Origin: an uncultured Chloroflexia bacterium
Lineage (GTDB): Bacteria; Chloroflexota; Limnocylindria; Limnocylindrales; CSP1-4
DNA: 64,000 nucleotides
Assembly: GCA_963755995.1 (NCBI GenBank)
Contig: CAVWLQ010000003.1
Location: 981,580-1,045,579, forward strand
Reading direction: 5' to 3'
Shown here: piece by piece, positions 1 to 64,000 of the stretch
How positions within the stretch are numbered: position 1 is the stretch's first letter
Layout: the number at the start of each line of letters is the position of its first letter
Program-made: the position numbers and the translations under genes
Notes under the pieces: generated by a model
What the model saw: the letters and a program-made list of their open reading frames with translations, nothing else
What the model was told of the DNA's origin: nothing
Database searches by the model: none

Positions 1-254
1 GGCCAACCCAGGCCCGGCCCGTATTCCGTCTCGACGCCATTTCGATGGTCGGTGATCTTTCCCTGCAGGACGTACACGGTCCCAGGCCTACCCTCGTGGT
101 CGTGCATCGGCCCGATGACGCCTCCGGGCTCGATGGTCACCAAGCGCATTCGGAGCTGGCGCCCCGCCATGCCCTCGATCTCATCCGCGAGGTCGACCAA
201 TGCGAGTAGCTCGACCGCGACACCCTTCGTCTCAGATGGCCCCGTGTTGTCCAA
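1..254 (-). CDS. cupin-domain protein, partial (3' end runs off the left edge of the window)
   Basis: My own minus-strand translation; it is absent from the ORF track because it is truncated. It reads ...VAVELLALVDLADEIEGMAGRQLRMRLVTIEPGGVIGPMHDHEGRPGTVYVLQGKITDHRNGVETEYGPGLGW, which has a cupin motif-1 context (G..H.H...G). The start is uncertain: in-frame TTG at 254 or 200, or ATG at 170. Confidence 0.45.
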   Translation of the reverse strand, partial: MDNTGPSETKGVAVELLALVDLADEIEGMAGRQLRMRLVTIEPGGVIGPMHDHEGRPGTVYVLQGKITDHRNGVETEYGPGLGW

Positions 255-296
255 TGCGTTCTCCGCTGCGTGATGCCGCCGTCGTGCTGCCGATAC

Positions 297-383
297 TGGT
301 GCCGGAGCCGAGATTCGAACTCGGACGCCCTTGCGGGCCGCGGAGTTTAAGTCCGCCGCGTCTACCTGTTCCGCCACTCCGGC
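297..383 (-). tRNA. tRNA-Leu (anticodon TAA), class II with long variable arm, CCA encoded
   Basis: The reverse complement folds as a cloverleaf. Acceptor GCCGGAG/CTCCGGC, anticodon stem GCGGA/TCCGC with loop CTTAAAC, T arm CCGAG-TTCGAATC-CTCGG, and a terminal ACCA. Confidence 0.92.
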
Positions 384-408
384 CGGGCGACAGCGTAGCG
401 GACGAGCC

Positions 409-1702
409 TCAGGTGATCTCGTCCGCGAGGTCGTCGTCCGCCCCGATCTGTCGCCCCGCCCGCGACCGACGGTGGCGGAGTCCACTCCGGAGGACGATGC
501 TCACGGCGCTGATCGCCGTCGTGGCGATGAGGACCCCGAGGCGGATCTCCGTCCCCGCCAGCCGGTCCAGTGCCTTGGTCGTGCGCTCGTCGGTCGCCGC
601 GTCCAGGACAAGGTCGGCGCCGTCACGGAGGGCCTTCGCAGCCGTCGTCTGGATCCCCTCGGCGCCGGGCGTCGCTGTCCCGATGATCGCCTCGCCGGCC
701 ATCGCCCCCGCCCGCAGGTCGCGCTCGACCTGGAGCCGCTGGCGGTACAGGACCTCCCATTCGTCGTATGGGACGACGAGGGTGGCGAGCGACTCGTCGA
801 TCGCCTCGAAGGCGGCGGCCGCCGCGTCGTCGAACCTGGGCCGTTCCGGCGGCGTCGCCATGCCGGTCGCCAGCGCCGTCAGGCGGTCCTCAACGGCCTG
901 GGACTCGGCGCTGACCGTCAGATGAGCGGCCGTGGTCGTCAGACGACTGGCCATGGCGGCGCGGGCGCGGGCCAGCAGCTCGGGCTTGCCCGAGATCAAC
1001 AGATCCATCGGATAGATGAGGATGTCGAGGTCCTTGCCTCGCAGGCTGCAGCATTCGATCGGGCACCAGCGAGCTCGAGCTGCGGCCGCCGACGGCGGCG
1101 ATCCATTTGGCGGGCTTCGACATGGCAGCCGACGCCGGGCGCGACTCCACCTCGAGACCGGCGTCGACGACGGCGCGTCGCAGGTCGGTCGCGACCTGCT
1201 CGTAGGCGCCCGGTTTCACGACGAGTGGGACATGCGCGTCGTCCCAATGACGGAGCAGGGCGCCGACCTTGCGCCAGATCGCGAGACCGGCCAGGAAGAC
1301 GAGGAGGACCGCGAGCAACACGGTCAGCGGATAGCCTCGCGCGACGGCTTCGAGGGCAGCGCGGGCGCCTCGCTCTTGCTCGGGTGAGAGGGCGAGAGTG
1401 AGCGCGCCGATCACGGCAGGCAGGACCAGCGCGCCGATCAGCATCCCGAGACGCACGAGCCCCTCGGGGACGATGTCCTGGGGCGGGACCAGGAACAGCA
1501 GGAAGGTCCCGACCTGCGGCAGGAGGACGCCCGCCACGAGCACCATCCAGATCACGGAGCCGAACGTCACGCCGAGCAGCAGGATCTGGCGCGATGCCGG
1601 CACGCGCCCGAACAGCAGCGTGCTCGCCCAGCCGAGCGCGGTCGTCAGGATCTTGGTCGCGAAGCGGGAGCCCAGGGCGACGAGGGCGGCGAGGATGGCC
1701 AC
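409..1702 (-). CDS. membrane protein of unknown function (N-terminal TM bundle plus C-terminal soluble part and one TM), interrupted by a +1 frameshift near 1061-1063
   Basis: ORFs 890..1702 and 409..1008 both look coding up to their junction. Removing one C from the CCC run (plus-strand GGG at 1061-1063) reads ...AAVGGRSSSSLVPIECCSLRGKDLDILIYPMDLLISGKPELL... continuously. Total length is 1294 nt, which is 1 mod 3. Confidence 0.5.
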
Positions 1703-1865
1703 GGTCGAAGAGTCGGGCCGCGGGCGTGACGGCCGGACCCGCCGTCGTCGCCCATGCCTTGCGTTCGCATCGCGCGTGGATGATCAGGAAATGCCCGCAA
1801 AGCTAGCGTCGTCCTGTAGAGTTGGACACGGCCCGAGCGCGCGCTGGACCACAACGGCGACAGAC

Positions 1866-2249
1866 ATGACCACGAGCCGACCTCTGGGACTCGACGGCCT
1901 CACGGATTCCGTGCGATCCATGGTCAGTCCCGCCCTGCAGCGCTCGGAGGAAGTCCTGGAGAGCGCCACGGCGGTGGGCTGCACCCTGGTCCTCACGGAT
2001 CGGCGGCTCATGCTCGTCCGCGAGGGCACGCAGCATCGCCCGCGGTCGGGTGTCCAGACGTGGCCCCTCGATCGGACCCTGACGATCCGCCTCAGCTCGA
2101 GTCGGGAGCGGGCGCGGGTGCTGATCGAATGCTGCGGCCAGGCTGTGAGCGTGTTCGTGGCGGCCGTCCACGCAGCGGCGATCCGGCGGCTCGTGGTCGA
2201 TGCCCGCGAGCGGATCTACACCGAGGACGTTCCGGCCGATCCGTCGTGA
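1866..2249 (+). CDS. small hypothetical protein, bacterial PH-domain-like
   Basis: Only the C-terminal 127 aa of ORF 1398..2249 look coding (from MTTSRPLGLDGL...). The upstream part is antisense to the membrane gene. The pattern LVLTDRRLMLVREG...WPLDRTLTIRL resembles bPH-type domains. Confidence 0.5.
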   Translation: MTTSRPLGLDGLTDSVRSMVSPALQRSEEVLESATAVGCTLVLTDRRLMLVREGTQHRPRSGVQTWPLDRTLTIRLSSSRERARVLIECCGQAVSVFVAAVHAAAIRRLVVDARERIYTEDVPADPS

Positions 2250-2445
2250 TCACGCGCCGCGACGAGACGAGGGACCCCCGTTGGCCGGCGACACCGCCGG
2301 GGGGACAACGCAGCCGGCGCCCGAGGATCCCTCTCCTGAAGGAACGGTCCGCCCGCCCGTCTCGTTAGGGCCTGCGAGGCCGATCACGTCCGTTCGTCAC
2401 CCTTTGGTCTGCCACCGGCGCGCGAGCGCTCGTAGACTGGTGGCG

Positions 2446-3174
2446 ATGACCGGCCCGATCGCGCGGCTCTGGCGGCAACCCTCGGGGGTTCTGCTCGCAG
2501 TCCAGCTCACAGCCGTGCTGGTCTACCCCTTCACGGATCAGTCACCGGTCGGTCGGGCGGCATTCTCATTGTTCGCGCTGGTCGTCCTGTTCCTTGCCGT
2601 GCGAGCCGTTCGGGCTACACCCGCCCTGCTGTGGATCGCGGTGCTCCTGGGCGTGCCGATCGTCGTCCTGACCGTCCTCGAGATCCTCGACCCGCTCAAT
2701 GCCCAGGTCATCCTCTGGTCGTCGATCCTGCATGCCGCGTTCTACTTCTACACGAGCTTCGCGCTGCTGCGCTACATGTTCGTCGACCGCTTCGTGACGA
2801 CGGACGAGCTGTGGGCGACCGGGGCGACCTTCACCGTCGTCGCGTGGGCGTTCGCCTACACGTTCATGGCTGTCCAGGTGATCTGGCCCGGTTCGTTCAG
2901 CGCGACGATCGCCCCGGATGCGCCCCGGACGTGGTTCGAGATGCTCTTCCTGTCGTTCACGAACCTCACCAGCGTCGGCCTGTCCGACATCACGCCGGTC
3001 CTGCCTCACGCCCGCTCCTGGGTCATGATCGAGCAGGTGGCGGGACTGCTCTACGTTGCTCTGGTCATCTCCCGGGTCGTCGGGCTGACCATCGCCCGGC
3101 AGCGCACCGCCCACACGGCGCATGTGGCCGGCGACGAGCCCGGCAACGACGCGATACCGGGCGCGCGCTCCTGA
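2446..3174 (+). CDS. ion-channel family membrane protein (2-TM pore / Ion_trans_2-like) with a non-canonical selectivity filter
   Basis: Internal ATG at 2446 (MTGPIARLW...) begins the hydrophobic part of ORF 2200..3174. The pore-like segment is FLSFTNLTSVGLSDITP, compared with the canonical T-V-G-Y-G-D. Confidence 0.6.
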   Translation: MTGPIARLWRQPSGVLLAVQLTAVLVYPFTDQSPVGRAAFSLFALVVLFLAVRAVRATPALLWIAVLLGVPIVVLTVLEILDPLNAQVILWSSILHAAFYFYTSFALLRYMFVDRFVTTDELWATGATFTVVAWAFAYTFMAVQVIWPGSFSATIAPDAPRTWFEMLFLSFTNLTSVGLSDITPVLPHARSWVMIEQVAGLLYVALVISRVVGLTIARQRTAHTAHVAGDEPGNDAIPGARS

Positions 3175-3175
3175 G

Positions 3176-3583
3176 TCAGGGGCTCGTCCCCGCCCCGATC
3201 ACCCGAGTCAGCAGGGCGAAGCCATCGGCCGTGCCCTGCCAGCGAGCCTCCAGGTCGGCGATCCCGACACGACGACGCACATAGCGCATCGCGACGATCG
3301 CCACGACGACGTCGTCCAGAGGCCCGAGGACGGGAATGAACTCCGGGATCAGGTCGATCGGGCTGAGGATCCAGGCGACGAGCCCGATGACCACGAGACG
3401 GACGTCCGTCGGCACGGCACCATCGCGGATGAGCGAGCGAAGCAGGCGCAGGACGTCGGGGATGACCGCCAGAAGCTCGCGAAGGGGCACGTCCCGAGGG
3501 CGAAGCACGAAGAACAGGACGAGCAGGGCGAGCCACAGGAACAACAGCCCGACGATCACGCCGATGACCAGCTCGATACTCAT
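3176..3583 (-). CDS. DUF1232 (YkvA-like) membrane protein
   Basis: 135 aa with an N-terminal TM and the characteristic ...LSPIDLIPEFIPVLGPLDDVVVAIVAMRYV... motif. Confidence 0.75.
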   Translation of the reverse strand: MSIELVIGVIVGLLFLWLALLVLFFVLRPRDVPLRELLAVIPDVLRLLRSLIRDGAVPTDVRLVVIGLVAWILSPIDLIPEFIPVLGPLDDVVVAIVAMRYVRRRVGIADLEARWQGTADGFALLTRVIGAGTSP

Positions 3584-3642
3584 GCGTCAACGATCGTATC
3601 GGGCTACGCCGGAAGGTCACACGCTTGCTGCCGGACATAAGG

Positions 3643-3668
3643 AAACGGCCCCGAAGGGCCGTTTTGTG
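3643..3668. terminator. bidirectional hairpin terminator, inferred to be the native terminator of the tRNA-Cys operon
   Basis: AAACGGCCC-CGAA-GGGCCGTTTT is a 9-bp GC stem. It is flanked by an A tract on one side and a T tract on the other. It lies immediately downstream (minus strand) of the orphan tRNA-Cys 3' fragment. Confidence 0.65.
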
Positions 3669-3674
3669 CTTGTG

Positions 3675-3722
3675 AGTGGAGGCGACGACCGGATTCGAAC
3701 CGGTGAATAGAGGTTTTGCAGA
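3675..3722 (-). repeat. orphan 3' fragment of tRNA-Cys (anticodon loop to CCA plus 2 nt): distal att-like direct repeat
   Basis: 48/48 nt identical to 32931..32978 (AGTGGAGGCGACGACCGGATTCGAACCGGTGAATAGAGGTTTTGCAGA). No tRNA 5' half follows it, and the sequences diverge at 3723 versus 32979. Confidence 0.9.
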
Positions 3723-3804
3723 ACTGGGGATAGGCCAATCCCCCACCCAATTCGTGCTCAGTGTATCCGCTGGAGTGGGCTGGAAACCGGTCGAGGATGA
3801 CACG

Positions 3805-3828
3805 TTCTGCCGACCATTCTGCCGACCA
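3805..3828 (+). repeat. tandem 12-mer TTCTGCCGACCA x2, sub-terminal island repeat
   Basis: Perfect tandem copies at 3805-3816 and 3817-3828. The surrounding roughly 36 bp (GATGACACGTTCTGCCGACCATTCTGCCGACCATCT) recurs at 32662-32697 with a few mismatches. Confidence 0.8.
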
Positions 3829-3849
3829 TCTGCTGGGCCGGACGCCGAC

Positions 3850-4329
3850 CTAACCAACAGCTCCAACACGCGGTTCGAGCACGACGACAGCCGTCTTCCT
3901 GGTCCGCATCGCCGCCCAGGCGTCGTAATCGTCGCTGAACTCGCGCCAGCGGGCCCATAGTCGATCACGTTCCTCGCCTTCCGCGGCGCGACCGCGGACT
4001 TTTCGGGGTCCGTCCACCAGCTGGACCGTCGTGTCGGGCTGTGCCTGGAGGTTCAGCCACCAGGCGGGCTCTGCCTCCGCCCAGCCATTCATGGCCAGGG
4101 TGACCAGGTTCGGTCCGTCTTCAAGGTAGCCGAAGATCGCGACCCGTGGCTGCCCTGAGCGTCGTCCGAGCGTCCTCAGGCGCATCATCCCGAACTTGCT
4201 GCCGGGCTCTGGTGGGCGGAGGCCGATCCGCCCTGCTGTGAACCTAAACAGCGCGCGGTGGAGTATCCAGGCAGCACGGACGATCGGACGCGGGGGAAGC
4301 GTCGCCGCCTGCTTTCGCGCGGCGGTCAT
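3850..4329 (-). CDS. deazaflavin (F420)-dependent nitroreductase family protein (TIGR00026 / DUF385, Ddn-like), copy a
   Basis: 159 aa with family-typical GRRSGQPRVAIFGYLEDGPNLVTLAMNGWAEAEPAWWLNLQAQPDTTVQL...ERDRLWARW. Its ATG overlaps the stop of the upstream DUF4386 gene (ATGA at 4326-4329). Confidence 0.85.
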   Translation of the reverse strand: MTAARKQAATLPPRPIVRAAWILHRALFRFTAGRIGLRPPEPGSKFGMMRLRTLGRRSGQPRVAIFGYLEDGPNLVTLAMNGWAEAEPAWWLNLQAQPDTTVQLVDGPRKVRGRAAEGEERDRLWARWREFSDDYDAWAAMRTRKTAVVVLEPRVGAVG

Positions 4330-5126
4330 GCCGCACCTGCAACCGCTGTTGCGGTGGCCGGTGATGGGGCAACGATCGGCAACACGTCTCCGGATCGAGC
4401 AAGCAGGGTGGCGGCAGCACCGGGCTGGAAGCCCCTGAAGATGAGGTACAGACCAAGGATCCCGATCTCCCAGACGATCTCGAGGACCGTCGCGAGGCCC
4501 TGCGCGGGGGAGCCGAGCTCGATGACACCGAAGAGGATGGCGATACCGGAAGCCATCACGAGCGGGCCACCGATCATGCCGAACATCGTCAGGCGGCGCG
4601 AGAGCAGGCCCGAGCGGTACATGAGATAGCCCAGCAGCAGCCCGTTCCCGAGGCCGGACATGAAACCTGGCCCGAGCAGGAAGGTCCAGTCATGGACGGC
4701 GACGAGTGACTGGCTGGCGACGAGCAACGAGCCGGGATCGGCGCCGGCCCCGTCCTGCCGGAGCGTCTCAACGGCCAGGAGGCTGAGCATGCCGACGACG
4801 ATGAGCGCGGCTTCGATGAAGCGAGCGGCGACGTAGCTGAGTGCGAGGGTCTCGTTCTGGCGCCGCAGGAGCGGGAACAACACCATCGCGGTGGCGATGT
4901 TGGCGATCACGGTGAGGATCTCGAAGAAGGCGCCGAGGGACACGCTATTGCCGGCACCAGGACCGAGGACGTAGGCCGGGTCGTTGAGGACCGGGCCGTA
5001 AGCCAGGACGCCGGGGATGGCAAAGACGAGGGTCAGGACGAACAAGATGCCGACTGCAAACGCAGTCTTTCGCTGGGCGTCCATCGGGACTCGGTTCGTT
5101 GCTGGGGTTCGAACGGGGTTCGTCAT
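4326..5126 (-). CDS. DUF4386 membrane protein, copy a
   Basis: 266 aa, multi-TM. RKTAFAVGILFVLTLVF...LGAFFEILTVIANIATAMVLFPLLRRQNETLALSYVAARFIEAALIVVG... matches the DUF4386 pattern and the paralogues at 26291 and 30909. Confidence 0.8.
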   Translation of the reverse strand: MTNPVRTPATNRVPMDAQRKTAFAVGILFVLTLVFAIPGVLAYGPVLNDPAYVLGPGAGNSVSLGAFFEILTVIANIATAMVLFPLLRRQNETLALSYVAARFIEAALIVVGMLSLLAVETLRQDGAGADPGSLLVASQSLVAVHDWTFLLGPGFMSGLGNGLLLGYLMYRSGLLSRRLTMFGMIGGPLVMASGIAILFGVIELGSPAQGLATVLEIVWEIGILGLYLIFRGFQPGAAATLLARSGDVLPIVAPSPATATAVAGAA

Positions 5127-5177
5127 GTCGATCTCCTTGTCGGTAGTCGGTAGGTGTATGCCAAGGCTCGACGTGGG

Positions 5178-5864
5178 CTATGCGGCGCTGGTCTGATCGG
5201 GCTGCGACAGCACCAGGGCAGGGAGTGGTTCAGAGGCTGGCGCTCGCTGCTCCGCCCAGAGCGCGTAACCCAGCCATGCGAGACCCAGGCCGATCGGCAC
5301 CGCCGCGATACGGGGTGCGTCCAGGGCGGCCGTCAGGGGCGCCGATACGATGATCCCGAAGGCGAACAGAGCGGCCGCCGGACGGGGCAGGATCCGCGCT
5401 CGGATGGTGGCGATGCCAAAGACGATGCAACCACCGAGGAACAGGGCGCTTGAGATCGAGTAGATCGTCGGCAAGGCACCGAGATCGAGATCGGACGGCG
5501 CATTCTCGACCATCCCCAGCAAGCCGGTGACATAGGCTGGCGACAACGCGGCGAGGATCGGCTCGATGAATGCCTCGACGAAGGTGAACGCAGCCGTGAT
5601 CAGAAGCCCCAGGCTCAGCGCGATGTAGCCGACGAGGCCGAGCCAGCCCGCCTTCTCGACCTGACGGGCGTAGATCCCGGTGAGGCCGGCCAGGAAGAGG
5701 ACCAGCATCACGCAGCTCGCCTGGTGGATGGCCGACCAGGCCGGCGTCGTGACCGATTGCAATGTCTCGGGCGGGTGGATGGGCTGGATGACCACGAACA
5801 GGACTCCGGCCGCGATCGCGGCGACGCCAGTCGAGCGAATCAGTCCAGGGGCAGTGACCTTCAT
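5178..5864 (-). CDS. polytopic membrane protein of unknown function (present only in cassette copy a)
   Basis: 228 aa with about 6 hydrophobic segments and good coding appearance. Its ATG overlaps the stop of the upstream small gene (ATGA at 5861-5864). Confidence 0.65.
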   Translation of the reverse strand: MKVTAPGLIRSTGVAAIAAGVLFVVIQPIHPPETLQSVTTPAWSAIHQASCVMLVLFLAGLTGIYARQVEKAGWLGLVGYIALSLGLLITAAFTFVEAFIEPILAALSPAYVTGLLGMVENAPSDLDLGALPTIYSISSALFLGGCIVFGIATIRARILPRPAAALFAFGIIVSAPLTAALDAPRIAAVPIGLGLAWLGYALWAEQRAPASEPLPALVLSQPDQTSAA

Positions 5865-6184
5865 CGTGTCCTCCGTTCATGTGAGATGTAGGAATCGGTT
5901 GTAGAGATGGGTTCGGTGCCTGCTGAGGTCGCGAGTGGACGTTCCGACTCGGACTCGTTGACCGAGATCAGCGTCACGCCCATGTCGCGCAACTTCTGGA
6001 GCAGACCATGGAGAGCCGCCTGATCGGCAACTGGTCCGGAGACCAGGGTCGTGCCGTCGCTCGCGTGGGTCAGGGACATCCCGCCGAGCCAATCGGCCCA
6101 GCTGCCGTCGAGGCGTCCCTTCAGGCGGATCTCGTACCGCGTCGCCTCGTGGCGCTGGTCAGTCGATCCGCGGCGCTTGTCCAT
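5861..6184 (-). CDS. conserved small protein of unknown function (RYEIRL...DQAALHGLLQK-R family), copy a
   Basis: I prefer the internal ATG at 6184, which is preceded by GGAAGGAG. The core RYEIRLKGRLDGSWADWLGGMSLTHASDGTTLVSGPVADQAALHGLLQKLRDMGVTLISV aligns with the copies at 25984 and 30615. Confidence 0.75.
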   Translation of the reverse strand: MDKRRGSTDQRHEATRYEIRLKGRLDGSWADWLGGMSLTHASDGTTLVSGPVADQAALHGLLQKLRDMGVTLISVNESESERPLATSAGTEPISTTDSYISHERRTR

Positions 6185-6261
6185 CTGGCTCCTTCCTCTG
6201 TCCCACTTGTCGGCGATGCCGGTGGCTCCGACGGCCGGGGAGTCCAAGGTGGACGGGAAGG

Positions 6262-6290
6262 TGGGGACGTCGCCTCCCCATCACTGGGGA
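6262..6290 (-). promoter_or_regulatory. tripartite operator-like repeat TCCCCA-N4-TGGGGA-N7-TCCCCA (read on the minus strand), between LAL-a and small gene a
   Basis: Half-sites lie at 6285-6290, 6275-6280 and 6262-6267, with a fourth at 6297-6302. Copy b has the identical architecture at 25892-25920. Confidence 0.55.
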
Positions 6291-6305
6291 AAGCGATGGG
6301 GAAAG

Positions 6306-9038
6306 TCAGCGGTCGCCGACTCGCGAAAGGAGGCCGAGCTCTTCGCCGCGCCGAACGGCGGCCCGGCGGCTATTCACCCCGAGCTTTGCGTAGATGCTCT
6401 TGGTGTGCGAACGGACGGTGCTCAGCCCAACGACCAACTCGTCCGCGATGCCGGAGCCATCAAGATCCGAGGCGAGCAACCGAAGGACATCAAGCTCCCG
6501 CTCGCTGAGCGGCTCAGCGAGACTTTGTCCATCGCCTGAGGGACGGCCGATTCGTCCGAAGGCGTCGACGAGGCGACGAACGTACTCCGGCATGATGTCG
6601 CGTTTGGCGGCCGCCGCCAGCATCGCTGCCATCGGGGCACCCTCGCCCACGAACGATCGGACATAGCCGTCCGGCTCTGCGGTGGCAAGTGCTCGACCGA
6701 GCGGCTCGAGCCCTGCCGTGCTGCGACCGCGCTCGTGCTGAGCCAGCGCCTGCAGGATGAGGATCTCGATGACACTCCGCCACCGCTCCCCCGTTTCGGC
6801 GGCGATGAGCAGCCGCTCGAGAAGTGCGACGGCTTGTTGGATCGAGCGCGGATCATGGACCCGGGTCCCGCGAGCGAGGAGCACCCTCGCGAGGGTGATG
6901 TACTCGTACTCGCTCAGGTAGCTGAGGTCGTCGTCCACTGACAGACCGCGCTCGCCCACCCAGGCCTCTGCCTCGCGCACATGGCCCCGGGCGGCATGGA
7001 TTCGCGCTACTTGCGCCGGGATGGGGCGAACGAGCGGGTAGTACTCGCTCACAAACACACGCTGAGCATCAGCAAGCAATGCGAGGGCACCGTCGGCATC
7101 CCCATCAGCCATACGAAGCTGTGCCTTGGCCACCCGCGACCGGTATGGGTTCTGGGCCAAGCCAGCATTGTCCCCGAGGTCATCACTCTGTCGCAGATGA
7201 CCAGCCGCGCCATCGAGATCGTTCCACTCGAGCAACAGCTCGCTCATCCCGACGTGCATGTCGCCTGCACCACGGAGGACCGTCGTCCGGTCAGTCGCCA
7301 TGCGCAAGCCGCGTTCGTAGGTTCGCATCGCCTCGTGCAGACGACCTTGGGCGACGCGAATCTCCGCCAGTGGTCGGTTGCAACCGATCGCGTCGACGGC
7401 GTGGCCCGCACGCTGCAAGGAGGCCATCGCCTCGGACCAGAAGCCATGGGCCGCCTCGAGGTCGCCGTTCCCCCAATGCGCGAAGGCGAGAAACCCCGCC
7501 CCCCCGGCTCGCCCGAGCGGATCGCCATCGCCGGCCAGGGTGAAGGCTTTCAGCGCGAAGGCTTCTACGCGCTCGGGGTCACCCTCGAGTTGCGCCTGGG
7601 CGGCTCGATACAGGGCGACCGTACTCGGCAACCGCTGGAACTCAGCTTCGTCCGCCACGACCATCGGCCCGGGCGCGATCGTCTGGTTTTCACCCTTGCC
7701 GGATGTCGGTTCCAGCCATCGCTCGGCGCCTTGCAGGAGCGCTTCGATGTCGGCGACCTCGCCATGGGCCATGAGGGTTCCGACATACCCCACGCTCAGG
7801 ACCGGCCGGACCTCGAATAGATAATCGGGAAGCTGCTCGAACCACTGTCGCATCGTCCCCTCTTGGCGCGCCCGGCGGAGCCCCGGGATCGCCAACTCGA
7901 TCATGCCGGCTGCCCGCTCGAAGTCTTCCCCAGCCAGAGCGTGGCGAATGGCGTCGTGTGGCTCGCCACTCTGCTCGAACCAACGGCTCGCGCGCCGGTG
8001 GAGGTCAAGGGCGCGGTCCGGCTCTTCGCGCACCAGGCGCGCCCGGAGGACATCCGCGAACAGGTGGTGGTATCGATACCACTCGCGCCGAGCATCCAGG
8101 GGGATCACAAAGAGATTCCGCCGATCGAGGAGCTCGAGCATGCTCTGGCCGCCGTCGAGACCCGTGACCGCATCGCATAGTGGGCCGGACAGCCGATCGA
8201 GGATGCTCGTCCGTAGGAGGAATTGGCGGATGTCCTCGGGTTGGCGCTGCAGGACTTCCTCGGCGAGGTAGTCGACGACGAAGCGATCGTCTCCAGTGAA
8301 GCTCGCGATGAAGGCACCGATGTCGTCGCGGCCCTGCATCGACAAGGCGGCAAGCTGGAGCGCCGCGATCCAACCCTCGGTCCGCTCCTCCAGCGCGGCG
8401 ACCTCGTCCGACTCGAGGTCCAGATCGGCCGCCTGATTCAGGTATGCCGCGGCCTCGTCATGCGTGAAGCGCAGTTCTGCCGCCCGTACCTCAACGAGTT
8501 GCCCTTGCGCCCGGAGGCGCGCCAGGGGGAGGGCTGGATCGGCGCGCGTTGTGATCGCGACGTGCGCTGATGGTGGCAGGCACTCGACCAGGAACGACAC
8601 CTGGTCGAGGACATCGCTCGCGTCGATGACATGGAAGTCATCGAACACCAACATGACATCGGAGCCGACGGACCCAATCTCGTTAGCGAGTGATGTCACG
8701 ACCGTCTCGATGGGCGGTGGTCGGGACCCCTCCACCATCGCGATGGTCTCTGCGGCCGACGGCACCGCCCGGTGGAACGCGGTGGCGACGCTGAACCAGA
8801 ACGCACTGGATTCGTTCTCGGCTGTATCGAGCGACACCCAGACCGGGAGCAGGTCGTCTGAGACCGAGGCGAGCCAAGTGGCAAGCAGCGTGGTCTTGCC
8901 GAACCCAGGCGGCGCGGAGATGAGAGTGACCTTAGCGTGAGGTGCTCCACGCAACCGCTCCGAAAGCCGATCCCGGCGCACCAAGTCCTCGCGCGGGCGA
9001 GGAACGTAGAACTTCGCATCGGGAAGGGTGCGGGCCAC
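6306..9038 (-). CDS. MalT-like large ATP-binding LuxR-family (LAL / STAND) transcriptional regulator, copy a
   Basis: 910 aa. It has an N-terminal P-loop ([13 protein letters not shown]), a long helical/TPR-like middle region and a C-terminal LuxR HTH ([12 protein letters not shown]...[24 protein letters not shown]). Confidence 0.9.
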
Positions 9039-9235
9039 GCGTCAGGGTATCGCGAGCGCTATCGAGCTGCTCCGCCGATGGGCCCGGGCCGATCTGTCGC
9101 AAGAACGCCGCAGAGCGTCCGAACGTCGTCAGTCTCGGTGCTTGGGGTCGTGATTTCGTGCGACCCTACACTCTCATTGAGGCGTCCGTGACCCGCAGTT
9201 TGCCGCAGCGGCCGCCTCATCCCCAGGAGCTACCA

Positions 9236-11548
9236 ATGACCGGCAAAGCCACCGCAACACGCGGGAACCTGCCGGCGGAGCTGACAAGCTTCATCGGCCG
9301 GCGCCACCAACTCCAAGACGTGAAGTCTGCCTTGACGGGTGCGCGTCTCGTCACCCTTGTCGGTCCTGGCGGGGTTGGTAAGACTCGCTTGGCACTGCGG
9401 TCAGCGAGCGATCTGAGCCGCGGCATCCCCGACGGCGCGTGGATGGTCGAACTCGAGGGACTCCGGGACTCCGAGCTCGTCACCAAGGCTGTCATGACAT
9501 CGCTGGGGCTCCGAGATGAGTCGAGCCGTTGGCCCGTCTCCAGGCTGATCGACTACGTGGCGTCGAAACAGCTTCTACTCGTCCTCGACAACTGCGAGCA
9601 TTTGATTGACGCCTGCGCGGTGCTCTCAGACGCCATTCTCCGTGAGGCCCCGGGCGTGCGGATTCTTGCCACCAGCAGGCAGCCCCTCGGTGTCGCAGGC
9701 GAGACCGTCATCCAGGTCGGCCCGTTATCGGTACCGGAAGACGAGGGGCAGCTCGTGCCGGAACGGATCGCCCAGTGGGACGCGATCGCCTTGCTCGTCG
9801 AGCGAGCGCGTGAGGCTGGCGCGGCGTTCGAGGTGACCCCAGAGAACCAGAAGGCCGTGGTCGAGCTGGCGCGCCGCCTGGATGGGATCCCTCTGGCGAT
9901 CGAGCTCGCGTCCGTCCGTCTCCGCACCCTCGGCCTTGATCAGCTCGTCGAGCGACTGAACGACAGGTTCCATCTGCTGGTCGGGGGAAGCAGGACCGCA
10001 CCGTTGCGCCACCAAACCCTCGAAGCCACCATCGCCTGGAGCCATGATCTGCTGGGTCAAGACGAGCAGGCCCTCCTGCGCTGCCTGTCTGTGTTCGCCG
10101 GTTCGTTCAGCCTGGAGGCGGCCGAGACGGTCGGCCAGGAGAGCGCGACGATGAAGGCCGACCTGTTGGACGTCCTGACCAACCTCGTCGAGCGATCTTT
10201 CGTCATCCGCGAGGGAACGAGTGGAACAGCGCGTTTTCGAATGCATGAAACGATGCGCGAGTTCGCTCGGCTGCGGCTCCTCGAGGCGGACGAGGCGGCG
10301 GCGGCCAGGAGCGCGCACCTCGCCTACTTCGCTGGCCTCTGCCGGTTCAGGGAGGCCGATGTCGCACATGCGGACGTTGCGGGCAGGCTCGCCTGGCTCG
10401 ATGAACTGGACCTCGAAGCGGACAACATCCGCGCCGCTCTGCGGAACTGCCTCGCTGATCCCGATGGCGCGGATCTCGGTCTGACGATGGCGGGCGGTCT
10501 CGGACAGTACTGGAGAAACCGCGCCGTGATAGAGGGCGCCCACTGGATCGACGCCCTGCTCGACCGTCGTGGTGAAGACGACGCCATCCGAAATGAAGCC
10601 CTGTTCGTCAAGGTCGATCTTGCCGTGGTGAAGGGCGACTATGCCGCTGGCCTGAACGCGGCCACCGAAGCCAGCGGGATCGCCCGCCGCTTGAAGGCCG
10701 ACGCGTTGCTGGTCCGGATCCTCGCGAACCAGGCCGCGCTTCAGGTCATTGGGGGCGACCTGTCGGGAGCTCGCGCGACCTCGGCTGACGCTACAGCGCT
10801 CGCGGCACGCCTTGGCGACGACATGTCGTTCATCTCGGCCGCCCAGTCCGATGCCTTCATCGCGTTCCTTGATGGCGACTTCGTCCGGATGCGCGACGTC
10901 GGCCTGGCCGCCGCGGCGCGCTGCCGAGAAGCGAATGAGGCCTTCATCCTCCCAGTACACCTCACCAGCGCGGGAATGGCCGCCTTGATGCTCGGTGAGT
11001 CTGCCGTTGCCGAGACGGCCCTCGTCGATGCCCTGCAGGCCAGCATCGTCATCGACGACCGTCCTGGGTTGGTGCTGAGGATGGAGATGCTCGCAAGCAG
11101 CGCTGCGATGACGGGCAGGGCGCAGCGTGCCGCTGAGCTATTGGGGGCATGCGAGATGCTGCGCGGTCGTATCGGCGCAGAGCTCAGCCCGTTCACGCGT
11201 CAACTCGTCGAGGCGGCTCGAGCACAGGCGCAGGCTGCGCTCGGCGAAACCCGCTTCAAGAAGGCCTTCGACGCGGGAGCCCACCTCGACCGGGACGAGG
11301 CCGTGGGGCTCGCGATCGGCGCGAAGGTGGATCGGGATCCCGCGCCGACGCGCGACCGAACCGGTCACCCGCTCGGCAAACGCGAACAAGAGGTGGCGGA
11401 GCTGATCGCTGTGGGTTTGAGCAACAAAGAGATCGCCTCTCGCCTATTCCTGTCCGAGCGCACCGTGGAGACCCACGTCTACAACATCCTCAACAAGCTT
11501 GGGGTGAACTCCAGGGTCAGCATCGCCTCCTGGGTCACTGCCAAGTAG
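9236..11548 (+). CDS. AAA/NB-ARC-like ATPase - TPR - LuxR HTH transcriptional regulator (COG3903-type)
   Basis: Start chosen at ATG 9236, preceded by AGGAG ([26 protein letters not shown]...). It carries a P-loop ([13 protein letters not shown]) and a C-terminal LuxR HTH ([42 protein letters not shown]). The upstream 98 codons of ORF 8942..11548 are rejected. Confidence 0.85.
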
Positions 11549-11815
11549 CGACGCGCCCTCGAGGCGGGTGATCTCGCGGAGACGCCCAGGCGGCAGGAGG
11601 GCCAGGCTCATGAAACGTCGCGCCGACTCCATGCTGGCCGCCTCGATGAGGCAGACAAGCCCGCCGTCGTCACGATCGTGGCCCGTAAGGAACGTGCGCA
11701 CAGCGATCGGCGACTCCGGCATCCGGGTCGTCGCTGCGTCCAGCATCCGCGCGGCGCGCTCCAGGTCGCGGTCGCTTGCGTCCGCCATGTGGACCTCGAT
11801 CAAGTAGATAGGCAT
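11444..11815 (-). CDS. DUF4242 family protein
   Basis: [10 protein letters not shown]...[30 protein letters not shown]... fits the roughly 90-aa DUF4242 pattern. The last 35 or so codons overlap the convergent LuxR gene, so the true stop may lie earlier or be obscured by an indel. Confidence 0.6.
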
Positions 11816-11871
11816 GGGCCTGATGTTCGTTGGCCCATCGGGCTTTCCACATCGCGGGGAACACCGAGCGG

Positions 11872-11906
11872 GTACTTAGAAGCAAGCCCTGCGGGTCTCT
11901 AAGTAC
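11872..11906. promoter_or_regulatory. inverted repeat GTACTTAGA-N17-TCTAAGTAC in the divergent DUF4242 / qor-like promoter region
   Basis: Perfect 9-bp arms at 11872-11880 and 11898-11906. They are AT-rich in a very GC-rich context. The left arm starts 57 nt from the DUF4242 start codon. Confidence 0.5.
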
Positions 11907-12005
11907 TCGATAGGTGTTCGCCCGGATGGGCCTGGCGACCCTCATCGGTAGGTTGCAGTCAGGCGCATTCCAGTCGGGTGCGCCAGCCGCCACCGAGGAG
12001 ATCCG

Positions 12006-12980
12006 ATGCAGGCCATCGTCCAGGACAAATACGGCTCAGCCGAGGTTCTCCGCCTCACGGAGATCGAGAAGCCCGCGATCGGGGACCACGATGTGTTGGT
12101 TCGGGTTCGTGCGGCCGGCGTCAACCCGGCCGACTGGGCGCTGATGAACGGCTTCCCGTACATCGCGCGGCCCGCGCCTCTGTACGGCCTGCTCAAGCCA
12201 ACTAACCCGGTCCGCGGAACGGACGTCGCGGGGCAGGTCGAGTCCGTTGGCGGCGGCGTGACGCGGTTCCACCCGGGGGACGAGGTCTTCGGCTCGTCGG
12301 TCGGTTCGTATGCCGAGTTCGCCGCTGCCGCGGAAGACACGCTGGCGATCAAGCCCTCCAACCTGACATTCGACCAGGCGGCCACGGTGCCGATGGCCGG
12401 GACGGTCGCGCTGCAAGCGATCCGCGATCACGGCAAGGTCGGGCCTGGACAGCAGGTGCTGATCAACGGCGCCTCGGGTGGCATCGGCACCTTCGCGGTC
12501 CAGATCGCGAAGGCTCTGGGTGCAGAGGTCACCGCCGTGGCCAGCGCCCGGAACGTCGACCTGCTCCGATCCATCGGCGCGGACCACGTCATCGACTACG
12601 CAACGGAGGACTTCACCCGGACCGGCGAGCGGTACGACTTCATCCTCGACAACGTATCGAACCGCTCGCTGACCGAGCTGCGGCGCGCGCTCACACCGAA
12701 CGGGATGCTCATCCCGAACGGGGGCAATTTCGGCAATCACTGGTTCTCCAGCGCCGGGCGCCTTGTGCGGGCGACCGTGCTGTTCCGCTTCGGCGGCCAG
12801 CGATTGGGGCGGTTCCTGGTGTCCATGAACCACGCAGACCTCGTCGTCCTCAAGGAACTGATCGAGGCCGGCAAGCTCACGCCTGTCATGGATCGCACGT
12901 ATCCGCTGAGCGCCGTGGCGCAGGCGATGGACCACGTGGGCCAGGGACATGCCCAGGGAAAGGTCGCGATCACCGTATGA
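12006..12980 (+). CDS. NAD(P)H:quinone oxidoreductase / zinc-type alcohol dehydrogenase superfamily (MDR) protein
   Basis: 324 aa. VLVRVRAAGVNPADW..., the Rossmann motif INGASGGIGTFAVQIAKALGAEV and the ending ...GHAQGKVAITV are typical of Qor-like MDR enzymes. Confidence 0.85.
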   Translation: MQAIVQDKYGSAEVLRLTEIEKPAIGDHDVLVRVRAAGVNPADWALMNGFPYIARPAPLYGLLKPTNPVRGTDVAGQVESVGGGVTRFHPGDEVFGSSVGSYAEFAAAAEDTLAIKPSNLTFDQAATVPMAGTVALQAIRDHGKVGPGQQVLINGASGGIGTFAVQIAKALGAEVTAVASARNVDLLRSIGADHVIDYATEDFTRTGERYDFILDNVSNRSLTELRRALTPNGMLIPNGGNFGNHWFSSAGRLVRATVLFRFGGQRLGRFLVSMNHADLVVLKELIEAGKLTPVMDRTYPLSAVAQAMDHVGQGHAQGKVAITV

Positions 12981-13054
12981 CGCGCCACCCCACTGCGCTC
13001 GATCCCGACACTCTGCGGCCGTCCGGCCGCCCAATCCATCGACAAGGAGACGAA

Positions 13055-13831
13055 ATGACATCCAACACTCAGCTCCGCGACGCGGTTGGTGAAGCCGACC
13101 TGACGTTGGAGGACCCGCAGGGCCCCGGCAAGCGTTACTCCAGGATCTTCGGCGCGCTCTTTATCGCCGGGTTCCTCTTTTACGGTATCGGCTTCGGCCT
13201 GGTGAGCTCGGTGACTACGGCGCCGGACTTCATGTCGACGCTTGCCGCCAACTCGACCGTGCTCGTGGTTGGCGCATTCCTGATGCTCCTCAACACGGCC
13301 CTCGACATCGGGAAGGGTGTCCTGTTCTTCCCGATCGCTGAGCGCCGGGGCAAGCGCACCGGGCTCGTCTACCTCGCCGCAATCACAGCCCAGGTCGTCC
13401 TCCTGGACCTCGGGGTGCTGTTCCTCCTGATGCTTGTACCGCTGAGCGCATTCGTCACCGGCGCCACCGACAGCTGGGCCACTGGGCTCGGATCGCTCCT
13501 GACGCAGGCGAATACCCTCGCATACGAGCTTGGCCAAGGCACCCTGGCGTTCGGGGCACTGTTCATGACCTGGTTCGTGTTCCGGACGCGGATGGTGCCC
13601 AGAACCCTCGCACTCTGGGGCGTCGTCGGCTACGCGATCCACCTCACTGGAGCGGTTGCCGAGATCTTCGGGGTCCACGTGTCGCTCTTGCTGTCGCTCC
13701 CCGCAGGACTGTTTGAAGTCGCCTTTGGGGTCTGGCTGATCGCCAAGGGGTTCAACTCGATCGTCACGTCGCCTGGTCGAGGACTCGCTGATCGGCCCCA
13801 GCCTTCGGCGACGTTGGCACCGGCTCAATGA
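13055..13831 (+). CDS. DUF4386 membrane protein
   Basis: Internal ATG at 13055, preceded by AAGGAGA. Multi-TM, with the characteristic C-terminus ...MVPRTLALWGVVGYAIHLTGAV...LPAGLFEVAFGVWLIAKGF. Confidence 0.75.
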   Translation: MTSNTQLRDAVGEADLTLEDPQGPGKRYSRIFGALFIAGFLFYGIGFGLVSSVTTAPDFMSTLAANSTVLVVGAFLMLLNTALDIGKGVLFFPIAERRGKRTGLVYLAAITAQVVLLDLGVLFLLMLVPLSAFVTGATDSWATGLGSLLTQANTLAYELGQGTLAFGALFMTWFVFRTRMVPRTLALWGVVGYAIHLTGAVAEIFGVHVSLLLSLPAGLFEVAFGVWLIAKGFNSIVTSPGRGLADRPQPSATLAPAQ

Positions 13832-13936
13832 GCACCGGACTCGGTGCCAAATAGCCCATTCATCGGCGCGTCGGGCCAGTCTCGACGCGTCGGTGCTGCC
13901 ATCCAGACCTGATCTCACGCAAACCTTGAAGAGGAG

Positions 13937-14356
13937 TTGGTCATGAACAAGGCAACGATCACCAGACTGTTCATCGGCGGCGGACTTGCCATCGTCACGG
14001 GAGCCATCGTCGCCGTCATCGCCATCGGGATCGCGATGGCCAACGGCATCTTCGTCGTGAACGGCCCCGATGTCGTAGGAGTCAAGGAAAGCGTGCTCGC
14101 GTTCTCCCTTCTCGGTCTCGCCATCGTCGGTACTGTCGCGATCCTGGCCGGTCTGATCGCGGGTCTTGTGGCGTGGCTCGGAGCGCTGATGAATACCTGG
14201 CAGTTGGACAGCAAGGCCTGGTTCGTCGCTCTTCTGCTGTTTGGGATCTTCAACTTCGGGTTCTTCGCGATGATCGCGTTCCTCGCCGCCGGACCGGATG
14301 GCAAGACCGACGCGGAACTTCGGGGAGCGCAGGCCTCCCGAGCGACACCGGCATGA
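13937..14356 (+). CDS. small membrane protein, unknown function
   Basis: 139 aa with 4 predicted hydrophobic helices. GAGGAG lies upstream. Its stop overlaps the SDR start (ATGA at 14353-14356). Confidence 0.6.
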   Translation: MVMNKATITRLFIGGGLAIVTGAIVAVIAIGIAMANGIFVVNGPDVVGVKESVLAFSLLGLAIVGTVAILAGLIAGLVAWLGALMNTWQLDSKAWFVALLLFGIFNFGFFAMIAFLAAGPDGKTDAELRGAQASRATPA

Positions 14357-15243
14357 CCGGCATGTTCGAGGATGCGACGTCGATGGCCGGGAAGATCGTC
14401 TTGGTCACCGGCGGCACCAGCGGCATCGGCAAGGCGACCGCGACAGGTCTCGCCTCGATGGGAGCCCACGTGGCCATCACCGGACGTGACCTGGGGCGCG
14501 CGGAGGCGGTCGCAGTCGAGATCCGGCGAGCGACCGGCAATCCACGCGTCGATGCGTTTGGCGCTGACTTGTCGTCCCAGGCGCAGGTGCGGCGACTTGC
14601 CGCCGAGGTCCGCGACTCGTACACGCGGCTGGATGTCCTGATCAACAACGTCGGCGGGTTCTGGGCCACCCGACACGTCACGTCGGATGGCCTGGAGCAG
14701 ACCTTTGCCGTGAACCACCTGGCCGCGTTTCTCCTCACCCATCTGCTTCTGGATCGGCTCAAGGCCAGCGCCCCTTCACGAGTGGTCACGGTCTCGTCCG
14801 GCGCCCAGTCGATGGGGACGATCAACTTCGAGGATCTCCAAGGCGAGCGCGCCTACTCGGGACAGGCGGCCTACAACCAGTCGAAGTTGGCCAGCGTGAT
14901 GTTCACGTACGAGCTGGCCCGCCGCCTCGACGGCACTGGTGTGACGGCGACCGTGCTGCATCCAGGAGTGGTCAACACGGCATTTGGTGCCGAGGATCCG
15001 TCGCGGATCTTCAAGATCATCGTCCCATTCGTTCGACCGTTCATGAAGACACCCGAGCAAGGCGCAGCAACGTCCATCTACCTTGCCTCTTCTCGGGCCG
15101 TCGAAGGAATGACTGGCACCTACTTCGCGAACAGCAGGCCCAAGACATCAAACGAGAAGTCGTACAACGAGGAGGCTGCAAGCCGCCTGTGGAGGGTCAG
15201 CACAAGTCTTGTCGGGGCGGAGTCGTCCCGGTACCGCGGCTGA
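14353..15243 (+). CDS. short-chain dehydrogenase/reductase (SDR) family oxidoreductase
   Basis: Start at ATG 14353. It has the TGGTSGIGKAT cofactor motif, NNVG, and the catalytic YNQSK context. Confidence 0.85.
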   Translation: MTGMFEDATSMAGKIVLVTGGTSGIGKATATGLASMGAHVAITGRDLGRAEAVAVEIRRATGNPRVDAFGADLSSQAQVRRLAAEVRDSYTRLDVLINNVGGFWATRHVTSDGLEQTFAVNHLAAFLLTHLLLDRLKASAPSRVVTVSSGAQSMGTINFEDLQGERAYSGQAAYNQSKLASVMFTYELARRLDGTGVTATVLHPGVVNTAFGAEDPSRIFKIIVPFVRPFMKTPEQGAATSIYLASSRAVEGMTGTYFANSRPKTSNEKSYNEEAASRLWRVSTSLVGAESSRYRG

Positions 15244-15381
15244 TTCAGTTGCCACGATCACAAGCCGCGATCAGAAAGGTTCCGTTGGGGCGCCAGTTCC
15301 GATGAGTCCCTCGAAATCGGTCAGCCGGTCGAAGTCTCACTACCTCGTGCGCCAACCGTAGTCAGGTGACGAATCGATTTA

Positions 15382-17721
15382 TCAGGCGGCCGGCGTGACC
15401 GGCTCCGTTCCGCCGACGCTGATCAACCACCGGGCGAGTTCGATCCTCGAGTTCAAACCGAGTTTGTTGAGCATGTTGGTGACGTGCGCCTCAACCGTGC
15501 GCTCGGAGATGAAGAGCCTGGTCGCGATATCGCGGCTCGTCATCTCCTGCGCGATGAGGCGTGCGATCTCCAACTCGCGTTTGGTGAGGCGTATCTCGGT
15601 CTTCGGCTTGACGGGCGTCGTGGCCGGCAACGGCAGTCGGTCCTCCACGGCGAAGGCGACTGCGTCATCGATCGTCATCGTGAGACCGCCGTGGTACGAC
15701 TCGTCATAGGGCGTCTGCCCGAGGCCTTCCAGAGCAAGGGCGATCGAACGCTCGTGTTGCTGCCGCTGGGCATCCGGGACTTCGAGACCAGTGACCTTGC
15801 GGACGTGCTCGGCCGAACCCAGGAGCATCGCGGCACGGTGATGCCCACCACCTTCGGCCGCCATCCAGGCAAGGGTCTCGAGTAGAAGCTGAAGTCCGGA
15901 CCGGTCGTCGATGACGTGCTTCGTCGCGGTGCCGGCCCTCGCCTGGACCTCGGCGAGCCGTCGGTCGCCCGCTCGCCAATGAACTTGCGACGTGGCGCCG
16001 AGCATGTACCCGCGAGCCCACAGCTCGCCTCGCGCCTGGCTGATCCCGACACCCTCCTCACCGAGTTCGAGCGCCCGTTCTGACTGACCGGCCATCGGCA
16101 GGATGTTGCACAAGGCTGCCGTCGCGACCGCCTGGCTCGGCCAGCTCCCGAGCGATCTCGCGAGTGCGAGCGATGACTCGGCCAGCTCGACGGATTCGGT
16201 CAGGTTGCCCGACATCGCAAGTGGGATCGAGAGCCAGGCGAGCGACAGGGCCATCGCCTCCGGATCGCCCGACGCCGTCGCAGCTCGAAGACTTTCGCGT
16301 GCCAGCAATTCGCGGGCCTCGACGTCGTTCTGACTATTGGCCATCACGGCTGCGGCGCGCAGGTAGTGCGCCCGAGCGGCGGAGTCCTCGGCAGTCTGCG
16401 TAGCGAGCGACGTCAGCATCCGTCGAAGGTCACCGAATTGTCCGCGCGAGGACCAATACGCAAGGAGATGCTGGGCAAGGTCGGCCCCGACTGGCGCCGC
16501 GTCAGGTTCTCGGGCACAGAACTCGAGCGCCGCCCAGAGATTGTCGCGCTCCAGGTCCATGCGCTTGAAGAGTTCGGCCTGTCGGTCGTCAAAGGCCCCG
16601 ACCGACCTGGCCAGCCCCGTGACCCATGTCAGGTGCCGGCCTTGGGTGCCGACAGCCTCGCCAATGTCTCGCAGGCGCTCACGACCGTATTGACGAATGG
16701 TCTCGAGGAACGAGTAACGGGGCGTATTTCCGCTCGTCAGCTCGCGCCGAACGATCGACTTCTCGACCAATGACCCGAGCAGCTCGACGACCCGCTCTTG
16801 CGGCACGCGATCGTCGGCGCACACCTCGATCGCGGCATCAGCATCGAAGCCGCCGGCGAACACCGAGAGTCGGGCCCAGAGGACCTGTTCGGCCTCGTCG
16901 AGCAGTCCGTAGCTCCAGCCGATCGTTGCCTCGAGTGTCTGCTGACGAGCCTCGGCCCCCCGGTTCCCGCTCCCCAGGGCTGACAGGGAACTGGCCAAGC
17001 CCTGGTTGAGCTGGTCGATGCTCAACGCACCCAACCGGACGGCAGCCAGCTCGATCGCAAGGGGGATCCCGTCCAGACGCTGGCAGAGTCGGAGGATCGG
17101 CTCAGCGTTCTTATCGTCGATCGCGAAACCGGGAAGCACGGCCGCCGCGCGCTCGCTCAGCAACCGGACGGCCTCCGAGTTCGCGAGGCTGTCCGTCGAA
17201 GGCTCGTCAGCGTCGAGCGGCAGCGACATCGGTGGGACGGGCATCCTGACCTCGCCGACCACCCCGAGCGGCTGTCGGCTGGTGGCGAGGAGATACACCT
17301 CCGGACAAGCTTTGAGGAGCGTGCTGGCCAGGACGGCACACGCGTCCAGAAGGTGCTCGCAGTTGTCGATCACGATCAGGAGACGTTTTCCGGCAAGGAA
17401 GCTCGTGAGCGTGACGAGCGACCAATCGGACGAGCGGTCTTCGGCACCAAGGGCGACGAAGATGGCCTGGGGGACGAGCAAGGGATCCTGAACCGGAGCA
17501 AGCGGTGCGAACCAAACGCCATCGGGAAAGCCGCGCGCCACCTCAGCCGCAGCGCTGACCGCCAGCCTCGTCTTGCCCACCCCGCCACTGCCCGTCAGCG
17601 TCAGCAGACGGGTGGTCGCCAACAGCCTCTTGACTTCGTGCAGTTCGTGGCGCCGTCCGACGAAGCTTGTCGGCTCGACCGGGAGTCTCTGGGTCCGAGC
17701 CCTGGCGGCGGGGGTCTTCAC
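15382..17721 (-). CDS. AAA/NB-ARC-like ATPase - TPR - LuxR HTH transcriptional regulator (COG3903-type), second copy
   Basis: Start chosen at GTG 17721 (VKTPAARARTQRLPVEPTSFVGRRHEL...), just after the stop of the upstream DUF4242 gene. It has a P-loop ([13 protein letters not shown]) and a C-terminal HTH (LTKRELEIARLIAQEMTSRDIATRLFISERTVEAHVTNMLNKLGL). Confidence 0.85.
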   Translation of the reverse strand: MKTPAARARTQRLPVEPTSFVGRRHELHEVKRLLATTRLLTLTGSGGVGKTRLAVSAAAEVARGFPDGVWFAPLAPVQDPLLVPQAIFVALGAEDRSSDWSLVTLTSFLAGKRLLIVIDNCEHLLDACAVLASTLLKACPEVYLLATSRQPLGVVGEVRMPVPPMSLPLDADEPSTDSLANSEAVRLLSERAAAVLPGFAIDDKNAEPILRLCQRLDGIPLAIELAAVRLGALSIDQLNQGLASSLSALGSGNRGAEARQQTLEATIGWSYGLLDEAEQVLWARLSVFAGGFDADAAIEVCADDRVPQERVVELLGSLVEKSIVRRELTSGNTPRYSFLETIRQYGRERLRDIGEAVGTQGRHLTWVTGLARSVGAFDDRQAELFKRMDLERDNLWAALEFCAREPDAAPVGADLAQHLLAYWSSRGQFGDLRRMLTSLATQTAEDSAARAHYLRAAAVMANSQNDVEARELLARESLRAATASGDPEAMALSLAWLSIPLAMSGNLTESVELAESSLALARSLGSWPSQAVATAALCNILPMAGQSERALELGEEGVGISQARGELWARGYMLGATSQVHWRAGDRRLAEVQARAGTATKHVIDDRSGLQLLLETLAWMAAEGGGHHRAAMLLGSAEHVRKVTGLEVPDAQRQQHERSIALALEGLGQTPYDESYHGGLTMTIDDAVAFAVEDRLPLPATTPVKPKTEIRLTKRELEIARLIAQEMTSRDIATRLFISERTVEAHVTNMLNKLGLNSRIELARWLISVGGTEPVTPAA

Positions 17722-17732
17722 GGAAGCCCACC

Positions 17733-18092
17733 CTACACCCCGGCTGATGTCCTGGGGTCGGGCAAGTCGAATGCGGGCTCGATGCTTTGGAACGGGGCGA
17801 GGGACGCTTCGTTCACGGCTCGGACGAGCGCGAGGCTGACGCTTGCGAACCGCGAGAGCAATCGCCCTTGTCCGGGAATGAACGTTGAGCTCAGGTATGT
17901 GACCCGATCGCCGCGACGCTCGAACCGGTCGACGGCCTCGCACAGGGCCGCCTGGAGCATCACCAGCCCGCGCTCGGTGATCGCCGGCAGGCGACGCTCC
18001 ACGAGGAAAAGGCGCAGCTGGTCAGTCGACGGCTCATCGCAGGAGACCGGCGGCCGGCTCGGATGCCGGTCGCTCGGCGGTTTTGTTTCCAT
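17733..18092 (-). CDS. DUF4242 family protein, co-oriented with and directly upstream of the LuxR regulator
   Basis: ...[76 protein letters not shown]... fits DUF4242. I prefer ATG 18092 over 18134 because it gives the same 57-nt spacing to the GTAC inverted repeat as at 11815. Confidence 0.65.
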
Positions 18093-18148
18093 GTGATGGA
18101 GCCTACGAGCGCCCACGGCATCAGGGATCGTCACCGTCTCGTAGGGAA

Positions 18149-18215
18149 GTACCTATTTGTCGTTGGCGACACGGCGCACACGATCGAACGATCTCAGTGA
18201 AGCCGAAATAGGTAC
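18149..18215. promoter_or_regulatory. inverted repeat GTACCTATTT-N47-AAATAGGTAC in the divergent DUF4242 / DUF4386 promoter region
   Basis: Perfect 10-bp arms at 18149-18158 and 18206-18215. They begin with the same GTAC as the repeat at 11872. Confidence 0.45.
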
Positions 18216-18308
18216 CAACATACGAGTCGGATCCGATGGCGGCCGCGCGGTTCCTTCGCAGTCTGCAGAGGTCACGCATCAGCGGACAGCAGACAAAGGA
18301 GCGAGGAC

Positions 18309-19101
18309 ATGACCACCGCAATCCAGACCGGGACCAGGCAGCGGACGATTTCCGAGCGCTCGACCGTGGCCTCACCCAAGCGCCTCGCGAGGATCGCGGG
18401 CCTCCTCTATCTCGCCGTTGGCATCTTGGGCGGGTTCGCCTTTGCCGGCGTCTACAGCGCCATGTACGTGGCAGGCGATGCGGCCGCCACCGCCGGCAAC
18501 CTGTTCGCGAACGCCGGACTCGTCAAGATCGGCGTCGCCGCGGACCTGATCCAGGTGGTCGTCTGGGTCTTCCTGGCGCTGACCCTCTACGTGCTGCTCC
18601 AGCACGTGAGCGGCTACGCCGCGCGCGCAATGGTCGTCCTGGTGGCGATCGGAGCGTCGATCAGCTTCCTGAACATCCTGTTCGAGTTCCAGGGCATGCG
18701 GATCGCGACCGACCCGACCTACACCGCGACGGTCGGCGCCGCGGGAGCGACGGCCCTTGCCATGGTGATGCTCGACCTGCAGCACTACGGCTATGCGATC
18801 GCCGGGATCTTCTTCGGTCTGTGGCTGGTGCCGCTCGGCTATCTCGCCTTCAAGTCAGGCATGTTCCCGCGGGTGCTGGGTGTCGTCCTCGTCGTCGGTG
18901 GCATCGGCTACCTGTTCGACACGCTCGCCGACATTCGTGGCCCCAGAGCTGACCCCGATCATTCACCCGATCGCAGCACTGCTTGGCATCGTCGCAGAGG
19001 TGTCACTCCTCGCCTACCTCCTCGTGAAGGGAGTGCGCAGTCCCCGCGTCGAGGACCGGCCGTCCGCGACGGCCGCGACTCCGGCGCCAGCGGCTGCGTA
19101 G
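18309..19101 (+). CDS. DUF4386 membrane protein, +1 frameshift near 18934
   Basis: ORF 18309..19223 is DUF4386-like up to ...GYLFDTLAD. The true C-terminus (VAPELTPIIHPIAALLGIVAEVSLLAYLLVKGVR) lies in ORF 18793..19101. Removing one T from the TT at 18934-18935 joins them. Length is 793 nt, which is 1 mod 3. Confidence 0.75.
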
Positions 19102-19219
19102 GCCAACGAACCGCCGGACCCAATTTCCTCCGTCGCGGCGGCATTCGCCGCCGCGACGGGACCTTTCTGCAGCCAAACCACGGAGCGCACCCGCTCCGCC
19201 GACCAAAGGAGCGACCGCC

Positions 19220-19655
19220 ATGATCCAGTCACCCGCGACGACCGCCCTGACGCAGTCCACTACCCCGGACCGGACCGACGAGACTGACCAGACCTGGATC
19301 CGGCCATGGCTCCGGATCGAGGGCCTCGCCGTCTTCGCCGCCGGACTCGCAGGCTTCCTCTTCCTGGGCCCGCAGTGGTGGGCCTTCCCGCTCCTGCTCC
19401 TCGTCCCGGACGTGTCGATGGTCGGCTACCTGCGCGGTCCGCGGGTCGGTGCGATCGTCTACAACCTTGCCCATGATCTCGCGACCGGCGTGGTGATCGC
19501 CGGCTGTGGGCCTGGCCAGCGGGAGCGTGCCCGTGGCCGCCATCGGCGCCATCTTCGTGGCGCACAGCGGGATGGACCGGATGATGGGCTACGGCCTGAA
19601 GCTCCCGAGTTCATTCAAGGACACCCACCTCGGCCGGATCGGTCGCGGCCACTGA
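19220..19655 (+). CDS. DUF4260 membrane protein, +1 frameshift near 19508
   Basis: ...WLRIEGLAVFAAGLAGFLFLGPQWWAFPLLLLVPDVSMVGYLRGPRVGAIVYNLAHD... continues in another frame as LASGSVPVAAIGAIFVAHSGMDRMMGYGLKLPSSFKDTHLGRIGRGH*. The extra G lies in GGG 19508-19510. Confidence 0.7.
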
Positions 19656-19826
19656 GGCAACGAGCGTTTGACTCGGACCGCCTTTCGGCCGCACCCGGAG
19701 GGCGGTTCAGTTGGCTCCAAGGGGTGCGGGGACTTCGTCGCGTGAGGACGCGGTGGCTTGGCACGACCTGCCCCATCGAAATCGGCTGAGACGATCGCGT
19801 CCGCCGATCCCGACGACGTAACGCGG

Positions 19827-20651
19827 TCAGCGCCGAACGGTTCCGGCAGTCAGACCCTGGATGAAGCTGCGTTGCAGCACCACGAACAGCAGCAGCGGCG
19901 GGATGATCATGATCGCCATACCCGCGAAGGTGAGCCCCTGGTCAGTGGCATAGAACGTCGAGAATCGGCTGATCGCCAAGGGCGCCGTGAAGACGTCCGG
20001 CTTCTGCAGGAGCACCAGCGATCCACCGAAGTCGTTCCAGGTGAACACCGCCACGATGACCGCGACGGCGACGATCCCGGGACGCGCGAGCGGGATCGAC
20101 GATCCGCAGCAGGACGGCGAGCCGCCCCGCACCGTCGACGCGGGCGGCATCGACGACGTCCTGGGGGATCGTGCGGAAGTAGCCGACGAAGATGACGGTC
20201 GCGAACGAGACGGTCCCGACGACGTTGTAGAACGCGAGCCCTGGCAGGCTGTTGATCAGACCCAGCGACTTGAAGATCGAGAACATCGGCACGATCAGAA
20301 CCTCGGTCGGGATGATCAAGGGAGCGAGCACCACCAGGAAGAGCACGGCGCGGGCGGGCGGTCGAAGGCGTGTCAAGGAGTAGGCTGCCGTGACCGACAG
20401 CACGAGGACGACCGCCACGGTCATCACCGTGACATAGACCGAATTCATCAACGCCAGGCCGAGCTGCCCGCGGCTCCACGCCTCGCCGATGTTGCCGATG
20501 GCCGGCGGCCATGGCATGTCCCACGGAGCGCGGTAGATGTCGGCGCTCGACTTGACGCGTTGGTCAACGTCCAGGCCAGTGGATACAACCAAGCCAAAGC
20601 GAGAACGCTGAGCACGACGGTGGACAGTCGGATTCGCAACAGCGCCCTCAC
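19827..20651 (-). CDS. carbohydrate ABC transporter permease (MalG/CUT1-type), two compensating frameshifts (about 20560 and about 20100)
   Basis: The N-terminus (VRALLRIRLSTVVLSVLALAWLYPLAWTLTNA) and C-terminus (ARPGIVAVAVIVAVFTWNDFGGSLVLLQ...LQRSFIQGLTAGTVRR) share one frame. The middle part lies in ORF 19942..20592. The GTG start overlaps the stop of the upstream permease. Confidence 0.7.
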
Positions 20652-21649
20652 GAGCTCACCGCCTCGGCTCGACGGTTGAGGATCCGGTATTCGACGATCG
20701 CGAGCACCAGGATCAAGAAGAGCAGGATCATCGCCATCGCCTGCGCATAGCCGACCTGGAGGAACCGGAACGCGGTCGAGTAGACGTCGGTCGCGACCGT
20801 CTCTGTGGCGTGTGAGGGGCCGCCGGCCGTCATGACCCACACCATGTCGAAGATCCGCAGGGTTCCGAGGGTCGTCAGCAGCACCAGGGCGAACGTCTGC
20901 GGCCACAGCAGCGGCCATGTGATCAGGCGAAACTGCTGGAACCGGCTGGCACCTTCGAGGACCGCGTGTTCGTAGTACTCGGGCGGCAGTGCGCGGATCC
21001 CCGCCAGGTACACGATCATGTTGAACCCGGCGAACCGCCACAGGAACGCCGCCATGATCGCCCACAACGCGATGTCGCCCTCTGAGAGCGGAGCCACCGT
21101 CAGGGTGTCGAACCCGAGGGCTGACCCGACCGTTGCCGCGACCCCGAAGTACGGCGCGTAGAGGAACTTCCAGACCGCGCCGACCGCGACCGGAGCAAGG
21201 AAGAAGGGTGCGAGGAACACGAGCTGGAAGAAGGCCGCTCCACGCTTGATGTCGGCGACGAGGACGGCGAGGAAGAGTCCCAGCCCGGTCAGGAGCACGA
21301 CGGCGACGCCGGTGAAGAGGAAGGTGTTCAGCAGGCTTCGATGGAAGACGGCGTCCCCCAGGATCGCGCGCACGTAGTGGTCGATGCCCACGAAGGTCGT
21401 GGGTTCGAAGCCCTTGGTGTCATGCAGGCTGAGCGCGATGCCGTAGACGAGCGGGTAGAAGAGGAAGCCGACCAGGATCGCCAGGACCGGCAGGAGGAAC
21501 AGAAGGTCGGTCGCTCGGTCGCGGTGCGGGCGGCGGAGGAACGCGAGGCGAGGTCGCGACTCGATCAAGCGACGGTCGGCGACTGGAGCATCAGGACTCG
21601 CGAGCGGGATAGGACCGGCCGAACCATACTCGCTCGGCGGCCGTGACAT
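20648..21649 (-). CDS. carbohydrate ABC transporter permease (MalF/CUT1-type)
   Basis: Only the C-terminal 333 aa of ORF 20648..22660 are credible (MSRPPSEYG...LLFLLPVLAILVGFLFYPLVYGIALSL...EGASRFQQFRLITWPLLWP...). The N-terminal part of that ORF is antisense to the SBP gene. Confidence 0.8.
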   Translation of the reverse strand: MSRPPSEYGSAGPIPLASPDAPVADRRLIESRPRLAFLRRPHRDRATDLLFLLPVLAILVGFLFYPLVYGIALSLHDTKGFEPTTFVGIDHYVRAILGDAVFHRSLLNTFLFTGVAVVLLTGLGLFLAVLVADIKRGAAFFQLVFLAPFFLAPVAVGAVWKFLYAPYFGVAATVGSALGFDTLTVAPLSEGDIALWAIMAAFLWRFAGFNMIVYLAGIRALPPEYYEHAVLEGASRFQQFRLITWPLLWPQTFALVLLTTLGTLRIFDMVWVMTAGGPSHATETVATDVYSTAFRFLQVGYAQAMAMILLFLILVLAIVEYRILNRRAEAVSS

Positions 21650-21742
21650 GGTCACGACCGTGAGCAACGAGGAGCTGCCGAGTGGAGCCGATCCATCCAA
21701 GACAGCGACCGCGCATGGACACGCCCGCACGGTCGCCGCGAC

Positions 21743-23071
21743 GTGCTCAAGCTCGGTGCCATCATCGCCGCCGGCGGCGTGGCTGCACCGTTGCTCGCCG
21801 CGTGTGGTGCGTCGCGTGGAACCGCCTCGGCGCCCACCGGGACCGTGTCCGGGCCGATCACCGTCCTGGTCGGAGGCAGCGATCCGAGCACAGAGCCTGC
21901 ACTGAAGCGCGTCTATGACGACTTCAAGACCGAGAACCCCGGGATCGTCTGGGACATCCGCGCGATCTCCGGCTTCGGTGCTGAACTGGATCGCCTCTCG
22001 CGCGCCGCATTGGAGTCCGGCGAGCCGGTGGGGCTCGTGACGATCGACGGACTGTTCGTTCGAGCCTGGACGCGCGATGGCCTGCTGGCGGACCTCGGCG
22101 CGGACCCCGGGATGGCCTCGGTGCTTGGCCGCGTGCCTCCGTCGTTCCACCTGGGCGGTCCCGGAGAGACCACGACCAGGGCGTTTCCACTCGCCCTGAG
22201 CCGGGGCGTCCAGACCACGGGCCTGTACTACAACAAGGCGCTCCTGGACCGGGCCGGTCTCGAGCCACCGAAGACGATCGCGGACCTCAAGGCGATGGTC
22301 GCGCCCTTGGCGTCGCTCGGCGCAGCACCTCTGGTCCACTGCTCCGGTGACGTCTCCTTCAACACCCTGCTCATCACCTGGCTGCTGCCGATGATCGCGG
22401 AGCGAACGGGCGACCCGCTGGCATTCGTCGAGAGCACGATCCGAGGCGACATCGGGTACGACAACCCTGAGTGGACCGAAGCCTTCCAGATCATCGCCGA
22501 CCTCCGGACGTCCGGCGTCCTGCTCGCGGGGTCCGGGGCGACCGACTACGCGACGATGCAACTGCTCTTCCTGCAGGGAAAGGCCGCCATGACCTACAAC
22601 GGCACGTGGCTTCTCGCGCCTCTCCAGAAGGGCACGCCGACGGTCCCCTTCGACATTCACGTAGCTCCCCTACCCCTCGTTCATGAGGGGGCGACGGCCC
22701 GCTCCATCCTTGCCTGGGGTGGCCTCGCGATGCCCGCCAAGACCGCCGCGAGCCATGACAGCGTGGTTGCCTTCCTTGAATACGCGAGTCGGCCCGAGGT
22801 GGACAAGGCCATCGTCGAGGGCCTGCAGGTCTATTCACCCATCGCGGCATCGAACAGCGGGATCCACGACCCCGTCGCGCGGGAGTTCCTGCCGATGTTC
22901 GAGGACGCCATCACGCCACTCAACTGGCTGTGGGAGCCGGAGATCGAAGCCGAGATGGACGACCAGATCCAGGCTCTCGTGAAAGGCGATACCGACCCCG
23001 CGTCGGTCGGGAAGGCCATCGAGGCCGTCGCCCAGGACCTGCGGACGTCAGGACGCGGTTACTACAGTTGA
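21743..23071 (+). CDS. ABC transporter extracellular solute-binding protein, family 1 (sugar), lipoprotein
   Basis: 442 aa. The signal peptide ends in the lipobox LLAAC. It is divergent from the two permease genes. In-frame codons just upstream read GRRD before VLKLGA, a Tat-like RRxxLK motif, but no start codon is available there. Confidence 0.8.
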   Translation: MLKLGAIIAAGGVAAPLLAACGASRGTASAPTGTVSGPITVLVGGSDPSTEPALKRVYDDFKTENPGIVWDIRAISGFGAELDRLSRAALESGEPVGLVTIDGLFVRAWTRDGLLADLGADPGMASVLGRVPPSFHLGGPGETTTRAFPLALSRGVQTTGLYYNKALLDRAGLEPPKTIADLKAMVAPLASLGAAPLVHCSGDVSFNTLLITWLLPMIAERTGDPLAFVESTIRGDIGYDNPEWTEAFQIIADLRTSGVLLAGSGATDYATMQLLFLQGKAAMTYNGTWLLAPLQKGTPTVPFDIHVAPLPLVHEGATARSILAWGGLAMPAKTAASHDSVVAFLEYASRPEVDKAIVEGLQVYSPIAASNSGIHDPVAREFLPMFEDAITPLNWLWEPEIEAEMDDQIQALVKGDTDPASVGKAIEAVAQDLRTSGRGYYS

Positions 23072-25821
23072 CCGAGAGCCATATCCGCCCGCTGCTCGAG
23101 ACCAAGCTCTACGTCCCCACGCTGCGACGCGGTCTGGTGACACGTCCGAGACTGAGTGAGCGGCTGAACCGCGGTGGCGAGTCGAAGCTGACCCTGGTCT
23201 CCGCGCCCGCCGGCTTCGGCAAGACCACCCTGCTGGCCGAGTGGCTGGCATCCACTCCGGTCGAGAAGCAGACGGCGTGGCTCTCGCTCGACCCAAGCGA
23301 CAACGAGGCCGCACCCTTCTGGCCCTATGTGATCGCTGCGTTGCAGACGGCGGCGCCTGGGATCGGCGCAACTGCTCTCTCCCTCCTGCAGGGCCCCCAG
23401 CCACCGCCGATCGAGACGGTCTTCGCGACGCTGCTCAACGAGCTCAGCGCTCTGCCGAACGACGTCGTGCTGGTGCTCGACGACTACCACGTGATCGACG
23501 CGCACGACATCCAGGACGGGATGGCGTTCCTGCTGGAGCACCTGCCGCCGCGGCTGCACCTCGTGATCACTACCCGCGCCGACCCTGCGCTGCCGCTGGC
23601 TCGCCTGCGGGCGCGTGGCGAACTCGTCGAGATCCGTGCGGCCGACCTGCGCTTCACGCCGGAGGAGGCCGCCGCGTACCTCAACGAGGTGATGGGGCTG
23701 GATCTCGGGGCGAGCGAGGTTGTCGCGTTGGAGGCGCGGACCGAAGGGTGGATCGCCGCCCTCCAGCTGGCAGCGCTCTCGATGCAGGGCCGAGACGACG
23801 TCGCGGGCTTCATCGCGGGATTCGCCGGGGACGACCGCTACATCGTCGACTACCTGGCCGACGAGGTCTTGCACCGTCAACCCGAACATGTCCGCCAGTT
23901 CCTACTGCAGACCTCGATCCTGGGTCGGCTGACTGGCCCGCTCTGCGATGCCGTTACTGGTCATGAGGGCGGCACGGCGATGCTGGAGGCGCTCGATCGC
24001 GGGAACCTCTTCCTCGTCCCGCTTGATGACCGCCGGCGCTGGTATCGCTACCACCAGCTCTTTGCCGACGTGCTGCGCACGCGCCTCTTCGATGAGCAGC
24101 CAGCGTGGGTGCCCGACCTGCACCGTCGTGCCAGCGACTGGTACGAGCACAACAGTGACCGCTCCGAGGCAATCCGGCACGCGCTGGCGGGCGAAGACTT
24201 CGACCGAGCCGCCAGCCTGATTGAGTTGGCGGTGCCGGCGCTCCGGCAGGGTCATCATGAGGTGACGGCGCTCCGGTGGCTTAGGGCGCTACCGGATGAG
24301 GTCATCGGGCCAAGACCGGTCCTGAGCGTCGCCTACGCCTGGGCGCTGTTGTCCATCGGCGAGCTCGAGGACGTCGAGCGCCGTCTGGGAGACGGCGAGC
24401 GCTGGCTCACGGCGCCCCACGGTGTGCCAGATGAAGCCGGAGCCGGGCGGCCGGAGATGGTTGTCGTAGACCGGCGCGAGTTCAGCCTCCTGGCTGCGCT
24501 GATCGCGGTCTACCGAGCCGTGCTTGCCCAGATCCGAGGCGACGTCGCGACGACCGTCCGGCACGCTCGCGAGGCACTGAATCTGGCTCCCGAGGACGAC
24601 GATCTCCTCCGCGGGGCAGCGGAGGCGCTCTTGGGATTGGCCACATGGGCGAGCGGGGACCTCGAGACCGCGCATCGAATCTACGGCGCTGGGATGGCGC
24701 GGGTGCAGCGGTCTGGCAGCCTCTCTGATGCGCTCGGTGGTGCGATCGCCCTGGCGGACATCCGGATCACCCAGGGACGGCTGCGTGACGCGATCCGGAC
24801 GTACGAGCAGGCATTGCAACTGTCGGCGAAGCATGGCGAGCCAGTCCTGCGGGCCACGGCGGACATGTACGTGGGACTGAGCGACCTCGCCCGTGAGCAG
24901 GGCGACCTCCAGGCCGCCACACGGCATCTCCAGGCGAGCAAGGACCTGGGCGAGCACATGGGCTACCCGCAGAACCGCTATCGGCTGCATGTCGTGACGG
25001 CCCGCATCCGGCAGGCTGAAGGGGACCTCGATGGCGCGCTCGATGCAATCCACGAGGCACAGCGCGTGTACATGCCGGACTTCATCCCGGACGTCCGTCC
25101 CTTGCCGGCGCAAGAGGCGCGAATCCTGCTCAGGCAGGGGCGGTTGGCCGAAGCGAATGCGTGGGCTCGGGCGCGAGGCCTGTCGCCTCACGACGACCTG
25201 ACGTATCTGCGCGAGTTCGAGCACGTCACGCTTGCGAGGGTGCTCCTGGCCCAATCCACGCTGGACCCTTCGGACGGGTCTGCCCGTGACGCCCTCGCGC
25301 TACTGGGTCGCCTGCTGCGAGCAGCGGAGGACGGTCAGCGGACGGGCAATGTCATCGAAATCCTTGTCCTGCTGGCGCTTGCCCACCAGGTGCGAGGCGA
25401 CATGCCTGCCGCTCTTGCCGCCCTCGGACGTGCCCTGGCGCTCGGCGAACCGGAAGGCTATGTTCGCGTCTTCCTCGATGAGGGCCCACCCATGGCGGCC
25501 CTGCTGCAGGACGCCGCGAACCGGGGAATCGCCCCGGACTACGTTCGCCGCCTTCTGACGGCCGCTGTCCGCCCCGAGGACAACGCCGGGAACAAGGAGG
25601 CGCTCATCGAGCCGCTGAGCGACCGTGAGCTTGACGTGCTGCGGCTGCTTGCAACGGATCTGGCCGGACCGGAGATCGCCCGTGAGCTCGTGGTGTCGCT
25701 GAGCACGGTGCGGAGCCACACCAAGGCCATCTACGCAAAGCTCGGCGTGAACAACCGCCGGTCCGCCGTGACCCAGGCCGAGGAACTCGACCTCCTCTCG
25801 CGAGCCCGCGACCGACCGTAG
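23068..25821 (+). CDS. MalT-like LAL / STAND-LuxR transcriptional regulator, copy b
   Basis: The TTG start at 23068 overlaps the SBP stop (TTGA) and gives (M)TESHIRPLLETKLYVPTL..., collinear with the N-termini of copies a and c. It has a P-loop ([13 protein letters not shown]) and a C-terminal HTH ([24 protein letters not shown]). Length 917 aa. Confidence 0.88.
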   Translation: MTESHIRPLLETKLYVPTLRRGLVTRPRLSERLNRGGESKLTLVSAPAGFGKTTLLAEWLASTPVEKQTAWLSLDPSDNEAAPFWPYVIAALQTAAPGIGATALSLLQGPQPPPIETVFATLLNELSALPNDVVLVLDDYHVIDAHDIQDGMAFLLEHLPPRLHLVITTRADPALPLARLRARGELVEIRAADLRFTPEEAAAYLNEVMGLDLGASEVVALEARTEGWIAALQLAALSMQGRDDVAGFIAGFAGDDRYIVDYLADEVLHRQPEHVRQFLLQTSILGRLTGPLCDAVTGHEGGTAMLEALDRGNLFLVPLDDRRRWYRYHQLFADVLRTRLFDEQPAWVPDLHRRASDWYEHNSDRSEAIRHALAGEDFDRAASLIELAVPALRQGHHEVTALRWLRALPDEVIGPRPVLSVAYAWALLSIGELEDVERRLGDGERWLTAPHGVPDEAGAGRPEMVVVDRREFSLLAALIAVYRAVLAQIRGDVATTVRHAREALNLAPEDDDLLRGAAEALLGLATWASGDLETAHRIYGAGMARVQRSGSLSDALGGAIALADIRITQGRLRDAIRTYEQALQLSAKHGEPVLRATADMYVGLSDLAREQGDLQAATRHLQASKDLGEHMGYPQNRYRLHVVTARIRQAEGDLDGALDAIHEAQRVYMPDFIPDVRPLPAQEARILLRQGRLAEANAWARARGLSPHDDLTYLREFEHVTLARVLLAQSTLDPSDGSARDALALLGRLLRAAEDGQRTGNVIEILVLLALAHQVRGDMPAALAALGRALALGEPEGYVRVFLDEGPPMAALLQDAANRGIAPDYVRRLLTAAVRPEDNAGNKEALIEPLSDRELDVLRLLATDLAGPEIARELVVSLSTVRSHTKAIYAKLGVNNRRSAVTQAEELDLLSRARDRP

Positions 25822-25891
25822 CCCAGGCGCGAAGCCCCGGTCGGCCGCCGCAAGTCGCCTCGCGGCTCGATCGAAGATTCATCACCTCGAA

Positions 25892-25920
25892 TCCCCACAT
25901 GTGGGGATGCTCGCTCCCCA
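25892..25920 (+). promoter_or_regulatory. tripartite operator-like repeat TCCCCA-N4-TGGGGA-N7-TCCCCA upstream of small gene b
   Basis: Half-sites at 25892-25897, 25902-25907 and 25915-25920. The first two form the perfect 18-bp palindrome ATCCCCACATGTGGGGAT. The repeat lies 63 bp upstream of ATG 25984. Confidence 0.55.
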
Positions 25921-25983
25921 CGTCCGCTCCGATGCTCGGGACCACGCCGGCAGACAGATCGCAGGACCGGCGGAAGGGAGCAG

Positions 25984-26259
25984 ATGAGCGGAACGACACG
26001 CATCGACGGTGACCGTCACGAGGACGGCCGCTACGAGATTCGCCTCAAGGGACACCTGGATGGCCGATGGGCTGCCTGGTTTGACGGCCTGAGCCTCAGC
26101 CACGAGAGCGACGGCGTCACCGTCATCCGTGGCGGCGTACCCGATCAGGCGGCGCTCCATGGCCTGCTCCAGAAGGTGCGCGACACCGGACTACCACTGC
26201 TCTCGGTGACGCACGTCGACGCCGATCCGACCGGGACGCCAGGCGCCGAGCCTCGATAG
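25984..26259 (+). CDS. conserved small protein of unknown function (RYEIRL...DQAALHGLLQK-R family), copy b
   Basis: 91 aa, with GGAAGGGAG upstream. Core: RYEIRLKGHLDGRWAAWFDGLSLSHESDGVTVIRGGVPDQAALHGLLQKVRDTGLPLLSV. Confidence 0.8.
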   Translation: MSGTTRIDGDRHEDGRYEIRLKGHLDGRWAAWFDGLSLSHESDGVTVIRGGVPDQAALHGLLQKVRDTGLPLLSVTHVDADPTGTPGAEPR

Positions 26260-26290
26260 CCCAATACGAACGAACGAAAGGGAAACCGAC

Positions 26291-27100
26291 ATGACAACCG
26301 CCGATCGAACCGCGGCAACGAAACGACCGCCGATGGACTCGATGCGGAAGACCGCGCTCGTCGCGGGCATCCTCTACCTGATCACCTTCATTTCGGTCGC
26401 GACACTGACCCTCTACGGCCCCGTGTTGAAAGATCCGGCCTACATCCTGAGCTCCGGAAGCGACGCCGGCCTGCGTTGGGGCGCCCTCATCGACGTGATC
26501 GTCGCGCTCGCCGGCATCGGCGCCGCCATCACGCTGTACCCGGTCGTCAGGCGCCAGAACGAGGCCGTCGCCCTTGGGTTCGTTACCTCCCGCGTCATCG
26601 AGGGCGCGATGCTCCTCACGGGTGTCGTGAGCCTTCTCTCGCTCGCGTCGCTGCACCAGGTGGGCGCCGCGGCCGGCGCCGACTCGACCGCGCTTCTCAC
26701 CAGTGGCGCCTCGTTCGTCGGGACGTACAACGCGGCGTTCCTGATCGGCGGGACCCTCATGCCCGCGGTGAATGCCCTTCTGCTCGGGTACCTGATGTAC
26801 CGATCCAGCCTCGTGCCGCGACTCATTCCCGCGATCGGACTCGTCGGCGGCGTCTTGATGACGTCTTCCGCGATCGGACAGATCCTCGGCATCAACGAGA
26901 AGATCTCGGTGTGGTCCCTCATCGCACTCCTGCCGATCTTTCTCTGGGAGCTGTCACTCGGCATGTGGATGACCTTCAAGGGGTTCCGCAAGGAAGCGCC
27001 GCTGATGGTCGAGGCCGCGGCCGAGGCGGAGAGCCCGCACGGATCGGCACCGGCAGTCCTGTCACCGATCCCCGTCGCGACGACGGCGGGTGCAGCGTGA
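26291..27100 (+). CDS. DUF4386 membrane protein, copy b
   Basis: 269 aa, intact. RKTALVAGILYLITFISV...ALLPIFLWELSLGMWMTFKGFRKEAP. Confidence 0.85.
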   Translation: MTTADRTAATKRPPMDSMRKTALVAGILYLITFISVATLTLYGPVLKDPAYILSSGSDAGLRWGALIDVIVALAGIGAAITLYPVVRRQNEAVALGFVTSRVIEGAMLLTGVVSLLSLASLHQVGAAAGADSTALLTSGASFVGTYNAAFLIGGTLMPAVNALLLGYLMYRSSLVPRLIPAIGLVGGVLMTSSAIGQILGINEKISVWSLIALLPIFLWELSLGMWMTFKGFRKEAPLMVEAAAEAESPHGSAPAVLSPIPVATTAGAA

Positions 27101-27564
27101 CCGCCACCGAGGCGCGGCCGACTCGTGTCCCGCCGCGAGTGGTCATCCGTGTTGTCTGGCTGCTGCACCGCGCACTCCTTCGGTTCAGCGGGGGACGGGT
27201 CGGGCTGCGGGCTCCGGGCGACAAGTTCGGGCTGCTGCGCCTGACGACGGTTGGGCGCCGCTCGGGTCAGCCACGAGTCGCGATCGTTGGGTACTACGAG
27301 GACGGCCCGAACCTGGTCACGTTGGCGATGAACGGCTGGGCCGAGGCCGACCCCGCGTGGTGGCTGAACCTGCAGGCGCACCCGGACACCGTCGCCGCGT
27401 TGGATGACGGCGTGCGTTACGTCCGTGGTCGCGCGGCGGAAGGCGCGGAGCGCGATCGGCTCTGGGCTCGGTGGGTCGAGTTCAGCGACCAGTACGACGC
27501 TTGGGCCGCGCTGCGCTCCGGGAGGACCGCGGTGGTCGTGCTCGAGCCTCGCGCCGCCGCGTGA
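27097..27564 (+). CDS. deazaflavin (F420)-dependent nitroreductase family protein (TIGR00026), copy b
   Basis: The GTG at 27097 overlaps the DUF4386 stop (GTGA). 155 aa: ...GRRSGQPRVAIVGYYEDGPNLVTLAMNGWAEADPAWWLNLQAHPDT...ERDRLWARW... Confidence 0.85.
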   Translation: MTATEARPTRVPPRVVIRVVWLLHRALLRFSGGRVGLRAPGDKFGLLRLTTVGRRSGQPRVAIVGYYEDGPNLVTLAMNGWAEADPAWWLNLQAHPDTVAALDDGVRYVRGRAAEGAERDRLWARWVEFSDQYDAWAALRSGRTAVVVLEPRAAA

Positions 27565-27567
27565 CGA

Positions 27568-27602
27568 GCGAGAGTCCCGGACGCAGCCTCCGGGACTCTC
27601 GC
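27568..27602 (+). terminator. strong hairpin separating cassette b from cassette c
   Basis: GCGAGAGTCCCGG-ACGCAGCCT-CCGGGACTCTCGC is a perfect 13-bp stem beginning 4 nt after the stop codon. No clear U tract follows. Confidence 0.55.
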
Positions 27603-27690
27603 CACGCAACGTGGATGCGGGGCCCATCCGCGGCGGCTCTTCGACGCCATGATGCGCCGTCGCGATCGGGCCCTTGAGGTACCGTGAGGC

Positions 27691-30441
27691 GTGACCAGTT
27701 CACTGCTCGAAACCAAGTTCTACCCCCCGAGGCAGCGCAGTGGCCTGGTGCCCCGGCCACGCTTGACAGAGCGCCTCGATCGCGGCGTCCAGTCCAAGTT
27801 GACGCTCGTCTCAGCACCAGCTGGCTTCGGGAAGTCCACGCTCGTGGCCGAATGGCTTGCGGCGACACCCGCCGAAGGACCGCTCGCCGCGTGGCTATCG
27901 CTCGACGCGAGCGACAACCATCCGATGGCGTTCTGGACTCACGCGATCGTGGCCCTGCAGAAGGTGGAGCCAGCGGTCGGCGCCAGTTCGCTGTCCCTGC
28001 TCGAAGCATCCGGCCCATCGATCGAGACCGTCCTTGCGCCGCTCCTCAACGACCTCGACCTTGTAGCGAAGGACATCGTTCTGGTGCTCGACGACTACCA
28101 CACGATCGAGGCACCGGAGATCCAGGTCGGCATCACGTTCATGCTCGAGCACCTTCCGGCCAATGTGCATCTGGTGATCACCACCCGCGCCGATCCGGTC
28201 CTGCCGCTGGCGCGAATGCGGGCGCAGGGGGAACTGGTCGAGGTCCGTGCCGCGGACCTGCGCTTCACGCCGGACGAGGCCACGGCCTACCTCAACGACG
28301 TGATGACGCTGGGGCTGACTGCTGGAGATGTCGCCACGCTGGAAGGTCGGACCGAAGGCTGGATCGCGGCTCTCCAGCTCGCGGGACTCTCGATGCAGGG
28401 GCGAAACGATCACGCCGCCTTCATCGCCGGATTTGCCGGCGATGACCGCTACATCGTCGACTACCTGGTCGAGGAGGTCTGGCAGCGTCAACCGGACCAC
28501 CTCCGCGACTTCCTGTTGCAGACCTCGATCCTGGCCCGCATGACCGGCCCACTCTGCGATGCCGTCACCGGCCAGGCTGGCGGCAAGGCGACCCTGGAAG
28601 CGCTGGATCGACGGAACCTGTTCCTGATCCCGCTCGACGACCGGCGACGGTGGTATCGCTACCACCACCTGTTCGGCGACGTCCTGCAGACGCGTCTGCT
28701 CGACGAGCAGCCCGAAGTCCTCGCGGAGCTGCATCGGCGGGCAACCGAGTGGTACACGCAGGAAGGGGAACCCGACGAGGCGATCCGCCACGCGATCGCG
28801 GGCGGCGACTTCGAACGTGGGGCGGACTTGGTCGAGTTGGCGATCCCCGCGATGGGCCGTGACCGTCGGGAGGCGACCTTACGTCGGTGGCTCGAGGCGC
28901 TCCCGGAAGAGTCGATCCGCGTCCGCCCCGTGCTGAGTGACGGCTATGCCGGTGCGTTGCTCGTCCGCGGCGAGATCGACGGGGTGGAGGCACGCTTGGC
29001 GGACGCCGAGCGGTGGCTCAAGCTGACGGCCGAGTCGCTTGCCGGCGAGGGATCCCGGCCGGTCGCGATGGTGGTCGCGGACGAAGCGGCGTTCCGCAGT
29101 CTGCCGACGTCGATCGCCATCCACCGAGCCGGGTTGGCCCGGAAGATCGGGGACGACACCGCGACGGTGACCCACGCGCGCCGCGCCCTCGAGCTCGTCG
29201 GCGAGCACGATCATCTCGGGCGCGGTGGCGGCGCCGCGCTCCTGGGCCTCGCTTACTGGGCCGTCGGCGACTTGGACGCGGCGCAGCGGTCCTACGCCGA
29301 TGCCATTTCCAGCCTGGAGAAGGCGGGGCACCGATCGGACGAGATCGGCCTGGCCCTCGGCCTGGCCGACATGCAGATCGCGCAAGGCCGTCTCCACGAT
29401 GCGCTGCGGACCTACGAACGAGGACTGGAGCTTGCAACAGGTGAGGGCGGCGACGTCCTCCGTGGAGCGGCTGATATGCACGTAGGCATCAGCGAGATCC
29501 TCCGTCAGCGCGATGACCTCGTCGGCGCGGCGCGTCACCTGCAGTCGGCCTCGGAGCTCGGTGAGGAGAATGGCCTGCCGCAGAACCCGTACCGGTCGCG
29601 CGTGGCCGCCGCTCGGATCAGGCTGGCGGTGGGAGACGTCGAGGCGGCCCTCCAACTCCTGGGGGAGGCGGACCGCCTGTACGCGAATGACTTCTCGCCC
29701 GATGTGCGCCCGGTCAGTGCCCTTCGGGCACGGGTCTGGATCACGCAAGGACGGCTCCCCGAGGCCCTGAGCTGGGCACGCGAGTCTGGCCTTTCAGCCG
29801 CGGATGAGCTCGACTATGTCCGCGAGTTCGAGCACATCACCTTGGCCAGGCTGCTGCTCGCCCAGGGAGTGCGCGACCGACCCGGCACCGGCCGCGGAGA
29901 CGCGATCGATCTCCTCGAGCGGCTCCTCGCGGCAGCCGAGGACGGCGGGCGAACGGGCAGCGTGATCGAGGTCCTGGTCGTCCAGGCTCTCGCTCGGTGG
30001 GCGCTCGACGACGCGCCGGGTGCGCTCGGGTCGCTCGAGCGCGCGGTGAAGCTCGCGGAGCCGGAAGGCTACGTCCGCGTCATCGCCGACGAGGGCCCGA
30101 CGATGGCAGCGCTGCTGCGTTCGGTGACACAGCGGCGGGACGCGTCCGACTACCTGCGCACACTCCTGGCCGCCACCGTCACCCCGGCTGCGCCGGCGCC
30201 GGCCGATCGGTCACTGGTCGAGCCGCTCAGTGAACGTGAACTCGAGGTCCTCCGCTTGCTCGGCGGCGACCTCGACGGCCCTGACATCGCGCGGGAACTC
30301 ACGGTGTCGTTGCCCACCGTCCGGACGCACACCAGCAACATCTACTCGAAGCTGGGCGTCACGAGTCGCCGCGCCGCGGTCCGTCGCGCCAGCGAGCTCG
30401 GTCTCCTCCAGAGCGGCGACGGGCGACGCACCACCGGCTGA
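27691..30441 (+). CDS. MalT-like LAL / STAND-LuxR transcriptional regulator, copy c
   Basis: 916 aa, GTG start with GAGG upstream. MTSSLLETKFYPPRQ..., P-loop VSAPAGFGKSTLV, C-terminal HTH LPTVRTHTSNIYSKLGVTSRRAAV. I estimate roughly two-thirds identity to copy b by eye. Confidence 0.9.
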   Translation: MTSSLLETKFYPPRQRSGLVPRPRLTERLDRGVQSKLTLVSAPAGFGKSTLVAEWLAATPAEGPLAAWLSLDASDNHPMAFWTHAIVALQKVEPAVGASSLSLLEASGPSIETVLAPLLNDLDLVAKDIVLVLDDYHTIEAPEIQVGITFMLEHLPANVHLVITTRADPVLPLARMRAQGELVEVRAADLRFTPDEATAYLNDVMTLGLTAGDVATLEGRTEGWIAALQLAGLSMQGRNDHAAFIAGFAGDDRYIVDYLVEEVWQRQPDHLRDFLLQTSILARMTGPLCDAVTGQAGGKATLEALDRRNLFLIPLDDRRRWYRYHHLFGDVLQTRLLDEQPEVLAELHRRATEWYTQEGEPDEAIRHAIAGGDFERGADLVELAIPAMGRDRREATLRRWLEALPEESIRVRPVLSDGYAGALLVRGEIDGVEARLADAERWLKLTAESLAGEGSRPVAMVVADEAAFRSLPTSIAIHRAGLARKIGDDTATVTHARRALELVGEHDHLGRGGGAALLGLAYWAVGDLDAAQRSYADAISSLEKAGHRSDEIGLALGLADMQIAQGRLHDALRTYERGLELATGEGGDVLRGAADMHVGISEILRQRDDLVGAARHLQSASELGEENGLPQNPYRSRVAAARIRLAVGDVEAALQLLGEADRLYANDFSPDVRPVSALRARVWITQGRLPEALSWARESGLSAADELDYVREFEHITLARLLLAQGVRDRPGTGRGDAIDLLERLLAAAEDGGRTGSVIEVLVVQALARWALDDAPGALGSLERAVKLAEPEGYVRVIADEGPTMAALLRSVTQRRDASDYLRTLLAATVTPAAPAPADRSLVEPLSERELEVLRLLGGDLDGPDIARELTVSLPTVRTHTSNIYSKLGVTSRRAAVRRASELGLLQSGDGRRTTG

Positions 30442-30504
30442 CGCGCGTCCTCTCAGGCGTGCCCGCGTAGCGACTCGGTCGCTCCTGAAAATCATCACGC
30501 CACT

Positions 30505-30532
30505 CATCACGTGTGCTGATGCGCGCTCATCA
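30505..30532 (+). promoter_or_regulatory. tripartite repeat CATCA-N7-TGATG-N6-CATCA (part of three TCATCAC repeats) upstream of small gene c
   Basis: TCATCAC occurs at 30492, 30504 and 30527. An inverted TGATG lies at 30517-30521. The outer direct repeats are 23 bp apart start-to-start, the same as in copies a and b, but the half-site sequence differs. Confidence 0.4.
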
Positions 30533-30614
30533 CATTCGCCTCCACGGTGTGTCCAGTGACTCAGGCCGGTACTGCCGGCCCGAGATCCAGATGGCAACAC
30601 GCACGAGGAGCGGA

Positions 30615-30890
30615 ATGACCGAACCACACACCTTGACACCCCGTCCCCCCGAAGCCGGGCGCTACGAGATCCGGCTCGCGGGGCACCTCGACGCGCGCTG
30701 GACCGCCTGGTTCGACGGACTGACCGTCGCCTACGAGAGCGACGGGACCACCGTCATCAGCGGTCAGGTCGCAGACCAGGCAGCGCTCCATGGCCTGCTC
30801 CAGCGCGTGCGGGACCTTGGCCTACCCCTGGTATCGGTCGAGCGGGTCGACATCGACCAGCCCGACCTGCCCACCAACCTCCTTCGATAG
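30615..30890 (+). CDS. conserved small protein of unknown function (RYEIRL...DQAALHGLLQ-R family), copy c
   Basis: I prefer ATG 30615, which has GAGGAG 5 nt upstream and gives 91 aa, the same as copy b. Core: RYEIRLAGHLDARWTAWFDGLTVAYESDGTTVISGQVADQAALHGLLQRVRDLGLPLVSV. Confidence 0.78.
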   Translation: MTEPHTLTPRPPEAGRYEIRLAGHLDARWTAWFDGLTVAYESDGTTVISGQVADQAALHGLLQRVRDLGLPLVSVERVDIDQPDLPTNLLR

Positions 30891-30908
30891 TCCCGAAAGG
30901 ACACAGAC

Positions 30909-31707
30909 ATGACTACCAACATCGCGAACCGACTCTCGATGAGCTCGATGCGCAAGATCGCGCTCGTCGCGGGCGTCCTGTACCTGCTCACGTTCATCAG
31001 CTCGATCCCGGCCGTCTTCCTGCAGAGCCCGGTCCTGAACGATCCCAACTTCATCATCGGCAGCGCCGGCGCCGACACCCAGGTCCGCCTCGGCGCCCTC
31101 TTCGACATCGTCAATAGCCTCACCGCGATCGGGACCGCGATCGCGCTCTATGCGGTCATCAAGCGCCAGAGCCAGAGCTTCGGCATCGGCTTCGTCTGCT
31201 CGCGGCTGTTCGAAGGCACCGTCCTCATGATCGGCGTCATCAGCATCCTGTCGATCGTGACCCTGCAGCAGCCTGGCGCGACCGGAGCCGAGGCCTCACT
31301 GCTGGTCACCGTGCAGCACACGCTCGTGACCGTCCGCAATTGGACTTTCGTGCTCGGGACCGGCGTCCCTGCCCTCAACGCCTTCCTGCTGGGCTGGATC
31401 ATGTACAAGTCGCGCCTCGTCCCGCGTGCGATCCCGGTGATCGGACTCATCGGAGCGCCGCTGTTCACCTCCTGGATCATCGGCTACGTCCTCGGCGTCA
31501 CCGAGCCCGGTACCGCATGGCACGGGATCGGCGGTCGCTCCGATCTTCATCTGGGAGCTGTCCCTCGGCCTGTGGATGACCTTCAAGGGGTTCCGCAAGG
31601 AGGCTCCGCTCATGATCGAGGCCGCCGCCGAAGATGCCAGCCTGGCTGACTCCGCCAGCGTCACCCGCTCGTCGATCGGCGTCGCAGCCAACGCGGGTGC
31701 CGCGTGA
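30909..31707 (+). CDS. DUF4386 membrane protein, copy c, +1 frameshift near 31533
   Basis: ORF 30909..31649 loses the family C-terminus after ...TAWHGIG. Removing one G (GG 31533-31534) restores ...VAPIFIWELSLGLWMTFKGFRKEAPLMIEAAAE... ending at TGA 31705-31707. Length is 799 nt, which is 1 mod 3. Confidence 0.78.
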
Positions 31708-32207
31708 CGGCTATCCGCGAGGGGGCGCCGCGGACACCGCCGCGCCCCCTGATCCGCATCTTCTGGACGCTGCACCGCGCGGCGTACCGGGTCAGCGGGG
31801 GAGGCTTCGGCCTCTCCCGACCGGTCGCCGGCAGCAAGTTCGGGATGCTGCGTCTCGCGACCGTCGGACGTCGGTCCGGCCAGTCGCGGGTCGCGATCAT
31901 CGGCTACTTCGAGGACGGCCCCAACCTCGTCACCCTGGCCATGAACGGTTGGGGCGAGAAGGAGCCGGCCTGGTGGCTGAACCTCCAGGCGCTGCCCGAG
32001 ACGACCGTCGAACTCCCCGGCGAGGCGCGAGCTGTTCGAGCCCGCGCCGCAGCTGGCGAGGAACGCGATCGGCTGTGGGCGACGTTCAGCGACTACCCCG
32101 GCTGGGGTGACGACATCGACGGTCTCGCCCGGCGTCGGTCGTCGGAGACAGCGGTCGTCGTCTTCGAGCCTCGGGCGGCAGCTGGCAAGATCGGAGTCGC
32201 GTCATGA
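31704..32207 (+). CDS. deazaflavin (F420)-dependent nitroreductase family protein (TIGR00026), copy c
   Basis: The GTG at 31704 overlaps the restored DUF4386 stop (GTGA). ...GRRSGQSRVAIIGYFEDGPNLVTLAMNGWGEKEPAWWLNLQALPETTVEL...ERDRLWATF... Confidence 0.85.
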   Translation: MTAIREGAPRTPPRPLIRIFWTLHRAAYRVSGGGFGLSRPVAGSKFGMLRLATVGRRSGQSRVAIIGYFEDGPNLVTLAMNGWGEKEPAWWLNLQALPETTVELPGEARAVRARAAAGEERDRLWATFSDYPGWGDDIDGLARRRSSETAVVVFEPRAAAGKIGVAS

Positions 32208-32608
32208 CAGCCATCGCTTTCCGTCCGGGGCGCCTGGCGCCACGGCACCTCTGGCTGATCCCGGGGATCGCCCTCGGGCTCTACGCCAATGTCGTCGCCG
32301 GGCAGCATGCGCTCGGTTTGGTGCCGGTATTGATCTTCGGGATCGTCCCGCACCTTTCGGTCTTCGTTGGGACCGGCCAGTCGCACGCCCCGGGCCAGCT
32401 CGCACCCCGCGCCGTCCCGCTCTTCAATGCGATGCACCACCCCGCCATGCCGCTGGCGCTGCTCGTGGTCGCCGCGGTTGGCATCCTCCCGCCGTTCTGG
32501 TTCGTCGGCGCACTCGCGTGGCTCGGGCACATCGTGGCCGACCAGGGCATGGGCAATGGGCTGCGGACGAAGGATGGCTGGCGCCGTCCGCCGTGGCTGG
32601 CGCGATGA
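32204..32608 (+). CDS. small membrane protein, distantly DUF4260-like
   Basis: 134 aa with 4 hydrophobic segments. The pattern ...FGIVPHLSVFVG...LFNAMHHPAMPLALL...LAWLGHIVADQGMGNGLRTKDGW parallels the DUF4260 gene at 19220. Its ATG overlaps the previous stop. Confidence 0.55.
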   Translation: MTAIAFRPGRLAPRHLWLIPGIALGLYANVVAGQHALGLVPVLIFGIVPHLSVFVGTGQSHAPGQLAPRAVPLFNAMHHPAMPLALLVVAAVGILPPFWFVGALAWLGHIVADQGMGNGLRTKDGWRRPPWLAR

Positions 32609-32615
32609 CGCCGCA

Positions 32616-32650
32616 CCTCGGCGAACCTCGCCGAGGTCTCGTGTTCGTTG
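32616..32650 (+). terminator. hairpin plus T-rich tail after the last island gene
   Basis: CCTCGGCGA-ACC-TCGCCGAGG is a perfect 9-bp stem followed by TCTCGTGTTCGTTG. Confidence 0.55.
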
Positions 32651-32670
32651 CTCAGACTGAAGATGACTCG

Positions 32671-32694
32671 TTCTGCCGACAATTCTGCCGACCA
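32671..32694 (+). repeat. tandem 12-mer TTCTGCCGACAA / TTCTGCCGACCA, sub-terminal island repeat (right end)
   Basis: Matches the tandem pair at 3805-3828, in the same orientation, within a roughly 36-bp imperfect repeat. Confidence 0.8.
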
Positions 32695-32865
32695 ACCTCG
32701 GCACGACGTCACCCCTGATCCGGGAGCCCGCGGTAGTGGCCTTCGACGTCGAGACAGACGGGAACCGGAGTGGCTCCGGTCCTGGCGACAGGGTGTACAT
32801 CACGATCCTCCAGAAGCAGTGAACCATCGAATCGCGAACTACGAGAACGGCCTCGTTGCCCATCT

Positions 32866-32885
32866 TGCCGACCATATGCCGACCA
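32866..32885 (+). repeat. two further TGCCGACCA 9-mers, 11 bp apart
   Basis: TGCCGACCA at 32866-32874 and 32877-32885, ending 46 bp from the att-like core. Confidence 0.7.
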
Positions 32886-32916
32886 AACGAAGACCCGCTG
32901 GTCACCCAGCGGGTCT
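32880..32916 (-). terminator. island-borne hairpin terminator immediately downstream of the intact tRNA-Cys
   Basis: AGACCCGCTGG-TCAC-CCAGCGGGTCT is a perfect 11-bp stem. On the minus strand it is followed by TCGTTTGG. It lies 17 nt after the tRNA 3' end. Confidence 0.6.
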
Positions 32917-32930
32917 GTTCGTGTTCGGAA

Positions 32931-32978
32931 AGTGGAGGCGACGACCGGATTCGAACCGGTGAATAGAGGTTTTGCAGA
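32931..32978 (-). repeat. att-like 48-bp core within the intact tRNA-Cys (proximal direct repeat)
   Basis: Identical to 3675..3722. It covers the anticodon loop through CCA plus 2 downstream nt. Confidence 0.9.
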
Positions 32979-33009
32979 CCTCCGTGTTGAGCCACTTCAC
33001 CACGTCGCC
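32933..33009 (-). tRNA. tRNA-Cys (anticodon GCA), CCA encoded
   Basis: Acceptor GGCGACG/CGTCGCC, anticodon arm GAGGT-CTGCAAA-ACCTC, T arm CCGG-TTCGAAT-CCGG, discriminator T, CCA. Confidence 0.93.
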
Positions 33010-33044
33010 AGATGTGCCTGCAGACAGGCGCCGGTCGCAGTTGC

Positions 33045-33118
33045 TGGCTGCCCCTCGAGGATTCGAACCTCGGTTCACGGATCCAAAGTCCGCTGTCCTA
33101 CCGCTAGACGAAGGGGCA
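33045..33118 (-). tRNA. tRNA-Gln (anticodon TTG), CCA encoded
   Basis: Acceptor TGCCCCT/AGGGGCA with U1:A72 and discriminator G, as is typical for Gln. Anticodon arm GCGGA-CTTTGGA-TCCGT. Confidence 0.88.
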
Positions 33119-33139
33119 GCGACCCGAGAACGGAGGAAT

Positions 33140-33215
33140 TGGAGCGGAAGACGGGACTCGAACCCGCGACCCTCACCTTGGCAAGGTGATGCTCTACCAA
33201 CTGAGCCACTTCCGC
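33140..33215 (-). tRNA. tRNA-Gly (anticodon GCC), CCA encoded
   Basis: GCGGAAGTGGCTCAGTTGGTAGAGCATCACCTTGCCAAGGTGAGGGTCGCGGGTTCGAGTCCCGTCTTCCGCTCCA. Confidence 0.93.
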
Positions 33216-33237
33216 CTGAGATCCGCCCACCCGTAGG

Positions 33238-33313
33238 TGGTGCCGAGAGCCAGATTCGAACTGGCGACACCGCGATTTTCAGTCGCGTGCTCTACCAACT
33301 GAGCTATCTCGGC
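33238..33313 (-). tRNA. tRNA-Phe (anticodon GAA), CCA encoded
   Basis: GCCGAGATAGCTCAGTTGGTAGAGCACGCGACTGAAAATCGCGGTGTCGCCAGTTCGAATCTGGCTCTCGGCACCA. Confidence 0.93.
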
Positions 33314-33405
33314 CCGATGGTCAACCAGCCGTCGGCTGCCCGTCGGCGGGTCGAACGATACCACGGGCCTCGTGAGAGCGGCAATTTCGCACCGTCCCGA
33401 CTCCC

Positions 33406-34386
33406 CTAGTCGAGGCCGGTCAGCGCGGCTGCGTCGGACCCTTCGAGCGGCGCCTCGCCGGTCAGCTCCCGGAGCCGGTTGATCCGGTCGAGGATCGGCG
33501 GGTGGGTGTCCATCAGCCCGGAGGACCGTGCCTCGAACTTCTTGATCGGATTGGTGAAGTACATGTGCTGCGTGCCGCGGTTGGCGACTTCCAGCACCTC
33601 CTGGTCGCCGCCGATCTTGGCCAGCGCCCGTTCAAGCCCATAGGGGTTTCGGGTCAGCTCGACCGACGAGGCATCGGCCAGGTACTCGCGCTGGCGGCTG
33701 ACGGCCAGCTGGATGAACCGGCTGATGATGGGCGCGAGGATCGCCAGGACGATCGCGACGACGAGGATCACGGCCTGGATCCCGTTGCCGCCGCTGTCGC
33801 GGCTCGACCGCCGGCTGGACATGCCGCCCCAGAACGTGAAGCGCAGGAAGAAGTCGGCCAGGATCGCGATCGCGCCGACCATCACCCCGACGATGAGCGA
33901 GAACCGGATGTCGAAGTTGCGCACGTGCGAGAGCTCGTGGCCGATGACCCCCTGGAGCTCCTCTCGATCGAGCTTCTGGAGGAGGCCGGTCGTGATCGCG
34001 ATCGACGCGTGCGCCGGATCACGGCCCGTGGCGAAGGCGTTCGGCGCGGTGTCGTCGATGATGTAGACGGCGGGCATCGGCACGTTGGCCGCCACGGCCA
34101 GCTCGCGGACGACGTTGAGGAGCTGGGGCGCAGCGGCCTCGTCGACCGGCTGCGCGCCGCTCACGGTCAGGACGAGCTTGTCACCGCTGAAGTAGCTGGC
34201 CACGCCGGTGATCGAGCCGATGCCCAGGGCCAGCGCCATCGCACCGACGCCACCGGCCGGTGTCCCGACGATGGCGTAGCCGATCGTGAAGCCGAGCACG
34301 GCGAACAGCGCGACGACGAACGCCGCGAGGACGAACGAGTTCCGCTTGTTCGCCGAGATCTGCCCGTAGAACGATCCAGTGGCCAC
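33406..34386 (-). CDS. htpX: M48-family zinc metalloprotease HtpX
   Basis: 326 aa. It has N-terminal TM helices and the HEXXH motif (VIGHELSHVRNFD). It lies next to lemA, a common pairing. Confidence 0.9.
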   Translation of the reverse strand: MATGSFYGQISANKRNSFVLAAFVVALFAVLGFTIGYAIVGTPAGGVGAMALALGIGSITGVASYFSGDKLVLTVSGAQPVDEAAAPQLLNVVRELAVAANVPMPAVYIIDDTAPNAFATGRDPAHASIAITTGLLQKLDREELQGVIGHELSHVRNFDIRFSLIVGVMVGAIAILADFFLRFTFWGGMSSRRSSRDSGGNGIQAVILVVAIVLAILAPIISRFIQLAVSRQREYLADASSVELTRNPYGLERALAKIGGDQEVLEVANRGTQHMYFTNPIKKFEARSSGLMDTHPPILDRINRLRELTGEAPLEGSDAAALTGLD

Positions 34387-34408
34387 GGCCAGGTCCCGCG
34401 GCTGCCCG

Positions 34409-34979
34409 TCAGCTCAGGCTGAGGTCGACGTTCGGGACGTTGGCAGCCTCGGGCTCAGCGTCGAAGAAGTCGCGCTTGATGAACCCGAGGATGCCCGCGA
34501 TGAGCACGGCCGGGAACGTCTGGATGTTGGTGTTGTAGTCGAGGACCGTCGCGTTGTAGTGCTGGCGCGAGAACGAGATCTGGTTCTCGGTCGTGGTCAG
34601 CTGCTCCTGGAGGGCCAGCACGTTCTCGTTGGCCTTCAGCTCGGGATAGTTCTCGACGACCGCGAAGAGCGACCGCAGGGTGCCGGTCAGGGCGTTCTCC
34701 GCGGCGGCCTGCTGGGCGGGGCCCTGCGACGCCGGCGGCGACCGCGGCGGCCCGGGCATTGGTCACGTCGGTCAGGACCTTCTGCTCGAACCCCATGTAG
34801 CCCTTCACGGCGTTGACCAGGTTCGGGATGAGGTCGTGGCGGCGCTTCAGCTGGACTTCGATCTGGGCGAACGCCTCGTCGATCCGCAACCGCTTCTGGA
34901 CCAGGCCGTTGTAGATCCCGATGAGGACGATGACCAGGACGATGGCGATCACGATGACGATGATCAGGATCGGACTCAT
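34409..34979 (-). CDS. lemA: LemA family membrane protein, +1 frameshift near 34718-34721
   Basis: The N-terminus (MSPILIIVIV...YNGLVQKRLRIDEAFAQIEVQLKRRHDLIPNLVNAVKGYMGFEQKVLTDVTNARAAA) is in ORF 34455..34979. The rest (...ENALTGTLRSLFAVVENYPELKANENVLALQEQL...) is in ORF 34409..34759. The extra base lies in a GGGG run. Length is 571 nt, which is 1 mod 3. Confidence 0.85.
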
Positions 34980-35067
34980 GCAGCTCCTCCATCCGGGCGC
35001 CTGGGCGCAGGCCCGTCTGCATCGAGTCTACCAGTGCCACGTGCGCACGCCAGCCGTCGTGTCTGGG

Positions 35068-35144
35068 TGGTGGGCGGTACAGGGTTCGAACCTGTGACTT
35101 CCTCGGTGTAAGCGAGGCGCTCTGACCAGCTGAGCTAACCGCCC
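35068..35144 (-). tRNA. tRNA-Val (anticodon TAC), CCA encoded
   Basis: GGGCGGTTAGCTCAGCTGGTCAGAGCGCCTCGCTTACACCGAGGAAGTCACAGGTTCGAACCCTGTACCGCCCACCA. Confidence 0.93.
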
Positions 35145-35195
35145 GGGAAAGCATAACGACCGCCGCGCCGGCGACGGTCGTCAGGGATGATGTCG

Positions 35196-35280
35196 TGGTG
35201 CCCAGGCCGGGACTTGAACCCGGATGAGTTGCCTCATACGCCCCTCAAACGTACGCGTATACCAATTCCGCCACCTGGGC
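35196..35280 (-). tRNA. tRNA-Leu (anticodon GAG), long variable arm, CCA encoded
   Basis: Acceptor GCCCAGG/CCTGGGC, anticodon arm TACGT-TTGAGGG-GCGTA, variable arm TGAGGCAACTCAT, T arm CCGGG-TTCAAGT-CCCGG. Confidence 0.88.
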
Positions 35281-35319
35281 TAGAGGTGCCTGCCACGATC
35301 GACGATCCACAACGAGGGG

Positions 35320-35406
35320 TGGTACCGAGGAAGGGATTTGAACCCATACGCCCTTGCGGACACTAGCTCCTGAAGCTAGCGCGTCTACCAGTTCCGCCAC
35401 CTCGGC
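35320..35406 (-). tRNA. tRNA-Leu (anticodon CAG), long variable arm, CCA encoded
   Basis: GCCGAGGTGGCGGAACTGGTAGACGCGCTAGCTTCAGGAGCTAGTGTCCGCAAGGGCGTATGGGTTCAAATCCCTTCCTCGGTACCA. Anticodon loop is TTCAGGA. There is a G1:U72 wobble. Confidence 0.88.
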
Positions 35407-35426
35407 GTGGACCGTGCGCGACCGGC

Positions 35427-37163
35427 TTACCGGCCCGCAGCGAGGCGCCATGTTAGCACATCCCAAAATCGATCAGCCGGGTCGGCGACCTGCCGGACGA
35501 CCGGTCCGGTGAGGCTCGTCCGGACCACGATCGACTCGTCCGCGAAGGCCAGCGGGAGCACGTAGCGACCCTTCGCCAGCTGCTTTTGGAGGGCCGAATA
35601 GGCCGTGGCACGGGCCGCCATCGTGCCCGGTCCGCGCGCGGCCACCAGCAGCTTGTCGAGGGCGGGATCCTGCAGGCCGATGACGTTCGAGCCACCCCTG
35701 ACCGTCTGGCTCGACGCCAGCAACGGGTAGAGATCGGGGTCCAGTCCGATGGTGACGTCCCCGACCGCGGCCTGGAACTTGCCCTTGGCCAGACGGCCCG
35801 TGACCAGGTCGCCCGGGGCGAGCGGCACGTGGGTCACCCCGATGCCGAGCGCCGTCCAGTCGTGCGCCACCATGCGGGCGGCTTCGAACGCAGCCGCGTT
35901 GGACGTCTTGTCCGGGCTGACCAGCTCGATCGTCAGGGGTGCCTTGGCCCTGGGAAGGTGCCAGCCGTCGGCGGCCTTCGTCCAGCCGGCCTTGCTGAAG
36001 GCGGCGGTCGCGGCGGTCGGGTCGTAGGCGACCGGCAGGTCCGCCAGCGGGTCGAACAGCGACGACGATGGCGGGATGGGACCGCTGGCCGAAGTCGCCG
36101 CCGCGGCGTAGTCCTTCGAGATGATGGCGTTCCGATCGATCGCCTCGAGCAGGGCGGTCCGGACCGCCGGATCGGCGAACTCCGGATGACCCGGTCGCAG
36201 GTTGAGGAGCACGGCGGTCAGCGTCGAGCCCGGATAGTCGAGGGCGTGGCTGCCGTCCAGCGTGGCCAGGTCCCGGGTCTCCTCCGGTGACAGCCCGGAG
36301 GCGCCGTCCACCTCGCCGGCGCGGTAGGCGTCGGCGAGAGACTTCTGGTCGTCGAAGAACTGGAAGTCGATCCCGGTCAGGTATGGCAGGGGCCGGGTCG
36401 GACGGTCCGGCCGGGCGGGCGTCGCCAGTGAATCGGTCGCGGCGGGCGACACCCCGACCGTGGGGCTTGCGGCCGGCTGGGCCATGACCGCTGGGACGAG
36501 CTCGGCGCTGTCGTTGTCCAGGGCCGTCACGGCGAACGGTCCCGAGCCGATGGGCTCGCGGCCCGAGGGATGGTCGACCAGCTGGTCGACGGGGATCCCC
36601 GCCAGCACGTGCGCCGGTGCGATCGGCTGGGTCGCGGCCTGGAGGAACCCGCCGAGCGGCGTCGCCAGGGTGAAGACGACGGTGCGCATCCCGACCGGCT
36701 GGACGGTGACCTCGTTCCACGAACCGGCTCCCGGTCCGCTGTACTTGGGATCCTGGAGGACGCGGATGGTGAAGGCGACATCCTCCGCGGTCACCGGCTG
36801 GCCGTCGTGCCACGTAGCGTCCTCGCGGAGCTGGAACGTCCAGGTCGCGCCGGTCGGGTCGACCGACCAGCGCTCGGCCAGGTCGGGCACGATCGTCCCT
36901 TTGGGGCCGTTCCTGACCAGCCCCGAGTAGACCAGGGCGACCAGGTCGCGATCAGCCTGGGTGCGCGCCGACAACGGGCTGACCGACACGGGATGGCCGA
37001 GCACGCCCTCCCGGTACGGCCGGCTGGCGGGCATCGTGACGGGCGGCGATGGGGTGCCCGTCGACGCGCTCGTCGGCAGCAGCGACGGGACTCCGACGAG
37101 GCCCGCGATGAGCGCGAGCAGCACGACCAGGGTCCCGACCACGAGAGAGTCGGTACGGGTCAT
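35427..37163 (-). CDS. ABC transporter substrate-binding protein, family 5 (peptide/nickel type), membrane-anchored
   Basis: Start chosen at ATG 37163 (MTRTDSLVVGTLVVLLALIAGL...). SBP_bac_5-type motifs are present (LVYSGLVRNGPKGTIVPDLAERWSVDPTGATWTFQLREDATWHDGQPVTAEDV). The upstream 62 codons of the ORF overlap secG and are rejected. Confidence 0.8.
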   Translation of the reverse strand: MTRTDSLVVGTLVVLLALIAGLVGVPSLLPTSASTGTPSPPVTMPASRPYREGVLGHPVSVSPLSARTQADRDLVALVYSGLVRNGPKGTIVPDLAERWSVDPTGATWTFQLREDATWHDGQPVTAEDVAFTIRVLQDPKYSGPGAGSWNEVTVQPVGMRTVVFTLATPLGGFLQAATQPIAPAHVLAGIPVDQLVDHPSGREPIGSGPFAVTALDNDSAELVPAVMAQPAASPTVGVSPAATDSLATPARPDRPTRPLPYLTGIDFQFFDDQKSLADAYRAGEVDGASGLSPEETRDLATLDGSHALDYPGSTLTAVLLNLRPGHPEFADPAVRTALLEAIDRNAIISKDYAAAATSASGPIPPSSSLFDPLADLPVAYDPTAATAAFSKAGWTKAADGWHLPRAKAPLTIELVSPDKTSNAAAFEAARMVAHDWTALGIGVTHVPLAPGDLVTGRLAKGKFQAAVGDVTIGLDPDLYPLLASSQTVRGGSNVIGLQDPALDKLLVAARGPGTMAARATAYSALQKQLAKGRYVLPLAFADESIVVRTSLTGPVVRQVADPADRFWDVLTWRLAAGR

Positions 37164-37212
37164 CGAACTCCGATTGAACGCCGGGTCGCGGTGGGCCGCC
37201 GCGATCCCCGGG

Positions 37213-37449
37213 TCAGGTGCCGGTGGAGGCTGGGGCGAGGACGAACGCCGCCAGGGCGAAGACGACGAAGAGGACCAGCAGGAGGATGGTGAACTGCCAG
37301 AGTCGACGCTCCACCCCCCGGCGGCTGCGGTAGACGGCGGAATCGCCACCGAATGTCCCGGACAGGCCGACGCCGCGTGCTTGCAACAGGATCGCGATGA
37401 TGAGCGCGATGCTCACCAGGATCTGGCCGATGGCCAGGAGGGGATCCAC
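37213..37449 (-). CDS. secG: preprotein translocase subunit SecG
   Basis: 78 aa with two TM helices. The motif LLQARGVGLSGTFGG is typical of SecG. It sits downstream of the tpiA/gpmI genes. Confidence 0.85.
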   Translation of the reverse strand: MDPLLAIGQILVSIALIIAILLQARGVGLSGTFGGDSAVYRSRRGVERRLWQFTILLLVLFVVFALAAFVLAPASTGT

Positions 37450-37488
37450 GAATCTAGGCTCCTCTGAACGCTTCGACGGCGGATGCTA

Positions 37489-39858
<2,370 letters not shown>

Positions 39859-39862
<4 letters not shown>

Positions 39863-40653
39863 GCCAGAGCGGGCCGGGCCGGAACGACGGGCTCGGCATC
39901 GATGGTCGCGAGCCGCTCGAGCCGCTCGAGGGCGCGCTGGACGGCGGACCGGTGGATCTCGAGCCGTTCGGCCAGCTCGGCGAGGCTCGCCTCGGGTGTC
40001 GCGCGGCGCGCCTCGGCGACGCGGCGGACCACGTCGGGCTGGGCGGGCAGCCGGCCGTCGGCGTCGAGCGTCGCGATGGCGTCGAGCTGGCGGCCGGCGG
40101 CGCTGACCGCCCGCTGGAGGTTGGCCAATTCGGCGTTGAGGACCCGGTTGAGCTCACCGCGGAGCGCCCGGGAGACCTGCCGGGCCTCGACCTCGAGGAG
40201 GGCCCCGGTCGCGCCGATCCGGCGCAGGAACGTCCCGACCGCCTCGCCGTTCTTGGACGTCACGACGCCCCGGCCGCGACGCAGCCGCCACGACACCGGC
40301 AGCCCGAACTCGGCCAGGCGCACGGCGAGCTCGGGTGCCTCGTCGGGTTCCACGACGAACTCCAGGTGCGTCCGCCCGCCGGCGAGGCTGAGCGACCCGC
40401 GGGCGAGGAAGCGGCCCCGCAGCCAGGCGCCGCGGCAGTGTTCCGCGGACGTCCGCCAGGTGAACTCGGTGGTGGGCCGGCCTTCGCCCAGGCGACGCAG
40501 CCGGTGGACGAGCCGCCCGACGGACGCCTCGCGACCGCTCGGGGTCGGACCGAGGCCGTCCACCTCGGCGATGCGGTCGCACGGACGCGACGGGTCGATG
40601 GCCGCCAGCTCGTCGCGGAGCGCGGTCACGAGGTCGCGTTCGGAGCGGCCCAC
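39859..40653 (-). CDS. whiA: DNA-binding protein WhiA (short form, 264 aa)
   Basis: Conserved position after yvcK. It has a LAGLIDADG-like core (AWLRGRFLARGSLSL...HLEFVV) and a C-terminal HTH (SLAELAERLEIHRSAVQRALERLERLA). Confidence 0.8.
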
Positions 40654-40654
40654 G

Positions 40655-42061
40655 TCAGGCGGACCGCGCAGAGGACCGGCCGGGGCTCCGTCGCCGGATC
40701 CCGGCCTCGCGCTCGAGGGCTTTCATGACCGCCGCGGCGAGCCGGACCGGATCGTGGTGGTGGGCGTTCGCCGGGTCGATCACGTCATCGAGGATCAGCC
40801 GTGGCGCGGGCATGAGGGCTGGCGGCCAGCGCAGGCCCACGGCGGTCGGTCGTGGGAGCGGCCGGTCGGTGTTCGACGGATCGCCGGACCCCACCGTCAC
40901 GCCACCGTCGGTGCGGGGCAGGAGTCGGTTGTTGGCCAGGACGAGGTCGATCAGCTCCGGGCTGGTGTGGGCGACGAGCGCCTCGACGTGCGCGGCGAGG
41001 TCGAAGCCGGTCGTCTCGCCCGGCTGGGTGGCGACGTTGCAGACGTAGAGGCGTGGTGCGCTCGCCTGCAGGAGGGCCTCGCGGAGAGCCGGGACCAGGA
41101 GGCTGGGCAGCAGGCTCGTGTACAGGCTGCCCGGGCCGACCACGATCAGGTCCGCCTCCGAGATCGCGGCCAGGGCATCCTCGGACGCCTCCACGTCGCC
41201 CGGGCTGATCCAGACCCGCTCGATCCCGACCGACCGCATGATCTTCGACTGGCCGTCGACGACCGAGCCGTCGAGCAGGGACGCGTGGAGCGTCAGCGGC
41301 GTCGACGACACCGGCACGACCTGCCCACGCACGGCCAGGATGCGGTTCATCAGCCGGATGCCGTCCTCGAAGTCGCCGCCCTCGACCGCCGTCATGGCGG
41401 CGATCAGCAGGTTGCCCAGGGCATGGCCACCGAGGCCGCCCGCGTCGACCGCGGCGACGACGTTGGCGTCACCGTCGGTCCGCGTGTCGGGGAATCGGTA
41501 CTGGAGGACCTCGCTCATCAACGGCTCGGCATCGGCCAGGGCGACGATGCAGTTGCGGATGTCGCCGACCGCCGGGATCCCCAGCTGCTCCCGCAGCACG
41601 CCGGACGATCCGCCGTCGTCGGCCACGGTGACGATCGCGGTCAGGTTGCTGGTGTGCTCCTTCAACCCGCGCAGCAGCGTCGACAGGCCGGTCCCACCGC
41701 CGATCGCGACGATGCGCGGCCCGCGCGCCAGGAAGCGCTTCTGGTAGATCAGCTCGACCAGCGGCTGGTCCGGGTCCGGGGACCGGAGCGGGTCGGTCAG
41801 GACGTGGAGCGCCTTGTACGCCCCGAACACGACCAGGACGATCCCGACCGACGCCGCGACGAAGCCCCGGAGCGCGAAGGGCAGGAACTGCAACGTGAGC
41901 AGGTCGAGGAGCCACTCGGCCGCGCCGGCCGGGGCCAGGTCCCGGGTGATCTGGCGGAGGAAATGGGCGAACGCGACGGCGAGCAGGAGGAGGCCGGCGA
42001 ACACCACCAGCAACCAGCGCTTGATCCCGATGCCGGGGGTCAGCCAGCGCCGGAGGTTCAT
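40655..42061 (-). CDS. yvcK: YvcK/CofD-like gluconeogenesis/morphology factor (UPF0052) with N-terminal transmembrane extension
   Basis: The core IVAIGGGTGLSTLLRGLKEHTSNLTAIVTVADDGGSSGVLREQLGIPAVGDIRNC... is preceded by about 115 aa with 2-3 hydrophobic helices. 468 aa. Confidence 0.85.
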   Translation of the reverse strand: MNLRRWLTPGIGIKRWLLVVFAGLLLLAVAFAHFLRQITRDLAPAGAAEWLLDLLTLQFLPFALRGFVAASVGIVLVVFGAYKALHVLTDPLRSPDPDQPLVELIYQKRFLARGPRIVAIGGGTGLSTLLRGLKEHTSNLTAIVTVADDGGSSGVLREQLGIPAVGDIRNCIVALADAEPLMSEVLQYRFPDTRTDGDANVVAAVDAGGLGGHALGNLLIAAMTAVEGGDFEDGIRLMNRILAVRGQVVPVSSTPLTLHASLLDGSVVDGQSKIMRSVGIERVWISPGDVEASEDALAAISEADLIVVGPGSLYTSLLPSLLVPALREALLQASAPRLYVCNVATQPGETTGFDLAAHVEALVAHTSPELIDLVLANNRLLPRTDGGVTVGSGDPSNTDRPLPRPTAVGLRWPPALMPAPRLILDDVIDPANAHHHDPVRLAAAVMKALEREAGIRRRSPGRSSARSA

Positions 42062-42969
42062 GTCCGGTCGAGCTCCCGGTGGAAGACGGCGACGGGCCCG
42101 AAGTCCTGCTCGCGCAGCCAGGCCGCGACCTCCTCGGCGATCACGATCGACCGGTGGTAGCCGCCTGTGCAGCCGATGCCGATGGTCAGGCGCGTCTTGC
42201 CCTCGGCGATGTAGGCCGGGACCGCGAACGTCAGGAACTCCTGGAGGAAGGCCGAGGAACCGGCGTCGCGACCGGCTGGTCGAGGACGAACGTCCGGACC
42301 TCGTCGGTCAGCCCGGACAGCGGCCGCAGGTCGGCGACGTAATACGGGTTCTGCATGAACCGGACGTCGAACACGAGGTCGGCCTCGAGCGGCACGCCGT
42401 GCTTGAACCCGAAGCTGATGAGCTGGAACGCGAGCTGGTCCGGGCGGACATCGGTCGCGAGCGATGCGAACAGCCGCTCGCGCAGCTGGCGGAGCGAAAG
42501 GTCGGAGGTGTCGAGGACCACGTCCGCCTCGGCCCGGACGCGGCTCGAGCCGGCGACGTTCCTCGGCGATCGAGTTGGCGATGCCGCGTTCGTCGCCGAG
42601 CGGGTGCCGATGGCGCGTCTCGCTGAACCGGCGGATCAGGACGTCGTCGCTGGCCTCGAGGAACACGACCCGCGGGCGGATCCCGCGGCCCTCCAGCGCA
42701 CCGCGCATCGCGGCGAGGGCCAGGGTGGCGTCGCCGGAGCGGACGTCGAGGACGATCGCGATCCGCGCGAACCGCTGGCGGTCCCCCGACACGAGCTCGG
42801 CGAGATCGGGCAGCAGCTCACCGGGGAGGTTGTCGACGACCGTGTAGCCGAGGTCCTCGAACAGCTTGGCGGCGGCCGTCTTGCCGCCACCGGACAGGCC
42901 GCTGACGATGACGACGGCCGGCTCGGTCACGGCGTCTGTCGGTGGCCGATACCCGGCCGCGTCGGTCAC
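42058..42969 (-). CDS. rapZ: RNase adapter / nucleotide-binding protein RapZ (YvcJ), two compensating frameshifts (about 42520 and about 42245)
   Basis: The P-loop N-terminus (VIVSGLSGGGKTAAAKLFEDLGY) and the C-terminus (FLQEFLTFAVPAYIAEGKTRLTIGIGCTGGYHRS) share one frame. The genuine middle part (VLDTSDLSLRQLRERLF...ISFGFKHGVPLEADLVFDVRFMQNPYY...) is in ORF 42231..42521. Confidence 0.85.
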   Translation of the reverse strand: MTDAAGYRPPTDAVTEPAVVIVSGLSGGGKTAAAKLFEDLGYTVVDNLPGELLPDLAELVSGDRQRFARIAIVLDVRSGDATLALAAMRGALEGRGIRPRVVFLEASDDVLIRRFSETRHRHPLGDERGIANSIAEERRRLEPRPGRGGRGPRHLRPFAPPAARAAVRIARDRCPPGPARVPAHQLRVQARRAARGRPRVRRPVHAEPVLRRRPAAAVRADRRGPDVRPRPAGRDAGSSAFLQEFLTFAVPAYIAEGKTRLTIGIGCTGGYHRSIVIAEEVAAWLREQDFGPVAVFHRELDRT

Positions 42970-43772
42970 CGACCGCTGCGCCGGATGAACAGGACCGTCA
43001 GCTCGAACAGGACGTACATGGTGCCGCCCAGCACGATCGGGCTGACGAGGTCACCGCCTGGGGTCGCGACCGCGGCGAAGACCGCGATGCCCAGGATGAT
43101 CATCCGGCGCGAGGACGTCAGCCGCTCCGACGTGACGATGCCGACCCGCGACAGCCCGACCAGGATGATCGGGAACTCCATGATCAGCCCGAACACGAGG
43201 AACAGGGTCGTGACGAAGTCGAAGTACGGACCGGCGGCCGGCTGGGCGACCAGGCAGTTGCTGACGCAGGTCGCCGGGTCGTCGGTGAAGCTGAACAGGA
43301 ACGCGATCGCGTACGGCAGGATGAAGTAGGCGATCGCGACGCCCATGGCAAAGAACAGGAGCGCGAGCGGGATCCACGGTCGGACCGTCTTGCGTTCGCT
43401 CGGGGTCAGCCCCGGGGCGACGAATGCCCAGAGCTGATAGAGCAGGATCGGCATGGCCAGGATGATCCCGGTCACGATCGAGATCTTCATCTGGATGACG
43501 AACGCGTCGCCGATCCCCAGGACCTGGACCTCGCGGCCCAGAGGGGCGATCAGGAAGCCCCGGATGTCGGTCGCGAAGACGAAGCCGACGGCCGACGCGA
43601 CCGCGACCGCGAGGATCGACTTGAACAGGCGGTTCCGGAGCTCGGTGAGGTGGTCGACGAGCGACATCACCGTCTCGTCGCCGGGCGTCAGCGCCGGCGG
43701 GCTCGGTTCAGGATCGGGCGATGCTGGACGACCGGTGACACCCGGCTCGAGCAGGGCGTCGGCGTCTGCCAT
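42966..43772 (-). CDS. tatC: twin-arginine translocase subunit TatC
   Basis: MSLVDHLTELRNRLFKS..., 6 TM helices, ...PGLTPSERK.... The true start could be the internal ATG at 43667. Confidence 0.88.
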   Translation of the reverse strand: MADADALLEPGVTGRPASPDPEPSPPALTPGDETVMSLVDHLTELRNRLFKSILAVAVASAVGFVFATDIRGFLIAPLGREVQVLGIGDAFVIQMKISIVTGIILAMPILLYQLWAFVAPGLTPSERKTVRPWIPLALLFFAMGVAIAYFILPYAIAFLFSFTDDPATCVSNCLVAQPAAGPYFDFVTTLFLVFGLIMEFPIILVGLSRVGIVTSERLTSSRRMIILGIAVFAAVATPGGDLVSPIVLGGTMYVLFELTVLFIRRSGR

Positions 43773-43793
43773 GGTCGGTTCGAGCGGGACCTG

Positions 43794-44114
43794 CTAGCTC
43801 GCGACGGTCGACGAGTCGGACGTCGGCGGGGCCGGAGCGGCGGTCGGCGTCGGATCGGCTGGGGGCGCGGCGACAGCGGCGGCGACTGCGGCAGCCGGTG
43901 CGGCAGGTGCAGCCGGGGCCGCGGGTGTGGCCGGGAGCGGCGAGGTGTCCACGTCGACCTTGACCGATTCCTGGATGTCCGTGGACGCCTTGCGGAACTC
44001 GCGGATGCTCTTGCCGAGCGACGAACCGACTTCCGGGAGCTTGCCCGGTCCGAGGATCAGCAAGGCGATCACGAGGATGATGATGAGCTCTGGGGCTCCG
44101 ATGTTCGGCAGCAT
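43794..44114 (-). CDS. tatA: twin-arginine translocase subunit TatA/E
   Basis: The internal ATG at 44114 has AGGAG upstream. MLPNIGAPELIIILVIALLILGPGKLPEVGSSLGKSIREFRKA is followed by an Ala/Pro-rich tail. The upstream 135 codons of the ORF are rejected. Confidence 0.88.
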   Translation of the reverse strand: MLPNIGAPELIIILVIALLILGPGKLPEVGSSLGKSIREFRKASTDIQESVKVDVDTSPLPATPAAPAAPAAPAAAVAAAVAAPPADPTPTAAPAPPTSDSSTVAS

Positions 44115-44191
44115 CTGAATGCTCCTGTCGGTGGGCTGCGTCTGAACGATCCCTCGTGGGATCGACCGTGGTCGAACCCTTCCCGCGCCGG

Positions 44192-45070
44192 TTAGGGTAG
44201 CACAGGGAGTCGCGAAGCCCAGTCGGCGGCGGCTGCCGCGAGACGCTCGCCGGGATCGCCTGGACCCCCGTCGCCGGGCGCCTCGATCGCGGCCCGCGCG
44301 ATGGCTCGCGAGACGTTGACCACGAGGCCGCCCCCTCGACCTCGACCCGCCGGCGCGGCGGTCGCGGGCCCGTCGCGCAGGACGGGATCGATGTCGCCGC
44401 CCTGCGTGCCGATGCCCGGCACCAGGAAGCCGAGGCCGGGCGCAGCCGCCCGGATCGCCGTCAGCTCCTCCGGGGCCGTCGCCCCGACGACGAGACCGAC
44501 CGTCCCGCCGGGTCCCCACCCGGCCACGTGCCGGGCGACGCGGATGTGCAGCGGTTCGGCCGGGGCGTCGATGGCCGGATCGGCCGCCACGACCAGGTTC
44601 TGGAACTCGGCCGCCTCGGGGTTGGACGTCCGACAGAGGACATAGGCGTAGCGGTCGACCCGTTCGAGGAGCGGTTCGATGGCCCGGCCGCCGGGGTACG
44701 GATTGACCGTGACCGCGTCCGCGCCGAGGACGTCGAAGAGCGCGACCGCGTGCCGTGCCGCGGTCGACCCGATGTCGGCCCGCTTGGCATCGAGGATGAC
44801 CGGGATCACGGCCGGGATCCGCGCCCGGATGCGCTCCAGCGCCGCCAGCCCTGGGGAACCGAGAGCCTCGTAGAAGGCCAGGTTCGGCTTGATCGCGGCG
44901 GCGAACGGACCCGCGGCCTCGATCAGCAGGCTGGCGAACCGCTCGACGCCGGCGACGTCCGCCGAGAAGCCGGTCGGAAGCTCACGCGGATCGGGATCGA
45001 GGCCGAGGCACAGGACCGTGCCCACGGCGGCGGTCCGGGTCGCCAGCCGGTCGAGGTAGGAGTCCGTCAC
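44192..45070 (-). CDS. pyrF: orotidine 5'-phosphate decarboxylase, type 2
   Basis: 292 aa. LCLGLDPD..., ...ILDAKRADIGSTA..., ...LVPGIGTQGG... Confidence 0.88.
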   Translation of the reverse strand: MTDSYLDRLATRTAAVGTVLCLGLDPDPRELPTGFSADVAGVERFASLLIEAAGPFAAAIKPNLAFYEALGSPGLAALERIRARIPAVIPVILDAKRADIGSTAARHAVALFDVLGADAVTVNPYPGGRAIEPLLERVDRYAYVLCRTSNPEAAEFQNLVVAADPAIDAPAEPLHIRVARHVAGWGPGGTVGLVVGATAPEELTAIRAAAPGLGFLVPGIGTQGGDIDPVLRDGPATAAPAGRGRGGGLVVNVSRAIARAAIEAPGDGGPGDPGERLAAAAADWASRLPVLP

Positions 45071-46302
45071 TGAGGCGCGGCAGAGCCGCCGGCGCTCGGG
45101 GCCGATGAGACGACGGGTGCCGGCGTGACCGCCGGACGCTGGTCTGGCGGCACGAACCAGCCCGGGCGTGATTCGCCGTCGAGGCCCGAAACCTCGGTCA
45201 GGTCGGTGATGTCCTTGACGGTCCAGTCTGGCGCGGTGCCGTCGAGGCGCGCCAGCTTGAGGTCGACGATCTGGCCCTGGATGTTGAGGAACGCGATCGC
45301 GTCGCCGTTCGGCGACCAGACCGGCGCCCAGGACGCCCCATCGTTCGTCACCCGCAGGAGCTCACGTCCATTGCCGGCATCGAGGATCGCGATGTCGTTG
45401 CCGAAGCTGCTCGTCTTGGTCACCGCGATGAAGCGGCCGTCCGGCGAGTACGAGGGCTCGAGGTAGCCCGGTCCGGTCAGCGGCGCACCCTTGGCCTTGG
45501 CGACGTCGTAGCGAACGATCACCGGTGCGCCCTTCGGGCCGTCACGCCCGTTGCGGACGTAGAGCAGGACCTTGCCATCCGGCCGCCAGGTCGGATCCTG
45601 GTGCCCGAGCGGCGGCGTCTCGCCGAGCGGCGGGACCTTCGACTTCTTGCTGACGAGGTCGTAGAACTGGAGGACGACGTCGCTCTGCGATGGGTCGGGC
45701 CGGTCCGAGACCATGGCCATCGTGTGACCATCCGGCGACAGTGCCGGCTCGCGGATCCAGGAATGCCAGACCCGGCCGTTCTTCGTGACCCGGCCGTTCA
45801 GGATCCGCACGGGATCGCCGCTGCCGTCGGCCTTGACCCGCATGATGTTCGGGATCGTCATCTGGTAGTCCCGCAGGACCCCGCCCGCCGGCCAATGACC
45901 GATGCCGTCGGTGGTCCGGATGAAGTACACGCTGCTCCCGTCCGGAGCCCACGACGGCATCGAATCGTTGCCGCCGCTGGTCAGCTGCTTGGCGTCCTTG
46001 CCGGTCTGGACCCAGATGTTGCCGGCCTTCGCGTAGACGATCGTGCCCGGGAACGTCACGACCTCGGGCGGGATGACGACGACGTTCGACGGGGCCGGCG
46101 TCGCGGTCACTTCGCCACCGCCGTTGTTGCCAGTGCCGGCGGTCCCGCCTTTGGTCGTACCGACGAACGGGATGTCGCCGTTGAGCAGGCTGAGCGTGAC
46201 TAGGGCGATGATGAGCAATCCGACGATCGACAGGACGGGTGCCAGCCAGCGACCGACCGACACACTCGGCCGCGAGGAGGGCGCCGACGCCCGGTTCGTC
46301 AT
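45067..46302 (-). CDS. membrane-anchored TolB-like / PD40 beta-propeller repeat protein
   Basis: Start at ATG 46302, overlapping the recJ stop (ATGA). There is an N-terminal TM followed by repeated ...SWAPDGSSVYF..., ...LSPDGHTMAMV..., ...WRPDGKVLLYV..., ...YSPDGRFIAV..., ...WSPNGDAIAF... PD40 motifs. Confidence 0.75.
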   Translation of the reverse strand: MTNRASAPSSRPSVSVGRWLAPVLSIVGLLIIALVTLSLLNGDIPFVGTTKGGTAGTGNNGGGEVTATPAPSNVVVIPPEVVTFPGTIVYAKAGNIWVQTGKDAKQLTSGGNDSMPSWAPDGSSVYFIRTTDGIGHWPAGGVLRDYQMTIPNIMRVKADGSGDPVRILNGRVTKNGRVWHSWIREPALSPDGHTMAMVSDRPDPSQSDVVLQFYDLVSKKSKVPPLGETPPLGHQDPTWRPDGKVLLYVRNGRDGPKGAPVIVRYDVAKAKGAPLTGPGYLEPSYSPDGRFIAVTKTSSFGNDIAILDAGNGRELLRVTNDGASWAPVWSPNGDAIAFLNIQGQIVDLKLARLDGTAPDWTVKDITDLTEVSGLDGESRPGWFVPPDQRPAVTPAPVVSSAPSAGGSAAPQ

Positions 46303-48066
46303 GCGACGCTCCCGGCCAGGACCGGGATGCCCCGGTCGGCCAGGATCGCGGCCGAGCCCGGATGGCTGCCCGACGTGGCCACGTCGCGGATGTCGAGCTG
46401 GAGTGATTCGAACCCGCCGAAGACCCGGCTGGTCAGGCGGGCGACGACGTCGACGACGTCGCCCTCGTGGACGGTCTCCGCGATGTCGGCCCGGCCGAAG
46501 GCGATCCCGTCCAGCACGTCCCGGTCGCGGCGCAACGTCAGCTGACTGTGGCCGCCGGTCGCCGCCCGGACGCGGGTGACGGTCAGGCCGAGGACCGCGA
46601 CCAGCGGGTCGGGGTTGCCCGGGCCGCACGGCGCGAGCCCCGCGAACTCACGAAACAGCGCGTAGTCCACGTCGCGGGCGGGCAGCGCGAGATCCAGCGC
46701 GATGGCGGTTCGCGGGTCCGGCGGCGCGCTGTCCGCGGCAAGCGCGAGGAAGCGCGTACGGAACTCGTCCCAGCGCTCGGTCGCGATCTCGAACCCGGCC
46801 GCACCGGCATGGCCGCCGAACCGGATGAACAGGTCCGCGCAGCGTTCGAGCGTGGCCCCAAGGTCCAGCGACCCGTCGCTCCGGCACGAGGCACGGACGA
46901 CGCCGCCGAGGTCCGCTCCGACGACCGCGGGCCGGCCCCGGTCCTCGACCAGCCGGGCCGCGACCAGCCCGACGATCCCGACGCTCCAGGGCCCGCGAAC
47001 GACGGTCGCGCCGTCCGTGCCGGCAGCGTCCGCCACGGCCGTGCGCGCTTCCGCGACGGCGGTCTTCATGAGGTCGCGCCGGGTGACGTTGGCAGCCTCG
47101 AGCGCGTCGGCATGGACCGCCGCCTCGGCCGCGTCGTCGGCCAGCAGGAGCCGGGCCGCCTCGAGCGCCTCCCCGACCCGCCCCGCCGCGTTGAGCCGTG
47201 GCGCGATCGCGAAGGAGACCGTCTCGAGATCCACCGCGGCCGGCGCGAGGCGCGCCCGCTCGAGCAGCGCGGCGATGCCCGGCCGCGGCGCCCGGCGCAT
47301 GCGTTCGAGGCCAAGCCGCGCGATGGACCGGTTCTCGCCGACAACCGGTGCGACGTCCGCGACCGTCCCGATCGTGGCCAGGTCGGCCAGATCGAGGGCA
47401 GCGGCCGGGCCGCCGGGCTCCCCCGCGAGGAGCAGCTGGGCGACCTTGAACGCGACGCCGCTGCCGGCCAGACGACGGTCCGGGTAGGTGGCATCCGGCC
47501 GGTGCGGGTTGACGATCGCGAGCGCCGCGGGCATGACGCTCGGGACGCGGTGGTGGTCCGTGATGATGACGTCGAGTCCCCGTTCGTTGGCGACGGCGAC
47601 CTCCGCGACGCTCGTCGACCCGCAGTCGACGGTCACGATGACGCTCGACCCGCCCGCGACCGCGGCATCGATCGCGGCGAGCGACAGGCCGTGGCCCTCG
47701 TCGAGCCTGCTCGGGACGTACGGCTCGACGACGAGTGCCGAACCGGCGAAGCGCGAGGGTCATGATGGCCAGCCCGGTCAGCCCGTCCGCGTCGAAATCG
47801 CCGAAGACCAGGACGCGTTCGGCGCGGTCGCGCGCAGTCCGGAAGCGTTCCAGCACCCGGTCCGCATCGGGCAGCAGCCGCGGATCATGGAGGCCGCTCA
47901 GGGGCTCCGCGAACCACGCCGCCACGTCCGCGTCCGTGGTCGCGCCGCGCGACGCGAGGAGGGTGGCGAGGCGAGTCGTGATCCCCCGCTCCGTCGCCAG
48001 CGCGGTCACCGACGCGGCGGGCCCCTCACGGTCCGGGAAGGTCCAGCGGTACCGGGGTTCGATCAC
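46299..48066 (-). CDS. recJ: single-stranded-DNA-specific exonuclease RecJ, frameshift near 47733
   Basis: The N-terminus with the DHH motif (VLVFGDFDADGLTGLAIM) is in ORF 46648..48066. The continuation (...VTVDCGSTSVAEVAVANERGLDVIITDHH...) is in ORF 46299..47636. Length is 1768 nt, which is 1 mod 3. Confidence 0.85.
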
Positions 48067-48126
48067 GGCGTCAGGATGCCACTTCGGGCTGCACCGCGGA
48101 TCATCCGGGGCAGCTCGTGGCCGGTC

Positions 48127-49303
48127 TCAGGAGGCCGAGCGCCGGACCCGGGGGCTGCGAGCCGCGGTCAGCCGGCCATGCCGGCGATCGTCCCAGAGCT
48201 GCCAGTCCACGAGCAACGGGCTCGCCACGAAGATCGACGAGTAGGTTCCAGAGATGATCCCGACCAGCAGGGCGAGGACGAAGTCCTGGATCGCCGCGCC
48301 GCCGAACAGGAGCAGCGCGAGGAGCGTCAGCACCACGGTCAGGCTGGTCATGATCGAGCGCCCGAAGGTCTGCAGGATCGAGTGGTTGACGATCGCTTCG
48401 AACGGTTCGCCGGCGTGGCGCGCCTTGTTCTCGCGGACGCGGTCGAACACGACGATCGTGTCGTGGACGCTGAAGCCGATGACGGTCAGCATCGCGGTCA
48501 CGAACAGCGCGTCGATCTCGACGTGGAAGAACGTGCCGAGGATGGCGAACACGCCGACGACGACGATCACGTCGTGGAGCAGGGCGATCAGGGCGGTCAC
48601 GCCGAACTTGACGTCACGGAACCGGTAGGTGATCCACAGCAGGATCCCGATCGAGCCGACCAGGATGAGCACCAGCGCCTGCGAGATCAGGTCGCTGCTG
48701 ACCACGGCGCCGATGGTCGTCAGGCTGCGCTGCTCGGCGATCGGGCCGAGCTCCGTCTGGAGCGCCCGGGCCACCTCACCGAGCGTTCCCTGGGTCGGGA
48801 TCTCCGTGTTGCCGGTGGCGGGCGGCGGCGATGCGGATGGGCCGGGCGAGGCCCCGGGCGAGCCGGACGGCGCGGGCGACCCGGACGGAGCCGGTGACGC
48901 GCTCGGGTTCGCGGATGGGCTGGCCGACGGTGCCGCGCTGGAGCTGGCCGCCGGGCTGCCGCTGGCGCGCCGGCGCCCGGCGAGGCGCTCGTGCTCGGCG
49001 GCGGCCGAGGGGACGACCTCGAGGAAGTCGGCCGGCTTCTCGGTCTTGATCTCGATGAAGCCCGAGCCGGTGCGTGATCGCGGTCGCCTCGAGACCCTTG
49101 CTGGCGAACACCGCCTCGACCTGGTCGGGCGTGACGTTCGGGTCCTCGAAGCGGATCTCCCACTTCGTCCCGCCGGTGTAGTCGATGGTGAACTGCAGGC
49201 CCGCGTCCGTGAACGGCGTGAGCAGGATGAAGAAGAGCCCGGGGATGGTGAAGGCCAGCGAGATCAGATAGAACCATCGCCGCTTCGCGATGACGTCAAA
49301 CAC
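48127..49303 (-). CDS. secF: protein translocase subunit SecF, +1 frameshift near 49069, with a Ser/Pro/Ala-rich insertion
   Basis: The GTG at 49303 (VFDVIAKRRWFYLISLAFTIPGLFF...) overlaps the secD stop region. The C-terminal half is in ORF 48127..48774. My own translation shows that this frame stays open upstream through a low-complexity linker. Length is 1177 nt, which is 1 mod 3. Confidence 0.85.
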
Positions 49304-50658
49304 GCGCGCGCGCCTCGCGGCGGGAGGACGGACGGGTGGCACCCAGCGCGACGAACTCGTCCTCGCGCAGGCCGTACAGGGCGGGCTTCCTCGCCCACTC
49401 CTGGCGGACGACCCAGCGCAGGATCGTGCGGGTCACGACGATGGCGCTGAACATCGAGACGAGGACGCCGATGATCAGGACCAGCGCGAAGCCGCGGATG
49501 GTCGACGAGCCGAAGGCGTACAGGATCGTCGCCGTGATCAGGCTCGACACGTTCGAGTCGAGGATCGAGTTCCAGGCCCGATTGAAGCCCGCCTCGACGG
49601 CGGCCGGCAGGGACTTGCCGACGCGCAGCTCCTCCTTCATCCGCTCGAAGATCAGGATGTTGGCGTCGACCGCCATGCCCACCGAGAGCACGAAGCCCGC
49701 GATCCCGGCCAGGGTCAGGGTGACCGGCACGAGCCGGAAGATGGCGTACATGACGAGCGTGTAATAGATGAGCGCGAAGCTCGCCACGCCGCCCGGCAGG
49801 CGGTAGTAGATGAGCATGAACGCGAAGACGAGCGCGATGCCGATGAGGCCGGCCAGCACGGTCTGGACGAGGAACTGCGTCCCCAGCGTCGCGCTGATCT
49901 GCTCGCTCGAGAGCGCGGTGATCGGGAACGGCAGCGAGCCGAACTTGAGGACCGTGACGAGATCCGTCGCGGCCTTCGCCGAGAAGCCGGCCAGTCCGCC
50001 GCCGGTGATCTGGACGTTGCCGTTCGGGATGGAGTTCTGGATGACCGGCGCCGAGATCACGCTGTTGTCGAGGGTGATCGCGAAGTAGGCGCCGACGTTC
50101 TTCGCCGTGTAGTCGGCGAACTTGTTCTTGCCCGTCGTCCTTGAGGACGAAGTCGACCGCGGGCCGGCCGTTCTGGTCCGTGCCGACCGTCGCCGAGGCG
50201 ACCTGGTCGCCGCTGAAGAGCGGCGGGTATGTCTTGGGATCGAGGATCTGGCCCTCGGTCGCCTGGGTCTGTCCGAGCGGGACGAAATCGAGCCGGCCGG
50301 TCGTGCCGACGAGCTTGCGGACGGCTTCCGGATCGGTCACGCCCGGCAGCTCGACGACCACGCGGTCGGCGCCCTGGGTGGTGACGACGGGCTCGGACAC
50401 GCCGGTCGTGTTGACCCGGCGCTCGACGATGTCCTTGATGATCGCCATGTCGCCCGGGGTCGGCGTCTTGCCCTCGACCGGGACGGCCTGGTACTCGACC
50501 CGGAGGCCGCCGGAGAGGTCGAGGCCGAGCTTGGTCTCGACCAGCCGCCAGGTCCCGTCGGCGCTCGACGAGTCGGGCAGCTTGAGCCCCGGGAAGAAGA
50601 CGACGATCAGGGCGAGGATCCCGATGAGCAGGATCAGGATGGGCCCGGCTTTACGCAT
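49296..50658 (-). CDS. secD: protein translocase subunit SecD, +1 frameshift at CCC 50131-50133
   Basis: The N-terminus is in ORF 49264..50658 (to ...AVDFVLKDDG) and the C-terminus in ORF 49296..50060. Deleting one base reads ...DGKNKFADYTAKNVGAYFAITLDNSVISAPVIQNSI.... Length is 1363 nt, which is 1 mod 3. Confidence 0.88.
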
Positions 50659-50894
50659 CGAGGCGGGATGTTACACGGGATGAGGCCGTACCGCGTGGAA
50701 CGCGACGGACTTGGTCTGACCTGTGTCGCTCCGCGGTCGGCGGGCGGCCGGCTGGATCGGCGGTGGGCATCTGGGCTCGGTCCCCTCGGGCAGAGAGACC
50801 CATATCGGGTCGATCCGGACGACCATATCGCCGCGCGGTAACGGTCCGGTCACCCGGATGGTTAATTCCTCACAACCGATGCCACGCGACCGCG

Positions 50895-52745
50895 TCAGGC
50901 CTCGAGGGTCGCCTTGATCCTGGCCGCGAGCGACGGTCCGATGCCGGGCACCGCGGCGATCTGCTCGACCGGCGCGTCGCGGACCCGCTTGATCGAGCCG
51001 AACACCTTGAGCAGCTCGCGCTTCCGCTTCGGACCGACGCCGGGCAGGTCGTCGAACGCCGACCGGACGCTCCGCCGCGCCCGCAGGTCGCGGTGGTACG
51101 TGATCGCGAACCGGTGCGCCTCGTCGCGCAGACGCTGGACCAGATAGAGCGCCGGTGACGTCGCCGGCAGGACGATGGGCACCGTCGCGTCCGGCAGGAA
51201 CAGCTCCTCGCGCTCCTTGGCCAGTCCGGCCAGGGGCAGGTCGTGCAGCCCGAGCTCGTCGAGGACGGCCTTTGCGGCGCTGACCTGGCCCTTGCCGCCG
51301 TCGACGATGACGAGGTCGGGCATCGCCCAGCGGCGCGCCTCCTCCACCCCCTCCTCCCCGTTCCGCACGGAGCGGAAGCGGCGGCGCAGGACCTCCTGGT
51401 GGCTGGCGAAGTCGTTCGGGCCGGTGACGGTCTTGATCTTGAACCGCCGGTACTCGCCCGAGCTCGGCTTGCCGTCCTCGAAGACGACCATGCTGCCGAC
51501 CGATTCGCTGCCCTGGAAGTTGCTGATGTCGTAGCACTCGATCCGCGCGGGCGGACCGGGCAGGCCGAGCGCCTCCGCCAGCTCCTCGAGAGCGGCGAGC
51601 GTCTTGCCCTGGTCGGCGAGCCAGCGCGCCTGCTCGCGCGCGAGCGTCTCGCCCGCGTTGCGCGTGGCGAGGACGAGCAGCTCGCGCTTCTCGCCCCGTT
51701 GGGGCACGTGGAGGTGGACCGGTCCGCCCCGGCGCTCCGCGAGGAACGCCTCCAGGACGGCCGTCTCGGCCACGGCCGACGGGACGTAAACCTCGCGCGG
51801 GATCGAGCCGGCCCGGCTGTAGTACTGCTCGAGGAAGCTGGTCAGGACCTCGTCATCGGCCGCCTCCCGGGCCGCGTCCAGCAGGAACACGTCGCGCCCG
51901 ATCATCTTGCCGTCGCGGATCACGAACAGCTGGATGGCGGCCTGGTTGTCCTGGCGGGCGAGGCCGAGGAGGTCCAGCTCGGTCTTGGCGAAGGCCGCCA
52001 TCTTCTGGCTCTCCATCGTCCGCTCGATGGCCCGGATCTTGTCGCGCAGGACGGCCGCCCGCTCGTACTCGGTGTGCTCGGCGGCGATCGCCATGTCCTT
52101 CTCGAGCGCCTTGACGAGCGTCTCCTGGCGGCCCTCGAGGAAGAGCTCGACCTGCTCGATGTCCGCCCGGTAGTCGTCCTTCGAGATCGCCGTGATGCAC
52201 GGACCCTGGCAGCGCTTGATGTGATACAGGAGGCAGGGCCGCTGGAGGGCGCGCACCCCGTCCTTGATGTCGATCGTGCAGGTGCGGAACGGGAACAGAC
52301 GCCGGACGAGGTTCATCGATTCGTCGACGCTCGAGGCGGAGGCGTACGGGCCGAAGTAGCGGCTGCCGTCGTTGACCAGCTTGCGGGTTCGCTCGACGCG
52401 CGGGAACTCGTCGCTCAGGGTCACCTTGATGTACGGGTAGCTCTTGTCGTCCTTCAGCCGGACGTTGAAGCGCGGCCGGTAGCGCTTGATGAGGTTCGCC
52501 TCGAGGAGCAGGGCCTCGGAGACCGAGTCCGTCTGGGTGACCTCGACGTCGACGACCCGGTCGATGACGCTCCGGATCCGGTGGATCTCGCCCCCGGGCG
52601 CCTGCTTCTGCCAGTACGAGCGCACGCGGTTGCGGAGGCTCTGGGCCTTGCCGACATAGACGACGTCGCCCCGGGCGTCCTTCATGAGGTAGACGCCGGG
52701 CCGGTCGGGCAGCTTGGCCAGCGCGGATGAGAGCTCGGGGGTCAC
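50895..52745 (-). CDS. uvrC: excinuclease ABC subunit C
   Basis: 616 aa, intact. It has a GIY-YIG N-terminus (PGVYLMKDARGDVVYVGKAQSLRNRVRSY), a UVR domain and a C-terminal HhH. Confidence 0.93.
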   Translation of the reverse strand: MTPELSSALAKLPDRPGVYLMKDARGDVVYVGKAQSLRNRVRSYWQKQAPGGEIHRIRSVIDRVVDVEVTQTDSVSEALLLEANLIKRYRPRFNVRLKDDKSYPYIKVTLSDEFPRVERTRKLVNDGSRYFGPYASASSVDESMNLVRRLFPFRTCTIDIKDGVRALQRPCLLYHIKRCQGPCITAISKDDYRADIEQVELFLEGRQETLVKALEKDMAIAAEHTEYERAAVLRDKIRAIERTMESQKMAAFAKTELDLLGLARQDNQAAIQLFVIRDGKMIGRDVFLLDAAREAADDEVLTSFLEQYYSRAGSIPREVYVPSAVAETAVLEAFLAERRGGPVHLHVPQRGEKRELLVLATRNAGETLAREQARWLADQGKTLAALEELAEALGLPGPPARIECYDISNFQGSESVGSMVVFEDGKPSSGEYRRFKIKTVTGPNDFASHQEVLRRRFRSVRNGEEGVEEARRWAMPDLVIVDGGKGQVSAAKAVLDELGLHDLPLAGLAKEREELFLPDATVPIVLPATSPALYLVQRLRDEAHRFAITYHRDLRARRSVRSAFDDLPGVGPKRKRELLKVFGSIKRVRDAPVEQIAAVPGIGPSLAARIKATLEA

Positions 52746-52820
52746 GTCACGATCGTACGGCGAAAACGTGAAAGGGACGGGCTCGAGGCCCGTCCCTTTC
52801 GTGCGCTGTGGCGATGGTCG

Positions 52821-55800
52821 TCAGGGACCGACGATGCGCCCCTCCACGACCGGGTTGACCGGCTGGTGCGCCGCGATGTACGCGCCTACCACGTCGAGCA
52901 GGAGCTTGCCCGTGAACTTCACGTTGGTCCCCTGGGTGAAGACCGTGTAGCCGTCTCCACCGGTGTACATGAAGTCGTTCGTGACGAACCGGACGGTGTC
53001 CGCGTCACCGACCACCGTGGCGGGACCGGCGATCCCGTTGGGCGTCTTCCAGATCGTGTCGACGACGGGTGTCGTGCCGTTGCAGTGGAACTGGACCTTG
53101 AGGCCGGAGATCTGCGGGAACCGGCCGGTCCCGCCGGCGAAGTTCGGATCGCACACGGGGGCGAACCCGTTCAGGAAGGCCGTCCGCATCTGCGCCCCGG
53201 TCAGGGTCTCGACGACCGTGGCGTTGCCGAACGGCAGGACGGAGAACAGCTCGCCCTGGGTGATCTGGCAGGTCTGCTCGGTGCCCGACGGCGGCGCGCA
53301 CAGCAGGTCCTGGCGCAGCCCACCCGAGTTGGTGTAGGCCGCTTCGGCGTCCGGCAGGCCGGTCGCCGGGTCGATGGCGTGCGCCTCACGCATGGCATCC
53401 GCGACCAGGTTGCCCATCGCCGACTCGAAGAGCCGGGTGGGTGCGCGCCTGATGTCGGTCACCTGGTTGGGCTGGGTGGGATCACCGATGACCTTGTTCA
53501 GGATCGGCGCGACGGTCGTGTTGGCCGCGTCGACGATCGCCTTGACGTCGGCCCGCTGGGCGACGCCGATGTCCTTGGCCAGCCGGGTGGCGCCACCGGC
53601 CCAGTCGACGTCACCGCCCTTGACCATCAGCTGGAGGACCGAGTAGGTCGCCCCGGCGTTGATCCCCTCGGTGACGAGGATGTCGCCGACCATCAGGTTG
53701 GAGACCCGATGGGTGTGGCCGACGATCATCGCGTCGACCGTGGTGTCCTGGAGAGCGTTGGCGATGTCGAGGATCGGTCCGACCCACGGCGCGCCCGGCG
53801 CGTTGCCCATCGGGTTGAGCCCGAAGTTGGTGCCCTGGTGGATGACCACGACCTGGACCTTCACGCCCAGCTTGCGCAGGCGTTCGGATTCGGCCTTGAT
53901 CCGGGCGGCCTCGGGCAGGAACGTCAGCCCGGCCGTGGCGCCCGCCGAGACGAGCTCGGGCGTGTTGAGGAGCTCGGCGCCGATGACGCCGACCTTGATG
54001 CCGTTGACGGTGAAGGTCGCCGACGGCCTGACCCACGACGGGGCCTTGCCGGTGGCGGTCTCGACGATGTTCGTGGCCAGGAATGGGAAGTGCGCCCGGG
54101 CCTGCTGCGCGAGCAGCCGGGTCACGCCGAAGTCGAACTCGTGGTTGCCGTACGAGGTGGCGTCGAGTCCCCACAGGTTCTCGACGTCGATCGTCGGCAT
54201 GTCCTCGAGGAGCGCGGAGTTCGGTGGCGAGGCGCCGACGTTGTCGCCGCCGGCCAGGATCAGGCCGGGTCCGGGGAGCGCCGCGAGGTCCTCGTCGAAC
54301 ATGGTCGCCAGCTGGGCGGCCCCGCCGACCGGCACGGTCTGGCCGTCGATGGTGGTCGTCGTCGGGCTGAGCTGGCCGTGGAAGTCGTTGAGCCCGACGA
54401 TCGAGATCGGCTTGTAGGCGTCGCCGTTCTTGACCACGTCAAGAAGGACCTTGCCCTGGCTGTATTGCGGCTCGGGGATGCCCAGCATGAACGCCAGGGT
54501 CGGCGCGAGATCGATCGTGCGAGCCACGACCTGGCCCTTGGCGACGCCGTTGCCGCCGGCCAGGAAGGTCGCCCGCATGTTGATGTTGTTGTCGAGGTCC
54601 TGGACGTCCGGCACGTAGCCGTGCTGGCCGAAGAAATGTGACGCCGCGACGAGGGTGCCCGGCGTCTCCGCATCGAACTGATAGGGCGGGTAGGCGAAGA
54701 TCACGACGTCGCCCGTCCGGGTCGGATGGGCCATGTCGGCCGTGCTGCCGGCGCCGTTCGGGATGTAGCGCGCCTCGGCCCGGGTGAAGGCCCGGTCGAT
54801 CATCTTCCAGCCTTCGGGCTGGCCGTCGTGGGTCCAGTCGTTGGGGTCGGTGAGGCCGAGGTACTTGGCCTTGATCGCGTCGACGGTGGCCGCGACCTGG
54901 GCCGCGGGGATCTGCGTCACCGGGTTCGTCCCGACGTTGAGGTAGATCTGGACGGTGCCGCCGGCCCAGCACGCCTTCGCCTTGGGGGTCGGCTCGCCGA
55001 CCGCGGTCCGGCAGTTGGACGTCTGGGGCAGGGTCAGGAGCTTCATGTCGACCAGCGGCTGGCTGGCATCGATGGCGAGGAACTGTGGCGCGAAGCCATG
55101 GTCCGCCGAGACGAACGTGGTCGGATCGCGCCCGACGAGCTTGCGGGCCAGGGTCAGCGTCTCGTCGGCTTCCGCGTAGGCGGTCCGGATGTACCCCTCC
55201 CGCGCCGTGACACGGCCGTCCTTGACGCCGTCGAGGTTGACGTCGTCGTAGGCCGGGTTCGCCGCGCCGTTGGGCAGCGTCTGGTGAGACGAGGCCCAGG
55301 AACTGGTGCTGGAACTCGTCCGTGGTCGGGACGCCGACGAGGAGGAGGTCCGGCTTGTAGGTCTTGGCGACGTACTCGAGCATCGGCTGGTGGCCGGTCG
55401 CCCAGTACAGGCCCTGCTGGACGTAGGTGTCCTCGCTCGTGACGCCGGCCTCGAGGATCGCGAAGTCGGCCGCCGTGGATGTCGGGAACTTCTGGGCGAG
55501 GAACTCGTCGAAATCGGTCGCAGCCGGGAAGCCCGGGGCGCCGCCCCAGGTCGGCCAGCTTGCGATGGCACGGCTCACGGAGGTATGGAAGAGCCGGACC
55601 CGCGACAGGTCGCCGGTGAGCTCCTCGACCTTGACCAGCATGCCCGCGGTCTTGCCGTCCAGGGCGCCGCCGCTGATCTTCACCTTCACGTCGGCCCACT
55701 GGCCCTTGCGCAGGGTCCCGACGCTGTCCGCCGAGCTCTTGGTCTTCGAGAACAGGACCTTGTCGTAGTTGGTCCGGCCGTCGTTGGTGCTGTCGAAGAT

Positions 55801-56577
55801 GTAGGCGTTGAGGCCGTACTTGTCGGCCGCCCCGTCGAGGACGCGCAGGCGCATCTCCTTGGCCGGGCTGAACGATGCGGGGACGCCCTGCCAGTCGACG
55901 GCGGGCACGATCGCCGCCTCCGGCACCGGCGCCTTGTTCGCCGCCGGATAGCCGGCCGGATGGTCGAACTGCAGGCCGAAGCTGTTGATGAACGGTCCGT
56001 CGTCGAACAGCGCATCACTGGCCGTGCCGATGAAGTTGGTCGCGACACCGCGCCCGGAGAAGAACGACTGGAAGTCGATCGTCGGGCCCTGGATCGTCGC
56101 GTTCTTGCCGCCGGCCCATTCGACCTGGGCGACCTTGAGGCCACCGCGCTCGGCGGATTGGGCGATGGTCTCGACCTGCAGGACGCCCGGGTCGAAGGCC
56201 GCCGTGCGTGCGGTCGTGAACGCCTGGCCGACCGTGAAGAACGTGTTGTTGGTGGAGCCGTGGACAGCGGGCCACGCTCCGGTCGCCAGGCTGTACCAGC
56301 CGGCGCCCGTATTCGGCGGCGCCTGCGTCAGGAGGCCACCGTTGGCCGCCGACGTGCCCTTCTTGAGGAACTCCTTCATCGTCGGCATCACGCCCTGCCC
56401 GGCGTACTTCGCGACCAGGTCCTGGCGCATGCCGTCGGACGCGAAGAAGACGGCGTTGTCGTCGTGTTCCTTGGGCGGCTTCTGTTTGGCGCTCACCGGC
56501 GCGGCGACGGCTGCGAACAGCAGCACGAACAGGGTGAGCAGGAGGACCGGGCGGGAACGGCGGATCGACGGGGTCAC
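52821..56577 (-). CDS. secreted fusion protein: type I phosphodiesterase/nucleotide pyrophosphatase (AlkP superfamily) N-terminal half plus metallophosphoesterase/5'-nucleotidase (UshA-like) C-terminal half; +1 frameshift near 55296
   Basis: The GTG at 56577 has GGAGG upstream and is followed by a signal peptide (SIRRSRPVLLLTLFVLLFAAVAAPVSA). The N-terminal half (FFASDGMRQD...PPNTGAGWYSLATGAWPAVHG...) is in ORF 54439..56646. The remainder (...SADHGFAP...; IVGLNDFHGQL...GNHEFDFG...VGHTH...; 5'-nucleotidase C domain) is in ORF 52821..55571. Length is 3757 nt, which is 1 mod 3. Confidence 0.75.
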
Positions 56578-56795
56578 AGAGCACCTCCACGACGGGCTGC
56601 ATGGGCGGGGCCGGACTGGGTCGCGGCCGGGCGACGGGCATCGCACCGGACCACACCGACGAGTAGAAGACCCCTACGATACCGCGTCGTCATCGCCCCG
56701 TTAACCGTCGGCGGGGTCGCCCGTGCTTGAGGGCGACGATCCTGCCGGTGCGTCCTGGCACCGCCTTGGTGATCGCCGGGGAAGCGCCCCGTGGC

Positions 56796-58430
56796 ATGGT
56801 CCGGAGCGTGCATCCGGACGTCGAAGCGAGGCTCGCCCGTCTCGCGCCCGACCAGCGCGCCGCTGCGACCGCCCCGCCCGGACCGTCGTTGTGCATCGCG
56901 CCGGCCGGGTCCGGCAAGACCACGACGCTGGTGGCCCGCGCGGCCTGGCTGATCGCCACGGGGACGCCGCCCGAGGCGATCCGGGCGATCACCTTCAACA
57001 AGCGGGCGGCGGTCGAGATGACCGAGCGGCTGGATGCGGCCGTGGCGCCGCTCGGCGTGGCGCCCGGCGCCGTCCGCGTCCGGACGTTCCATGCGCTGGG
57101 CCGCGAGATCCTGCGCGACGCCGGCGTCACGGTCGAGCCGATGGCCGATCGTGCTGCCGTGCTGGCCGAGGTCGCGCCGTGGGCGGACGAGGCCGACCTC
57201 CTCCGGCTCGACACCGTCATCTCGCGGCTCAAGGTGGAGCTCGGTGTCTCGCCCGTCGACGTCGCGGCCGATCCCGAGGCGGGTCCGCTGGCGCGTGCAT
57301 TCGTGGCGTACGAGGCGGCAGTGGCGGCGACCGGCGGGCTCGACTTCGACGACCTGATCCTTCGGTCGATCGCCGAGCTCGAAGGCGATCCGTCGCTGCT
57401 CGAGCGCTGGCGCGGCCGATGCCGGGAGCTCCTGGTCGACGAGGTCCAGGACGTGGACCGCGCCCAGCTCCGCCTGGCCCTCCTGCTGGCCGCACCGGAC
57501 AACCGGATCTTCCTCGTCGGCGACGACGACCAGTCGATCTACGGCTGGCGCCTGGCCGACGTCCGCCGGATCCTCGGCCTCGAGGCGCTCCTGCCGGGTC
57601 TCCGCCGGGTCGACCTCGAGGTCAACTACCGCTGCCCACGGACCGTCGTGGAACGCGCCGTCCGTCTCGTCGAGCACAACGGGGAGCGGTTCGCCAAGAC
57701 GATCCGGGCGGGTCCGGCGGCCGAGGGCCGGCTGGTCCTGGCGCCGGACGCCGCCGACGAGACGATCCGCCTGGAACGGGCCATCCGGTCGTGGCCCGCG
57801 GACGGGACGACGCGCGCAGTCCTCGCCCGGACGAACCGGGAGCTGCTGCCCGCGGTCGTCGTCGCACTCGAGCTCGGGCTGGCGTTCCGCGCGCCGCGGA
57901 TCGACCTGCTGCTCGAGTCGCCGGTCGTCGACGAGCTCCTCCGGCTGGCGGCGGCCTGCGATGACGGCCCAAAGCCGCTCCCGTTGCTGGTCGCGCTTGG
58001 GCGGGTCCGCGACCGGGTCGTCGACGACCCGCGGGCCGGGGACGTCGCGACGGCGATGCTCGGCTGGGCAGCCCCGTTCGATGGCCTGTCGACGTTCGTC
58101 GCGGAGATCGAGCGGACGCGGTCACGGCTCGCCGAGCTCCGACGGGACGACGCGCCCTTGACGCTCGCGACCGCACACGCGACCAAGGGCCTCGAGTTCG
58201 ACCACGTCATCGTCGTCGGCATGGAGGCCGGCCGGTTTCCCAGCGCGCGGGCCGTCAGCCAGGCCGAGGATCCGGCCCGCGCATACGAGGAGGAACGGCG
58301 TCTCGGTTACGTTGCCTGGACCCGGGCGCGGCGGTCGCTGACCCTCCTGTACGACCCGGCGGTCCCCTCCCCGTTCCTGCTCGAGGCCTTCAGCCCGGCC
58401 GAGCTCGGCCTCAGCCCCGGGCCCGGTTGA
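56796..58430 (+). CDS. UvrD/PcrA/Rep-family ATP-dependent DNA helicase (short, about 545 aa)
   Basis: Walker A (APAGSGKTTTLVARAAWLI), motifs ...TFHALGREIL... and ...LLVDEVQD..., and a C-terminal ...ATAHATKGLEFDHVIVVG...YVAWTRARRSL. The start is either ATG 56796 or 56727. Confidence 0.8.
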   Translation: MVRSVHPDVEARLARLAPDQRAAATAPPGPSLCIAPAGSGKTTTLVARAAWLIATGTPPEAIRAITFNKRAAVEMTERLDAAVAPLGVAPGAVRVRTFHALGREILRDAGVTVEPMADRAAVLAEVAPWADEADLLRLDTVISRLKVELGVSPVDVAADPEAGPLARAFVAYEAAVAATGGLDFDDLILRSIAELEGDPSLLERWRGRCRELLVDEVQDVDRAQLRLALLLAAPDNRIFLVGDDDQSIYGWRLADVRRILGLEALLPGLRRVDLEVNYRCPRTVVERAVRLVEHNGERFAKTIRAGPAAEGRLVLAPDAADETIRLERAIRSWPADGTTRAVLARTNRELLPAVVVALELGLAFRAPRIDLLLESPVVDELLRLAAACDDGPKPLPLLVALGRVRDRVVDDPRAGDVATAMLGWAAPFDGLSTFVAEIERTRSRLAELRRDDAPLTLATAHATKGLEFDHVIVVGMEAGRFPSARAVSQAEDPARAYEEERRLGYVAWTRARRSLTLLYDPAVPSPFLLEAFSPAELGLSPGPG

Positions 58431-58746
58431 GCTCGCGGATCAGACGGTCGATCGAGTCGAGGAACGGCTCCGTCAGCTCCGCGGGGAGCGCGTCGCGGAT
58501 CGAATCCTTGACCCCATAGGCTGCGCGGGACCGGGTCGCCGTCGCCCGGAGCGCGATGGGATCGTCGTCGCGCAGCCGGTCAGGCAACGGCTCCAGGTAG
58601 GCGATCCAGCGCTCGGAGCCCACCGCCCGTGCGCCGTCGAGGAGCCGGTCCGCGTGACGTGCCGCTGCCAGTCCCGCCTCGTCGATCGTGGGTCGTTCGT
58701 GCCGGCTGGGCCGCCGGGACGAGCTGCCCGCCCGGGCCTCGGTCAT
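58411..58746 (-). CDS. hypothetical protein
   Basis: 111 aa ORF with coding-like composition (...ERWIAYLEPLPDRLRDDDPIALRATATRSRAAYGVKDSIRDALPAELTEPFLDSIDRLIRELN). No family recognised. Confidence 0.45.
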   Translation of the reverse strand: MTEARAGSSSRRPSRHERPTIDEAGLAAARHADRLLDGARAVGSERWIAYLEPLPDRLRDDDPIALRATATRSRAAYGVKDSIRDALPAELTEPFLDSIDRLIRELNRARG

Positions 58747-58752
58747 CCGCGC

Positions 58753-59196
58753 TCAGTCATCCCCGGGCTTCGTGCCGACGGCATCGTCGGCATCGACCGG
58801 CGGGGCGAGAAGGAGGAGCGGCAGGCGCTTGCGCTCGGAGCCGTTGACGAGGATCCGGAACGAGTAGTCGCCCGGCGCGGGAAACGTCAGGTTCCACAGG
58901 TCGATCGAGAACGTCAGGACAGCATCCCGACCGTCGCGCTGGCTGCGCGCGACCAGGCTGCCCGTCGCACCGGCGACCTCGCCGCCGTCGGGATCGAGGA
59001 GGACGAACCGGATCTCGTGCTCACGATCGGTCTCCGGCGCGGTGACCTGGAGGCCGATGACCAGGGCGAGATGCGGGTGCCGGAGCGGGAACCGGCGGCC
59101 GCCGATGCGGGCCACGCCGCCGCCCAGGACGTGGAACTTCTGGCCGGGGATCGTCTCGGCGGCATCCGCGAGGAAGGCGAAGTCGATATCCGGCAC
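58753..59196 (-). CDS. hypothetical protein (beta-rich, unknown family)
   Basis: 147 aa: MPDIDFAFLADAAETIPGQKFHVLGGG...HEIRFVLLDPDGGEV...LTFSIDLWNLTFPAPGDYSFRILVNG. Coding-like. No function recognised. Confidence 0.55.
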   Translation of the reverse strand: MPDIDFAFLADAAETIPGQKFHVLGGGVARIGGRRFPLRHPHLALVIGLQVTAPETDREHEIRFVLLDPDGGEVAGATGSLVARSQRDGRDAVLTFSIDLWNLTFPAPGDYSFRILVNGSERKRLPLLLLAPPVDADDAVGTKPGDD

Positions 59197-59229
59197 CCGC
59201 CTATGCTAGCCCCTGCGCTGGGGCCACGA

Positions 59230-62293
<3,064 letters not shown>

Positions 62294-62409
62294 GTCCCCA
62301 GTTTACCCGAAGTCGGCCAAGTCGAACAGGTGTTCCGTTTGGAGACGGCGAGGCGTTCGATTCGGCGTCATCGGCTCGTGGAGCCGAGTCCTGCTAGGCT
62401 CGGCCGACG

Positions 62410-62607
62410 ATGCGTGACCCCATCCGGCTCCTCGCGCTGCTCTGCCTCCTCGTCGGCCTGCTCGGCTGCGTCGCCCCGGCGGCATCGCCCAGCCCGCCGC
62501 CAGGTGGGCAGCCGTCGTCGGGCAGTCAGCCGCCCATGGTCCCGCCGTCTCTCCCCCGACCGAGCGGCCCGTCGTCCACGATCGAGATCCCGCCGCCGAT
62601 CAAGTGA
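62410..62607 (+). CDS. small Pro/Ser-rich putative lipoprotein
   Basis: 65 aa with a signal peptide and lipobox ([14 protein letters not shown]). The remainder is low-complexity. It could be spurious. Confidence 0.35.
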
Positions 62608-62623
62608 CGCCCCGCTCGAGGCG

Positions 62624-64000
62624 TCAGCGGCGACGTCCCGTGCGCTGGCCGGTGCGCTTGCGGATGTTGGGCGTGACCGTCCGATCCCAGGTGGGGCGGT
62701 CGAGCCAGCGGGCCTGCCAGCCCGAGGCGTCCTCGTGCTCGTCGCGGATGCCCGGCAGCCAGTCGGCGATCGTGTTCTCGTCGACCCCGGTCGCGTCGCC
62801 GTCGCCGGGGATGCCGTCGAGGTTCGCGGCCGGCTCCTCGTCGGCCGGCAGGACCTTGACGCTCGTGACCTCCATGACCGGCCCTGCGGCCAGCGCTGCG
62901 GCGGCGCTCCGCCGACCCCGCGCCCGGTCGGCCGCACCGGACAGCCCGCGCCCGTCCGACGCATCCCGACCGGCCCGTTCCGCGGCCCGCCCCACGGTGA
63001 TCGAGGCGTCCTCCTGGAGGACGCGCAGGCGGATCTGCTGGATCTCGTCGCGGAGCGCCGCCGCCCGCTCGAACTCGAGCTGCTTGGCGGCCGCCTTCAT
63101 CTCGGCCTCCATGCGTGCGACGACGGCCTCGACCTTGGCCCGGTCCGCGTCGCTGAACTCGCCGCCGCGCTCGGAGGCGTAGACGATCGTCGACTCGGCC
63201 ACCGCGCGCAGCCGCTCGTTGAGGTCGCGGATGCCCTTGACGATCGTCGTGGGCTCGATGCCGTGGGCGGTGTTGTAGGCGACCTGGGTCGCGCGGCGAC
63301 GGTCCGTCTCGTCGATGGCGACGCGCATCGACTCGGTCACGGTGTCCGCGTACATGATCACTTCGCCGCTGATGTTGCGGGCCGCCCGGCCGATCATCTG
63401 GATGAGCGACCACGCTGACCGCAGGAAGCCCTCCTTGTCGGCGTCGAGGATCGCGACGAGGGTCACCTCGGGCAGGTCGATCCCCTCGCGCAGCAGGTTG
63501 ATCCCGACCAGGACGTCGAACACGCCGAGGCGCAGGTCGCGCAGGATCGCGACGCGCTCGAGCGTGTCGACCTCGCTGTGGAGGTACTGGACCTTGACCC
63601 CGAGCTCCTTGAGGTAGTCGGCGAGGTCCTCGGCCATCTTCTTGGTGAGGGTCGTGACAAGGGCTCGCTCGCCGCGCTCGACCCGGCCACGGATCTCCTC
63701 GAGCAGGTCGTCGATCTGGCCCTCGGTCGGACGGACCGTGATCGTCGGGTCGACGACGCCGGTCGGCCGGATGAGCTGCTGGACGATCCGCTCGCTCCGC
63801 TCCAGCTCGTACGGGCCGGGCGTCGCGCTCATGTAGATGGCCTGGTGGACGGTCGCCTCGAACTCCTCGAAGGTCAGCGGCCGGTTGTCCAGGGCGGACG
63901 GCAGGCGGAAGCCGAAGTCGACCAGGATCTCCTTGCGGGTCCGGTCGTTCTTGTACATCCCGACGACCTGCGGGATCGTCATGTGCGACTCGTCGACGAC
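62624..64000 (-). CDS. uvrB: excinuclease ABC subunit B, partial (N-terminus beyond the right edge), with a roughly 134-aa C-terminal tail after the UVR domain
   Basis: ...[32 protein letters not shown]...helicase C motifs...[18 protein letters not shown] is followed by an extra tail. The reading frame continues to position 64000. Confidence 0.92.

Follow-up and report, generated by a model that had tools for sequence, protein, structure and literature searches.

The window analysed here comprises 64,000 nucleotides of a chromosome of Ca. Limnocylindrales (Chloroflexota), and contains a 48-bp sequence in exactly two copies, at positions 3675-3722 and 32931-32978, which lie on the same strand and show 0 mismatches. 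No third copy with up to three mismatches was found in the window, and shuffled sequences gave an expectation of 0 copies. The right copy is part of an intact 77-nt tRNA-Cys(GCA) gene on the minus strand (32933-33009), detected with both ARAGORN and Rfam, the repeat covering tRNA nucleotides 32-77 plus 2 nt past the CCA. The left copy, read on the same minus strand, gave no tRNA call with either tool, and the DNA on its 5' side had no match to the 5' half of tRNA-Cys. The initial annotation had described just this perfect repeat, with one copy inside a complete tRNA gene and the other lacking a 5' half, and both statements were reproduced. The left copy is treated below as the displaced 3' part of tRNA-Cys (distal core, attR-type junction), and the right one as the proximal core within the putative target gene (attL-type junction). 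An intact tRNA gene at one end and a directly oriented, displaced fragment of the same gene at the other is the arrangement of the tDNA islands in the Islander database, in which repeats of the anticodon-centred attP type were recorded for 2,083 islands (PMC4383910). Since the present repeat, extending from the anticodon loop to the 3' end, is of this type, we counted it in favour of integration into a tRNA gene.

To the left of the island, DNA at 384-3642 is chromosomal yet variable, as judged from Pfam content and from synteny with a sister species at 86-90% nucleotide identity. It encodes an ORF of unknown kind (890-1702, minus strand), an Ion_trans_2 channel (2200-3174, plus strand) and a DUF1232 protein (3176-3583, minus strand), the latter two assigned with Pfam. 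Beyond them a tRNA-Leu(TAA) gene (297-383, minus strand) was called, which the spacing in relatives identifies as the ancestral downstream neighbour of tRNA-Cys. The right flank continues the tRNA-Cys array with tRNA-Gln, tRNA-Gly and tRNA-Phe (33045-33313, minus strand, by tRNA calls), and this array is kept in all relatives. Composition sets the island apart from the right flank: GC content is 66.8% in the island vs 70.9% in the flank, gene GC3 is 0.80 vs 0.92 with ranges that do not overlap (Mann-Whitney p=3e-7), and tetranucleotide use differs as well.

The space between the repeats is filled with cargo genes, three blocks of which are copies of one module. The first copy (3850-9038, minus strand) consists of an F420H2 reductase, a DUF4386 protein, two unknown proteins of 228 and 128 aa and a MalT-like STAND/LuxR regulator, and was recognised by Pfam, NCBIfam TIGR00026 and paralogy to the other two copies. 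It is followed by a second STAND/LuxR regulator (8942-11548, plus strand), by a Qor-type zinc ADH, a DUF4386 protein and an SDR (12006-15243, plus strand), and by a third STAND/LuxR regulator on the minus strand with DUF4386 and DUF4260 genes on the plus strand (15382-19789), all assigned with Pfam. Genes of an ABC importer occupy 19942-23071, namely two BPD_transp_1 permeases on the minus strand and an SBP_bac_1 binding protein on the plus strand (21743-23071); a 670-aa ORF on the minus strand at 20648-22660 was discarded as a high-GC artefact. The second module copy (22930-27560, plus strand) carries the fourth STAND/LuxR regulator, a small ORF, a DUF4386 gene and, at about 27.0-27.56 kb, the third F420H2 reductase. 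The remaining copy (27691-32608, plus strand) has the fifth STAND/LuxR regulator, a small ORF, DUF4386 and F420H2 reductase genes and then a DUF4260 gene, and repeats 23092-27467 in tandem, with 67% nucleotide identity. The initial inventory of five MalT-like STAND/LuxR regulators, five DUF4386 proteins, three F420H2-dependent reductases, a Qor-type ADH, an SDR and a sugar ABC importer with permeases and solute-binding protein was therewith confirmed and DUF4260 was found twice, while the DUF4242 gene also listed there had no counterpart at E<=0.01. The cargo may serve a ligand-triggered reduction of quinones or nitro-aromatics.

Searches for mobility genes agreed with the initial annotation, which had reported none. 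Neither annotated nor six-frame ORFs yielded an integrase or other mobility gene by HMM search: recombinase and mobility domains were absent from 30 ORFs scanned singly (27 of them within the island, the set including a few high-GC shadow ORFs), and integrase, resolvase, transposase, relaxase and Rep domains from 267 further ORFs, delimited stop to stop with a minimum of 62 aa, in the six frames of 3501-33199. In the latter search an integrase of a relative (L143, see below), spiked in as a positive control, was the single Phage_integrase match. Integrases of the lineage (L143 and L137) used as tblastn queries found no match in the window at E<=10. Conjugation, mobilisation and virion domains, by which an ICE, IME or prophage would be recognised, were likewise absent from the island ORFs, and PHROGs returned no functional match for the unknown ones. 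A match to a tyrosine-recombinase box II pattern at 30528-30734 lies inside a small cargo ORF and was rejected as spurious.

The two sub-terminal non-coding stretches had been presented initially as free of recombinase remnants, which stands, but they are not empty: three pairs of arm-type-like repeats, missed in that annotation, are located there. The motif TGCCGACCA occurs exactly five times in the 64-kb window (0.75 expected), always in these two stretches and in one orientation, and the motifs are arranged as three tandem pairs. Pair 1 (32866-32885, plus strand) consists of two TGCCGACCA motifs, separated from the 3' end of the tRNA by 48-67 bp. Pair 2, with TGCCGACAA at 32674 and TGCCGACCA at 32686, belongs to a 33-bp unit (32662-32694, plus strand) about 240-270 bp from the proximal core. 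Pair 3, with TGCCGACCA at 3808 and 3820, belongs to a unit of the same length (3796-3828, plus strand) situated 74-110 bp inside the distal core, and the two units are identical at 31/33 positions. The layout of the TGCCGACCA pairs is as expected of integrase arm sites and suggests that function; together with the two cores, the pairs at both ends would constitute retained attL and attR sites. Each end also has a hairpin. Hairpin A (32891-32916), a terminator with an 11-bp stem in the putative P' arm, is conserved immediately downstream of tRNA-Cys in the sister species and in about 10 further relatives, and would be the island-side supply for the regenerated tRNA gene. Hairpin B (3643-3665, minus strand; B' flank) is, by alignment to relatives, the native tRNA-Cys trailer and terminator that moved together with the tRNA fragment: in many relatives, e.g. 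L081, L093, L138 and L100, window positions 3630-3674 align to the DNA that immediately follows the 3' end of the intact tRNA-Cys, and in the sister species the homologous hairpin follows a 27-nt tRNA-Cys fragment.

All relatives of flanks and island are Chloroflexota MAGs; the host chromosome of the integration is accordingly that of Ca. Limnocylindrales, and an actinomycete origin, considered on account of the F420 and LuxR/STAND content, was ruled out. Across 48 relatives tRNA-Cys and tRNA-Leu(taa) are spaced by 13-7,926 bp (median 3.0 kb), as compared with 32.5 kb here. The empty site is found in L100 and L109, where tRNA-Cys and its trailer are directly followed by a homologue of the left-flank ion-channel gene, i.e. 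at the level of species and not of strains. Among 80 relatives, cargo homologues at the tRNA-Cys site were confined to the sister species. There, the island occupies the same position with its order changed by inversions and deletions and with eroded ends, both arms being lost; a homologue of 15382-19789 with 81% nucleotide identity directly adjoins its tRNA-Cys. Third-codon identities between window and sister species are 0.62-0.85 for the cargo, overlapping those of the left flank (0.72-0.82). Because a rearranged island with eroded ends sits at the same site in the sister species, the insertion is probably older than the split from this nearest sampled species. The same observation favours the first of the two alternatives left by the initial annotation, an old, immobilised element, over the second, mobilisation in trans.

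Other elements have used the same tRNA gene in this lineage. L087, L093 and L137 carry displaced pieces of tRNA-Cys that cover the same part of the gene (nt 33-77), and L132 carries a shorter one (nt 48-77). In L143 (MFD05442.bin.1.77) an intact 436-aa tyrosine integrase adjoins tRNA-Cys, and truncated or frameshifted integrases do so in L137 and L097. Elements at this site have tandem repeat pairs of about 11 bp of their own at the same positions; the arm repeats of the integrase-bearing L143, L137 and L097 are unlike the TGGTCGGCA of the island. The L143 element uses the same target gene as the island and likewise has two 11-bp repeats in tandem, at a distance of about 45-70 bp from the end of the tRNA, but differs in having the 436-aa integrase and an AAA_25 (RepA-like) ATPase, in its repeat sequence GTTAGCATCGC and in having no cargo in common. 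The interval between tRNA-Cys and tRNA-Leu(taa) is a recurrent insertion hot spot, with elements at every stage of decay.

Metagenome contig L282 shares arm, spacer and core with the island at 84% identity, the motif block being identical at 26/26 positions and the spacer diverged, beside unrelated cargo and another chromosomal flank. Its order of P arm, core and a hairpin-A-like sequence was considered as a free attP and rejected: on its far side lie chromosomal genes, that for enolase among them, which makes it an attR in another host. The exact 24-nt double arm motif was absent from genome and viral contig collections, the P-arm spacer pattern from genome contigs, a 21-nt arm pattern from viral contigs and the attB/attR junction pattern from metagenome contigs. 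A looser motif-pair pattern had at least 120 matches in genome contigs, mostly random and in unrelated taxa, none adjoining an integrase among the matches listed. An intact element with TGGTCGGCA arms and an integrase was found in none of the genome, viral and metagenome collections.

In our view, 3723-32930 is likely the remnant of a tyrosine-recombinase element that was inserted into tRNA-Cys(GCA) and later lost its integrase and transfer genes. The attL/attR interpretation of the initial annotation gains support from the native trailer beside the left copy, the empty sites, the displaced fragments and integrases in the lineage and the absence of mobility genes. A tyrosine recombinase would have inserted the element into the anticodon-loop region of the gene, and recombination between a tRNA 3' part borne by the element (attP core) and the gene (attB) would have regenerated tRNA-Cys, its new end, made up of core, hairpin A and arm-site pairs 1 and 2, being supplied by element DNA. 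The original 3' part and the native terminator hairpin B would by this event have been displaced by 29 kb, next to the other arm (pair 3). Integrase and any excision or transfer genes would have been lost afterwards, which would leave both att sites and the cargo: three diverged copies of one cassette (MalT-like STAND/LuxR regulator, small ORF, DUF4386 membrane protein, F420H2-dependent reductase) besides further regulators, Qor, SDR, DUF4260 and a sugar ABC importer. As no integrase remnant is left in the island, a past integrase of this element is presumed by analogy only. The island is incapable of moving by itself. It bears the usual scar of site-specific integration and has apparently lost its integrase; it therefore belongs to a familiar type, the decayed mobile island, and involves no novel mechanism.

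Some of the cargo may have built up in place rather than arrived with the element. Taken further, this would mean that only a small element was integrated, and that most of the 29 kb is accessory DNA native to the lineage, accumulated later between the att sites by duplication of the LuxR/DUF4386/F420 cassette and by recombination, so that it was never one mobile unit. The three paralogous cassettes, with 65-75% nucleotide identity and one pair in tandem, are consistent with such growth, as are the inversions and deletions that distinguish the cargo order from that of the sister species, the variable tRNA-Cys to tRNA-Leu interval in all relatives, and the LuxR-like and Qor-like homologues at other loci of Limnocylindrales genomes (L038, L067). 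However, GC3 and tetranucleotide use are uniform across the whole interval and distinct from the core flank, the site holds cargo homologues in only one of the relatives, and neither a further junction nor an internal att fragment, which would be a sign of a tandem array, was detected in the island. We consider this history unlikely.

It should also be added that the 48/48 identity of the cores is higher than one would expect of a relic dating back to the species split, given that the trailer next to the left copy is only about 79% identical between window and sister species. This, together with three intact arm pairs and the unchanged 26-bp motif block of L282, where the same arm and core stand beside other cargo, would suit an island that is still mobile as a satellite or as a cis- or trans-mobilisable element, its attL and attR being used by a cognate tyrosine integrase whose gene lies in another part of the genome or is brought in by a further element, with which it excises or is carried along. 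CIMEs of the same design are indeed mobilised by ICEs in Streptococcus (PMC6323972, PMC5704250). Nevertheless, neither a cognate integrase nor an attP junction nor a strain-level empty site turned up in the 64-kb window and the contig collections, where exact-protein look-ups for strain variants with the DUF1232 protein, a right-flank protein and Qor also gave no match; the sister species' copy lacks both arms, the island holds no oriT, relaxase or packaging gene, and gene conversion with the intact tRNA could also keep the repeat perfect. Continued mobility is thus rather improbable, and we are similarly sceptical of its extension to a whole Limnocylindria family of integrase-less cargo islands, the att sites of which would be kept functional by an integrase encoded elsewhere. 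If true, such an integrase would excise and reinsert islands by means of the 48-bp core and the TGGTCGGCA arm pairs over speciation-scale time, which would explain a displaced tRNA fragment that is perfect while the adjoining DNA has diverged.

It is very unlikely that an island protein is a recombinase of an undescribed type: the 228-aa ORF at 5178-5864 and the small cassette ORFs of 125-145 aa show a GC3 typical of coding sequence and match nothing in Pfam, PHROGs or NCBIfam, and an intact integrase is missing from the att-flanked islands of L132 and L137 too, but the small ORFs belong to the triplicated cassette and not to the ends, L137 retains a classical integrase remnant, and an ordinary tyrosine integrase explains the tRNA-Cys site in L143. 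Equally hard to credit is a chance segmental duplication of the tRNA end or an assembly artefact, even though the source is apparently a metagenome-assembled genome, since the repeat edge falls in the anticodon loop as at four other loci, the native trailer moved with the tRNA fragment, arm repeats stand beside both copies, and the sister species, with its 27-nt fragment and trailer, and L282 show the same architecture in independent assemblies.

Integrative elements of high-GC Gram-positives offer a further comparison. In pSAM2 (tRNA-Pro) and SLP1 (tRNA-Tyr) of Streptomyces, as in the island, an identity segment of about 50-110 bp runs from the anticodon loop to the tRNA 3' end, with arm-type repeats near the core, in GC-rich DNA; unlike it, they carry int, xis, rep and tra genes, excise, and occur in another phylum. 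An att-flanked island without integrase fits a recognised category, CIME-like or decayed tDNA island (PMC5704250, PMC6323972). CIMEs are elements without integration and transfer genes that kept attL and attR (PMC5704250); 235 have been listed (PMC6323972), and an example of a CIME, CIMEL3catR3, is mobilised by ICESt3 in Streptococcus thermophilus (PMC5704250; PMC6323972). Our island resembles them in being flanked by att sites that form a direct repeat at a conserved gene's 3' end, in containing only cargo, without integrase, excisionase, relaxase or transfer gene, as the ORF and six-frame domain searches found, and in being a presumed decay product of an integrative element. It differs in its host, an uncultured member of the Limnocylindrales (Chloroflexota) and not of the Firmicutes, in having no remnant that links it to a conjugative ancestor, and in that the collections contained no related ICE or IME with its att arms; its mobilisation is putative. 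With Islander tDNA islands it shares the intact tRNA, the correctly oriented displaced 3' fragment, the repeat from the anticodon loop to the 3' end and, at 29 kb, a typical size; however, Islander requires an integrase gene within the island, which is absent here, and describes such islands as having 'lost an integrase gene' (PMC4383910).

As att-flanked islands without integrase are well known, the value of this one is descriptive, not conceptual. It lies in a clean map of an integration site and its att architecture (core, terminator and three arm-repeat pairs) in Limnocylindria, a class of soil Chloroflexota that is abundant yet uncultured. We know of no described mobile-element biology in this class. 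The island furthermore shows a route by which a lineage acquires a bank of STAND/LuxR-controlled F420-dependent reductase cassettes, and of wider interest is the displaced tRNA fragment, which is still perfect. Finally, L090 and L122 have the same hairpin-plus-pair layout after tRNA-Cys and are free of the island, so that hairpin A and pair 1 may have been left behind by islands since lost, or may be native in part.

The 48-mer AGTGGAGGCGACGACCGGATTCGAACCGGTGAATAGAGGTTTTGCAGA occurs exactly twice in the whole window, at 3675-3722 and 32931-32978, on the same strand and with 0 mismatches; a search tolerating up to 3 mismatches revealed no third copy in the window, in line with 0 expected from shuffled sequences. 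The right copy lies within an intact tRNA-Cys(GCA) gene (32933-33009, minus strand) heading an array of tRNA-Cys, -Gln, -Gly and -Phe, and tRNA-Leu(TAA) is located at 297-383 (all predicted with ARAGORN and Rfam). The repeat covers nt 32-77 of tRNA-Cys, which span the anticodon loop through the CCA, and two further bases. In the Islander survey (PMC4383910), the common ‘A’ type attP of tDNA islands has a repeat of this kind, reaching from the anticodon loop up to the tRNA 3' end. No sequence similar to the tRNA-Cys 5' half was detected ahead of the left copy. Both the perfect direct repeat and the truncated left copy described in the initial annotation were therefore confirmed.

Just beyond the left copy, 45 bp (3630-3674) with a hairpin at 3643-3665 (hairpin B) aligned with the sequence immediately downstream of intact tRNA-Cys in many relatives; the left copy is hence the original end of the gene, still joined to its native trailer. 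In two related loci, L100 and L109, a homologue of the ion channel encoded at 2200-3174 of the window lies within about 60 bp downstream of tRNA-Cys and its trailer, with tRNA-Leu(TAA) next in order; this is an empty site, which the initial annotation had proposed to look for in other genomes. Among the 48 relatives with both tRNA genes in the fetched stretch, the distance from tRNA-Cys to tRNA-Leu(TAA) ranged from 13 to 7,926 bp (median 3.0 kb), as compared with 32.5 kb in the window. Displaced tRNA-Cys fragments with the same start (nt 33-77) were present 1.2-5.8 kb after the intact gene in the relatives L093, L087 and L137, forming a decay series with 4, 1 and 0 mismatches to their own tRNA, respectively, and a shorter one was found in L132.

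Some of the relatives also carry the presumed type of enzyme at this site. In L143 (MFD05442.bin.1.77) an intact tyrosine integrase of 436 aa directly follows tRNA-Cys and precedes an AAA_25 (RepA-like) ATPase; L097 has a frameshifted copy at tRNA-Cys, and in L137 only the C-terminal ~85 residues persist, which include the H-x-x-R-H ... L-V-G-H ... Y box and stop about 255 bp short of the tRNA. Together with the displaced trailer, empty sites, spacing and fragments, these integrases support the proposal that the repeats are attL and attR of tyrosine-recombinase insertion. Two att-flanked islets at tRNA-Cys, one of 5.8 kb in L137 (2340-8176; DUF922, NOV_C and an unknown protein of 400-500 aa) and one of 2.8 kb in L132 (6400-9196; DUF2652, AP_endonuc_2 and GFO_IDH_MocA), contained no intact integrase, and the loss of this gene thus seems to be the rule at the tRNA-Cys site.

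Pfam searches of individual ORFs in the island (3723-32930) identified five MalT-like STAND/LuxR regulators, five DUF4386 proteins, F420H2-dependent reductases, a Qor-type ADH, an SDR, two DUF4260 proteins and ABC permeases. We also scanned in six frames all stop-to-stop ORFs of at least 62 aa outside annotated frames in 3501-33199 (n = 267, two batches, the second spiked with the L143 integrase as a positive control). The only further families were a solute-binding protein (SBP_bac_1, 21743-23071, plus strand), divergent from a BPD_transp_1 permease on the minus strand, a third F420H2 reductase at about 27.0-27.56 kb and weak fragments. A 670-aa minus-strand ORF in 20648-23071 was rejected as a high-GC artefact, the real genes being this permease and SBP_bac_1; no ABC ATPase gene was found in the island. 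Phage_integrase, Phage_int_SAM_3 and Phage_int_M each gave a single match in the scan, namely the spiked control, which was confirmed as a tyrosine recombinase. Searches with tblastn using the L143 integrase and the decayed one of L137 returned no match in the 64-kb window at E <= 10, and the unknown island ORFs had no match in PHROGs and NCBIfam. Apart from DUF4242, which gave no match at E <= 0.01, the gene list of the initial annotation was recovered, and its statement that no integrase or mobility gene is present in any of the six frames was borne out for genes and remnants of about 60 codons or more.

A cassette of LuxR, a small ORF, DUF4386 and F420H2 reductase is present in three copies: two in tandem (23092-27467 and 27703-32080; 67% nucleotide identity) and one inverted (3869-8933; 65-75%). 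No internal tRNA fragment was found in the island. Going by protein-family annotation alone, a ligand probably triggers the STAND ATPase-LuxR regulators to switch on the neighbouring deazaflavin-dependent reductases and membrane proteins, and such a switch would suit the reduction of quinones or nitro-aromatics.

Flanking proteins matched only Chloroflexota MAGs (Ca. Limnocylindrales or Limnocylindria), mostly from soil. A compositional deviation of the island was evident: its GC content was 66.8% vs 70.9% in the right flank, and GC3 of its genes was 0.80±0.04 (21 genes) vs 0.92±0.03 (16 genes), two ranges that do not overlap (Mann-Whitney p = 3e-7), and the tetranucleotide profile changed at ~33-35 kb of the window. 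The left flank (3.3 kb) had an intermediate GC3 of 0.84.

Exact TGCCGACCA motifs occur five times in 64 kb (at 3808, 3820, 32686, 32866 and 32877; 0.75 expected), all on the plus strand and within the two sub-terminal non-coding stretches. The initial annotation reported no recombinase remnant in these stretches, but overlooked the arm-type-like repeats there. The motifs form three tandem pairs, two of them inside a 33-bp unit that is identical at 31 of 33 positions across the island ends (3796-3828 vs 32662-32694). Read in the tRNA sense, the proximal end comprises the intact tRNA with the 48-bp core, hairpin A (32891-32916, 11-bp stem), pair 1 (32866-32885), 165 bp and pair 2 (within 32662-32694); at the distal end, the cargo is followed by pair 3 (within 3796-3828), 75 bp, the displaced core and hairpin B. 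An attP made by joining these ends at the core would span about 380 bp and bear repeats on each arm, as is standard for lambda-type integrases. Further elements at tRNA-Cys possess their own tandem ~11-bp pairs at the same positions: GTTAGCATCGC twice in L143, CTCTGGACGCCA twice in L137 and TGGTAGCAACG/CGGTAGCAATA in L087. These arm repeats are putative binding sites of an integrase. In the relatives L090 and L122, the hairpin and pair 1 directly follow tRNA-Cys, with tRNA-Leu just 0.5-0.9 kb away; most simply, they are scars of lost islands.

One metagenome scan with the arm unit retrieved two contigs, L282 and L281 (Ga0315268 and Ga0315272), in which the pair, spacer and core recur with an overall identity of 84% (26/26 in the 26-bp motif block; two substitutions in the core). 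Their inner side encodes SLAC1, TauE and FmdE, and the outer side, with a hairpin and enolase, is chromosomal, which rules out a free attP and identifies them as attR of a related island with other cargo in another host. The 4.2 kb of sequence contained no integrase.

The nearest sampled genome, MFD00392.bin.2.99 (hereafter, sister species; loci L139 and L001 joined), shares up to 98% identity with the window in a right-flank protein and 91% in the DUF1232 protein, and it is the only one among 80 relatives with the island's cargo at tRNA-Cys. Here, ~15 kb separate tRNA-Cys from a 27-nt tRNA-Cys fragment (100% identical), beyond which come a hairpin-B homologue, a P-type ATPase and DUF1232, in that order. 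The proximal junction is shared with the window across hairpin A and one half of pair 1, after which the sequence jumps to a homologue of 19655-15382; further cargo (ABC genes, a LuxR and a cassette of the small ORF, DUF4386 and F420 reductase) differs in order and orientation. Third-codon identity between the two species was 0.84-0.92 in core genes, 0.72-0.82 in left-flank genes and 0.62-0.85 in island genes. The simplest reading is one insertion before the split of the two species, with both arms later eroding in the sister species; alternatively, related elements may have inserted independently. Were the island to date back to the split, changes would be expected in a neutral 48-bp relic, and a rough Poisson estimate from third-codon divergences gave P of about 0.0007-0.04 for 0 changes in 48 nt. 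The displaced fragment nevertheless matches at 48/48 positions in the window and 27/27 in the sister species, despite an adjoining trailer only about 79% identical between them. Its intactness may reflect gene conversion with the intact tRNA, a trans-acting integrase that still uses the fragment as an att site, or independent insertions of more recent date. The perfect displaced fragment is the one observation that argues for att sites kept functional by a trans-acting integrase.

Separately, in L001 of the sister species (5989-9928), the interval from the displaced tRNA-Cys fragment to DUF1232 contains genes for the P-type ATPase and for a plastocyanin-like copper-binding protein; neither is present in the window, so they were gained or lost outside the island in an event of their own.

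Taken by structure only, the island corresponds to a cis-mobilisable element (CIME) or a decayed tDNA island, and does not qualify as an ICE, IME or prophage. CIMEs are defined as elements whose integration and transfer genes have been lost while attL and attR persist, and ICEberg 2.0 lists 235 of them (PMC5704250, PMC6323972); Islander explicitly excludes tDNA islands without an integrase (PMC4383910). The data support a view of the island as an ordinary relic, well preserved, of insertion into tRNA-Cys by a tyrosine recombinase; it adds a member from Chloroflexota, a phylum that has received little study, to an already known kind of element.

Several minor observations concern tRNA-associated sequences. 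A tandem TGGTCGGCAAG TGGTCGGCAAG is located 95 bp downstream of tRNA-Cys in AT-rich surroundings of Prochlorococcus sp. AG-388-F11 (L228, QCGP01000003.1, 5944-6135), with no integrase in the next 2 kb; it agrees with pair 1 of the window in motif, orientation and position, which could be due to chance or to a widely shared arm-site specificity. In L090, tRNA-Cys and tRNA-Leu(TAA) are 539 bp apart, and this spacer harbours a tandem (GGGCGGACAGCGGACT)n at 11570-11630, just past a hairpin and the TGGTCGGCA pair. In L087, an insert of ~1 kb (11338-12357) separates tRNA-Gln from tRNA-Cys, which are spaced by about 35 bp in all other relatives. Finally, the window has no insert between tRNA-Val (35068-35144) and tRNA-Leu(GAG), and L139 of the sister species carries a perfect 49-nt 5' fragment of tRNA-Val (7980-8028) 1.2 kb upstream of the intact gene (9243-9319), which would make it a second scar of tDNA insertion, one belonging to the less common 5'-fragment type.

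Follow-up and report, generated by a model that had tools for sequence, protein, structure and literature searches.

MalT-type LAL regulators are abundant in soil bacteria, and few of them have known targets or binding sites. The MalT box reads GGGGA(T/G)GAGG, and HTH dimers of NarL-type LuxR proteins bind heptamers in a 7-2-7 spacing. MalT boxes are arranged as direct repeats, and NarL-type sites consist of inverted heptamers (PMC6099782). In Rhodococcus jostii TMP1, the LAL regulator TpdR activates xenobiotic catabolism via repeats near the promoter, and promoters of the TpdR/DfdR type carry direct repeats and 7-bp inverted sequences next to poor -35 and -10 hexamers (PMC6099782).

Here, we analysed a stretch of 64,000 nucleotides from an uncultured Chloroflexia bacterium (the window), which contains three cassettes (a, b and c) that each start with a LAL gene. 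Like E. coli MalT, the regulator of cassette a (LAL_a) has the order P-loop STAND NTPase, MalT-type TPR sensor and LuxR/GerE HTH, and like TpdR and DfdR it is a large ATP-binding LuxR regulator. We found cassette a to be one representative of a widespread and so far undescribed module, which combines a conserved four-box operator with exchangeable cargo genes. This operator is the strongest functional clue at the locus and had been missed in an earlier, sequence-only reading of the same DNA.

Results

Three cassettes lie in one tRNA-Cys island

Cassettes a, b and c are all located inside a single 29.3-kb island. On the left it is bounded by 51 nt that repeat the 3' half of tRNA-Cys (3675-3725, minus strand) and match 32931-32981 at 50 of 51 positions. 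The right boundary (32931-33009, minus strand) holds the second copy of this direct repeat, the 3' half of tRNA-Cys(GCA), and the tRNA gene itself is intact (32933-33009, minus strand). An empty site was observed in three related genomes (L083, L085 and L091), where the left-flank gene is followed by tRNA-Cys within about 70 bp and synteny past the tRNA extends as far as 42.7 kb in the window. We found no integrase among the island ORFs; a related element in L045 carries one.

Cassette b (23068-27564) encodes a LAL (about 23068-25821), a small protein (25984-26259), a DUF4386 protein (26291-27100) and the reductase NR_b (27097-27564). Cassette c (27691-32608) has the same order, with LAL at 27691-30441, the small gene at 30615-30890, DUF4386 at 30909-31704 (frameshifted near 31495-31550) and NR_c at 31704-32207, followed by a DUF4260 gene (32204-32608). 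Both lie on the plus strand and cassette a on the minus strand, as the sequence-only reading had proposed when it described a shared gene order in opposite orientation and a DUF4260-like gene behind the right-hand nitroreductase. It had also placed nitroreductase genes near both island termini; indeed, these genes adjoin the ends set by the 51-nt direct repeat. NR_a, NR_b and NR_c all score above the PF04075 and TIGR00026 cut-offs.

Gene content of cassette a

Cassette a is a genuine five-gene unit on the minus strand, in which all five ORFs are present and the gene order, coordinates and domain calls proposed earlier were borne out by the ORFs and by Pfam and NCBIfam scores. LAL_a (6306-9038, 910 aa) contains N-terminal P-loop NTPase motifs (Walker A GFGKTT and Walker B-like MLVFDD), a TPR_MalT sensor (PF17874, 219.7 bits, cut-off 45) and, at the C-terminus, a GerE HTH (PF00196, 47.2 bits, cut-off 23.5). 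Matches to AAA_16 and NACHT fell below the Pfam cut-offs. The NCBIfam model PRK04841 (MalT) aligned to residues 7-822 with 370 bits against an equivalog cut-off of 537, and LAL_a was thus regarded as a family member only and not as MalT itself. Among the LAL proteins, divergence is greatest in the sensor region, where identity is 35-60% compared to 65-77% for NTPase and HTH.

The second gene, small_a (5861-6184, inside the ORF 5861-6247), has the Shine-Dalgarno sequence GGAAGGAG 5' of its ATG at 6184 and encodes a 107-aa protein of the RYEIRL / DQAALHGLL family. This family comprises about 12,000 clusters at 50% identity. We detected no match of small_a to any Pfam or NCBIfam model, and none of the small protein to PDB sequences. 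Its predicted fold is ferredoxin-like (beta-alpha-beta-beta-alpha-beta), and Foldseek returned generic ferredoxin-fold matches only (best E-value 0.017, TM 0.34-0.44). An assignment to the ACT, HMA or acylphosphatase families was not supported, since no specific match in sequence or structure went past the generic fold.

The three remaining genes encode mem228 (5178-5864), DUF4386_a (4326-5126) and NR_a (3850-4329). ATGA overlaps, from which translational coupling had been suggested, were found at both junctions, small_a/mem228 (cacgATGAaggtc, 5864-5861) and DUF4386_a/NR_a (ggcATGAccgcc, 4329-4326). The polytopic membrane protein mem228 (228 aa) matched no Pfam or NCBIfam model, and no structural relative was found. 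Its gene is unique to copy a within the window, as had been claimed; the family comprises at least 1,880 clusters and also occurs in the a-type cassettes of L001, L049, L015 and L056. DUF4386_a (266 aa; PF14329, 135.7 bits, cut-off 27.6) is a membrane protein whose AF2 model shows six long helices (pLDDT 85.7). We found no solved structure resembling this model and no mention of DUF4386 in the literature searched. NR_a (159 aa) is a predicted Ddn-like F420H2-dependent reductase (PF04075, 70.3 bits against 22; TIGR00026, 63.8 bits against 46.35), and its best solved relative is Ddn (PDB 3R5R, E=1e-14). No F420 biosynthesis genes are visible in the window, where the sole CofD-family gene (40655-42061) adjoins whiA and is presumably YvcK-like rather than an F420 gene.

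A four-box operator precedes the small gene

The operator and promoter of cassette a span 6246-6302 on the minus strand, and the boxes begin 3 nt past the LAL_a stop codon. We observed box1 (TCCCCAT, 6302-6296), box2 (TCCCCAG, 6290-6284), the inverted box3 (ATGGGGA, 6281-6275) and box4 (TCCCCAC, 6267-6261), followed by the -10-like hexamer CACCTT (6251-6246). Box2 and box3, separated by two nucleotides, form a 7-2-7 palindrome. Exactly three such palindromic sites are present in the window, one per cassette, and the operators of b and c lie at 25879-25936 and 30492-30548, respectively, both on the plus strand. The layout box1-N5-box2-N2-box3(inverted)-N7-box4-N9-TAnnnT was found in 72 of 78 spacers between LAL and small genes. 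A looser composite regex gave 81 matches in 2.18 Mb, 78 of which were scored just 5' of a small gene; of the remaining three, at least two are likewise located no more than about 110 nt upstream of one. Since the composite operator is found only before the small gene, the local operon should be at least the main target of the LAL.

No consensus sigma-70 promoter was found in 3500-9400, and the -10 hexamers are poor in copies a and c (CACGGT in the latter). In L010, L038, L055 and L076, the ATG of the small gene lies 6-7 nt past TAnnnT. This geometry is that of a leaderless transcript and thus supports the assignment of TAnnnT as the -10 element.

The box variant follows the recognition-helix residues of the HTH across the related loci. 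TCCCCAC boxes are paired with Ser in the recognition helix in copies a and b, and TCATCAC boxes with Pro in copy c, where most relatives have Ala; the HTH of copy c also has HTS where most relatives have HTR. Most relatives have TCACCAC boxes with Asn, and one exception, L059, has TCATCAC boxes with Asn. This covariation follows clades, so that few independent changes lie behind it. In L029, b-type sequence (95-96%) makes up the operator, the cargo and the C-terminal 50 residues of the LAL, which as a whole is 66% identical and 36-84% in its remaining parts, indicating that the HTH travels with its operator. HTH and boxes therefore appear to form a matched pair and, since this pair differs between a/b and c, the circuit of c is probably insulated from those of a and b.

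On these sequence grounds, the regulatory part of our explanation is well supported. LAL_a would bind the four heptamer boxes directly 3' of its own gene, where the centre of the box2-box3 palindrome falls near -39 and box4 occupies the interval from -35 to -10, and would activate the operon small_a-mem228-DUF4386_a-NR_a from a promoter that lacks a usable -35.

LAL and the small protein are constant and the cargo varies

We surveyed 80 related loci from Chloroflexota, Actinomycetota and Cohnella, which were retrieved via small-protein patterns and form a sample skewed to close relatives. Cultured carriers of the module include Cohnella xylanilytica DSM 25239 and Blastococcus sp. CT_GayMR19. 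A LAL gene lies immediately 5' of the small gene on the same strand in 75 of the 80 loci, and DUF4386 lies downstream of it in 70 of 75. The reductase follows DUF4386 in 24 of 68 loci and is thus optional cargo. The proposed association of LAL, small protein, DUF4386 and TIGR00026 recurs elsewhere, with the full order in 24 loci. A reductase missing from about two thirds of the related cassettes cannot define the function of the module. More distant operons encode other membrane cargo (mem228 family, DUF2306, DUF6326, DUF4386, an Rce1-like protease and an MMPL transporter) and enzymes (ADH_zinc, multicopper oxidase and FMO). However, genes for transporters and oxidoreductases are frequent in gene neighbourhoods of any kind.

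Co-divergence was assessed by Mantel tests after removal of near-identical cassettes. A correlation was obtained for LAL and the small protein (r=0.55, p=0.0002), which thus co-diverge. DUF4386 showed no correlation with either (r about 0), and the correlation of the reductase was not significant with 8 cassettes. The four or five genes thus did not co-diverge as a unit: only LAL and the small protein correlate. Clear swaps were also seen, in L029 (above) and in L042, whose LAL is 74% identical to that of b, yet whose DUF4386 is 37% identical to that of b and 80% to that of L051. Judging from these comparisons, DUF4386 and the reductase are shuffled between cassettes.

Our best overall explanation, which we consider probable, if only just, is that the cassettes belong to old lineages of a self-contained, LAL-activated inducible unit for a membrane response to redox-active compounds. 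LAL and the small ferredoxin-like protein would be the constant pair, and the small polytopic membrane proteins and oxidoreductases behind it the exchangeable cargo. Most likely, the response would be induced by a ligand, take place at the membrane and concern hydrophobic redox-active compounds, for example quinones, nitroaromatics or phenolics. NR_a may be the catalytic effector in cassette a, and the small protein probably links the regulator to the membrane cargo. Against a role in detoxification stand the optional nature of the reductase, the lack of visible F420 biosynthesis genes in the window and the general frequency of transporters and oxidoreductases as neighbours.

The constancy and co-divergence of LAL and the small protein would also fit a signalling role, by analogy with the control of MalT by MalK, MalY and Aes. 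The small protein and DUF4386 would then not be effectors but a membrane sensor and adaptor controlling the LAL, whose real targets would lie elsewhere. The sequence of helix 2 in the small protein (DQAALHGLL..RD.G) hardly varies, which would fit a surface for protein-protein contacts, and the small domain occurs fused to membrane proteins (DUF6326 and DUF2306) as well as to ADH_zinc. However, the restriction of the composite operator to small genes speaks against distant targets, and the membrane partner is freely exchanged (DUF4386, mem228, DUF6326 or MMPL), which would not be the case for a dedicated sensor. We thus regard signalling as rather unlikely. It would be compatible with the inducible unit if the small protein were a feedback adaptor.

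It is considerably less probable that the cassette provides self-resistance or tailoring for a secondary metabolite. LAL regulators typically stand at the head of antibiotic gene clusters and have become known mainly from those of Streptomyces, some antibiotics are tailored by F420-dependent reductases, and the island encodes further oxidoreductases (ADH_zinc, 12006-12980, and an SDR, about 14400-15243). However, neither the island nor the related loci examined contain core biosynthetic genes such as a PKS, NRPS or terpene synthase, and the module recurs as a stand-alone unit of 3-5 genes that is found in diverse contexts, with several copies in a genome.

The three copies have separate origins

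Identities between pairs of copies a, b and c are 54-61% for LAL, 54-70% for the small protein, 38-50% for DUF4386 and 63-72% for the reductase (amino acids), in agreement with the moderate, not near-identical values reported before. Closer counterparts were found in other genomes. The proteins of cassette b are 91-99% identical to those of many MAGs, the small protein of a is 82-83% identical to those of L001 and L049, and DUF4386 and reductase of c are 83-89% identical to those of L047. At the nucleotide level, 23087-27556 (cassette b) is 90-97.7% identical to at least 14 other MAG species, with sharp ends, indicating that b was probably acquired recently by import. The sequence-only reading had interpreted the copies as diverged paralogues rather than a recent duplication. 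This is correct, since each copy has a closer counterpart elsewhere; b, however, looks recently imported and not like a resident paralogue.

Duplication and inversion within the island, followed by divergence in place, could account for the shared gene order, the tandem position of b and c, and the fact that b and c are the closest in-window pair for LAL, small protein and DUF4386. We consider this very improbable, given that each copy is far closer to a counterpart in another genome and that b is near-identical to other species between sharp ends. Moreover, at four-fold sites the b genes are 0.92-1.00 identical to L049 and the a genes 0.54-0.86, and the lineage order differs in relatives (c-like then a-like in L001, a-like then b-like in L049). 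As far as these sequence relationships go, the three copies are separate old lineages gathered in the tRNA-Cys island and not local duplicates.

An anti-phage system built on the STAND NTPase is hardly credible: such NTPases are common in defence systems and the cassettes, of which b looks mobile, lie in a tRNA-linked island, but PADLOC gave a weak match to the HTH region of LAL_a only and nothing for the other four proteins, the full MalT architecture with DNA-binding output and matched operator is present, and no nuclease, protease or other killing effector is.

Discussion

For one large LAL subgroup, the present analysis defines a local target operon together with a conserved operator and the recognition helix that matches it. 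This operon always begins with the gene of a small protein whose family lacks a Pfam entry, an undescribed conserved partner, and through the module the functions of DUF4386, the mem228 family, DUF6326, DUF2306 and DUF4260 become open to testing. The cassettes also provide a natural example of parallel, probably insulated circuits that are one or two operator bases apart, and from such pairs orthogonal regulator-promoter sets for high-GC hosts could be built. The window suggests that cassettes build up in a tRNA island by import and by swapping of cargo and sensors, not by local duplication.

More tentatively, LAL and the small protein might form a portable head, consisting of a sensor-activator and an adaptor, with a co-evolving four-box operator, swappable cargo and exchangeable sensors, moved on tRNA-targeting integrative elements. 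If this possibility holds, sensor domains could be swapped before a fixed block of HTH, operator and cargo, as in L029, and whole cassettes would move between soil Chloroflexota on such elements. In that case, the small protein would represent a new and very large partner family of MalT-type regulators, with a possible role in feedback, as an anti-activator, or in connecting the regulator to the membrane cargo.

Compared with known systems, NR_a shares PF04075 and TIGR00026 with Ddn (Rv3547) and other FDOR-A F420H2-dependent quinone or nitro reductases; however, only about one third of the residues aligned with Ddn are identical (estimated by eye), and the use of F420 by NR_a is predicted. We found no description of a linkage of Ddn to LAL, DUF4386 and the small protein in the literature searched. 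Box2-N2-box3 resembles NarL-type sites in having two inverted heptamers 2 bp apart. However, the heptamer sequence differs, two extra direct-repeat boxes flank the palindrome of the cassette, and LAL_a is a STAND ATPase and not a response regulator.

Similarly to the mal promoters, the cassette operator is activator-dependent in our proposal and has several short boxes, one overlapping the -35 and others upstream as a direct repeat, and the b-type box GTGGGGATG resembles the MalT box. In contrast to MalT sites, the cassette boxes are heptamers; the layout of the four boxes is fixed, and two of them form a 7-2-7 palindrome. The LAL target would be its own downstream operon instead of sugar-uptake genes, and the mal system has nothing that corresponds to the conserved small partner protein. 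TpdR and DfdR respond to a small aromatic or heterocyclic compound by activating the operon next to them, and LAL_a may act in a similar manner. As in their promoters, direct repeats are combined here with 7-bp inverted sequences and poor -35 and -10 hexamers. The repeats of the LAL_a operator nevertheless differ from theirs in sequence and layout, and whereas TpdR governs a defined degradative pathway, the operon described here encodes a small ferredoxin-like protein, membrane proteins and an optional reductase.

Gene content of cassette a and its copies

Cassette a occupies the minus strand at 3850-9038, where the sequence-only reading had placed five ORFs. All five are present: LAL_a (6306-9038), a MalT-type STAND/LuxR regulator with a C-terminal HTH; small_a (5861-6184), the RYEIRL-family first gene of the operon; mem228 (5178-5864), a 228-aa membrane protein; DUF4386_a (4326-5126); and the reductase NR_a (3850-4329). 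Both ATGA overlaps, of small_a with mem228 and of DUF4386_a with NR_a, were found in the sequence, and the small_a ATG at 6184 is preceded by the Shine-Dalgarno motif GGAAGGAG. Pfam and NCBIfam searches upheld the domain calls. LAL_a matched TPR_MalT (219.7 bits) and GerE (47.2 bits) and aligned with PRK04841 over residues 7-822, DUF4386_a scored 135.7 bits for DUF4386 in Pfam, and NR_a was assigned by both collections to the PF04075/TIGR00026 reductases, with Ddn as its nearest solved relative. The 107-aa small_a and mem228 matched nothing in Pfam or NCBIfam, and PADLOC recognized no defence family among the cassette a proteins. A consensus promoter/terminator scan of 3500-9400 returned no promoter and no convincing terminator, and comparison of the whole window with Rfam detected tRNAs only and no riboswitch or leader. 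The description of cassette a as a feature was accurate, and the feature is real.

The same gene order was recovered, as had been proposed, in the plus-strand copies b (23068-27564) and c (27691-32608), the latter also carrying a DUF4260 gene. The three copies show the moderate pairwise identities attributed to them: 54-61% for LAL, 54-70% for the small protein, 38-50% for DUF4386 and 63-72% for the reductase. DUF4386_c is split into two frames, with a break near 31495-31550. Frameshifts at this position and at 18793-19101 and 19827-21700 hit DUF4386_c, a third DUF4386 gene and the ABC permease genes; these may reflect indel errors of long-read sequencing and not genuine pseudogenes, since the same type of break occurs in many related loci of metagenome-assembled genomes (MAGs).

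A conserved core with variable cargo in other genomes

Species-representative genomes were scanned with a small-protein alignment, which yielded 80 loci, mostly from soil Chloroflexia and Actinomycetota MAGs and two from Cohnella, and their six-frame ORFs were searched with HMMs derived from the copies in the window. The association of LAL, small protein and DUF4386 was indeed found elsewhere: a LAL gene lies directly upstream of the small gene on the same strand in 75 of the 80 loci, and DUF4386 follows downstream in 70 of these 75, two others having only a mem228 homologue. A reductase stands behind DUF4386 in 24/68 loci and DUF4260 behind the reductase in 6 of these 24; mem228 is placed between the small gene and DUF4386 in four loci (L001, L015, L049 and L056). 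The core conserved across loci consists of LAL, small protein and a membrane protein, and the reductase is optional. Carriers available in culture include Cohnella xylanilytica DSM 25239 (L058), Blastococcus sp. CT_GayMR19 (L035) and Ca. Chlorohelix (L119). Literature searches found no paper on "DUF4386" and none joining "F420H2-dependent quinone reductase" with "LuxR".

The cargo, meaning the genes behind the small gene, varies further in more distant loci. After LAL and the small gene, locus L113 carries a mem228-family protein, DUF2306, DUF6326, ADH_zinc, DUF4386 and an alpha/beta hydrolase, locus L117 an Rce1-like protease, DUF4386, a mem228-family protein, a multicopper oxidase and an FMO, and a Chlorohelix plasmid an MMPL transporter. 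On an Acaryochloris plasmid, the small gene has no LAL directly upstream and is followed directly by two DUF6326 genes, with ADH and VOC genes nearby. Fusions of the small domain to DUF6326, DUF2306 or ADH_zinc occur in some proteins. The recurring cargo is small membrane proteins and oxidoreductases acting on quinone-like or phenolic compounds, and it is because of this theme that we infer a physiological role for the cassette.

The small-protein family comprises 11,976 clusters at 50% identity (E<=0.001; 5,308 at E<=1e-10), and no Pfam domain was found among 120 homologues. Its AF2 model has a beta-alpha-beta-beta-alpha-beta fold (core pLDDT ~84) with a nearly invariant helix 2 (DQAALHGLL..RD.G); no PDB sequence matched the protein, and Foldseek against the PDB gave only generic ferredoxin-fold matches with E>0.01. 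The model of DUF4386_a consists of six long helices (pLDDT 85.7), and Foldseek returned nothing with TM>0.35 and no solved relative. The mem228 family has at least 1,880 clusters and no Pfam model; profile-profile comparison with DUF4386 gave a match of 20% probability (E=0.001) across the C-terminal 69 columns, too weak to establish homology.

The island is an insertion at tRNA-Cys

The cassettes lie in a 29.3-kb island between direct repeats of 51 nt (3675-3725 and 32931-32981; 50/51 identical), which correspond to the 3' half of tRNA-Cys(GCA), the intact gene being at 32933-33009. Third-position GC is ~0.77-0.87 within the island and >0.9 to its right. Three Chloroflexia relatives (MAGs L083, L085 and L091) carry tRNA-Cys within ~70 bp behind the left-flank gene (window 2427-3108), followed by the same tRNA cluster and genes up to window position 42.7 kb. 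The site is uninterrupted there, and the island segment is therefore an insertion. A DUF1232 gene (3176-3583) is absent from these three MAGs too. We looked for an integrase gene in the island and found none; a minus-strand ORF beside tRNA-Cys (32093-32995), considered as an integrase, matched nothing in Pfam and is likely to be a spurious ORF.

DUF4386 genes and STAND/LuxR regulators number five each in the island, which further encodes ADH_zinc, an SDR, another DUF4260 protein and an ABC transporter in degraded form. Two further STAND/LuxR modules with DUF4386 have neither the small protein nor the four-box operator: the first (8942-15243) encodes an NB-ARC-like regulator, ADH_zinc, DUF4386, a 139-aa membrane protein and an SDR, and the second (15382-19789) a divergent regulator with DUF4386 and DUF4260. 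Just within both island ends, we observed a 36-nt direct repeat (3793-3828 and 32659-32694; 92% identical) that includes tandem TTCTGCCGACCA units, and a further TGCCGACCA pair lies toward the right end (32862-32888). These repeats could be recombinase arm-type sites; the 36-nt repeat had no match in any fetched locus. Elsewhere in the window, a single 704-aa ORF (37489-39603) matches part of triosephosphate isomerase and then a full cofactor-independent phosphoglycerate mutase, and may be a fusion or two genes run together.

The cassettes are separate lineages and do not co-diverge as a whole

Among 30 dereplicated cassettes, the distances between LALs correlated with those between small proteins (Spearman Mantel r=0.55, p=0.0002), DUF4386 distances were correlated neither with LAL nor with the small protein (r=-0.01 and 0.02), and the reductase correlation, from 8 cassettes, was not significant. 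High Mantel correlations for all components in a first test were rejected, as about a dozen near-identical b-type cassettes had inflated them. After dereplication, co-divergence holds only for LAL and the small protein. In L042 and L051, for example, the DUF4386 proteins are 80% identical, yet the LAL of L042 is b-like (74%) and that of L051 c-like (71%).

Each window copy has a closer relative in another genome. Cassette b (23087-27556) shares 90-97.7% nucleotide identity, with sharp ends, with at least 14 species-level MAGs (loci L018, L028, L030, L032-L034, L040, L043-L045, L048-L050 and L070). The upstream flanks of these b-like cassettes are largely without match to one another, and downstream the similarity often extends ~1 kb more, into a second DUF4386 gene. 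At four-fold sites, the b genes show an identity of 0.92-1.00 to L049 and the a genes one of 0.54-0.86. It follows from the closer relatives elsewhere and the identity of b across MAGs that a, b and c are separate lineages gathered in the island, and b is probably a recent, imported arrival. The evolutionary reading of the cassettes is corrected accordingly: diverged lineages stand, a single co-evolving unit does not, and b would be a recent import.

Several b matches come from short contigs that binning had placed in unrelated phyla (Verrucomicrobiia, Proteobacteria, Gemmatimonadales), a pattern suggestive of a multi-copy or mobile segment that was binned wrongly. In L045 (3075-11069), two tRNA-Gln genes flank the b-like cassette, which is accompanied by a frameshifted fragment of a tyrosine integrase, an HNH gene and a DUF4386 gene of the second type, and the whole looks like a small integrative element of ~8 kb. 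In L040, L044 and L048, a tRNA-Pro or tRNA-Arg gene is found instead, 1-2.5 kb upstream. In the window (23060-23071), LAL_b probably starts with the TTG at 23068, in overlap with the stop codon of an upstream solute-binding-protein gene, and similarity to other b-type cassettes starts only at 23087; copy b therefore stands here without its own upstream region.

A shared predicted operator varies with the regulator's HTH

The LAL-small spacers of a, b and c have one layout in common, with four heptamers (the third inverted, the others direct) spaced by 5-6, 2 and 7 nt and a -10-like hexamer 9 nt beyond the last. Palindromic sites number exactly three in the window, one per cassette. The same four-box layout was found in 72 of 78 LAL-small spacers, across phyla, with the consensus TCACCAC-N5-TCACCAC-N2-GTGGTGA-N7-TCACCAC-N9-TAGCTT. 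A looser composite regex matched 81 times in 2.18 Mb; 78 of these matches were scored just upstream of a small gene, and at least two of the other three lie within ~110 nt upstream of one. A putative GC-rich hairpin, for example GGCCGG-TACTG-CCGGCC in copy c, often occurs in the small-gene 5' leaders (6185-6245, 25937-25983, 30549-30614 and the matching parts of other loci), 15-30 nt upstream of the Shine-Dalgarno; it is variable in sequence and position.

The box variant follows the HTH residue preceding TVR(S/T)HT: TCACCAC boxes go with Asn or His, TCCCCAC boxes (copies a and b) with Ser, and TCATCAC boxes with Ala, Pro or Ser plus Arg replacing Lys. Copy c (TCATCAC) has Pro and HTS, and L059 is an exception to the pairing. 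Divergence among the LALs of a, b and c is greatest in the TPR sensor region. In L029 (5066-9557), b-type sequence makes up the C-terminal 50 residues of the LAL (96%), the operator, and the small protein, DUF4386 and reductase (95-96%), and the rest of the LAL is only 36-84% identical to b; the HTH therefore moves with operator and cargo, and the sensor is replaceable. The L029 regulator (LAL ~5066-7804) is a mosaic, only 36-60% identical to b in its TPR sensor region, and appears to be a natural sensor swap before a fixed output. The co-evolving unit is LAL, operator and small protein, and the cargo is modular.

In several actinobacterial loci, the small-gene ATG lies 6-7 nt downstream of TAnnnT, the geometry of a leaderless transcript, which supports the -10 assignment. 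This assignment puts box 3 near -39 and box 4 at ~-28 to -22. The predicted promoter has no real -35, and no sigma-70 promoter was found in the consensus scan of 3500-9400. Judged from sequence, the proposed regulatory mechanism is well supported, and the predicted operator and promoter resemble MalT-dependent promoters (PMC6099782) and the NarL 7-2-7 arrangement.

Follow-up and report, generated by a model that had tools for sequence, protein, structure and literature searches.

The genes for a DUF4386 membrane protein and for a reductase related to Ddn of Mycobacterium tuberculosis (here abbreviated NR) form a conserved, co-transcribed pair in many soil bacteria, and a functional partnership of the two products at the membrane is likely. 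Three such pairs are present in the window, i.e., the whole stretch of 64,000 nucleotides of uncultured Chloroflexota DNA that we analyzed (Table 1). The pair belongs to a larger unit, in which DUF4386 and NR are accompanied by a MalT-like regulator of the large ATP-binding LuxR family (LAL) and by an ACT-like protein of 91 aa, with DUF4260 as an occasional further member. DUF4386 and DUF4260 are both families without known function, and the window proteins are clear members of them.

Table 1. Coordinates of the cassette genes, related modules, and island boundaries in the window.
Feature	Position	Strand	Remarks
tRNA-Cys 3'-end copy, 51 nt	3675..3725	.	direct repeat with 32931-32981
NR1, Ddn-like FDOR-A reductase (putatively F420H2-dependent)	3850..4329	-	159 aa; PF04075 70 bits, TIGR00026 63.8 bits
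Pair 1 stop/start overlap	4326..4329	-	ATGA (TCAT on the plus strand)
DUF4386 copy 1	4326..5126	-	266 aa; predicted 6-TM; PF14329 135.7 bits
228-aa membrane protein	5178..5864	-	in module 1, separates small gene from DUF4386; no Pfam/NCBIfam match
Small ACT/ferredoxin-like protein copy 1	5861..6184	-	start approximate; HMM match 5912-6184, E 7e-40
MalT-like LAL regulator 1	6306..9038	-	STAND ATPase, TPR, LuxR HTH; NF003420 370 bits plus GerE region
Qor-like MDR reductase	12006..12980	+	followed by overlapping DUF4386
Fourth DUF4386	12977..13831	+	overlaps Qor-like gene
Fifth DUF4386	18309..	+	C-terminus apparently frameshifted
DUF4260 behind fifth DUF4386	19220..19789	+	also split
LAL regulator 4	22930..25821	+	real start probably close to 23071
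Small ACT-like protein copy 2	25984..26259	+	91 aa; RNA contigs continue into DUF4386
DUF4386 copy 2	26291..27100	+	269 aa; PF14329 147 bits
NR2	27097..27564	+	GTG start; GTGA 27097-27100 shared with DUF4386 stop
LAL regulator 5	27691..30441	+	
Small ACT-like protein copy 3	30615..30890	+	91 aa
DUF4386 copy 3	30909..31707	+	frameshifted in the window, one extra base at 31530-31533
NR3	31704..32207	+	GTGA overlap with DUF4386 copy 3 at 31704-31707
DUF4260 membrane protein	32204..32608	+	PF14079; ATGA 4-nt overlap with NR3 stop
Matching 51-nt repeat	32931..32981	.	inside intact tRNA-Cys (32933..33009, minus)

The original prediction held that the start codon of NR overlaps the stop codon of DUF4386 by 4 nt in all three copies. 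Pairs 1 and 2 have this junction as written, and pair 3 has it only after the deletion of a single base. The frame of DUF4386 copy 3 that opens at 30909 ends at 31649, and only a +1-shifted frame (APIFIWELSLGLWMTFKGF...AGAA*) reaches the TGA at 31705-31707; removing one base at 31530-31533 yields an intact 265-aa protein. No independent public contig covering the site has the extra base, not even one that matches the window in every other position. An error of the assembly is therefore the most likely cause, and the ATGA/GTGA overlap would be true of the real genes in 3/3 window pairs.

The same junction is kept well beyond the window. Of 41 DUF4386-NR pairs in foreign genomes and metagenomes, 36, spread across phyla, retain the [A/G]TGA overlap (27 ATGA and 9 GTGA), and five have a spacer of 94-106 nt. 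A conserved G-rich, ribosome-binding-like motif lies within the 3' end of DUF4386; the conserved junction motif reads AAGGCGGGTGCGGC[A/G]TGACCGCC. Conservation runs from -16 to +9, the DUF4386 tail upstream of the motif being variable and disordered, and the conserved NR N-terminus, MTA, starts at the overlap codon. Promoter and terminator scans around module 1 gave nothing better than shuffled sequence.

Soil metatranscriptome contigs cover the small gene, DUF4386, and NR in succession. RNA contigs at least 95% identical to the window, from four soil metatranscriptomes, lead from small-protein copy 2 into DUF4386 and then across the DUF4386-NR2 junction at 27097, which is crossed by contigs at 26953-27551 and 26509-27287; coverage stretches from about 25940 to 27555, with none past 27586. 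DUF4386 and NR are thus found on one transcript, with the qualification that these contigs come from environmental relatives and that metatranscriptome libraries can carry DNA. For pairs 1 and 3, the RNA matches were in fragments, none of which crossed from DUF4386 into NR.

A first alignment of highly diverse DUF4386 sequences proved too divergent to use in a locus search; the counts that follow refer to 79 genome loci of about 12 kb around related DUF4386 genes. In 14 of these loci NR is the next gene downstream, in the same orientation, and it occurs nowhere else in any of them, leaving 65/79 without it; PF04075 is the top Pfam family downstream of DUF4386. Seen from the reductase, DUF4386 precedes NR in 41 of the 45 evaluable loci (91%) of one subclade, the one nearest to M. 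tuberculosis Ddn, and in none of the sister clade; the NR tree has a single DUF4386-linked clade, with four parsimony changes vs the 28 expected at random. Co-occurrence is therefore not obligate, given the 14/79 and 41/45 counts, although the link itself is genuine, strongly enriched, and conserved. Distances between paired proteins are also correlated (Mantel r 0.47, highest permutation 0.18), with DUF4386 diverging faster than NR (mean distance 0.49 vs 0.31). NR loci without DUF4386 have mostly soluble neighbors, so that the NR family has no general alternative membrane partner.

NR clearly belongs to the family of Ddn, with scores of 62-70 bits for PF04075 (cut-off 22 bits) and of 63.8 and 65.9 bits for TIGR00026 (cut-off 46.35 bits), both of which it has in common with Ddn (Rv3547) and the mycobacterial FDOR-A1 quinone reductases. 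When a profile of the NR clade was compared to solved structures, Ddn entries 3R5P, 3R5L, and 3R5R, of the split-beta-barrel FDOR-A type, were closest (E 4e-18, residues 48-153). The motifs GRxSGxPR and PxWxLNL align between the two, with GRRSGQPR of NR opposite GRKTGQPR of Ddn and PAWWLNL opposite PMWYLNL, and the Ddn segment ASKGG corresponds to AMNGW in NR. The statement in the original prediction that Ddn is a membrane-associated F420H2-dependent quinone reductase was correct (PMC3567243, PMC8498797), and Ddn is the closest solved relative of NR. Ddn is described as attaching to the membrane through an N-terminal amphipathic helix of its own (PMC3567243), and no partner gene is named for it (PMC3567243, PMC8498797), whereas the window NR gene overlaps that of a 6-TM DUF4386 protein and is presumably LAL-regulated. 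Actinobacteria and Chloroflexi are reported to have FDORs (PMC8498797); many of the loci related to those of the window are in these two groups. An exact look-up of the NR1 sequence returned no record. A search for F420 biosynthesis genes found no clear one within the 64-kb window; a CofD-family match at 40655..42061 adjoins WhiA and is more likely of the YvcK type.

DUF4386 is a large family, with more than 5,600 matches in one search, and no mention of DUF4386 or PF14329 was found in the literature searched; for DUF4260, single mentions turned up in two papers. Against a PF14329 gathering score of 27.6 bits, the three NR-linked copies score 129-147 bits and two others 96 and 143 bits. As originally predicted, the protein is polytopic: the AlphaFold2 model of copy 1 (pLDDT 84.9) has six long helices, at residues 15-42, 61-88, 92-125, 131-172, 177-198, and 207-230, in keeping with a 6-TM membrane protein. 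All 11 loop and terminal Arg/Lys residues in the sequence fall on one side (N-terminus, loops 2 and 4, and C-terminus), which indicates an N-in/C-in topology. With this topology, the C-terminus and the conserved loops RRQNE and YRSGLxxRR face the cytoplasm; polar residues inside the helices and in a loop on the outer side are conserved as well. Neither a comparison of the model with PDB folds (best E 0.07, TM 0.25) nor a profile search against PDB sequences (best ND4L, E 0.064) yielded a significant match, and matches of the model to rhodopsins agree in helix count only. With no solved match for the fold, the substrate-handling role proposed below is drawn entirely from context.

Upstream of DUF4386, the LAL regulator and the small protein are found in about 25/79 loci, including every locus with NR. 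The constant core of the unit is the LAL regulator, the small protein, and DUF4386, with NR an accessory in roughly half of the cores; in the loci with this core and no NR, no consistent replacement enzyme was found. Conversely, the DUF4386-linked NR clade almost never occurs without DUF4386. The same four genes recur in another genomic context at locus L160, where the regulator has the architecture of window LAL regulator 1. MalT/LAL regulators and the window regulator have in common a STAND ATPase, a MalT-type winged helix with TPR, and a GerE/LuxR HTH. Since its 370 bits fall below the MalT equivalog cut-off of 537 bits, the window regulator is a member of the LAL family rather than MalT itself. 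As in LAL systems, its presumed activation targets are the genes directly downstream of it, and it is always followed by the 91-aa ACT-like protein, which belongs to no family. The matches of the small protein in a fold search were all generic (ferredoxin, ACT, HMA, and acylphosphatase-like; E 0.03-0.1), and its profile found nothing significant among PDB sequences. The MalT-like LAL regulator and the 91-aa protein are constant partners that the original prediction had missed.

Other genes join this unit less regularly. DUF4260 follows NR in 12-13 genome loci, and the 228-aa membrane protein of module 1 adjoins DUF4386 or NR in six (L003, L011, L082, L084, L106, and L119); considered as a relative of DUF4386, the 228-aa protein has no detectable homology to it. 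The neighbors named in the original prediction are all in place, namely the Qor-like gene with the fourth DUF4386, an SDR gene ending at 15243, and the fifth DUF4386 followed by DUF4260 (Table 1). The Qor-DUF4386 module is of a different type and has a different LAL subfamily.

The three cassette copies lie within an island of about 29 kb flanked by tRNA-Cys repeats; the 51-nt direct repeats are 98% identical and bound about 29.3 kb. GC3 is about 0.78-0.87 inside the island vs 0.88-0.97 beyond 33400. No integrase was found among the island ORFs scanned (all but a few short ones), and Rfam detected tRNAs only. A reading as a defense island was set aside, PADLOC having returned no defense-system match beyond an HTH region. 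Further 4-nt overlaps in the island join the genes for the small and 228-aa proteins, Qor and DUF4386, DUF4386 and DUF4260, and NR3 and DUF4260.

The account that we prefer, which taken as a whole has about an even chance of being right, is that of an inducible cassette in which DUF4386 is the substrate-handling partner of an F420H2 reductase. DUF4386 and NR form the downstream half of the cassette, joined in one branch by DUF4260. Transcription of small gene, DUF4386, and NR would be switched on by the LAL regulator, for which the small ACT-like protein may act as ligand sensor, and the overlap together with the internal ribosome-binding-like motif would hold DUF4386 and NR at a fixed ratio. 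A lipophilic, quinone-like compound may then be bound or moved by the 6-TM, N-in/C-in DUF4386 protein and reduced with F420H2 by NR at the cytoplasmic face, as Ddn does with menaquinone. The module would serve a stress or xenobiotic response rather than core respiration, and DUF4386 would be a partner in handling the substrate, not a passive anchor.

The strongest rival places both proteins in the same operon or pathway without contact: DUF4386 would be an independent permease, exporter, or other stress protein, handling the compound of the reductase or its product, and the overlap would reflect co-expression only. We think this somewhat unlikely, though much is consistent with it. Neither protein carries evident partner-specific residues, as only two NR positions are specific to the linked clade vs the sister clade without DUF4386, and no residues separate DUF4386 proteins with NR from those without. 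The sister clade is nearly identical in its conserved motifs, so that the enzyme evidently works without DUF4386, just as most DUF4386 genes occur without NR, and no DUF4386-NR fusion was found when the 120 best homologues of each protein were inspected. Other DUF4386 genes adjoin TetR, Crp, or MarR regulators or none, and the former are the usual neighborhood of inducible membrane proteins that handle small molecules, regulated transporters included. Nevertheless, the conserved overlap, the ribosome-binding-like motif, and the 91% fidelity of the clade exceed what co-regulation needs, and one branch has NR between the overlapping genes of two membrane proteins, DUF4386 and DUF4260.

In the narrower reading put forward earlier, DUF4386 is the obligate anchor or quinone-site subunit of an F420H2:quinone reductase and serves Qor and SDR enzymes likewise. 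The putative, overlap-based translational coupling of the pair agrees with this, as do the membrane site of action of Ddn-type enzymes (PMC3567243), the cytoplasmic placement of the conserved DUF4386 loops and C-terminus, and the 4-nt overlap by which one window module joins DUF4386 to a Qor-like gene. However, Qor is the immediate neighbor of DUF4386 in only about 3/79 loci and SDR in about 2/79, close to what chance gives for families this abundant. The expected co-occurrence of DUF4386 with reductase genes thus holds for the TIGR00026-type NR and fails for Qor and SDR, and its extension to soluble reductases in general is not upheld. Moreover, NR is missing beside 65 of the 79 DUF4386 genes, an anchor is needed neither by Ddn (PMC3567243) nor by the sister clade, and the conserved outer-loop and intrahelical residues suggest a role for DUF4386 beyond anchoring, all of which makes this reading unlikely.

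It is highly improbable that DUF4386 is instead a membrane sensor that signals through the small ACT-like protein to the LAL regulator, with the reductase as a mere output. The core of regulator, small protein, and DUF4386 is constant with or without NR, as such a sensor would have it, and MalT-type regulators are controlled by membrane-transport partners, MalT itself by the transporter subunit MalK. Yet most DUF4386 genes have a TetR, Crp, or MarR regulator or none beside them, which fits a regulated target better, and it is DUF4386 in particular, rather than the regulator, that the NR clade tracks. Finally, 4-nt overlaps are common in GC-rich operons and several others occur in this island, but that the overlap is ordinary compaction and the adjacency meaningless is scarcely credible given the 36/41 pairs across phyla, the clade linkage in 41/45 loci, the co-transcription, and the correlated divergence.

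A bolder reading, which we regard as quite unlikely, is that DUF4386 and the Ddn-like NR, with DUF4260 where present, make up an unrecognized inducible membrane F420H2 oxidoreductase whose fast-diverging membrane subunit sets the acceptor specificity. If so, this enzyme of soil Chloroflexota, Actinomycetota, and Dormibacterota would connect the F420H2 pool of the cytoplasm with quinones in the membrane, or else with an acceptor that is lipophilic or extracytoplasmic, and specificity set by DUF4386 would explain why the island cassettes are multi-copy and diversified. In the archaeal F420H2 dehydrogenases Fpo/Fqo, a soluble module docks on membrane subunits and hands electrons from F420H2 on to a quinone or phenazine of the membrane (PMC8498797). 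The likeness of these complex-I-like enzymes to DUF4386-NR is conceptual only, with no homology; they are large multi-subunit proton pumps, whereas the window unit comprises one to three proteins with no sign of energy coupling.

The cassette provides the first testable context for DUF4386, by placing it alongside a dedicated clade of Ddn-like reductases, the MalT-like regulator, and the unclassified ACT-like protein of 91 aa. Several soil metatranscriptomes contain transcripts of the module, DNA carry-over being possible. F420-dependent reductases matter for xenobiotic degradation, for the activation of antibiotics and prodrugs, and possibly for respiration. A reductase clade with a membrane partner of its own, if that is what the pair is, would extend the use of F420H2 at membranes in abundant and mostly uncultured soil phyla.

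The assignments of DUF4386 and of the F420-type, Ddn-like nitroreductase (NR; PF04075/TIGR00026) were well over the Pfam and NCBIfam cut-offs, and the stop/start overlap originally described for all three gene pairs in the window (68.8% G+C) was borne out, with one caveat for copy 3. In pair 1, TCAT on the plus strand at 4326-4329 is ATGA on the coding strand, placing the NR1 start within the DUF4386 stop. As written, the DUF4386 frame of pair 3 opens at 30909 and stops at 31649, and the conserved C-terminus (APIFIWELSLGLWMTFKGF...AGAA and stop) is found in the +1 frame; deleting one base at 31530-31533 makes copy 3 whole again, at 265 aa. Because the window's extra base is missing from all public contigs covering that site (one of 188 nt that otherwise matches the window exactly, four from another run and one RNA-derived), the frameshift is very probably an assembly error. 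Other genes of the window also look split or frameshifted (18944-19370, 37489-39603 and 48127-50060), among them the fifth DUF4386 with its DUF4260, a TIM/iPGM ORF and SecD/SecF, a pattern typical of indel errors in long-read assembly.

Coordinates of the gene pairs, their junctions and associated genes in the window
Feature	Position	Strand	Remarks
DUF4386, pair 1	4326..5126	-	266 aa
NR1	3850..4329	-	159 aa
DUF4386, pair 2	26291..27100		
NR2	GTG start at 27097		GTGA at 27097-27100
NR3, pair 3	31704..32207		GTGA at 31704-31707
Conserved junction	4317-4345	-	
Conserved junction	27080-27108		
Conserved junction	31687-31715		
91-aa protein	5861-6184	-	
91-aa protein	25984-26259	+	
91-aa protein	30615-30890	+	
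228-aa protein	5178-5864	-	about 5 TM, without family; unrelated to DUF4386
ABC-transporter permease fragment	19942-20592	-	in island, near LAL4 (regulator upstream of pair 2)
Sugar-type solute-binding protein	21743-23071	+	in island, near LAL4

Our survey took in 79 loci of different species (Chloroflexia, Actinomycetes, Thermoleophilia, Dormibacteria and Limnocylindrales MAGs), whose DUF4386 proteins share 48-63% identity with copy 1; these loci were scanned with HMMs built from the window proteins. NR lay directly downstream of DUF4386 on the same strand in 14 of the 79, and the scan found none elsewhere in these loci; a MalT-like LAL regulator and a small 91-aa protein lay directly upstream of DUF4386 in about 25, including every NR locus, and DUF4260 followed NR in 12-13. 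An unbiased Pfam tally of the genes immediately next to DUF4386 agreed with the scan, with PF04075 as the commonest downstream family followed by alpha/beta hydrolases, TetR, Crp/cNMP and MarR families upstream, and SDR, MDR, luciferase-like and ABM enzymes occurring sporadically. The original prediction had expected DUF4386 to co-occur with NR, Qor and SDR genes, as a membrane partner for soluble reductases in general. The NR part of that expectation held, but the Qor/SDR part went unsupported, since DUF4386 directly adjoins Qor at about 3 of the 79 loci, and SDR at about 2, which is no enrichment given the abundance of both families.

In the reverse search, 80 metagenome loci were fetched via NR and a tree of 95 NRs was built. 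The DUF4386-linked NRs group in a single clade; of its 45 evaluable members, 41 follow DUF4386, as against 0 of about 38 in the sister clade, and the linkage requires 4 parsimony changes on this tree versus 28 at random. On the DUF4386 tree, the LAL/small-linked part contains the NR-linked genes, and some 8 gains or losses are implied. In an 82%-identical relative the four-gene set (LAL, small gene, DUF4386, NR) recurs within a different genomic setting. Taken together, this makes the linkage asymmetric, with this NR clade nearly always accompanied by DUF4386 but DUF4386 usually found without NR.

The 4-nt overlap is kept in 36 of 41 foreign pairs (27 ATGA, 9 GTGA), the other five having a 94-106 nt spacer in its place. 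At the DNA level, conservation across phyla extends over roughly the final 16 nt of DUF4386 plus 9 nt into NR (AAGGCGGGTGCGGC[A/G]TGACCGCC; junction consensus GCGACGAAGGCGGGTGCGGC-ATGACCGCC), and is far stronger than in the preceding DUF4386 tail, which is variable in sequence and disordered in the model. Within the upstream gene, positions -14 to -5 carry the G-rich AAGGCGGGTG, which resembles a ribosome-binding site, and this embedded site is probably what the junction conservation reflects. The NR N-terminus at the overlap codon is 'MTA' throughout the clade, and in the NR3-type branch a like overlap joins the NR stop to the start of DUF4260.

Contigs from four soil metatranscriptome runs, which represent close environmental relatives and come from RNA libraries that can carry DNA, match the module of pair 2 at 95% identity or more. 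Two connect the small gene with DUF4386 (25942-26359 and 26033-26536) and four cross the DUF4386-NR2 junction (26953-27551 twice, 26965-27556 and 26509-27287). Coverage extends from about 25940 to about 27555 and is zero past 27586, limits that fit a small-DUF4386-NR transcript apart from the LAL gene. One contig opens at 25942 straight after adapter sequence, which hints at a transcript 5' end roughly 42 nt ahead of the small gene. The region 25940-27560, or relatives at least 95% identical, is found in many soil metatranscriptomes, with contig depth reaching about 270.

NR is an FDOR-A enzyme whose nearest solved relative is Mycobacterium tuberculosis Ddn (E 4e-18), with which its GRxSGxPR and PxWxLNL motifs align. 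Ddn, which reduces menaquinone, is a quinone reductase that depends on F420H2 and associates with the membrane (PMC3567243, PMC8498797), in line with the original prediction. A CofD-family gene adjoining WhiA (39859-42061, minus strand) was set aside as evidence for F420 biosynthesis, this arrangement being usual for YvcK-type proteins. The DUF4386 model has six long helices (pLDDT 84.9, good confidence), matches nothing solved in fold and profile searches, and concerns a family of which we found no mention in the literature searched. Arg and Lys of its loops and termini all lie on one side, implying an N-in/C-in topology in which the conserved loops RRQNE and YRSGLxxRR, as well as the C-terminus, could be within reach of a cytoplasmic NR. 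Conserved polar residues within the helices (E69, N76, R102, E105, E216, E220) and a conserved YGPVLxDPxY in the first outer loop suggest a putative binding or transport site.

In favor of a DUF4386-NR interaction we counted the conserved coupling, the clade fidelity and correlated divergence (Mantel r 0.47 versus a highest permutation of 0.18). Counted against it, or as neutral, were the sister NR clade without DUF4386, which differs at only two clade-specific positions; the lack of residues separating DUF4386 with NR from DUF4386 without it; the lack of fusions among the homologues listed; and the faster divergence of DUF4386 (window paralogues 37-53% identical versus 64-72% for NRs). DUF4386 might act as a physical anchor for the F420 reductase, as the original prediction proposed.

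The 91-aa protein, with over 8,000 homologues (70-98% identity), matched no Pfam or NCBIfam family and has a predicted beta-alpha-beta-beta-alpha-beta, ferredoxin/ACT-like fold (pLDDT 75). Its position is always between LAL and DUF4386. It is a candidate new family and possibly a ligand-sensing partner of the regulator, which shares the architecture of MalT yet is not MalT.

Two directly repeated 51-nt copies of the tRNA-Cys 3' end (98% identical), at 3675-3725 and 32931-32981, bound about 29.3 kb (3726-32930) holding five DUF4386 genes and five LAL regulators, with GC3 below that of the flanking chromosome. The ORFs scanned included no integrase, so the stretch resembles a tRNA-integrated island that is old or degraded. 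A GC-rich hairpin (AACGGCCC-GAAG-GGGCCGTT, then TTTTG) at 3640-3668, just outside the left repeat, may be the original tRNA-Cys downstream terminator, displaced by insertion. Three modules, two of them a 4.6-kb tandem duplication, share the plan LAL, 91-aa protein, DUF4386, NR; the 228-aa membrane protein is added in one of the three, and DUF4260 follows at the end of another. Within the window the 91-aa protein is confined to these three modules. For the remaining two DUF4386 genes the LAL is of another subfamily; Qor/SDR accompany one of the two and DUF4260 the other. The 228-aa protein recurs beside DUF4386 or NR in six fetched loci (L003, L011, L082, L084, L106, L119), and solute-binding or permease genes comparable to those near LAL4 flank LAL-small-DUF4386 units in three (L062, L070, L073).

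The DUF4386-NR pair is a real functional unit, and it belongs to a larger regulated cassette absent from the original description. Our preferred reading, to which we give roughly even chances, is an inducible module in which DUF4386 would handle a compound that is lipophilic and quinone-like, while reduction of that compound with F420H2 would fall to the co-translated, Ddn-like enzyme at the cytoplasmic face.

Follow-up and report, generated by a model that had tools for sequence, protein, structure and literature searches.

Among described systems, the closest to the locus reported here are the E. coli activator MalT, with the LAL family of STAND transcription factors, and the mycobacterial reductase Ddn. 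The mechanism of MalT has been described, and the protein is under the control of inhibitors that bind its NOD (PMC4381067). MalT boxes read GGGGA(T/G)GAGG and overlap the -35 position (PMC7567727), and the MalT of Actinoplanes switches on a region whose genes are poorly annotated (PMC7567727, PMC4381067). The FDOR-A1 enzymes of mycobacteria, Ddn among them, are F420H2-dependent reductases that act on menaquinone and nitroimidazoles. Reduction of menaquinone and a stimulating effect on membrane respiration have been described for Ddn, and FDOR-A enzymes reduce quinones and many xenobiotics (PMC8498797).

The window, a 64-kb stretch of DNA (64,000 nucleotides) from an uncultured Chloroflexia bacterium that was analysed as a whole, contains three collinear cassettes: a (3850-9038, minus strand), b (23068-27564, plus strand), and c (27691-32608, plus strand). 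The original prediction described b and c as having the same order and orientation, with a third copy inverted, and every gene was found where it had been placed. The family assignments were also borne out, as Pfam and NCBIfam returned TPR_MalT with GerE and AAA_16, DUF4386, PF04075/TIGR00026, and, right at its cut-off, DUF4260. The features are as follows.

3850-4329, minus strand: FDOR-A-a (TIGR00026 above cut-off)
4326-5126, minus strand: DUF4386-a (phmmer and translation)
5178-5864, minus strand: memX, an extra 228-aa membrane protein, with an ATGA overlap with small protein a
5861-6184, minus strand: small protein a, 107 aa, ATG behind GGAAGGAG
6261-6302, minus strand: operator/promoter a, TCCCCA boxes, three direct and one inverted
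6306-9038, minus strand: LAL-a (translation)
12006-12980, plus strand: MDR of the PIG3-like NAD(P)H quinone-oxidoreductase family (Pfam ADH_zinc_N_2/ADH_N)
12977-13831, plus strand: fourth DUF4386 gene, outside the LAL cassettes (Pfam DUF4386 E 4e-27, 96 bits)
23068-25821, plus strand: LAL-b, TTG start, MalT-type STAND activator with P-loop NOD, MalT-like TPR sensor, and LuxR HTH
25879-25922, plus strand: operator/promoter b (sequence and box coordinates)
25984-26259, plus strand: small protein b, 91 aa, 'RYEIRL...DQAALHGLL', without a named family
26291-27100, plus strand: DUF4386-b, 6-TM membrane protein (PF14329 E 1e-42, full length)
27097-27564, plus strand: FDOR-A-b, Ddn-like deazaflavin-dependent reductase (PF04075 E 7e-19; TIGR00026 above cut-off)
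27568-27602, plus strand: hairpin between cassettes b and c, 14-bp stem
27691-30441, plus strand: LAL-c, HTH 'VSLPTVRTHTSNIY' (Pfam TPR_MalT E 1e-67, GerE)
30492-30534, plus strand: operator/promoter c, CATCAC boxes arranged as in operator b
30615-30890, plus strand: small protein c, 91 aa, most likely start ATG 30615, behind GAGGAG
30909-31707, plus strand: DUF4386-c, disrupted near 31531; the ORF as read stops at 31649
31704-32207, plus strand: FDOR-A-c (PF04075 E 8e-17; TIGR00026)
32204-32608, plus strand: DUF4260-like small membrane protein (PF14079 27.0 bits)
32891-32916, plus strand: terminator-like hairpin with a T-rich tail, 3' of cassette c and beside a tRNA cluster (consensus scan only)

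Cassette a differs by memX, which lies between the small gene and DUF4386. Several neighbouring genes overlap by 4 nt (GTGA at DUF4386-b/FDOR-b; ATGA at FDOR-c/DUF4260, DUF4386-a/FDOR-a, and MDR/fourth DUF4386). Such an overlap from DUF4386 into the nitroreductase had been predicted as a shared trait; it is present in a and b, and in c the GTGA exists only in a shifted frame. Alignment of DUF4386-c with its orthologue in locus L038 revealed a 1-nt insertion near 31531, and three-frame translation placed the final TM helix and the GTGA shared with FDOR-c in the +1 frame. Because of this frameshift, the Pfam match of DUF4386-c is limited to positions 1-171 of 210. DUF4386-c is possibly a pseudogene. 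Since housekeeping genes in other parts of the window also look split, an assembly error may account for the insertion. The hairpin between cassettes b and c is real, with a stem of 14 bp rather than the 13 bp first given; it has a free energy of -40.7 kcal/mol (z = -6.2), has no U-tract, and is likely an intrinsic terminator of that U-tract-less kind. The Rfam scan of the whole window detected tRNAs only, and leader RNA hairpins 5' of the small genes were no better than those of shuffled sequence (z = -0.4, -2.1, +0.1). The left 33 kb of the window is island-like in appearance.

All three LALs contain, in translation, a Walker A motif (GFGKTT) and a Walker B motif (LVLDDYH). Their NOD domain matched AAA_16, NACHT, and AAA_22 in Pfam, the TPR sensor matched PF17874 over the whole profile length (E 2e-74 for LAL-b and 1e-67 for LAL-c), and the C terminus carries a LuxR/GerE HTH (PF00196, E about 1e-14). 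Like MalT and the LAL family, these proteins are about 900 aa long; they join a P-loop NOD to a MalT-like TPR/SUPR sensor and end in a LuxR HTH. LAL-b matched the NCBIfam MalT model with an E value of 2e-128, but the score of 429.6 bits is below the NF003420 equivalog cut-off of 537, so the LALs are not MalT proper. No mal genes were found in the cassettes. The LALs further differ from MalT in having no mal genes nearby and in combining a fixed four-box architecture with an invariant small-protein gene as first target.

The operator-like repeats that had been predicted 5' of the small genes proved to be real. Box clusters occur at the three small-gene promoters and nowhere else in the 64-kb window, compared with 0-0.3 clusters in shuffled sequence. 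Operator b consists, in order, of CATCAC, CCCCAC, ATGT, an inverted GGGGAT, 6-7 nt, and CCCCAC beside a weak -10-like hexamer. Operator a begins 5 nt past the LAL-a stop, and operator c is the sole CATCAC cluster in the window. As with MalT, the boxes are short and repeated, both direct and inverted, with one over the predicted -35 position, and the inverted strand of cassette b reads GGGGATG, similar to the MalT box. A sigma-70 consensus scan gave no promoter at the box regions of the window, where the -10-like hexamers are weak; this is expected for activator-dependent, high-GC promoters and is not positive evidence for them.

Four MalT-box-like repeats are located 5' of nearly every small gene. 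Of 85 small-gene upstream regions, 3 in the window and 82 in loci elsewhere, 82 yielded the consensus aaTCaCCAC-N5-TCACCACaTGTGGTGATGCc.gCTCAcCAC-N9-tA.ctT. With at most one mismatch, the central palindrome is present in 65 of the 82 locus upstream regions (79%), compared with 0.1% in shuffled sequence and 0% in downstream controls. The box covaries with residue X of the HTH motif SL-X-TVR: N or H goes with CACCA (45/49), S with CCCCA (12/13), and A or P with CATCA (7/7), although these counts are phylogenetically non-independent; the fuller boxes are CACCAC, CCCCAC, and CATCAC, respectively. The S-CCCCAC pairing nonetheless recurs in distant lineages, and a plasmid of Acaryochloris obeys the rule with S and CCCCAC. 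Cassette c, for which a separate operator and HTH variant had been claimed, does have its own CATCAC box and a distinct HTH, while a and b share CCCCAC boxes and may be subject to cross-talk. Taken together, the conserved boxes and the box-HTH covariation make it very probable in silico that the LALs control the adjacent genes, and provide strong in-silico evidence that each would activate its neighbouring operon. The LALs presumably act as activators rather than repressors. We hold the regulatory architecture of the cassettes with good confidence.

STAND NTPases are also common defence sensors, and defence islands, which the left 33 kb resembles, typically carry diversified tandem paralogues along with small membrane proteins. 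The cassettes might then encode an anti-phage STAND system with a membrane-disrupting effector. This reading is disfavoured and highly improbable: PADLOC gave only weak, generic HTH-region matches for the LALs and nothing for the small protein, DUF4386, FDOR, DUF4260, or memX, and the cargo consists of reductases and transporters. Moreover, a LuxR HTH with cognate, covarying operators argues that the output of the LALs is transcriptional.

The four genes had been proposed to form one module. They are indeed co-inherited outside this genome, but the conserved unit is smaller. Of the small genes, 69/73 have a LAL gene upstream and 58/72 have DUF4386 downstream, while only 7/69 are followed by FDOR. 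The conserved core is three genes, LAL, small, and DUF4386, and FDOR is an accessory add-on found almost only in Chloroflexota MAGs, mainly of one lineage. Co-localisation across genomes, the check suggested for the original prediction, was observed in species-representative genomes: the full LAL-small-DUF4386-FDOR order surrounds about 35 of the 80 nearest FDOR homologues, and DUF4386 and FDOR are adjacent in about 45 of the 80, with the exact 4-nt overlap in 25. The three-gene core is present in Chloroflexota and Actinomycetota, and the LAL-small pair also occurs on one plasmid each from a cyanobacterium, Deinococcus, and Chlorohelix. A distant Anaerolineae-type subfamily retains the order, and its cassettes often form tandem arrays. 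A literature search of incomplete coverage gave no paper that describes the module, which agrees with the earlier statement that no described system has this combination. In soil bacteria the three-gene core is widespread, and it is apparently undescribed.

In most loci small and DUF4386 make up the whole operon and no enzyme is encoded, which leaves the accessory genes as the basis for assigning the core a redox role. MMPL, ABC, DUF6326, or quinone-oxidoreductase-like genes may replace or follow DUF4386. In its place after the small gene, MMPL is found in five loci (L031, L034, L042, L047, L073) and on the Chlorohelix plasmid, and an ABC transporter in two (L060, L022); an MFS gene accompanies 20/80 loci. 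In Geodermatophilaceae, a NAD(P)H quinone-oxidoreductase-like (PIG3-like) MDR takes the place of FDOR after DUF4386, overlapping it by 4 nt in L062. This MDR family is unrelated to FDOR, and the window has an MDR gene of this kind coupled to the fourth DUF4386, which lies between the cassettes; the best NCBIfam match of this MDR is quinone_pig3, below its cut-off. Further cargo includes VOC and thioredoxin-reductase-like genes and a 475-aa hypothetical protein.

The small protein has no match in Pfam or NCBIfam, and a PDB sequence search with its profile returned chance matches only. The AF2 model of small protein b is beta-alpha-beta-beta-alpha-beta (pLDDT 75), for which Foldseek gave only generic HMA, ACT, and designed ferredoxin folds (best E 0.02). 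With 11,960 clusters at 50% identity (E<=1e-3), the predicted protein defines a large unnamed family, as judged from sequence. An exact look-up of the window's small protein gave no record in assemblies. For small protein c, the longer alternative ORF starts at 30513 and 30591 are less likely according to the Shine-Dalgarno sequence and translation.

The small gene is always first after the boxes and keeps this place whatever the cargo, so a regulatory role fits as well as an effector role. The protein could be a co-activator, a feedback anti-activator (cf. MalY, MalK, and Aes on MalT), or an inducer-binding adaptor, with the later genes as the only effectors. The invariance of LAL, small gene, and boxes across phyla is consistent with this possibility, as are the modelled ACT-like fold, which would be typical of small-ligand regulatory domains, and the control of MalT by NOD-binding protein inhibitors (PMC4381067). 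However, database fusions join the small domain to a TM segment (small-TM-small in P0290 and P0305), to DUF6326 (P0374), and to an MDR reductase (P0336). Some of these may be gene-calling artefacts, but they point to the cargo, and not the LAL, as the partner of the small protein, and we regard a purely regulatory small protein as possible but somewhat doubtful.

DUF4386-b matched PF14329 with 147 bits over positions 1-210. Its AF2 model (pLDDT 86) has no solved structural relative in Foldseek (best E 0.47) and no known transporter fold, and neither a catalytic nor a transport signature was detected in DUF4386. The TM helices hold conserved charged residues, R101, E104, and E220. These residues, together with the replacement of DUF4386 by MMPL or ABC in several loci and the MFS gene in 20/80, would fit an export or transport module without redox chemistry in its core, where DUF4386 would carry a toxic compound or a signal as a small exporter or permease and the reductases would be optional. 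We consider such a module unlikely, as DUF4386 fits no known transporter fold, and translational coupling to two unrelated reductase families is unusual for a plain exporter. The extra membrane protein memX matched nothing in Pfam, NCBIfam, or PADLOC and recurs in six loci (L057, L087, L097, L100, L133, L141). The idea that it is a diverged DUF4386 was rejected (hhalign probability 0.3% against the DUF4386 profile).

The prediction that the nitroreductases are Ddn-like was supported by family HMMs above their cut-offs and by conserved motifs that align to Ddn. The FDORs scored 68.7 and 62.1 bits against PF04075 (cut-off 22), and copies a, b, and c scored 62.7-65.9 bits against TIGR00026 (cut-off 46.35). 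The best PDB matches of FDOR-A-b were M. tuberculosis Ddn structures 3R5L, 3R5P, and 3R5R (E 4e-14). TTxGRRSGQPR and DPAWWLNL are invariant among the copies and align to Ddn, and we take them to be its cofactor-site motifs. Like Ddn and FDOR-A1, the cassette enzymes belong to PF04075/TIGR00026, conserve the GR(R/K)(S/T)GQPR loop and the (N/D)PxW(W/Y)LNL motif, and have a hydrophobic/basic N-terminal segment. They differ from Ddn in being only about one third identical to it, in reading MNGW where Ddn has its 'SKGG' stretch, and in having a gene that lies under a LAL and is coupled in translation to DUF4386.

No F420 biosynthesis genes were found in the 64-kb window; a CofD-domain gene at 40655-42061 was rejected as a candidate, being YvcK, beside WhiA. 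The DUF4260-like gene, which scored 27.0 bits, exactly at the PF14079 cut-off of 27 and over profile positions 53-106 only, accompanies c-type cassettes only and follows the c-type FDOR in at least ten loci (L011, L038, L057, L065, L111, L116, L122, L125, L158, L160). Apparent DUF4386-FDOR fusions were rejected as Rosetta-stone evidence. Four of them (P0124, P0127, P0129, and P0146) result from frameshift read-through into the open upstream frame of the FDOR gene, and P0123, the sole in-frame deletion fusion, was not taken as evidence.

The likeness to Ddn brings in a respiratory reading, in which FDOR docked on DUF4386 would feed F420H2 electrons to the menaquinone pool, as proposed for Ddn, and induction would answer to energy or redox state rather than serve detoxification. 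Ddn and its homologues are the nearest solved relatives, Ddn has the menaquinone and respiration activities cited above (PMC8498797), and FDOR is tightly coupled to a membrane protein. Nevertheless, at least three separately regulated paralogues per genome, and the presence of MDR, MMPL, or ABC as cargo elsewhere, suit a range of substrates better than a single respiratory role, which leaves this reading improbable.

Identities among copies a, b, and c are 53-60% for LAL, 52-62% for small (62% between c and b), 35-47% for DUF4386 (41% between a and b), the most diverged cassette gene, and 63-72% for FDOR. LAL-a is 53-56% identical to LAL-b and LAL-c; LAL-b and LAL-c, estimated earlier at two-thirds identity, measured 60%. 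Within the LALs, divergence is highest in the TPR sensor (48-53% identity, compared with 68-77% in the HTH); this pattern and the divergence of DUF4386 speak for specialisation of the copies. Orthologues of the a-type LAL are found in L067, L095, L103, and L104, and of LAL-c, with matching HTH and box, in L057 among others. Across genomes, the LAL, small, and FDOR genes of each subtype (a, b, or c) co-travel, and in the nearest relatives no b-c tandem was seen. On these comparisons, the three copies belong to old paralogue lineages, represented by orthologues elsewhere, rather than being products of local duplication. The view that the module was duplicated and then sub-specialised thus holds on a long timescale but not as a local event.

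We propose that a MalT-type (LAL/STAND) activator would run each cassette as a regulon of its own; the activator gene is separate from its target operon, and a strong hairpin parts cassette b from LAL-c. The LuxR HTH would bind four 6-7-bp MalT-box-like sites 5' of the small gene, two direct, one inverted and forming the palindrome, and one over the -35 position. By analogy with MalT, an inducer at the TPR sensor and ATP would cause LAL multimerisation and transcription of small-DUF4386(-FDOR-A[-DUF4260]). The predicted products are a cytoplasmic, ferredoxin/ACT-like 90-aa protein and a 6-TM membrane protein, to which, in this Chloroflexota lineage, a reductase of the Ddn type would be added, its translation coupled to that of the membrane protein. 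Their most likely role would be to deal, on induction, with a lipophilic and redox-active compound (quinone-like or electrophilic) at the membrane, which they would bind or move and also reduce by two electrons. Every paralogue would respond to an inducer of its own, its particular box/HTH pair keeping it insulated from the others. The inducer, the parts played by the small protein and DUF4386, the use of F420, activity in membrane redox chemistry, and the class of substrate are all presumed here. A LAL-driven regulon with membrane redox handling is the best explanation overall, held at about even chances, while the redox or detoxification role itself is a tentative suggestion.

LAL, small gene, and four boxes together occur in Chloroflexota, Actinomycetota, Cyanobacteriota, and Deinococcota. 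A broader but rather unlikely reading is that they form a pan-phylum, modular sensor-output device, in which the small protein would be a new and obligatory partner of STAND factors or of their membrane cargo. DUF4386, as a novel class of membrane protein, would dock non-homologous quinone reductases, F420-dependent FDOR-A as well as NAD(P)H-dependent MDR, and a one-residue-to-one-base code would let many orthogonal copies coexist within a genome.

The small family, with about 12,000 clusters that have no Pfam or NCBIfam model and are almost always wired to a MalT-type activator, would represent a large unannotated regulon class of soil Chloroflexota and Actinomycetota. For DUF4386, recurrent translational coupling to two unrelated quinone-reductase families would provide the first testable function hypothesis. 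For LAL regulators, the box-HTH covariation amounts to a DNA-recognition rule that is ready to be checked, and it could yield orthogonal inducible promoters for high-GC hosts. The cassettes would also place a Ddn-like enzyme, outside Actinomycetota, under a dedicated ligand-sensing activator with a membrane partner.

In M. tuberculosis, DoxX, SseA, and SodA form a membrane-associated oxidoreductase complex. The cassettes resemble it in concept, in that a small polytopic membrane protein would scaffold soluble redox enzymes, but neither a sequence nor a fold relation was detected. The quinone and electrophile regulons of Firmicutes are governed by small MarR/DUF24 repressors that sense by thiol chemistry, and those of MhqR, YodB, and CatR in B. 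subtilis comprise VOC-type dioxygenases, nitroreductases, and azoreductases. Similarly, FDOR-A, PIG3-like MDR, VOC, and thioredoxin-reductase-like flavoproteins are found around the LAL-small pair. Unlike those regulons, however, the cassettes use a 900-aa STAND activator and two uncharacterised core proteins.

Our results point to an operon under LAL control whose conserved core is uncharacterised: a MalT-type STAND regulator with a LuxR HTH (LAL) is followed by a small protein of about 90 aa and the membrane protein DUF4386; the three cassettes of the window (a, b and c) add a Ddn-like reductase (FDOR-A). The original prediction of three collinear cassettes was confirmed by ORF listing and translation in this GC-rich (66-74%) sequence, and its 4-nt overlaps were found as well, every such junction reading GTGA or ATGA. 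The hairpin that it placed at 27568-27602 is real, with a 14-bp stem, -40.7 kcal/mol and z = -6.2, and is without a U-tract.

Genes of cassettes a, b and c, from ORF listing and translation, and a fourth DUF4386 gene
23068-25821, +, LAL-b
25984-26259, +, small protein b
26291-27100, +, DUF4386-b
27097-27564, +, reductase b
27691-30441, +, LAL-c
30615 (likely ATG start, behind GAGGAG) to 30890, +, small protein c
from 30909, +, DUF4386-c
31704-32207, +, reductase c
32204-32608, +, DUF4260-like gene of cassette c
6306-9038, -, LAL-a
5861-6184, -, small protein a
5178-5864, -, memX, 228-aa membrane protein of cassette a
4326-5126, -, DUF4386-a
3850-4329, -, reductase a
12977-13831, fourth DUF4386 gene, in ATGA overlap with a PIG3-like MDR oxidoreductase gene (12006-12980)

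Between cassettes a and b, two more STAND-LuxR regulators of other subfamilies, at 9158-11548 (+) and 15382-17943 (-), lie on either side of an SDR oxidoreductase gene (14173-15243) and the MDR-DUF4386 pair (12006-13831), so that five LuxR-type STAND regulators lie within 30 kb of the window.

The predicted family assignments were upheld by Pfam and NCBIfam: LAL matched TPR_MalT (E 2e-74 and 1e-67), GerE and AAA_16, the membrane protein matched PF14329 in Pfam, and the reductase matched PF04075 and TIGR00026. The DUF4260-like gene scored exactly at the cut-off of PF14079. The small protein and memX had no match in Pfam, NCBIfam or PADLOC. A further rival reading of the cassettes, as a defence system, is disfavoured by the PADLOC scan. 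The predicted structure of the small protein is beta-alpha-beta-beta-alpha-beta (pLDDT 75), for which a structure search returned generic ferredoxin, ACT and HMA-like matches only (best E 0.02). DUF4386 was modelled with confidence (pLDDT 86) as six long helices packed in a bundle, with the conserved polar residues R101, E104 and E220 within helices, and the search with this model found no solved relative (best E 0.47, TM <= 0.31). The closest solved relatives of the reductase are the Ddn structures of M. tuberculosis (3R5L, 3R5P, 3R5R; E 4e-14), to which its TTxGRRSGQPR and DPAWWLNL stretches, invariant across the copies, can be aligned. FDOR-A enzymes use F420H2 as cofactor, with menaquinone, many quinones and xenobiotics as substrates (PMC8498797). 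Judged by family membership, the window reductases probably use F420 too, and a respiratory F420H2:menaquinone input is one of the main rival explanations of the cassettes.

The small protein is widespread, with at least 8,000 homologous clusters at 90% identity, every one called hypothetical, and 11,960 clusters at 50% identity (E <= 1e-3). More than 584 loci were found when species-representative genomes were scanned, and the best 80 belong to Chloroflexota MAGs and to Actinomycetota, among them Kribbella, Geodermatophilus, Blastococcus and Acrocarpospora. Gene order was counted for 82 small genes with sufficient flank. Of 73 that could be scored for LAL, 69 had it at most 4 kb upstream and 58 had it as the immediate neighbour on the same strand; DUF4386 followed directly in 58/72. 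However, the four-gene unit originally proposed as the conserved module did not hold up, the reductase following in only 7 of 69. A distant subfamily (Anaerolineae-type, GC 45-60%) has the same LAL-small order, frequently in tandem arrays, and in 58 of about 72 loci a gene resembling DUF4386 lies downstream. The order of a 900-aa LuxR-type regulator and the small gene recurs in records of Chlorohelix allophototropha (followed by MMPL), Acaryochloris marina (followed by two DUF6326 genes, with VOC and ADH nearby) and Deinococcus psychrotolerans (small gene unannotated, followed by a 475-aa hypothetical protein). This invariant association with LAL favours another main rival, that the small protein itself has a regulatory role; its fusion to cargo, namely to an MDR reductase (P0336) or DUF6326 (P0374) in database proteins, speaks against it. 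Two small domains flank a membrane segment in P0290 and P0305, and the domain is duplicated in tandem in P0317; some of these five proteins may be gene-calling artefacts. Candidate DUF4386-reductase fusions in the database were set aside as mostly frameshift artefacts.

The complete four-gene order does occur outside this genome, in about 35 of the 80 nearest homologues of the window reductases. About 45 of these 80 lie directly 3' of DUF4386, 25 of them with the exact 4-nt overlap. Nearly all come from Chloroflexota MAGs; a few sit on short contigs that carry another label and have probably been mis-binned. Binning errors, rather than transfer, are also the probable source of the near-identical cassette b copies assigned to Verrucomicrobiia, Gemmatimonadales and Proteobacteria on contigs of 3-6 kb (loci L003, L082, L084). 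Reductase homologues with no more than 66% identity (Actinomycetota, Acidimicrobiia) are mostly stand-alone. Since some DUF4386-reductase pairs have neither LAL nor small gene beside them (L091, L093, L105, L110, L125), two units are nested in the cassette: LAL, boxes and small gene form the regulatory unit, and DUF4386, alone or coupled to a reductase, forms the effector unit. Other Chloroflexota cassettes carry the memX gene at the equivalent position, as do LAL-less DUF4386-reductase pairs (L057, L087, L097, L100, L133, L141). Pairwise identities among copies a, b and c are 53-60% for LAL, 52-62% for the small protein, 35-47% for DUF4386 and 63-72% for the reductase. The subtypes travel together, reductase b with LAL-b and small protein b, c with c and a with a, and DUF4260 accompanies the c type only. 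Thus the three cassettes are paralogue lineages of long standing, and other genomes have their orthologues; none of the closest relatives showed the b-c tandem.

The cargo of the operon is variable. MMPL transporters, sometimes with DUF4389, occupy or join the DUF4386 position in L031, L034, L042, L047 and L073, as do an ABC ATPase and permease in L060 and L022, and an MFS gene lies on the opposite strand in 20/80 loci. A pure export module is therefore to be weighed as a main rival. A PIG3-like MDR oxidoreductase gene stands directly 3' of DUF4386 in L062 (4-nt overlap), L052, L076, L080, L069, L022 and L058, and a thioredoxin-reductase-like flavoprotein gene 3' of reductase and DUF4260 in L038 and L057. 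In the best-supported model, a ligand-gated activator of the MalT type would drive each cassette, yielding a small cytoplasmic protein and a membrane protein and, in this lineage, a Ddn-like reductase translationally coupled to the latter. The cassettes might be induced to deal with a compound that is lipophilic, redox-active or electrophilic. We propose this role tentatively, at less than even chances, because FDOR-A and PIG3-like MDR, unrelated families of quinone-reductase type, are both coupled to DUF4386, and because exporter genes and genes for VOC and thioredoxin-reductase-like proteins make up the alternative cargo.

The reading frame of DUF4386-c is broken: the +1 frame contains its last TM helix and the stop that overlaps the reductase start, and alignment with the L038 orthologue puts a single extra base close to 31531. 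Apparently split or fused housekeeping genes occur in the right half of the window as well (37489-39603, 46299-47636, 48127-50060): SecD covers model positions 189-397 only and SecF 99-279 only, RecJ is N-terminally short, starting inside the DHH domain, and a TIM fragment is fused to iPGM. This suggests assembly indel errors and bears on DUF4386-c, which may therefore be either a pseudogene or the product of an assembly indel. Third-codon-position GC is about 0.8 left of 33 kb (1-33400) and about 0.93 right of it (33400-64000), where the genes are housekeeping (uvrABC, whiA, yvcK, secDF, tatC, recJ, pyrF). Two tRNA clusters lie at this boundary, one at 32933-33313 (Cys, Gln, Gly, Phe) and one at 35068-35406 (Val, Leu, Leu), and between them is an M48 peptidase and LemA gene pair (33406-34759, -); a further tRNA-Leu is at 297-383. 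The 33 kb with the cassettes may represent either an island or a chimera of the assembly. The 468-aa protein at 40655-42061 (-), which scores strongly against the CofD domain in Pfam, was considered as the F420 biosynthesis enzyme CofD and rejected, being YvcK (TIGR01826), which adjoins WhiA.

Both the type of regulator and the family of the reductase are already known; the small-protein family, DUF4386 and the fixed wiring of both to LAL are uncharacterised. In agreement with the earlier view of the module as undescribed, the full-text literature, of incomplete coverage, yielded no paper describing it and none mentioning DUF4386 or PF14329, which is absence of evidence only.

The regulatory architecture of MalT-type LAL cassettes is the part of our reading that we regard as highly probable. 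Four short boxes stand in fixed layout 5' of each window small gene: box, about 5-7 nt, box, 4 nt, inverted box, 6-7 nt, box and a -10-like hexamer. Their sequence is (T)CCCCA(C) in cassettes a and b and CATCAC in cassette c. The most upstream box of cassette b (25880-25885) is CATCAC, the cassette c type, beside three CCCCAC boxes, and may permit cross-talk from LAL-c or be a relic. Clusters of at least three boxes within 60 nt occur in the whole window only at the three small-gene sites, and shuffled sequence gave 0-0.3 clusters. Of 85 regions upstream of small genes (3 window, 82 loci), 82 gave the consensus aaTCaCCAC.tcaaTCACCACaTGTGGTGATGCc.gCTCAcCACaTccgCtcCtA.ctT. Its central palindrome is present at no more than one mismatch in 65/82 (79%) of the locus regions, compared with 0.1% of shuffled sequences and 0% of equal-size downstream regions. 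In addition, the LuxR recognition-helix residue preceding T-V-R covaries with the box: N/H with CACCA (45/49), S with CCCCA (12/13) and A/P with CATCA (7/7), a rule that an Acaryochloris marina plasmid also obeys (S with CCCCAC). These in-silico data strongly indicate that the promoter of each small gene is a target of the adjoining LAL. Within LAL, the sensor is the most diverged structured domain (48-53% identity), followed by the NOD (53-67%) and the HTH (68-77%). The many paralogues with orthogonal boxes and diverged sensors point to different inducers for the paralogous cassettes. In Chloroflexota, the small gene is preceded by a leader of 50-90 nt that includes a Shine-Dalgarno sequence; in some Actinomycetota (L034, L037, L066, L070) the -10-like hexamer is only about 7 nt 5' of the small-gene ATG, which suggests leaderless transcripts. 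MalT undergoes inducer- and ATP-driven multimerisation and binds its boxes cooperatively (PMC4381067). From this analogy and the box position, we infer that LAL would activate. The cassette boxes resemble the MalT boxes (PMC7567727) in layout, with one box over the -35 and direct plus inverted repeats, and also in sequence, with GGGGATG on the inverted strand.
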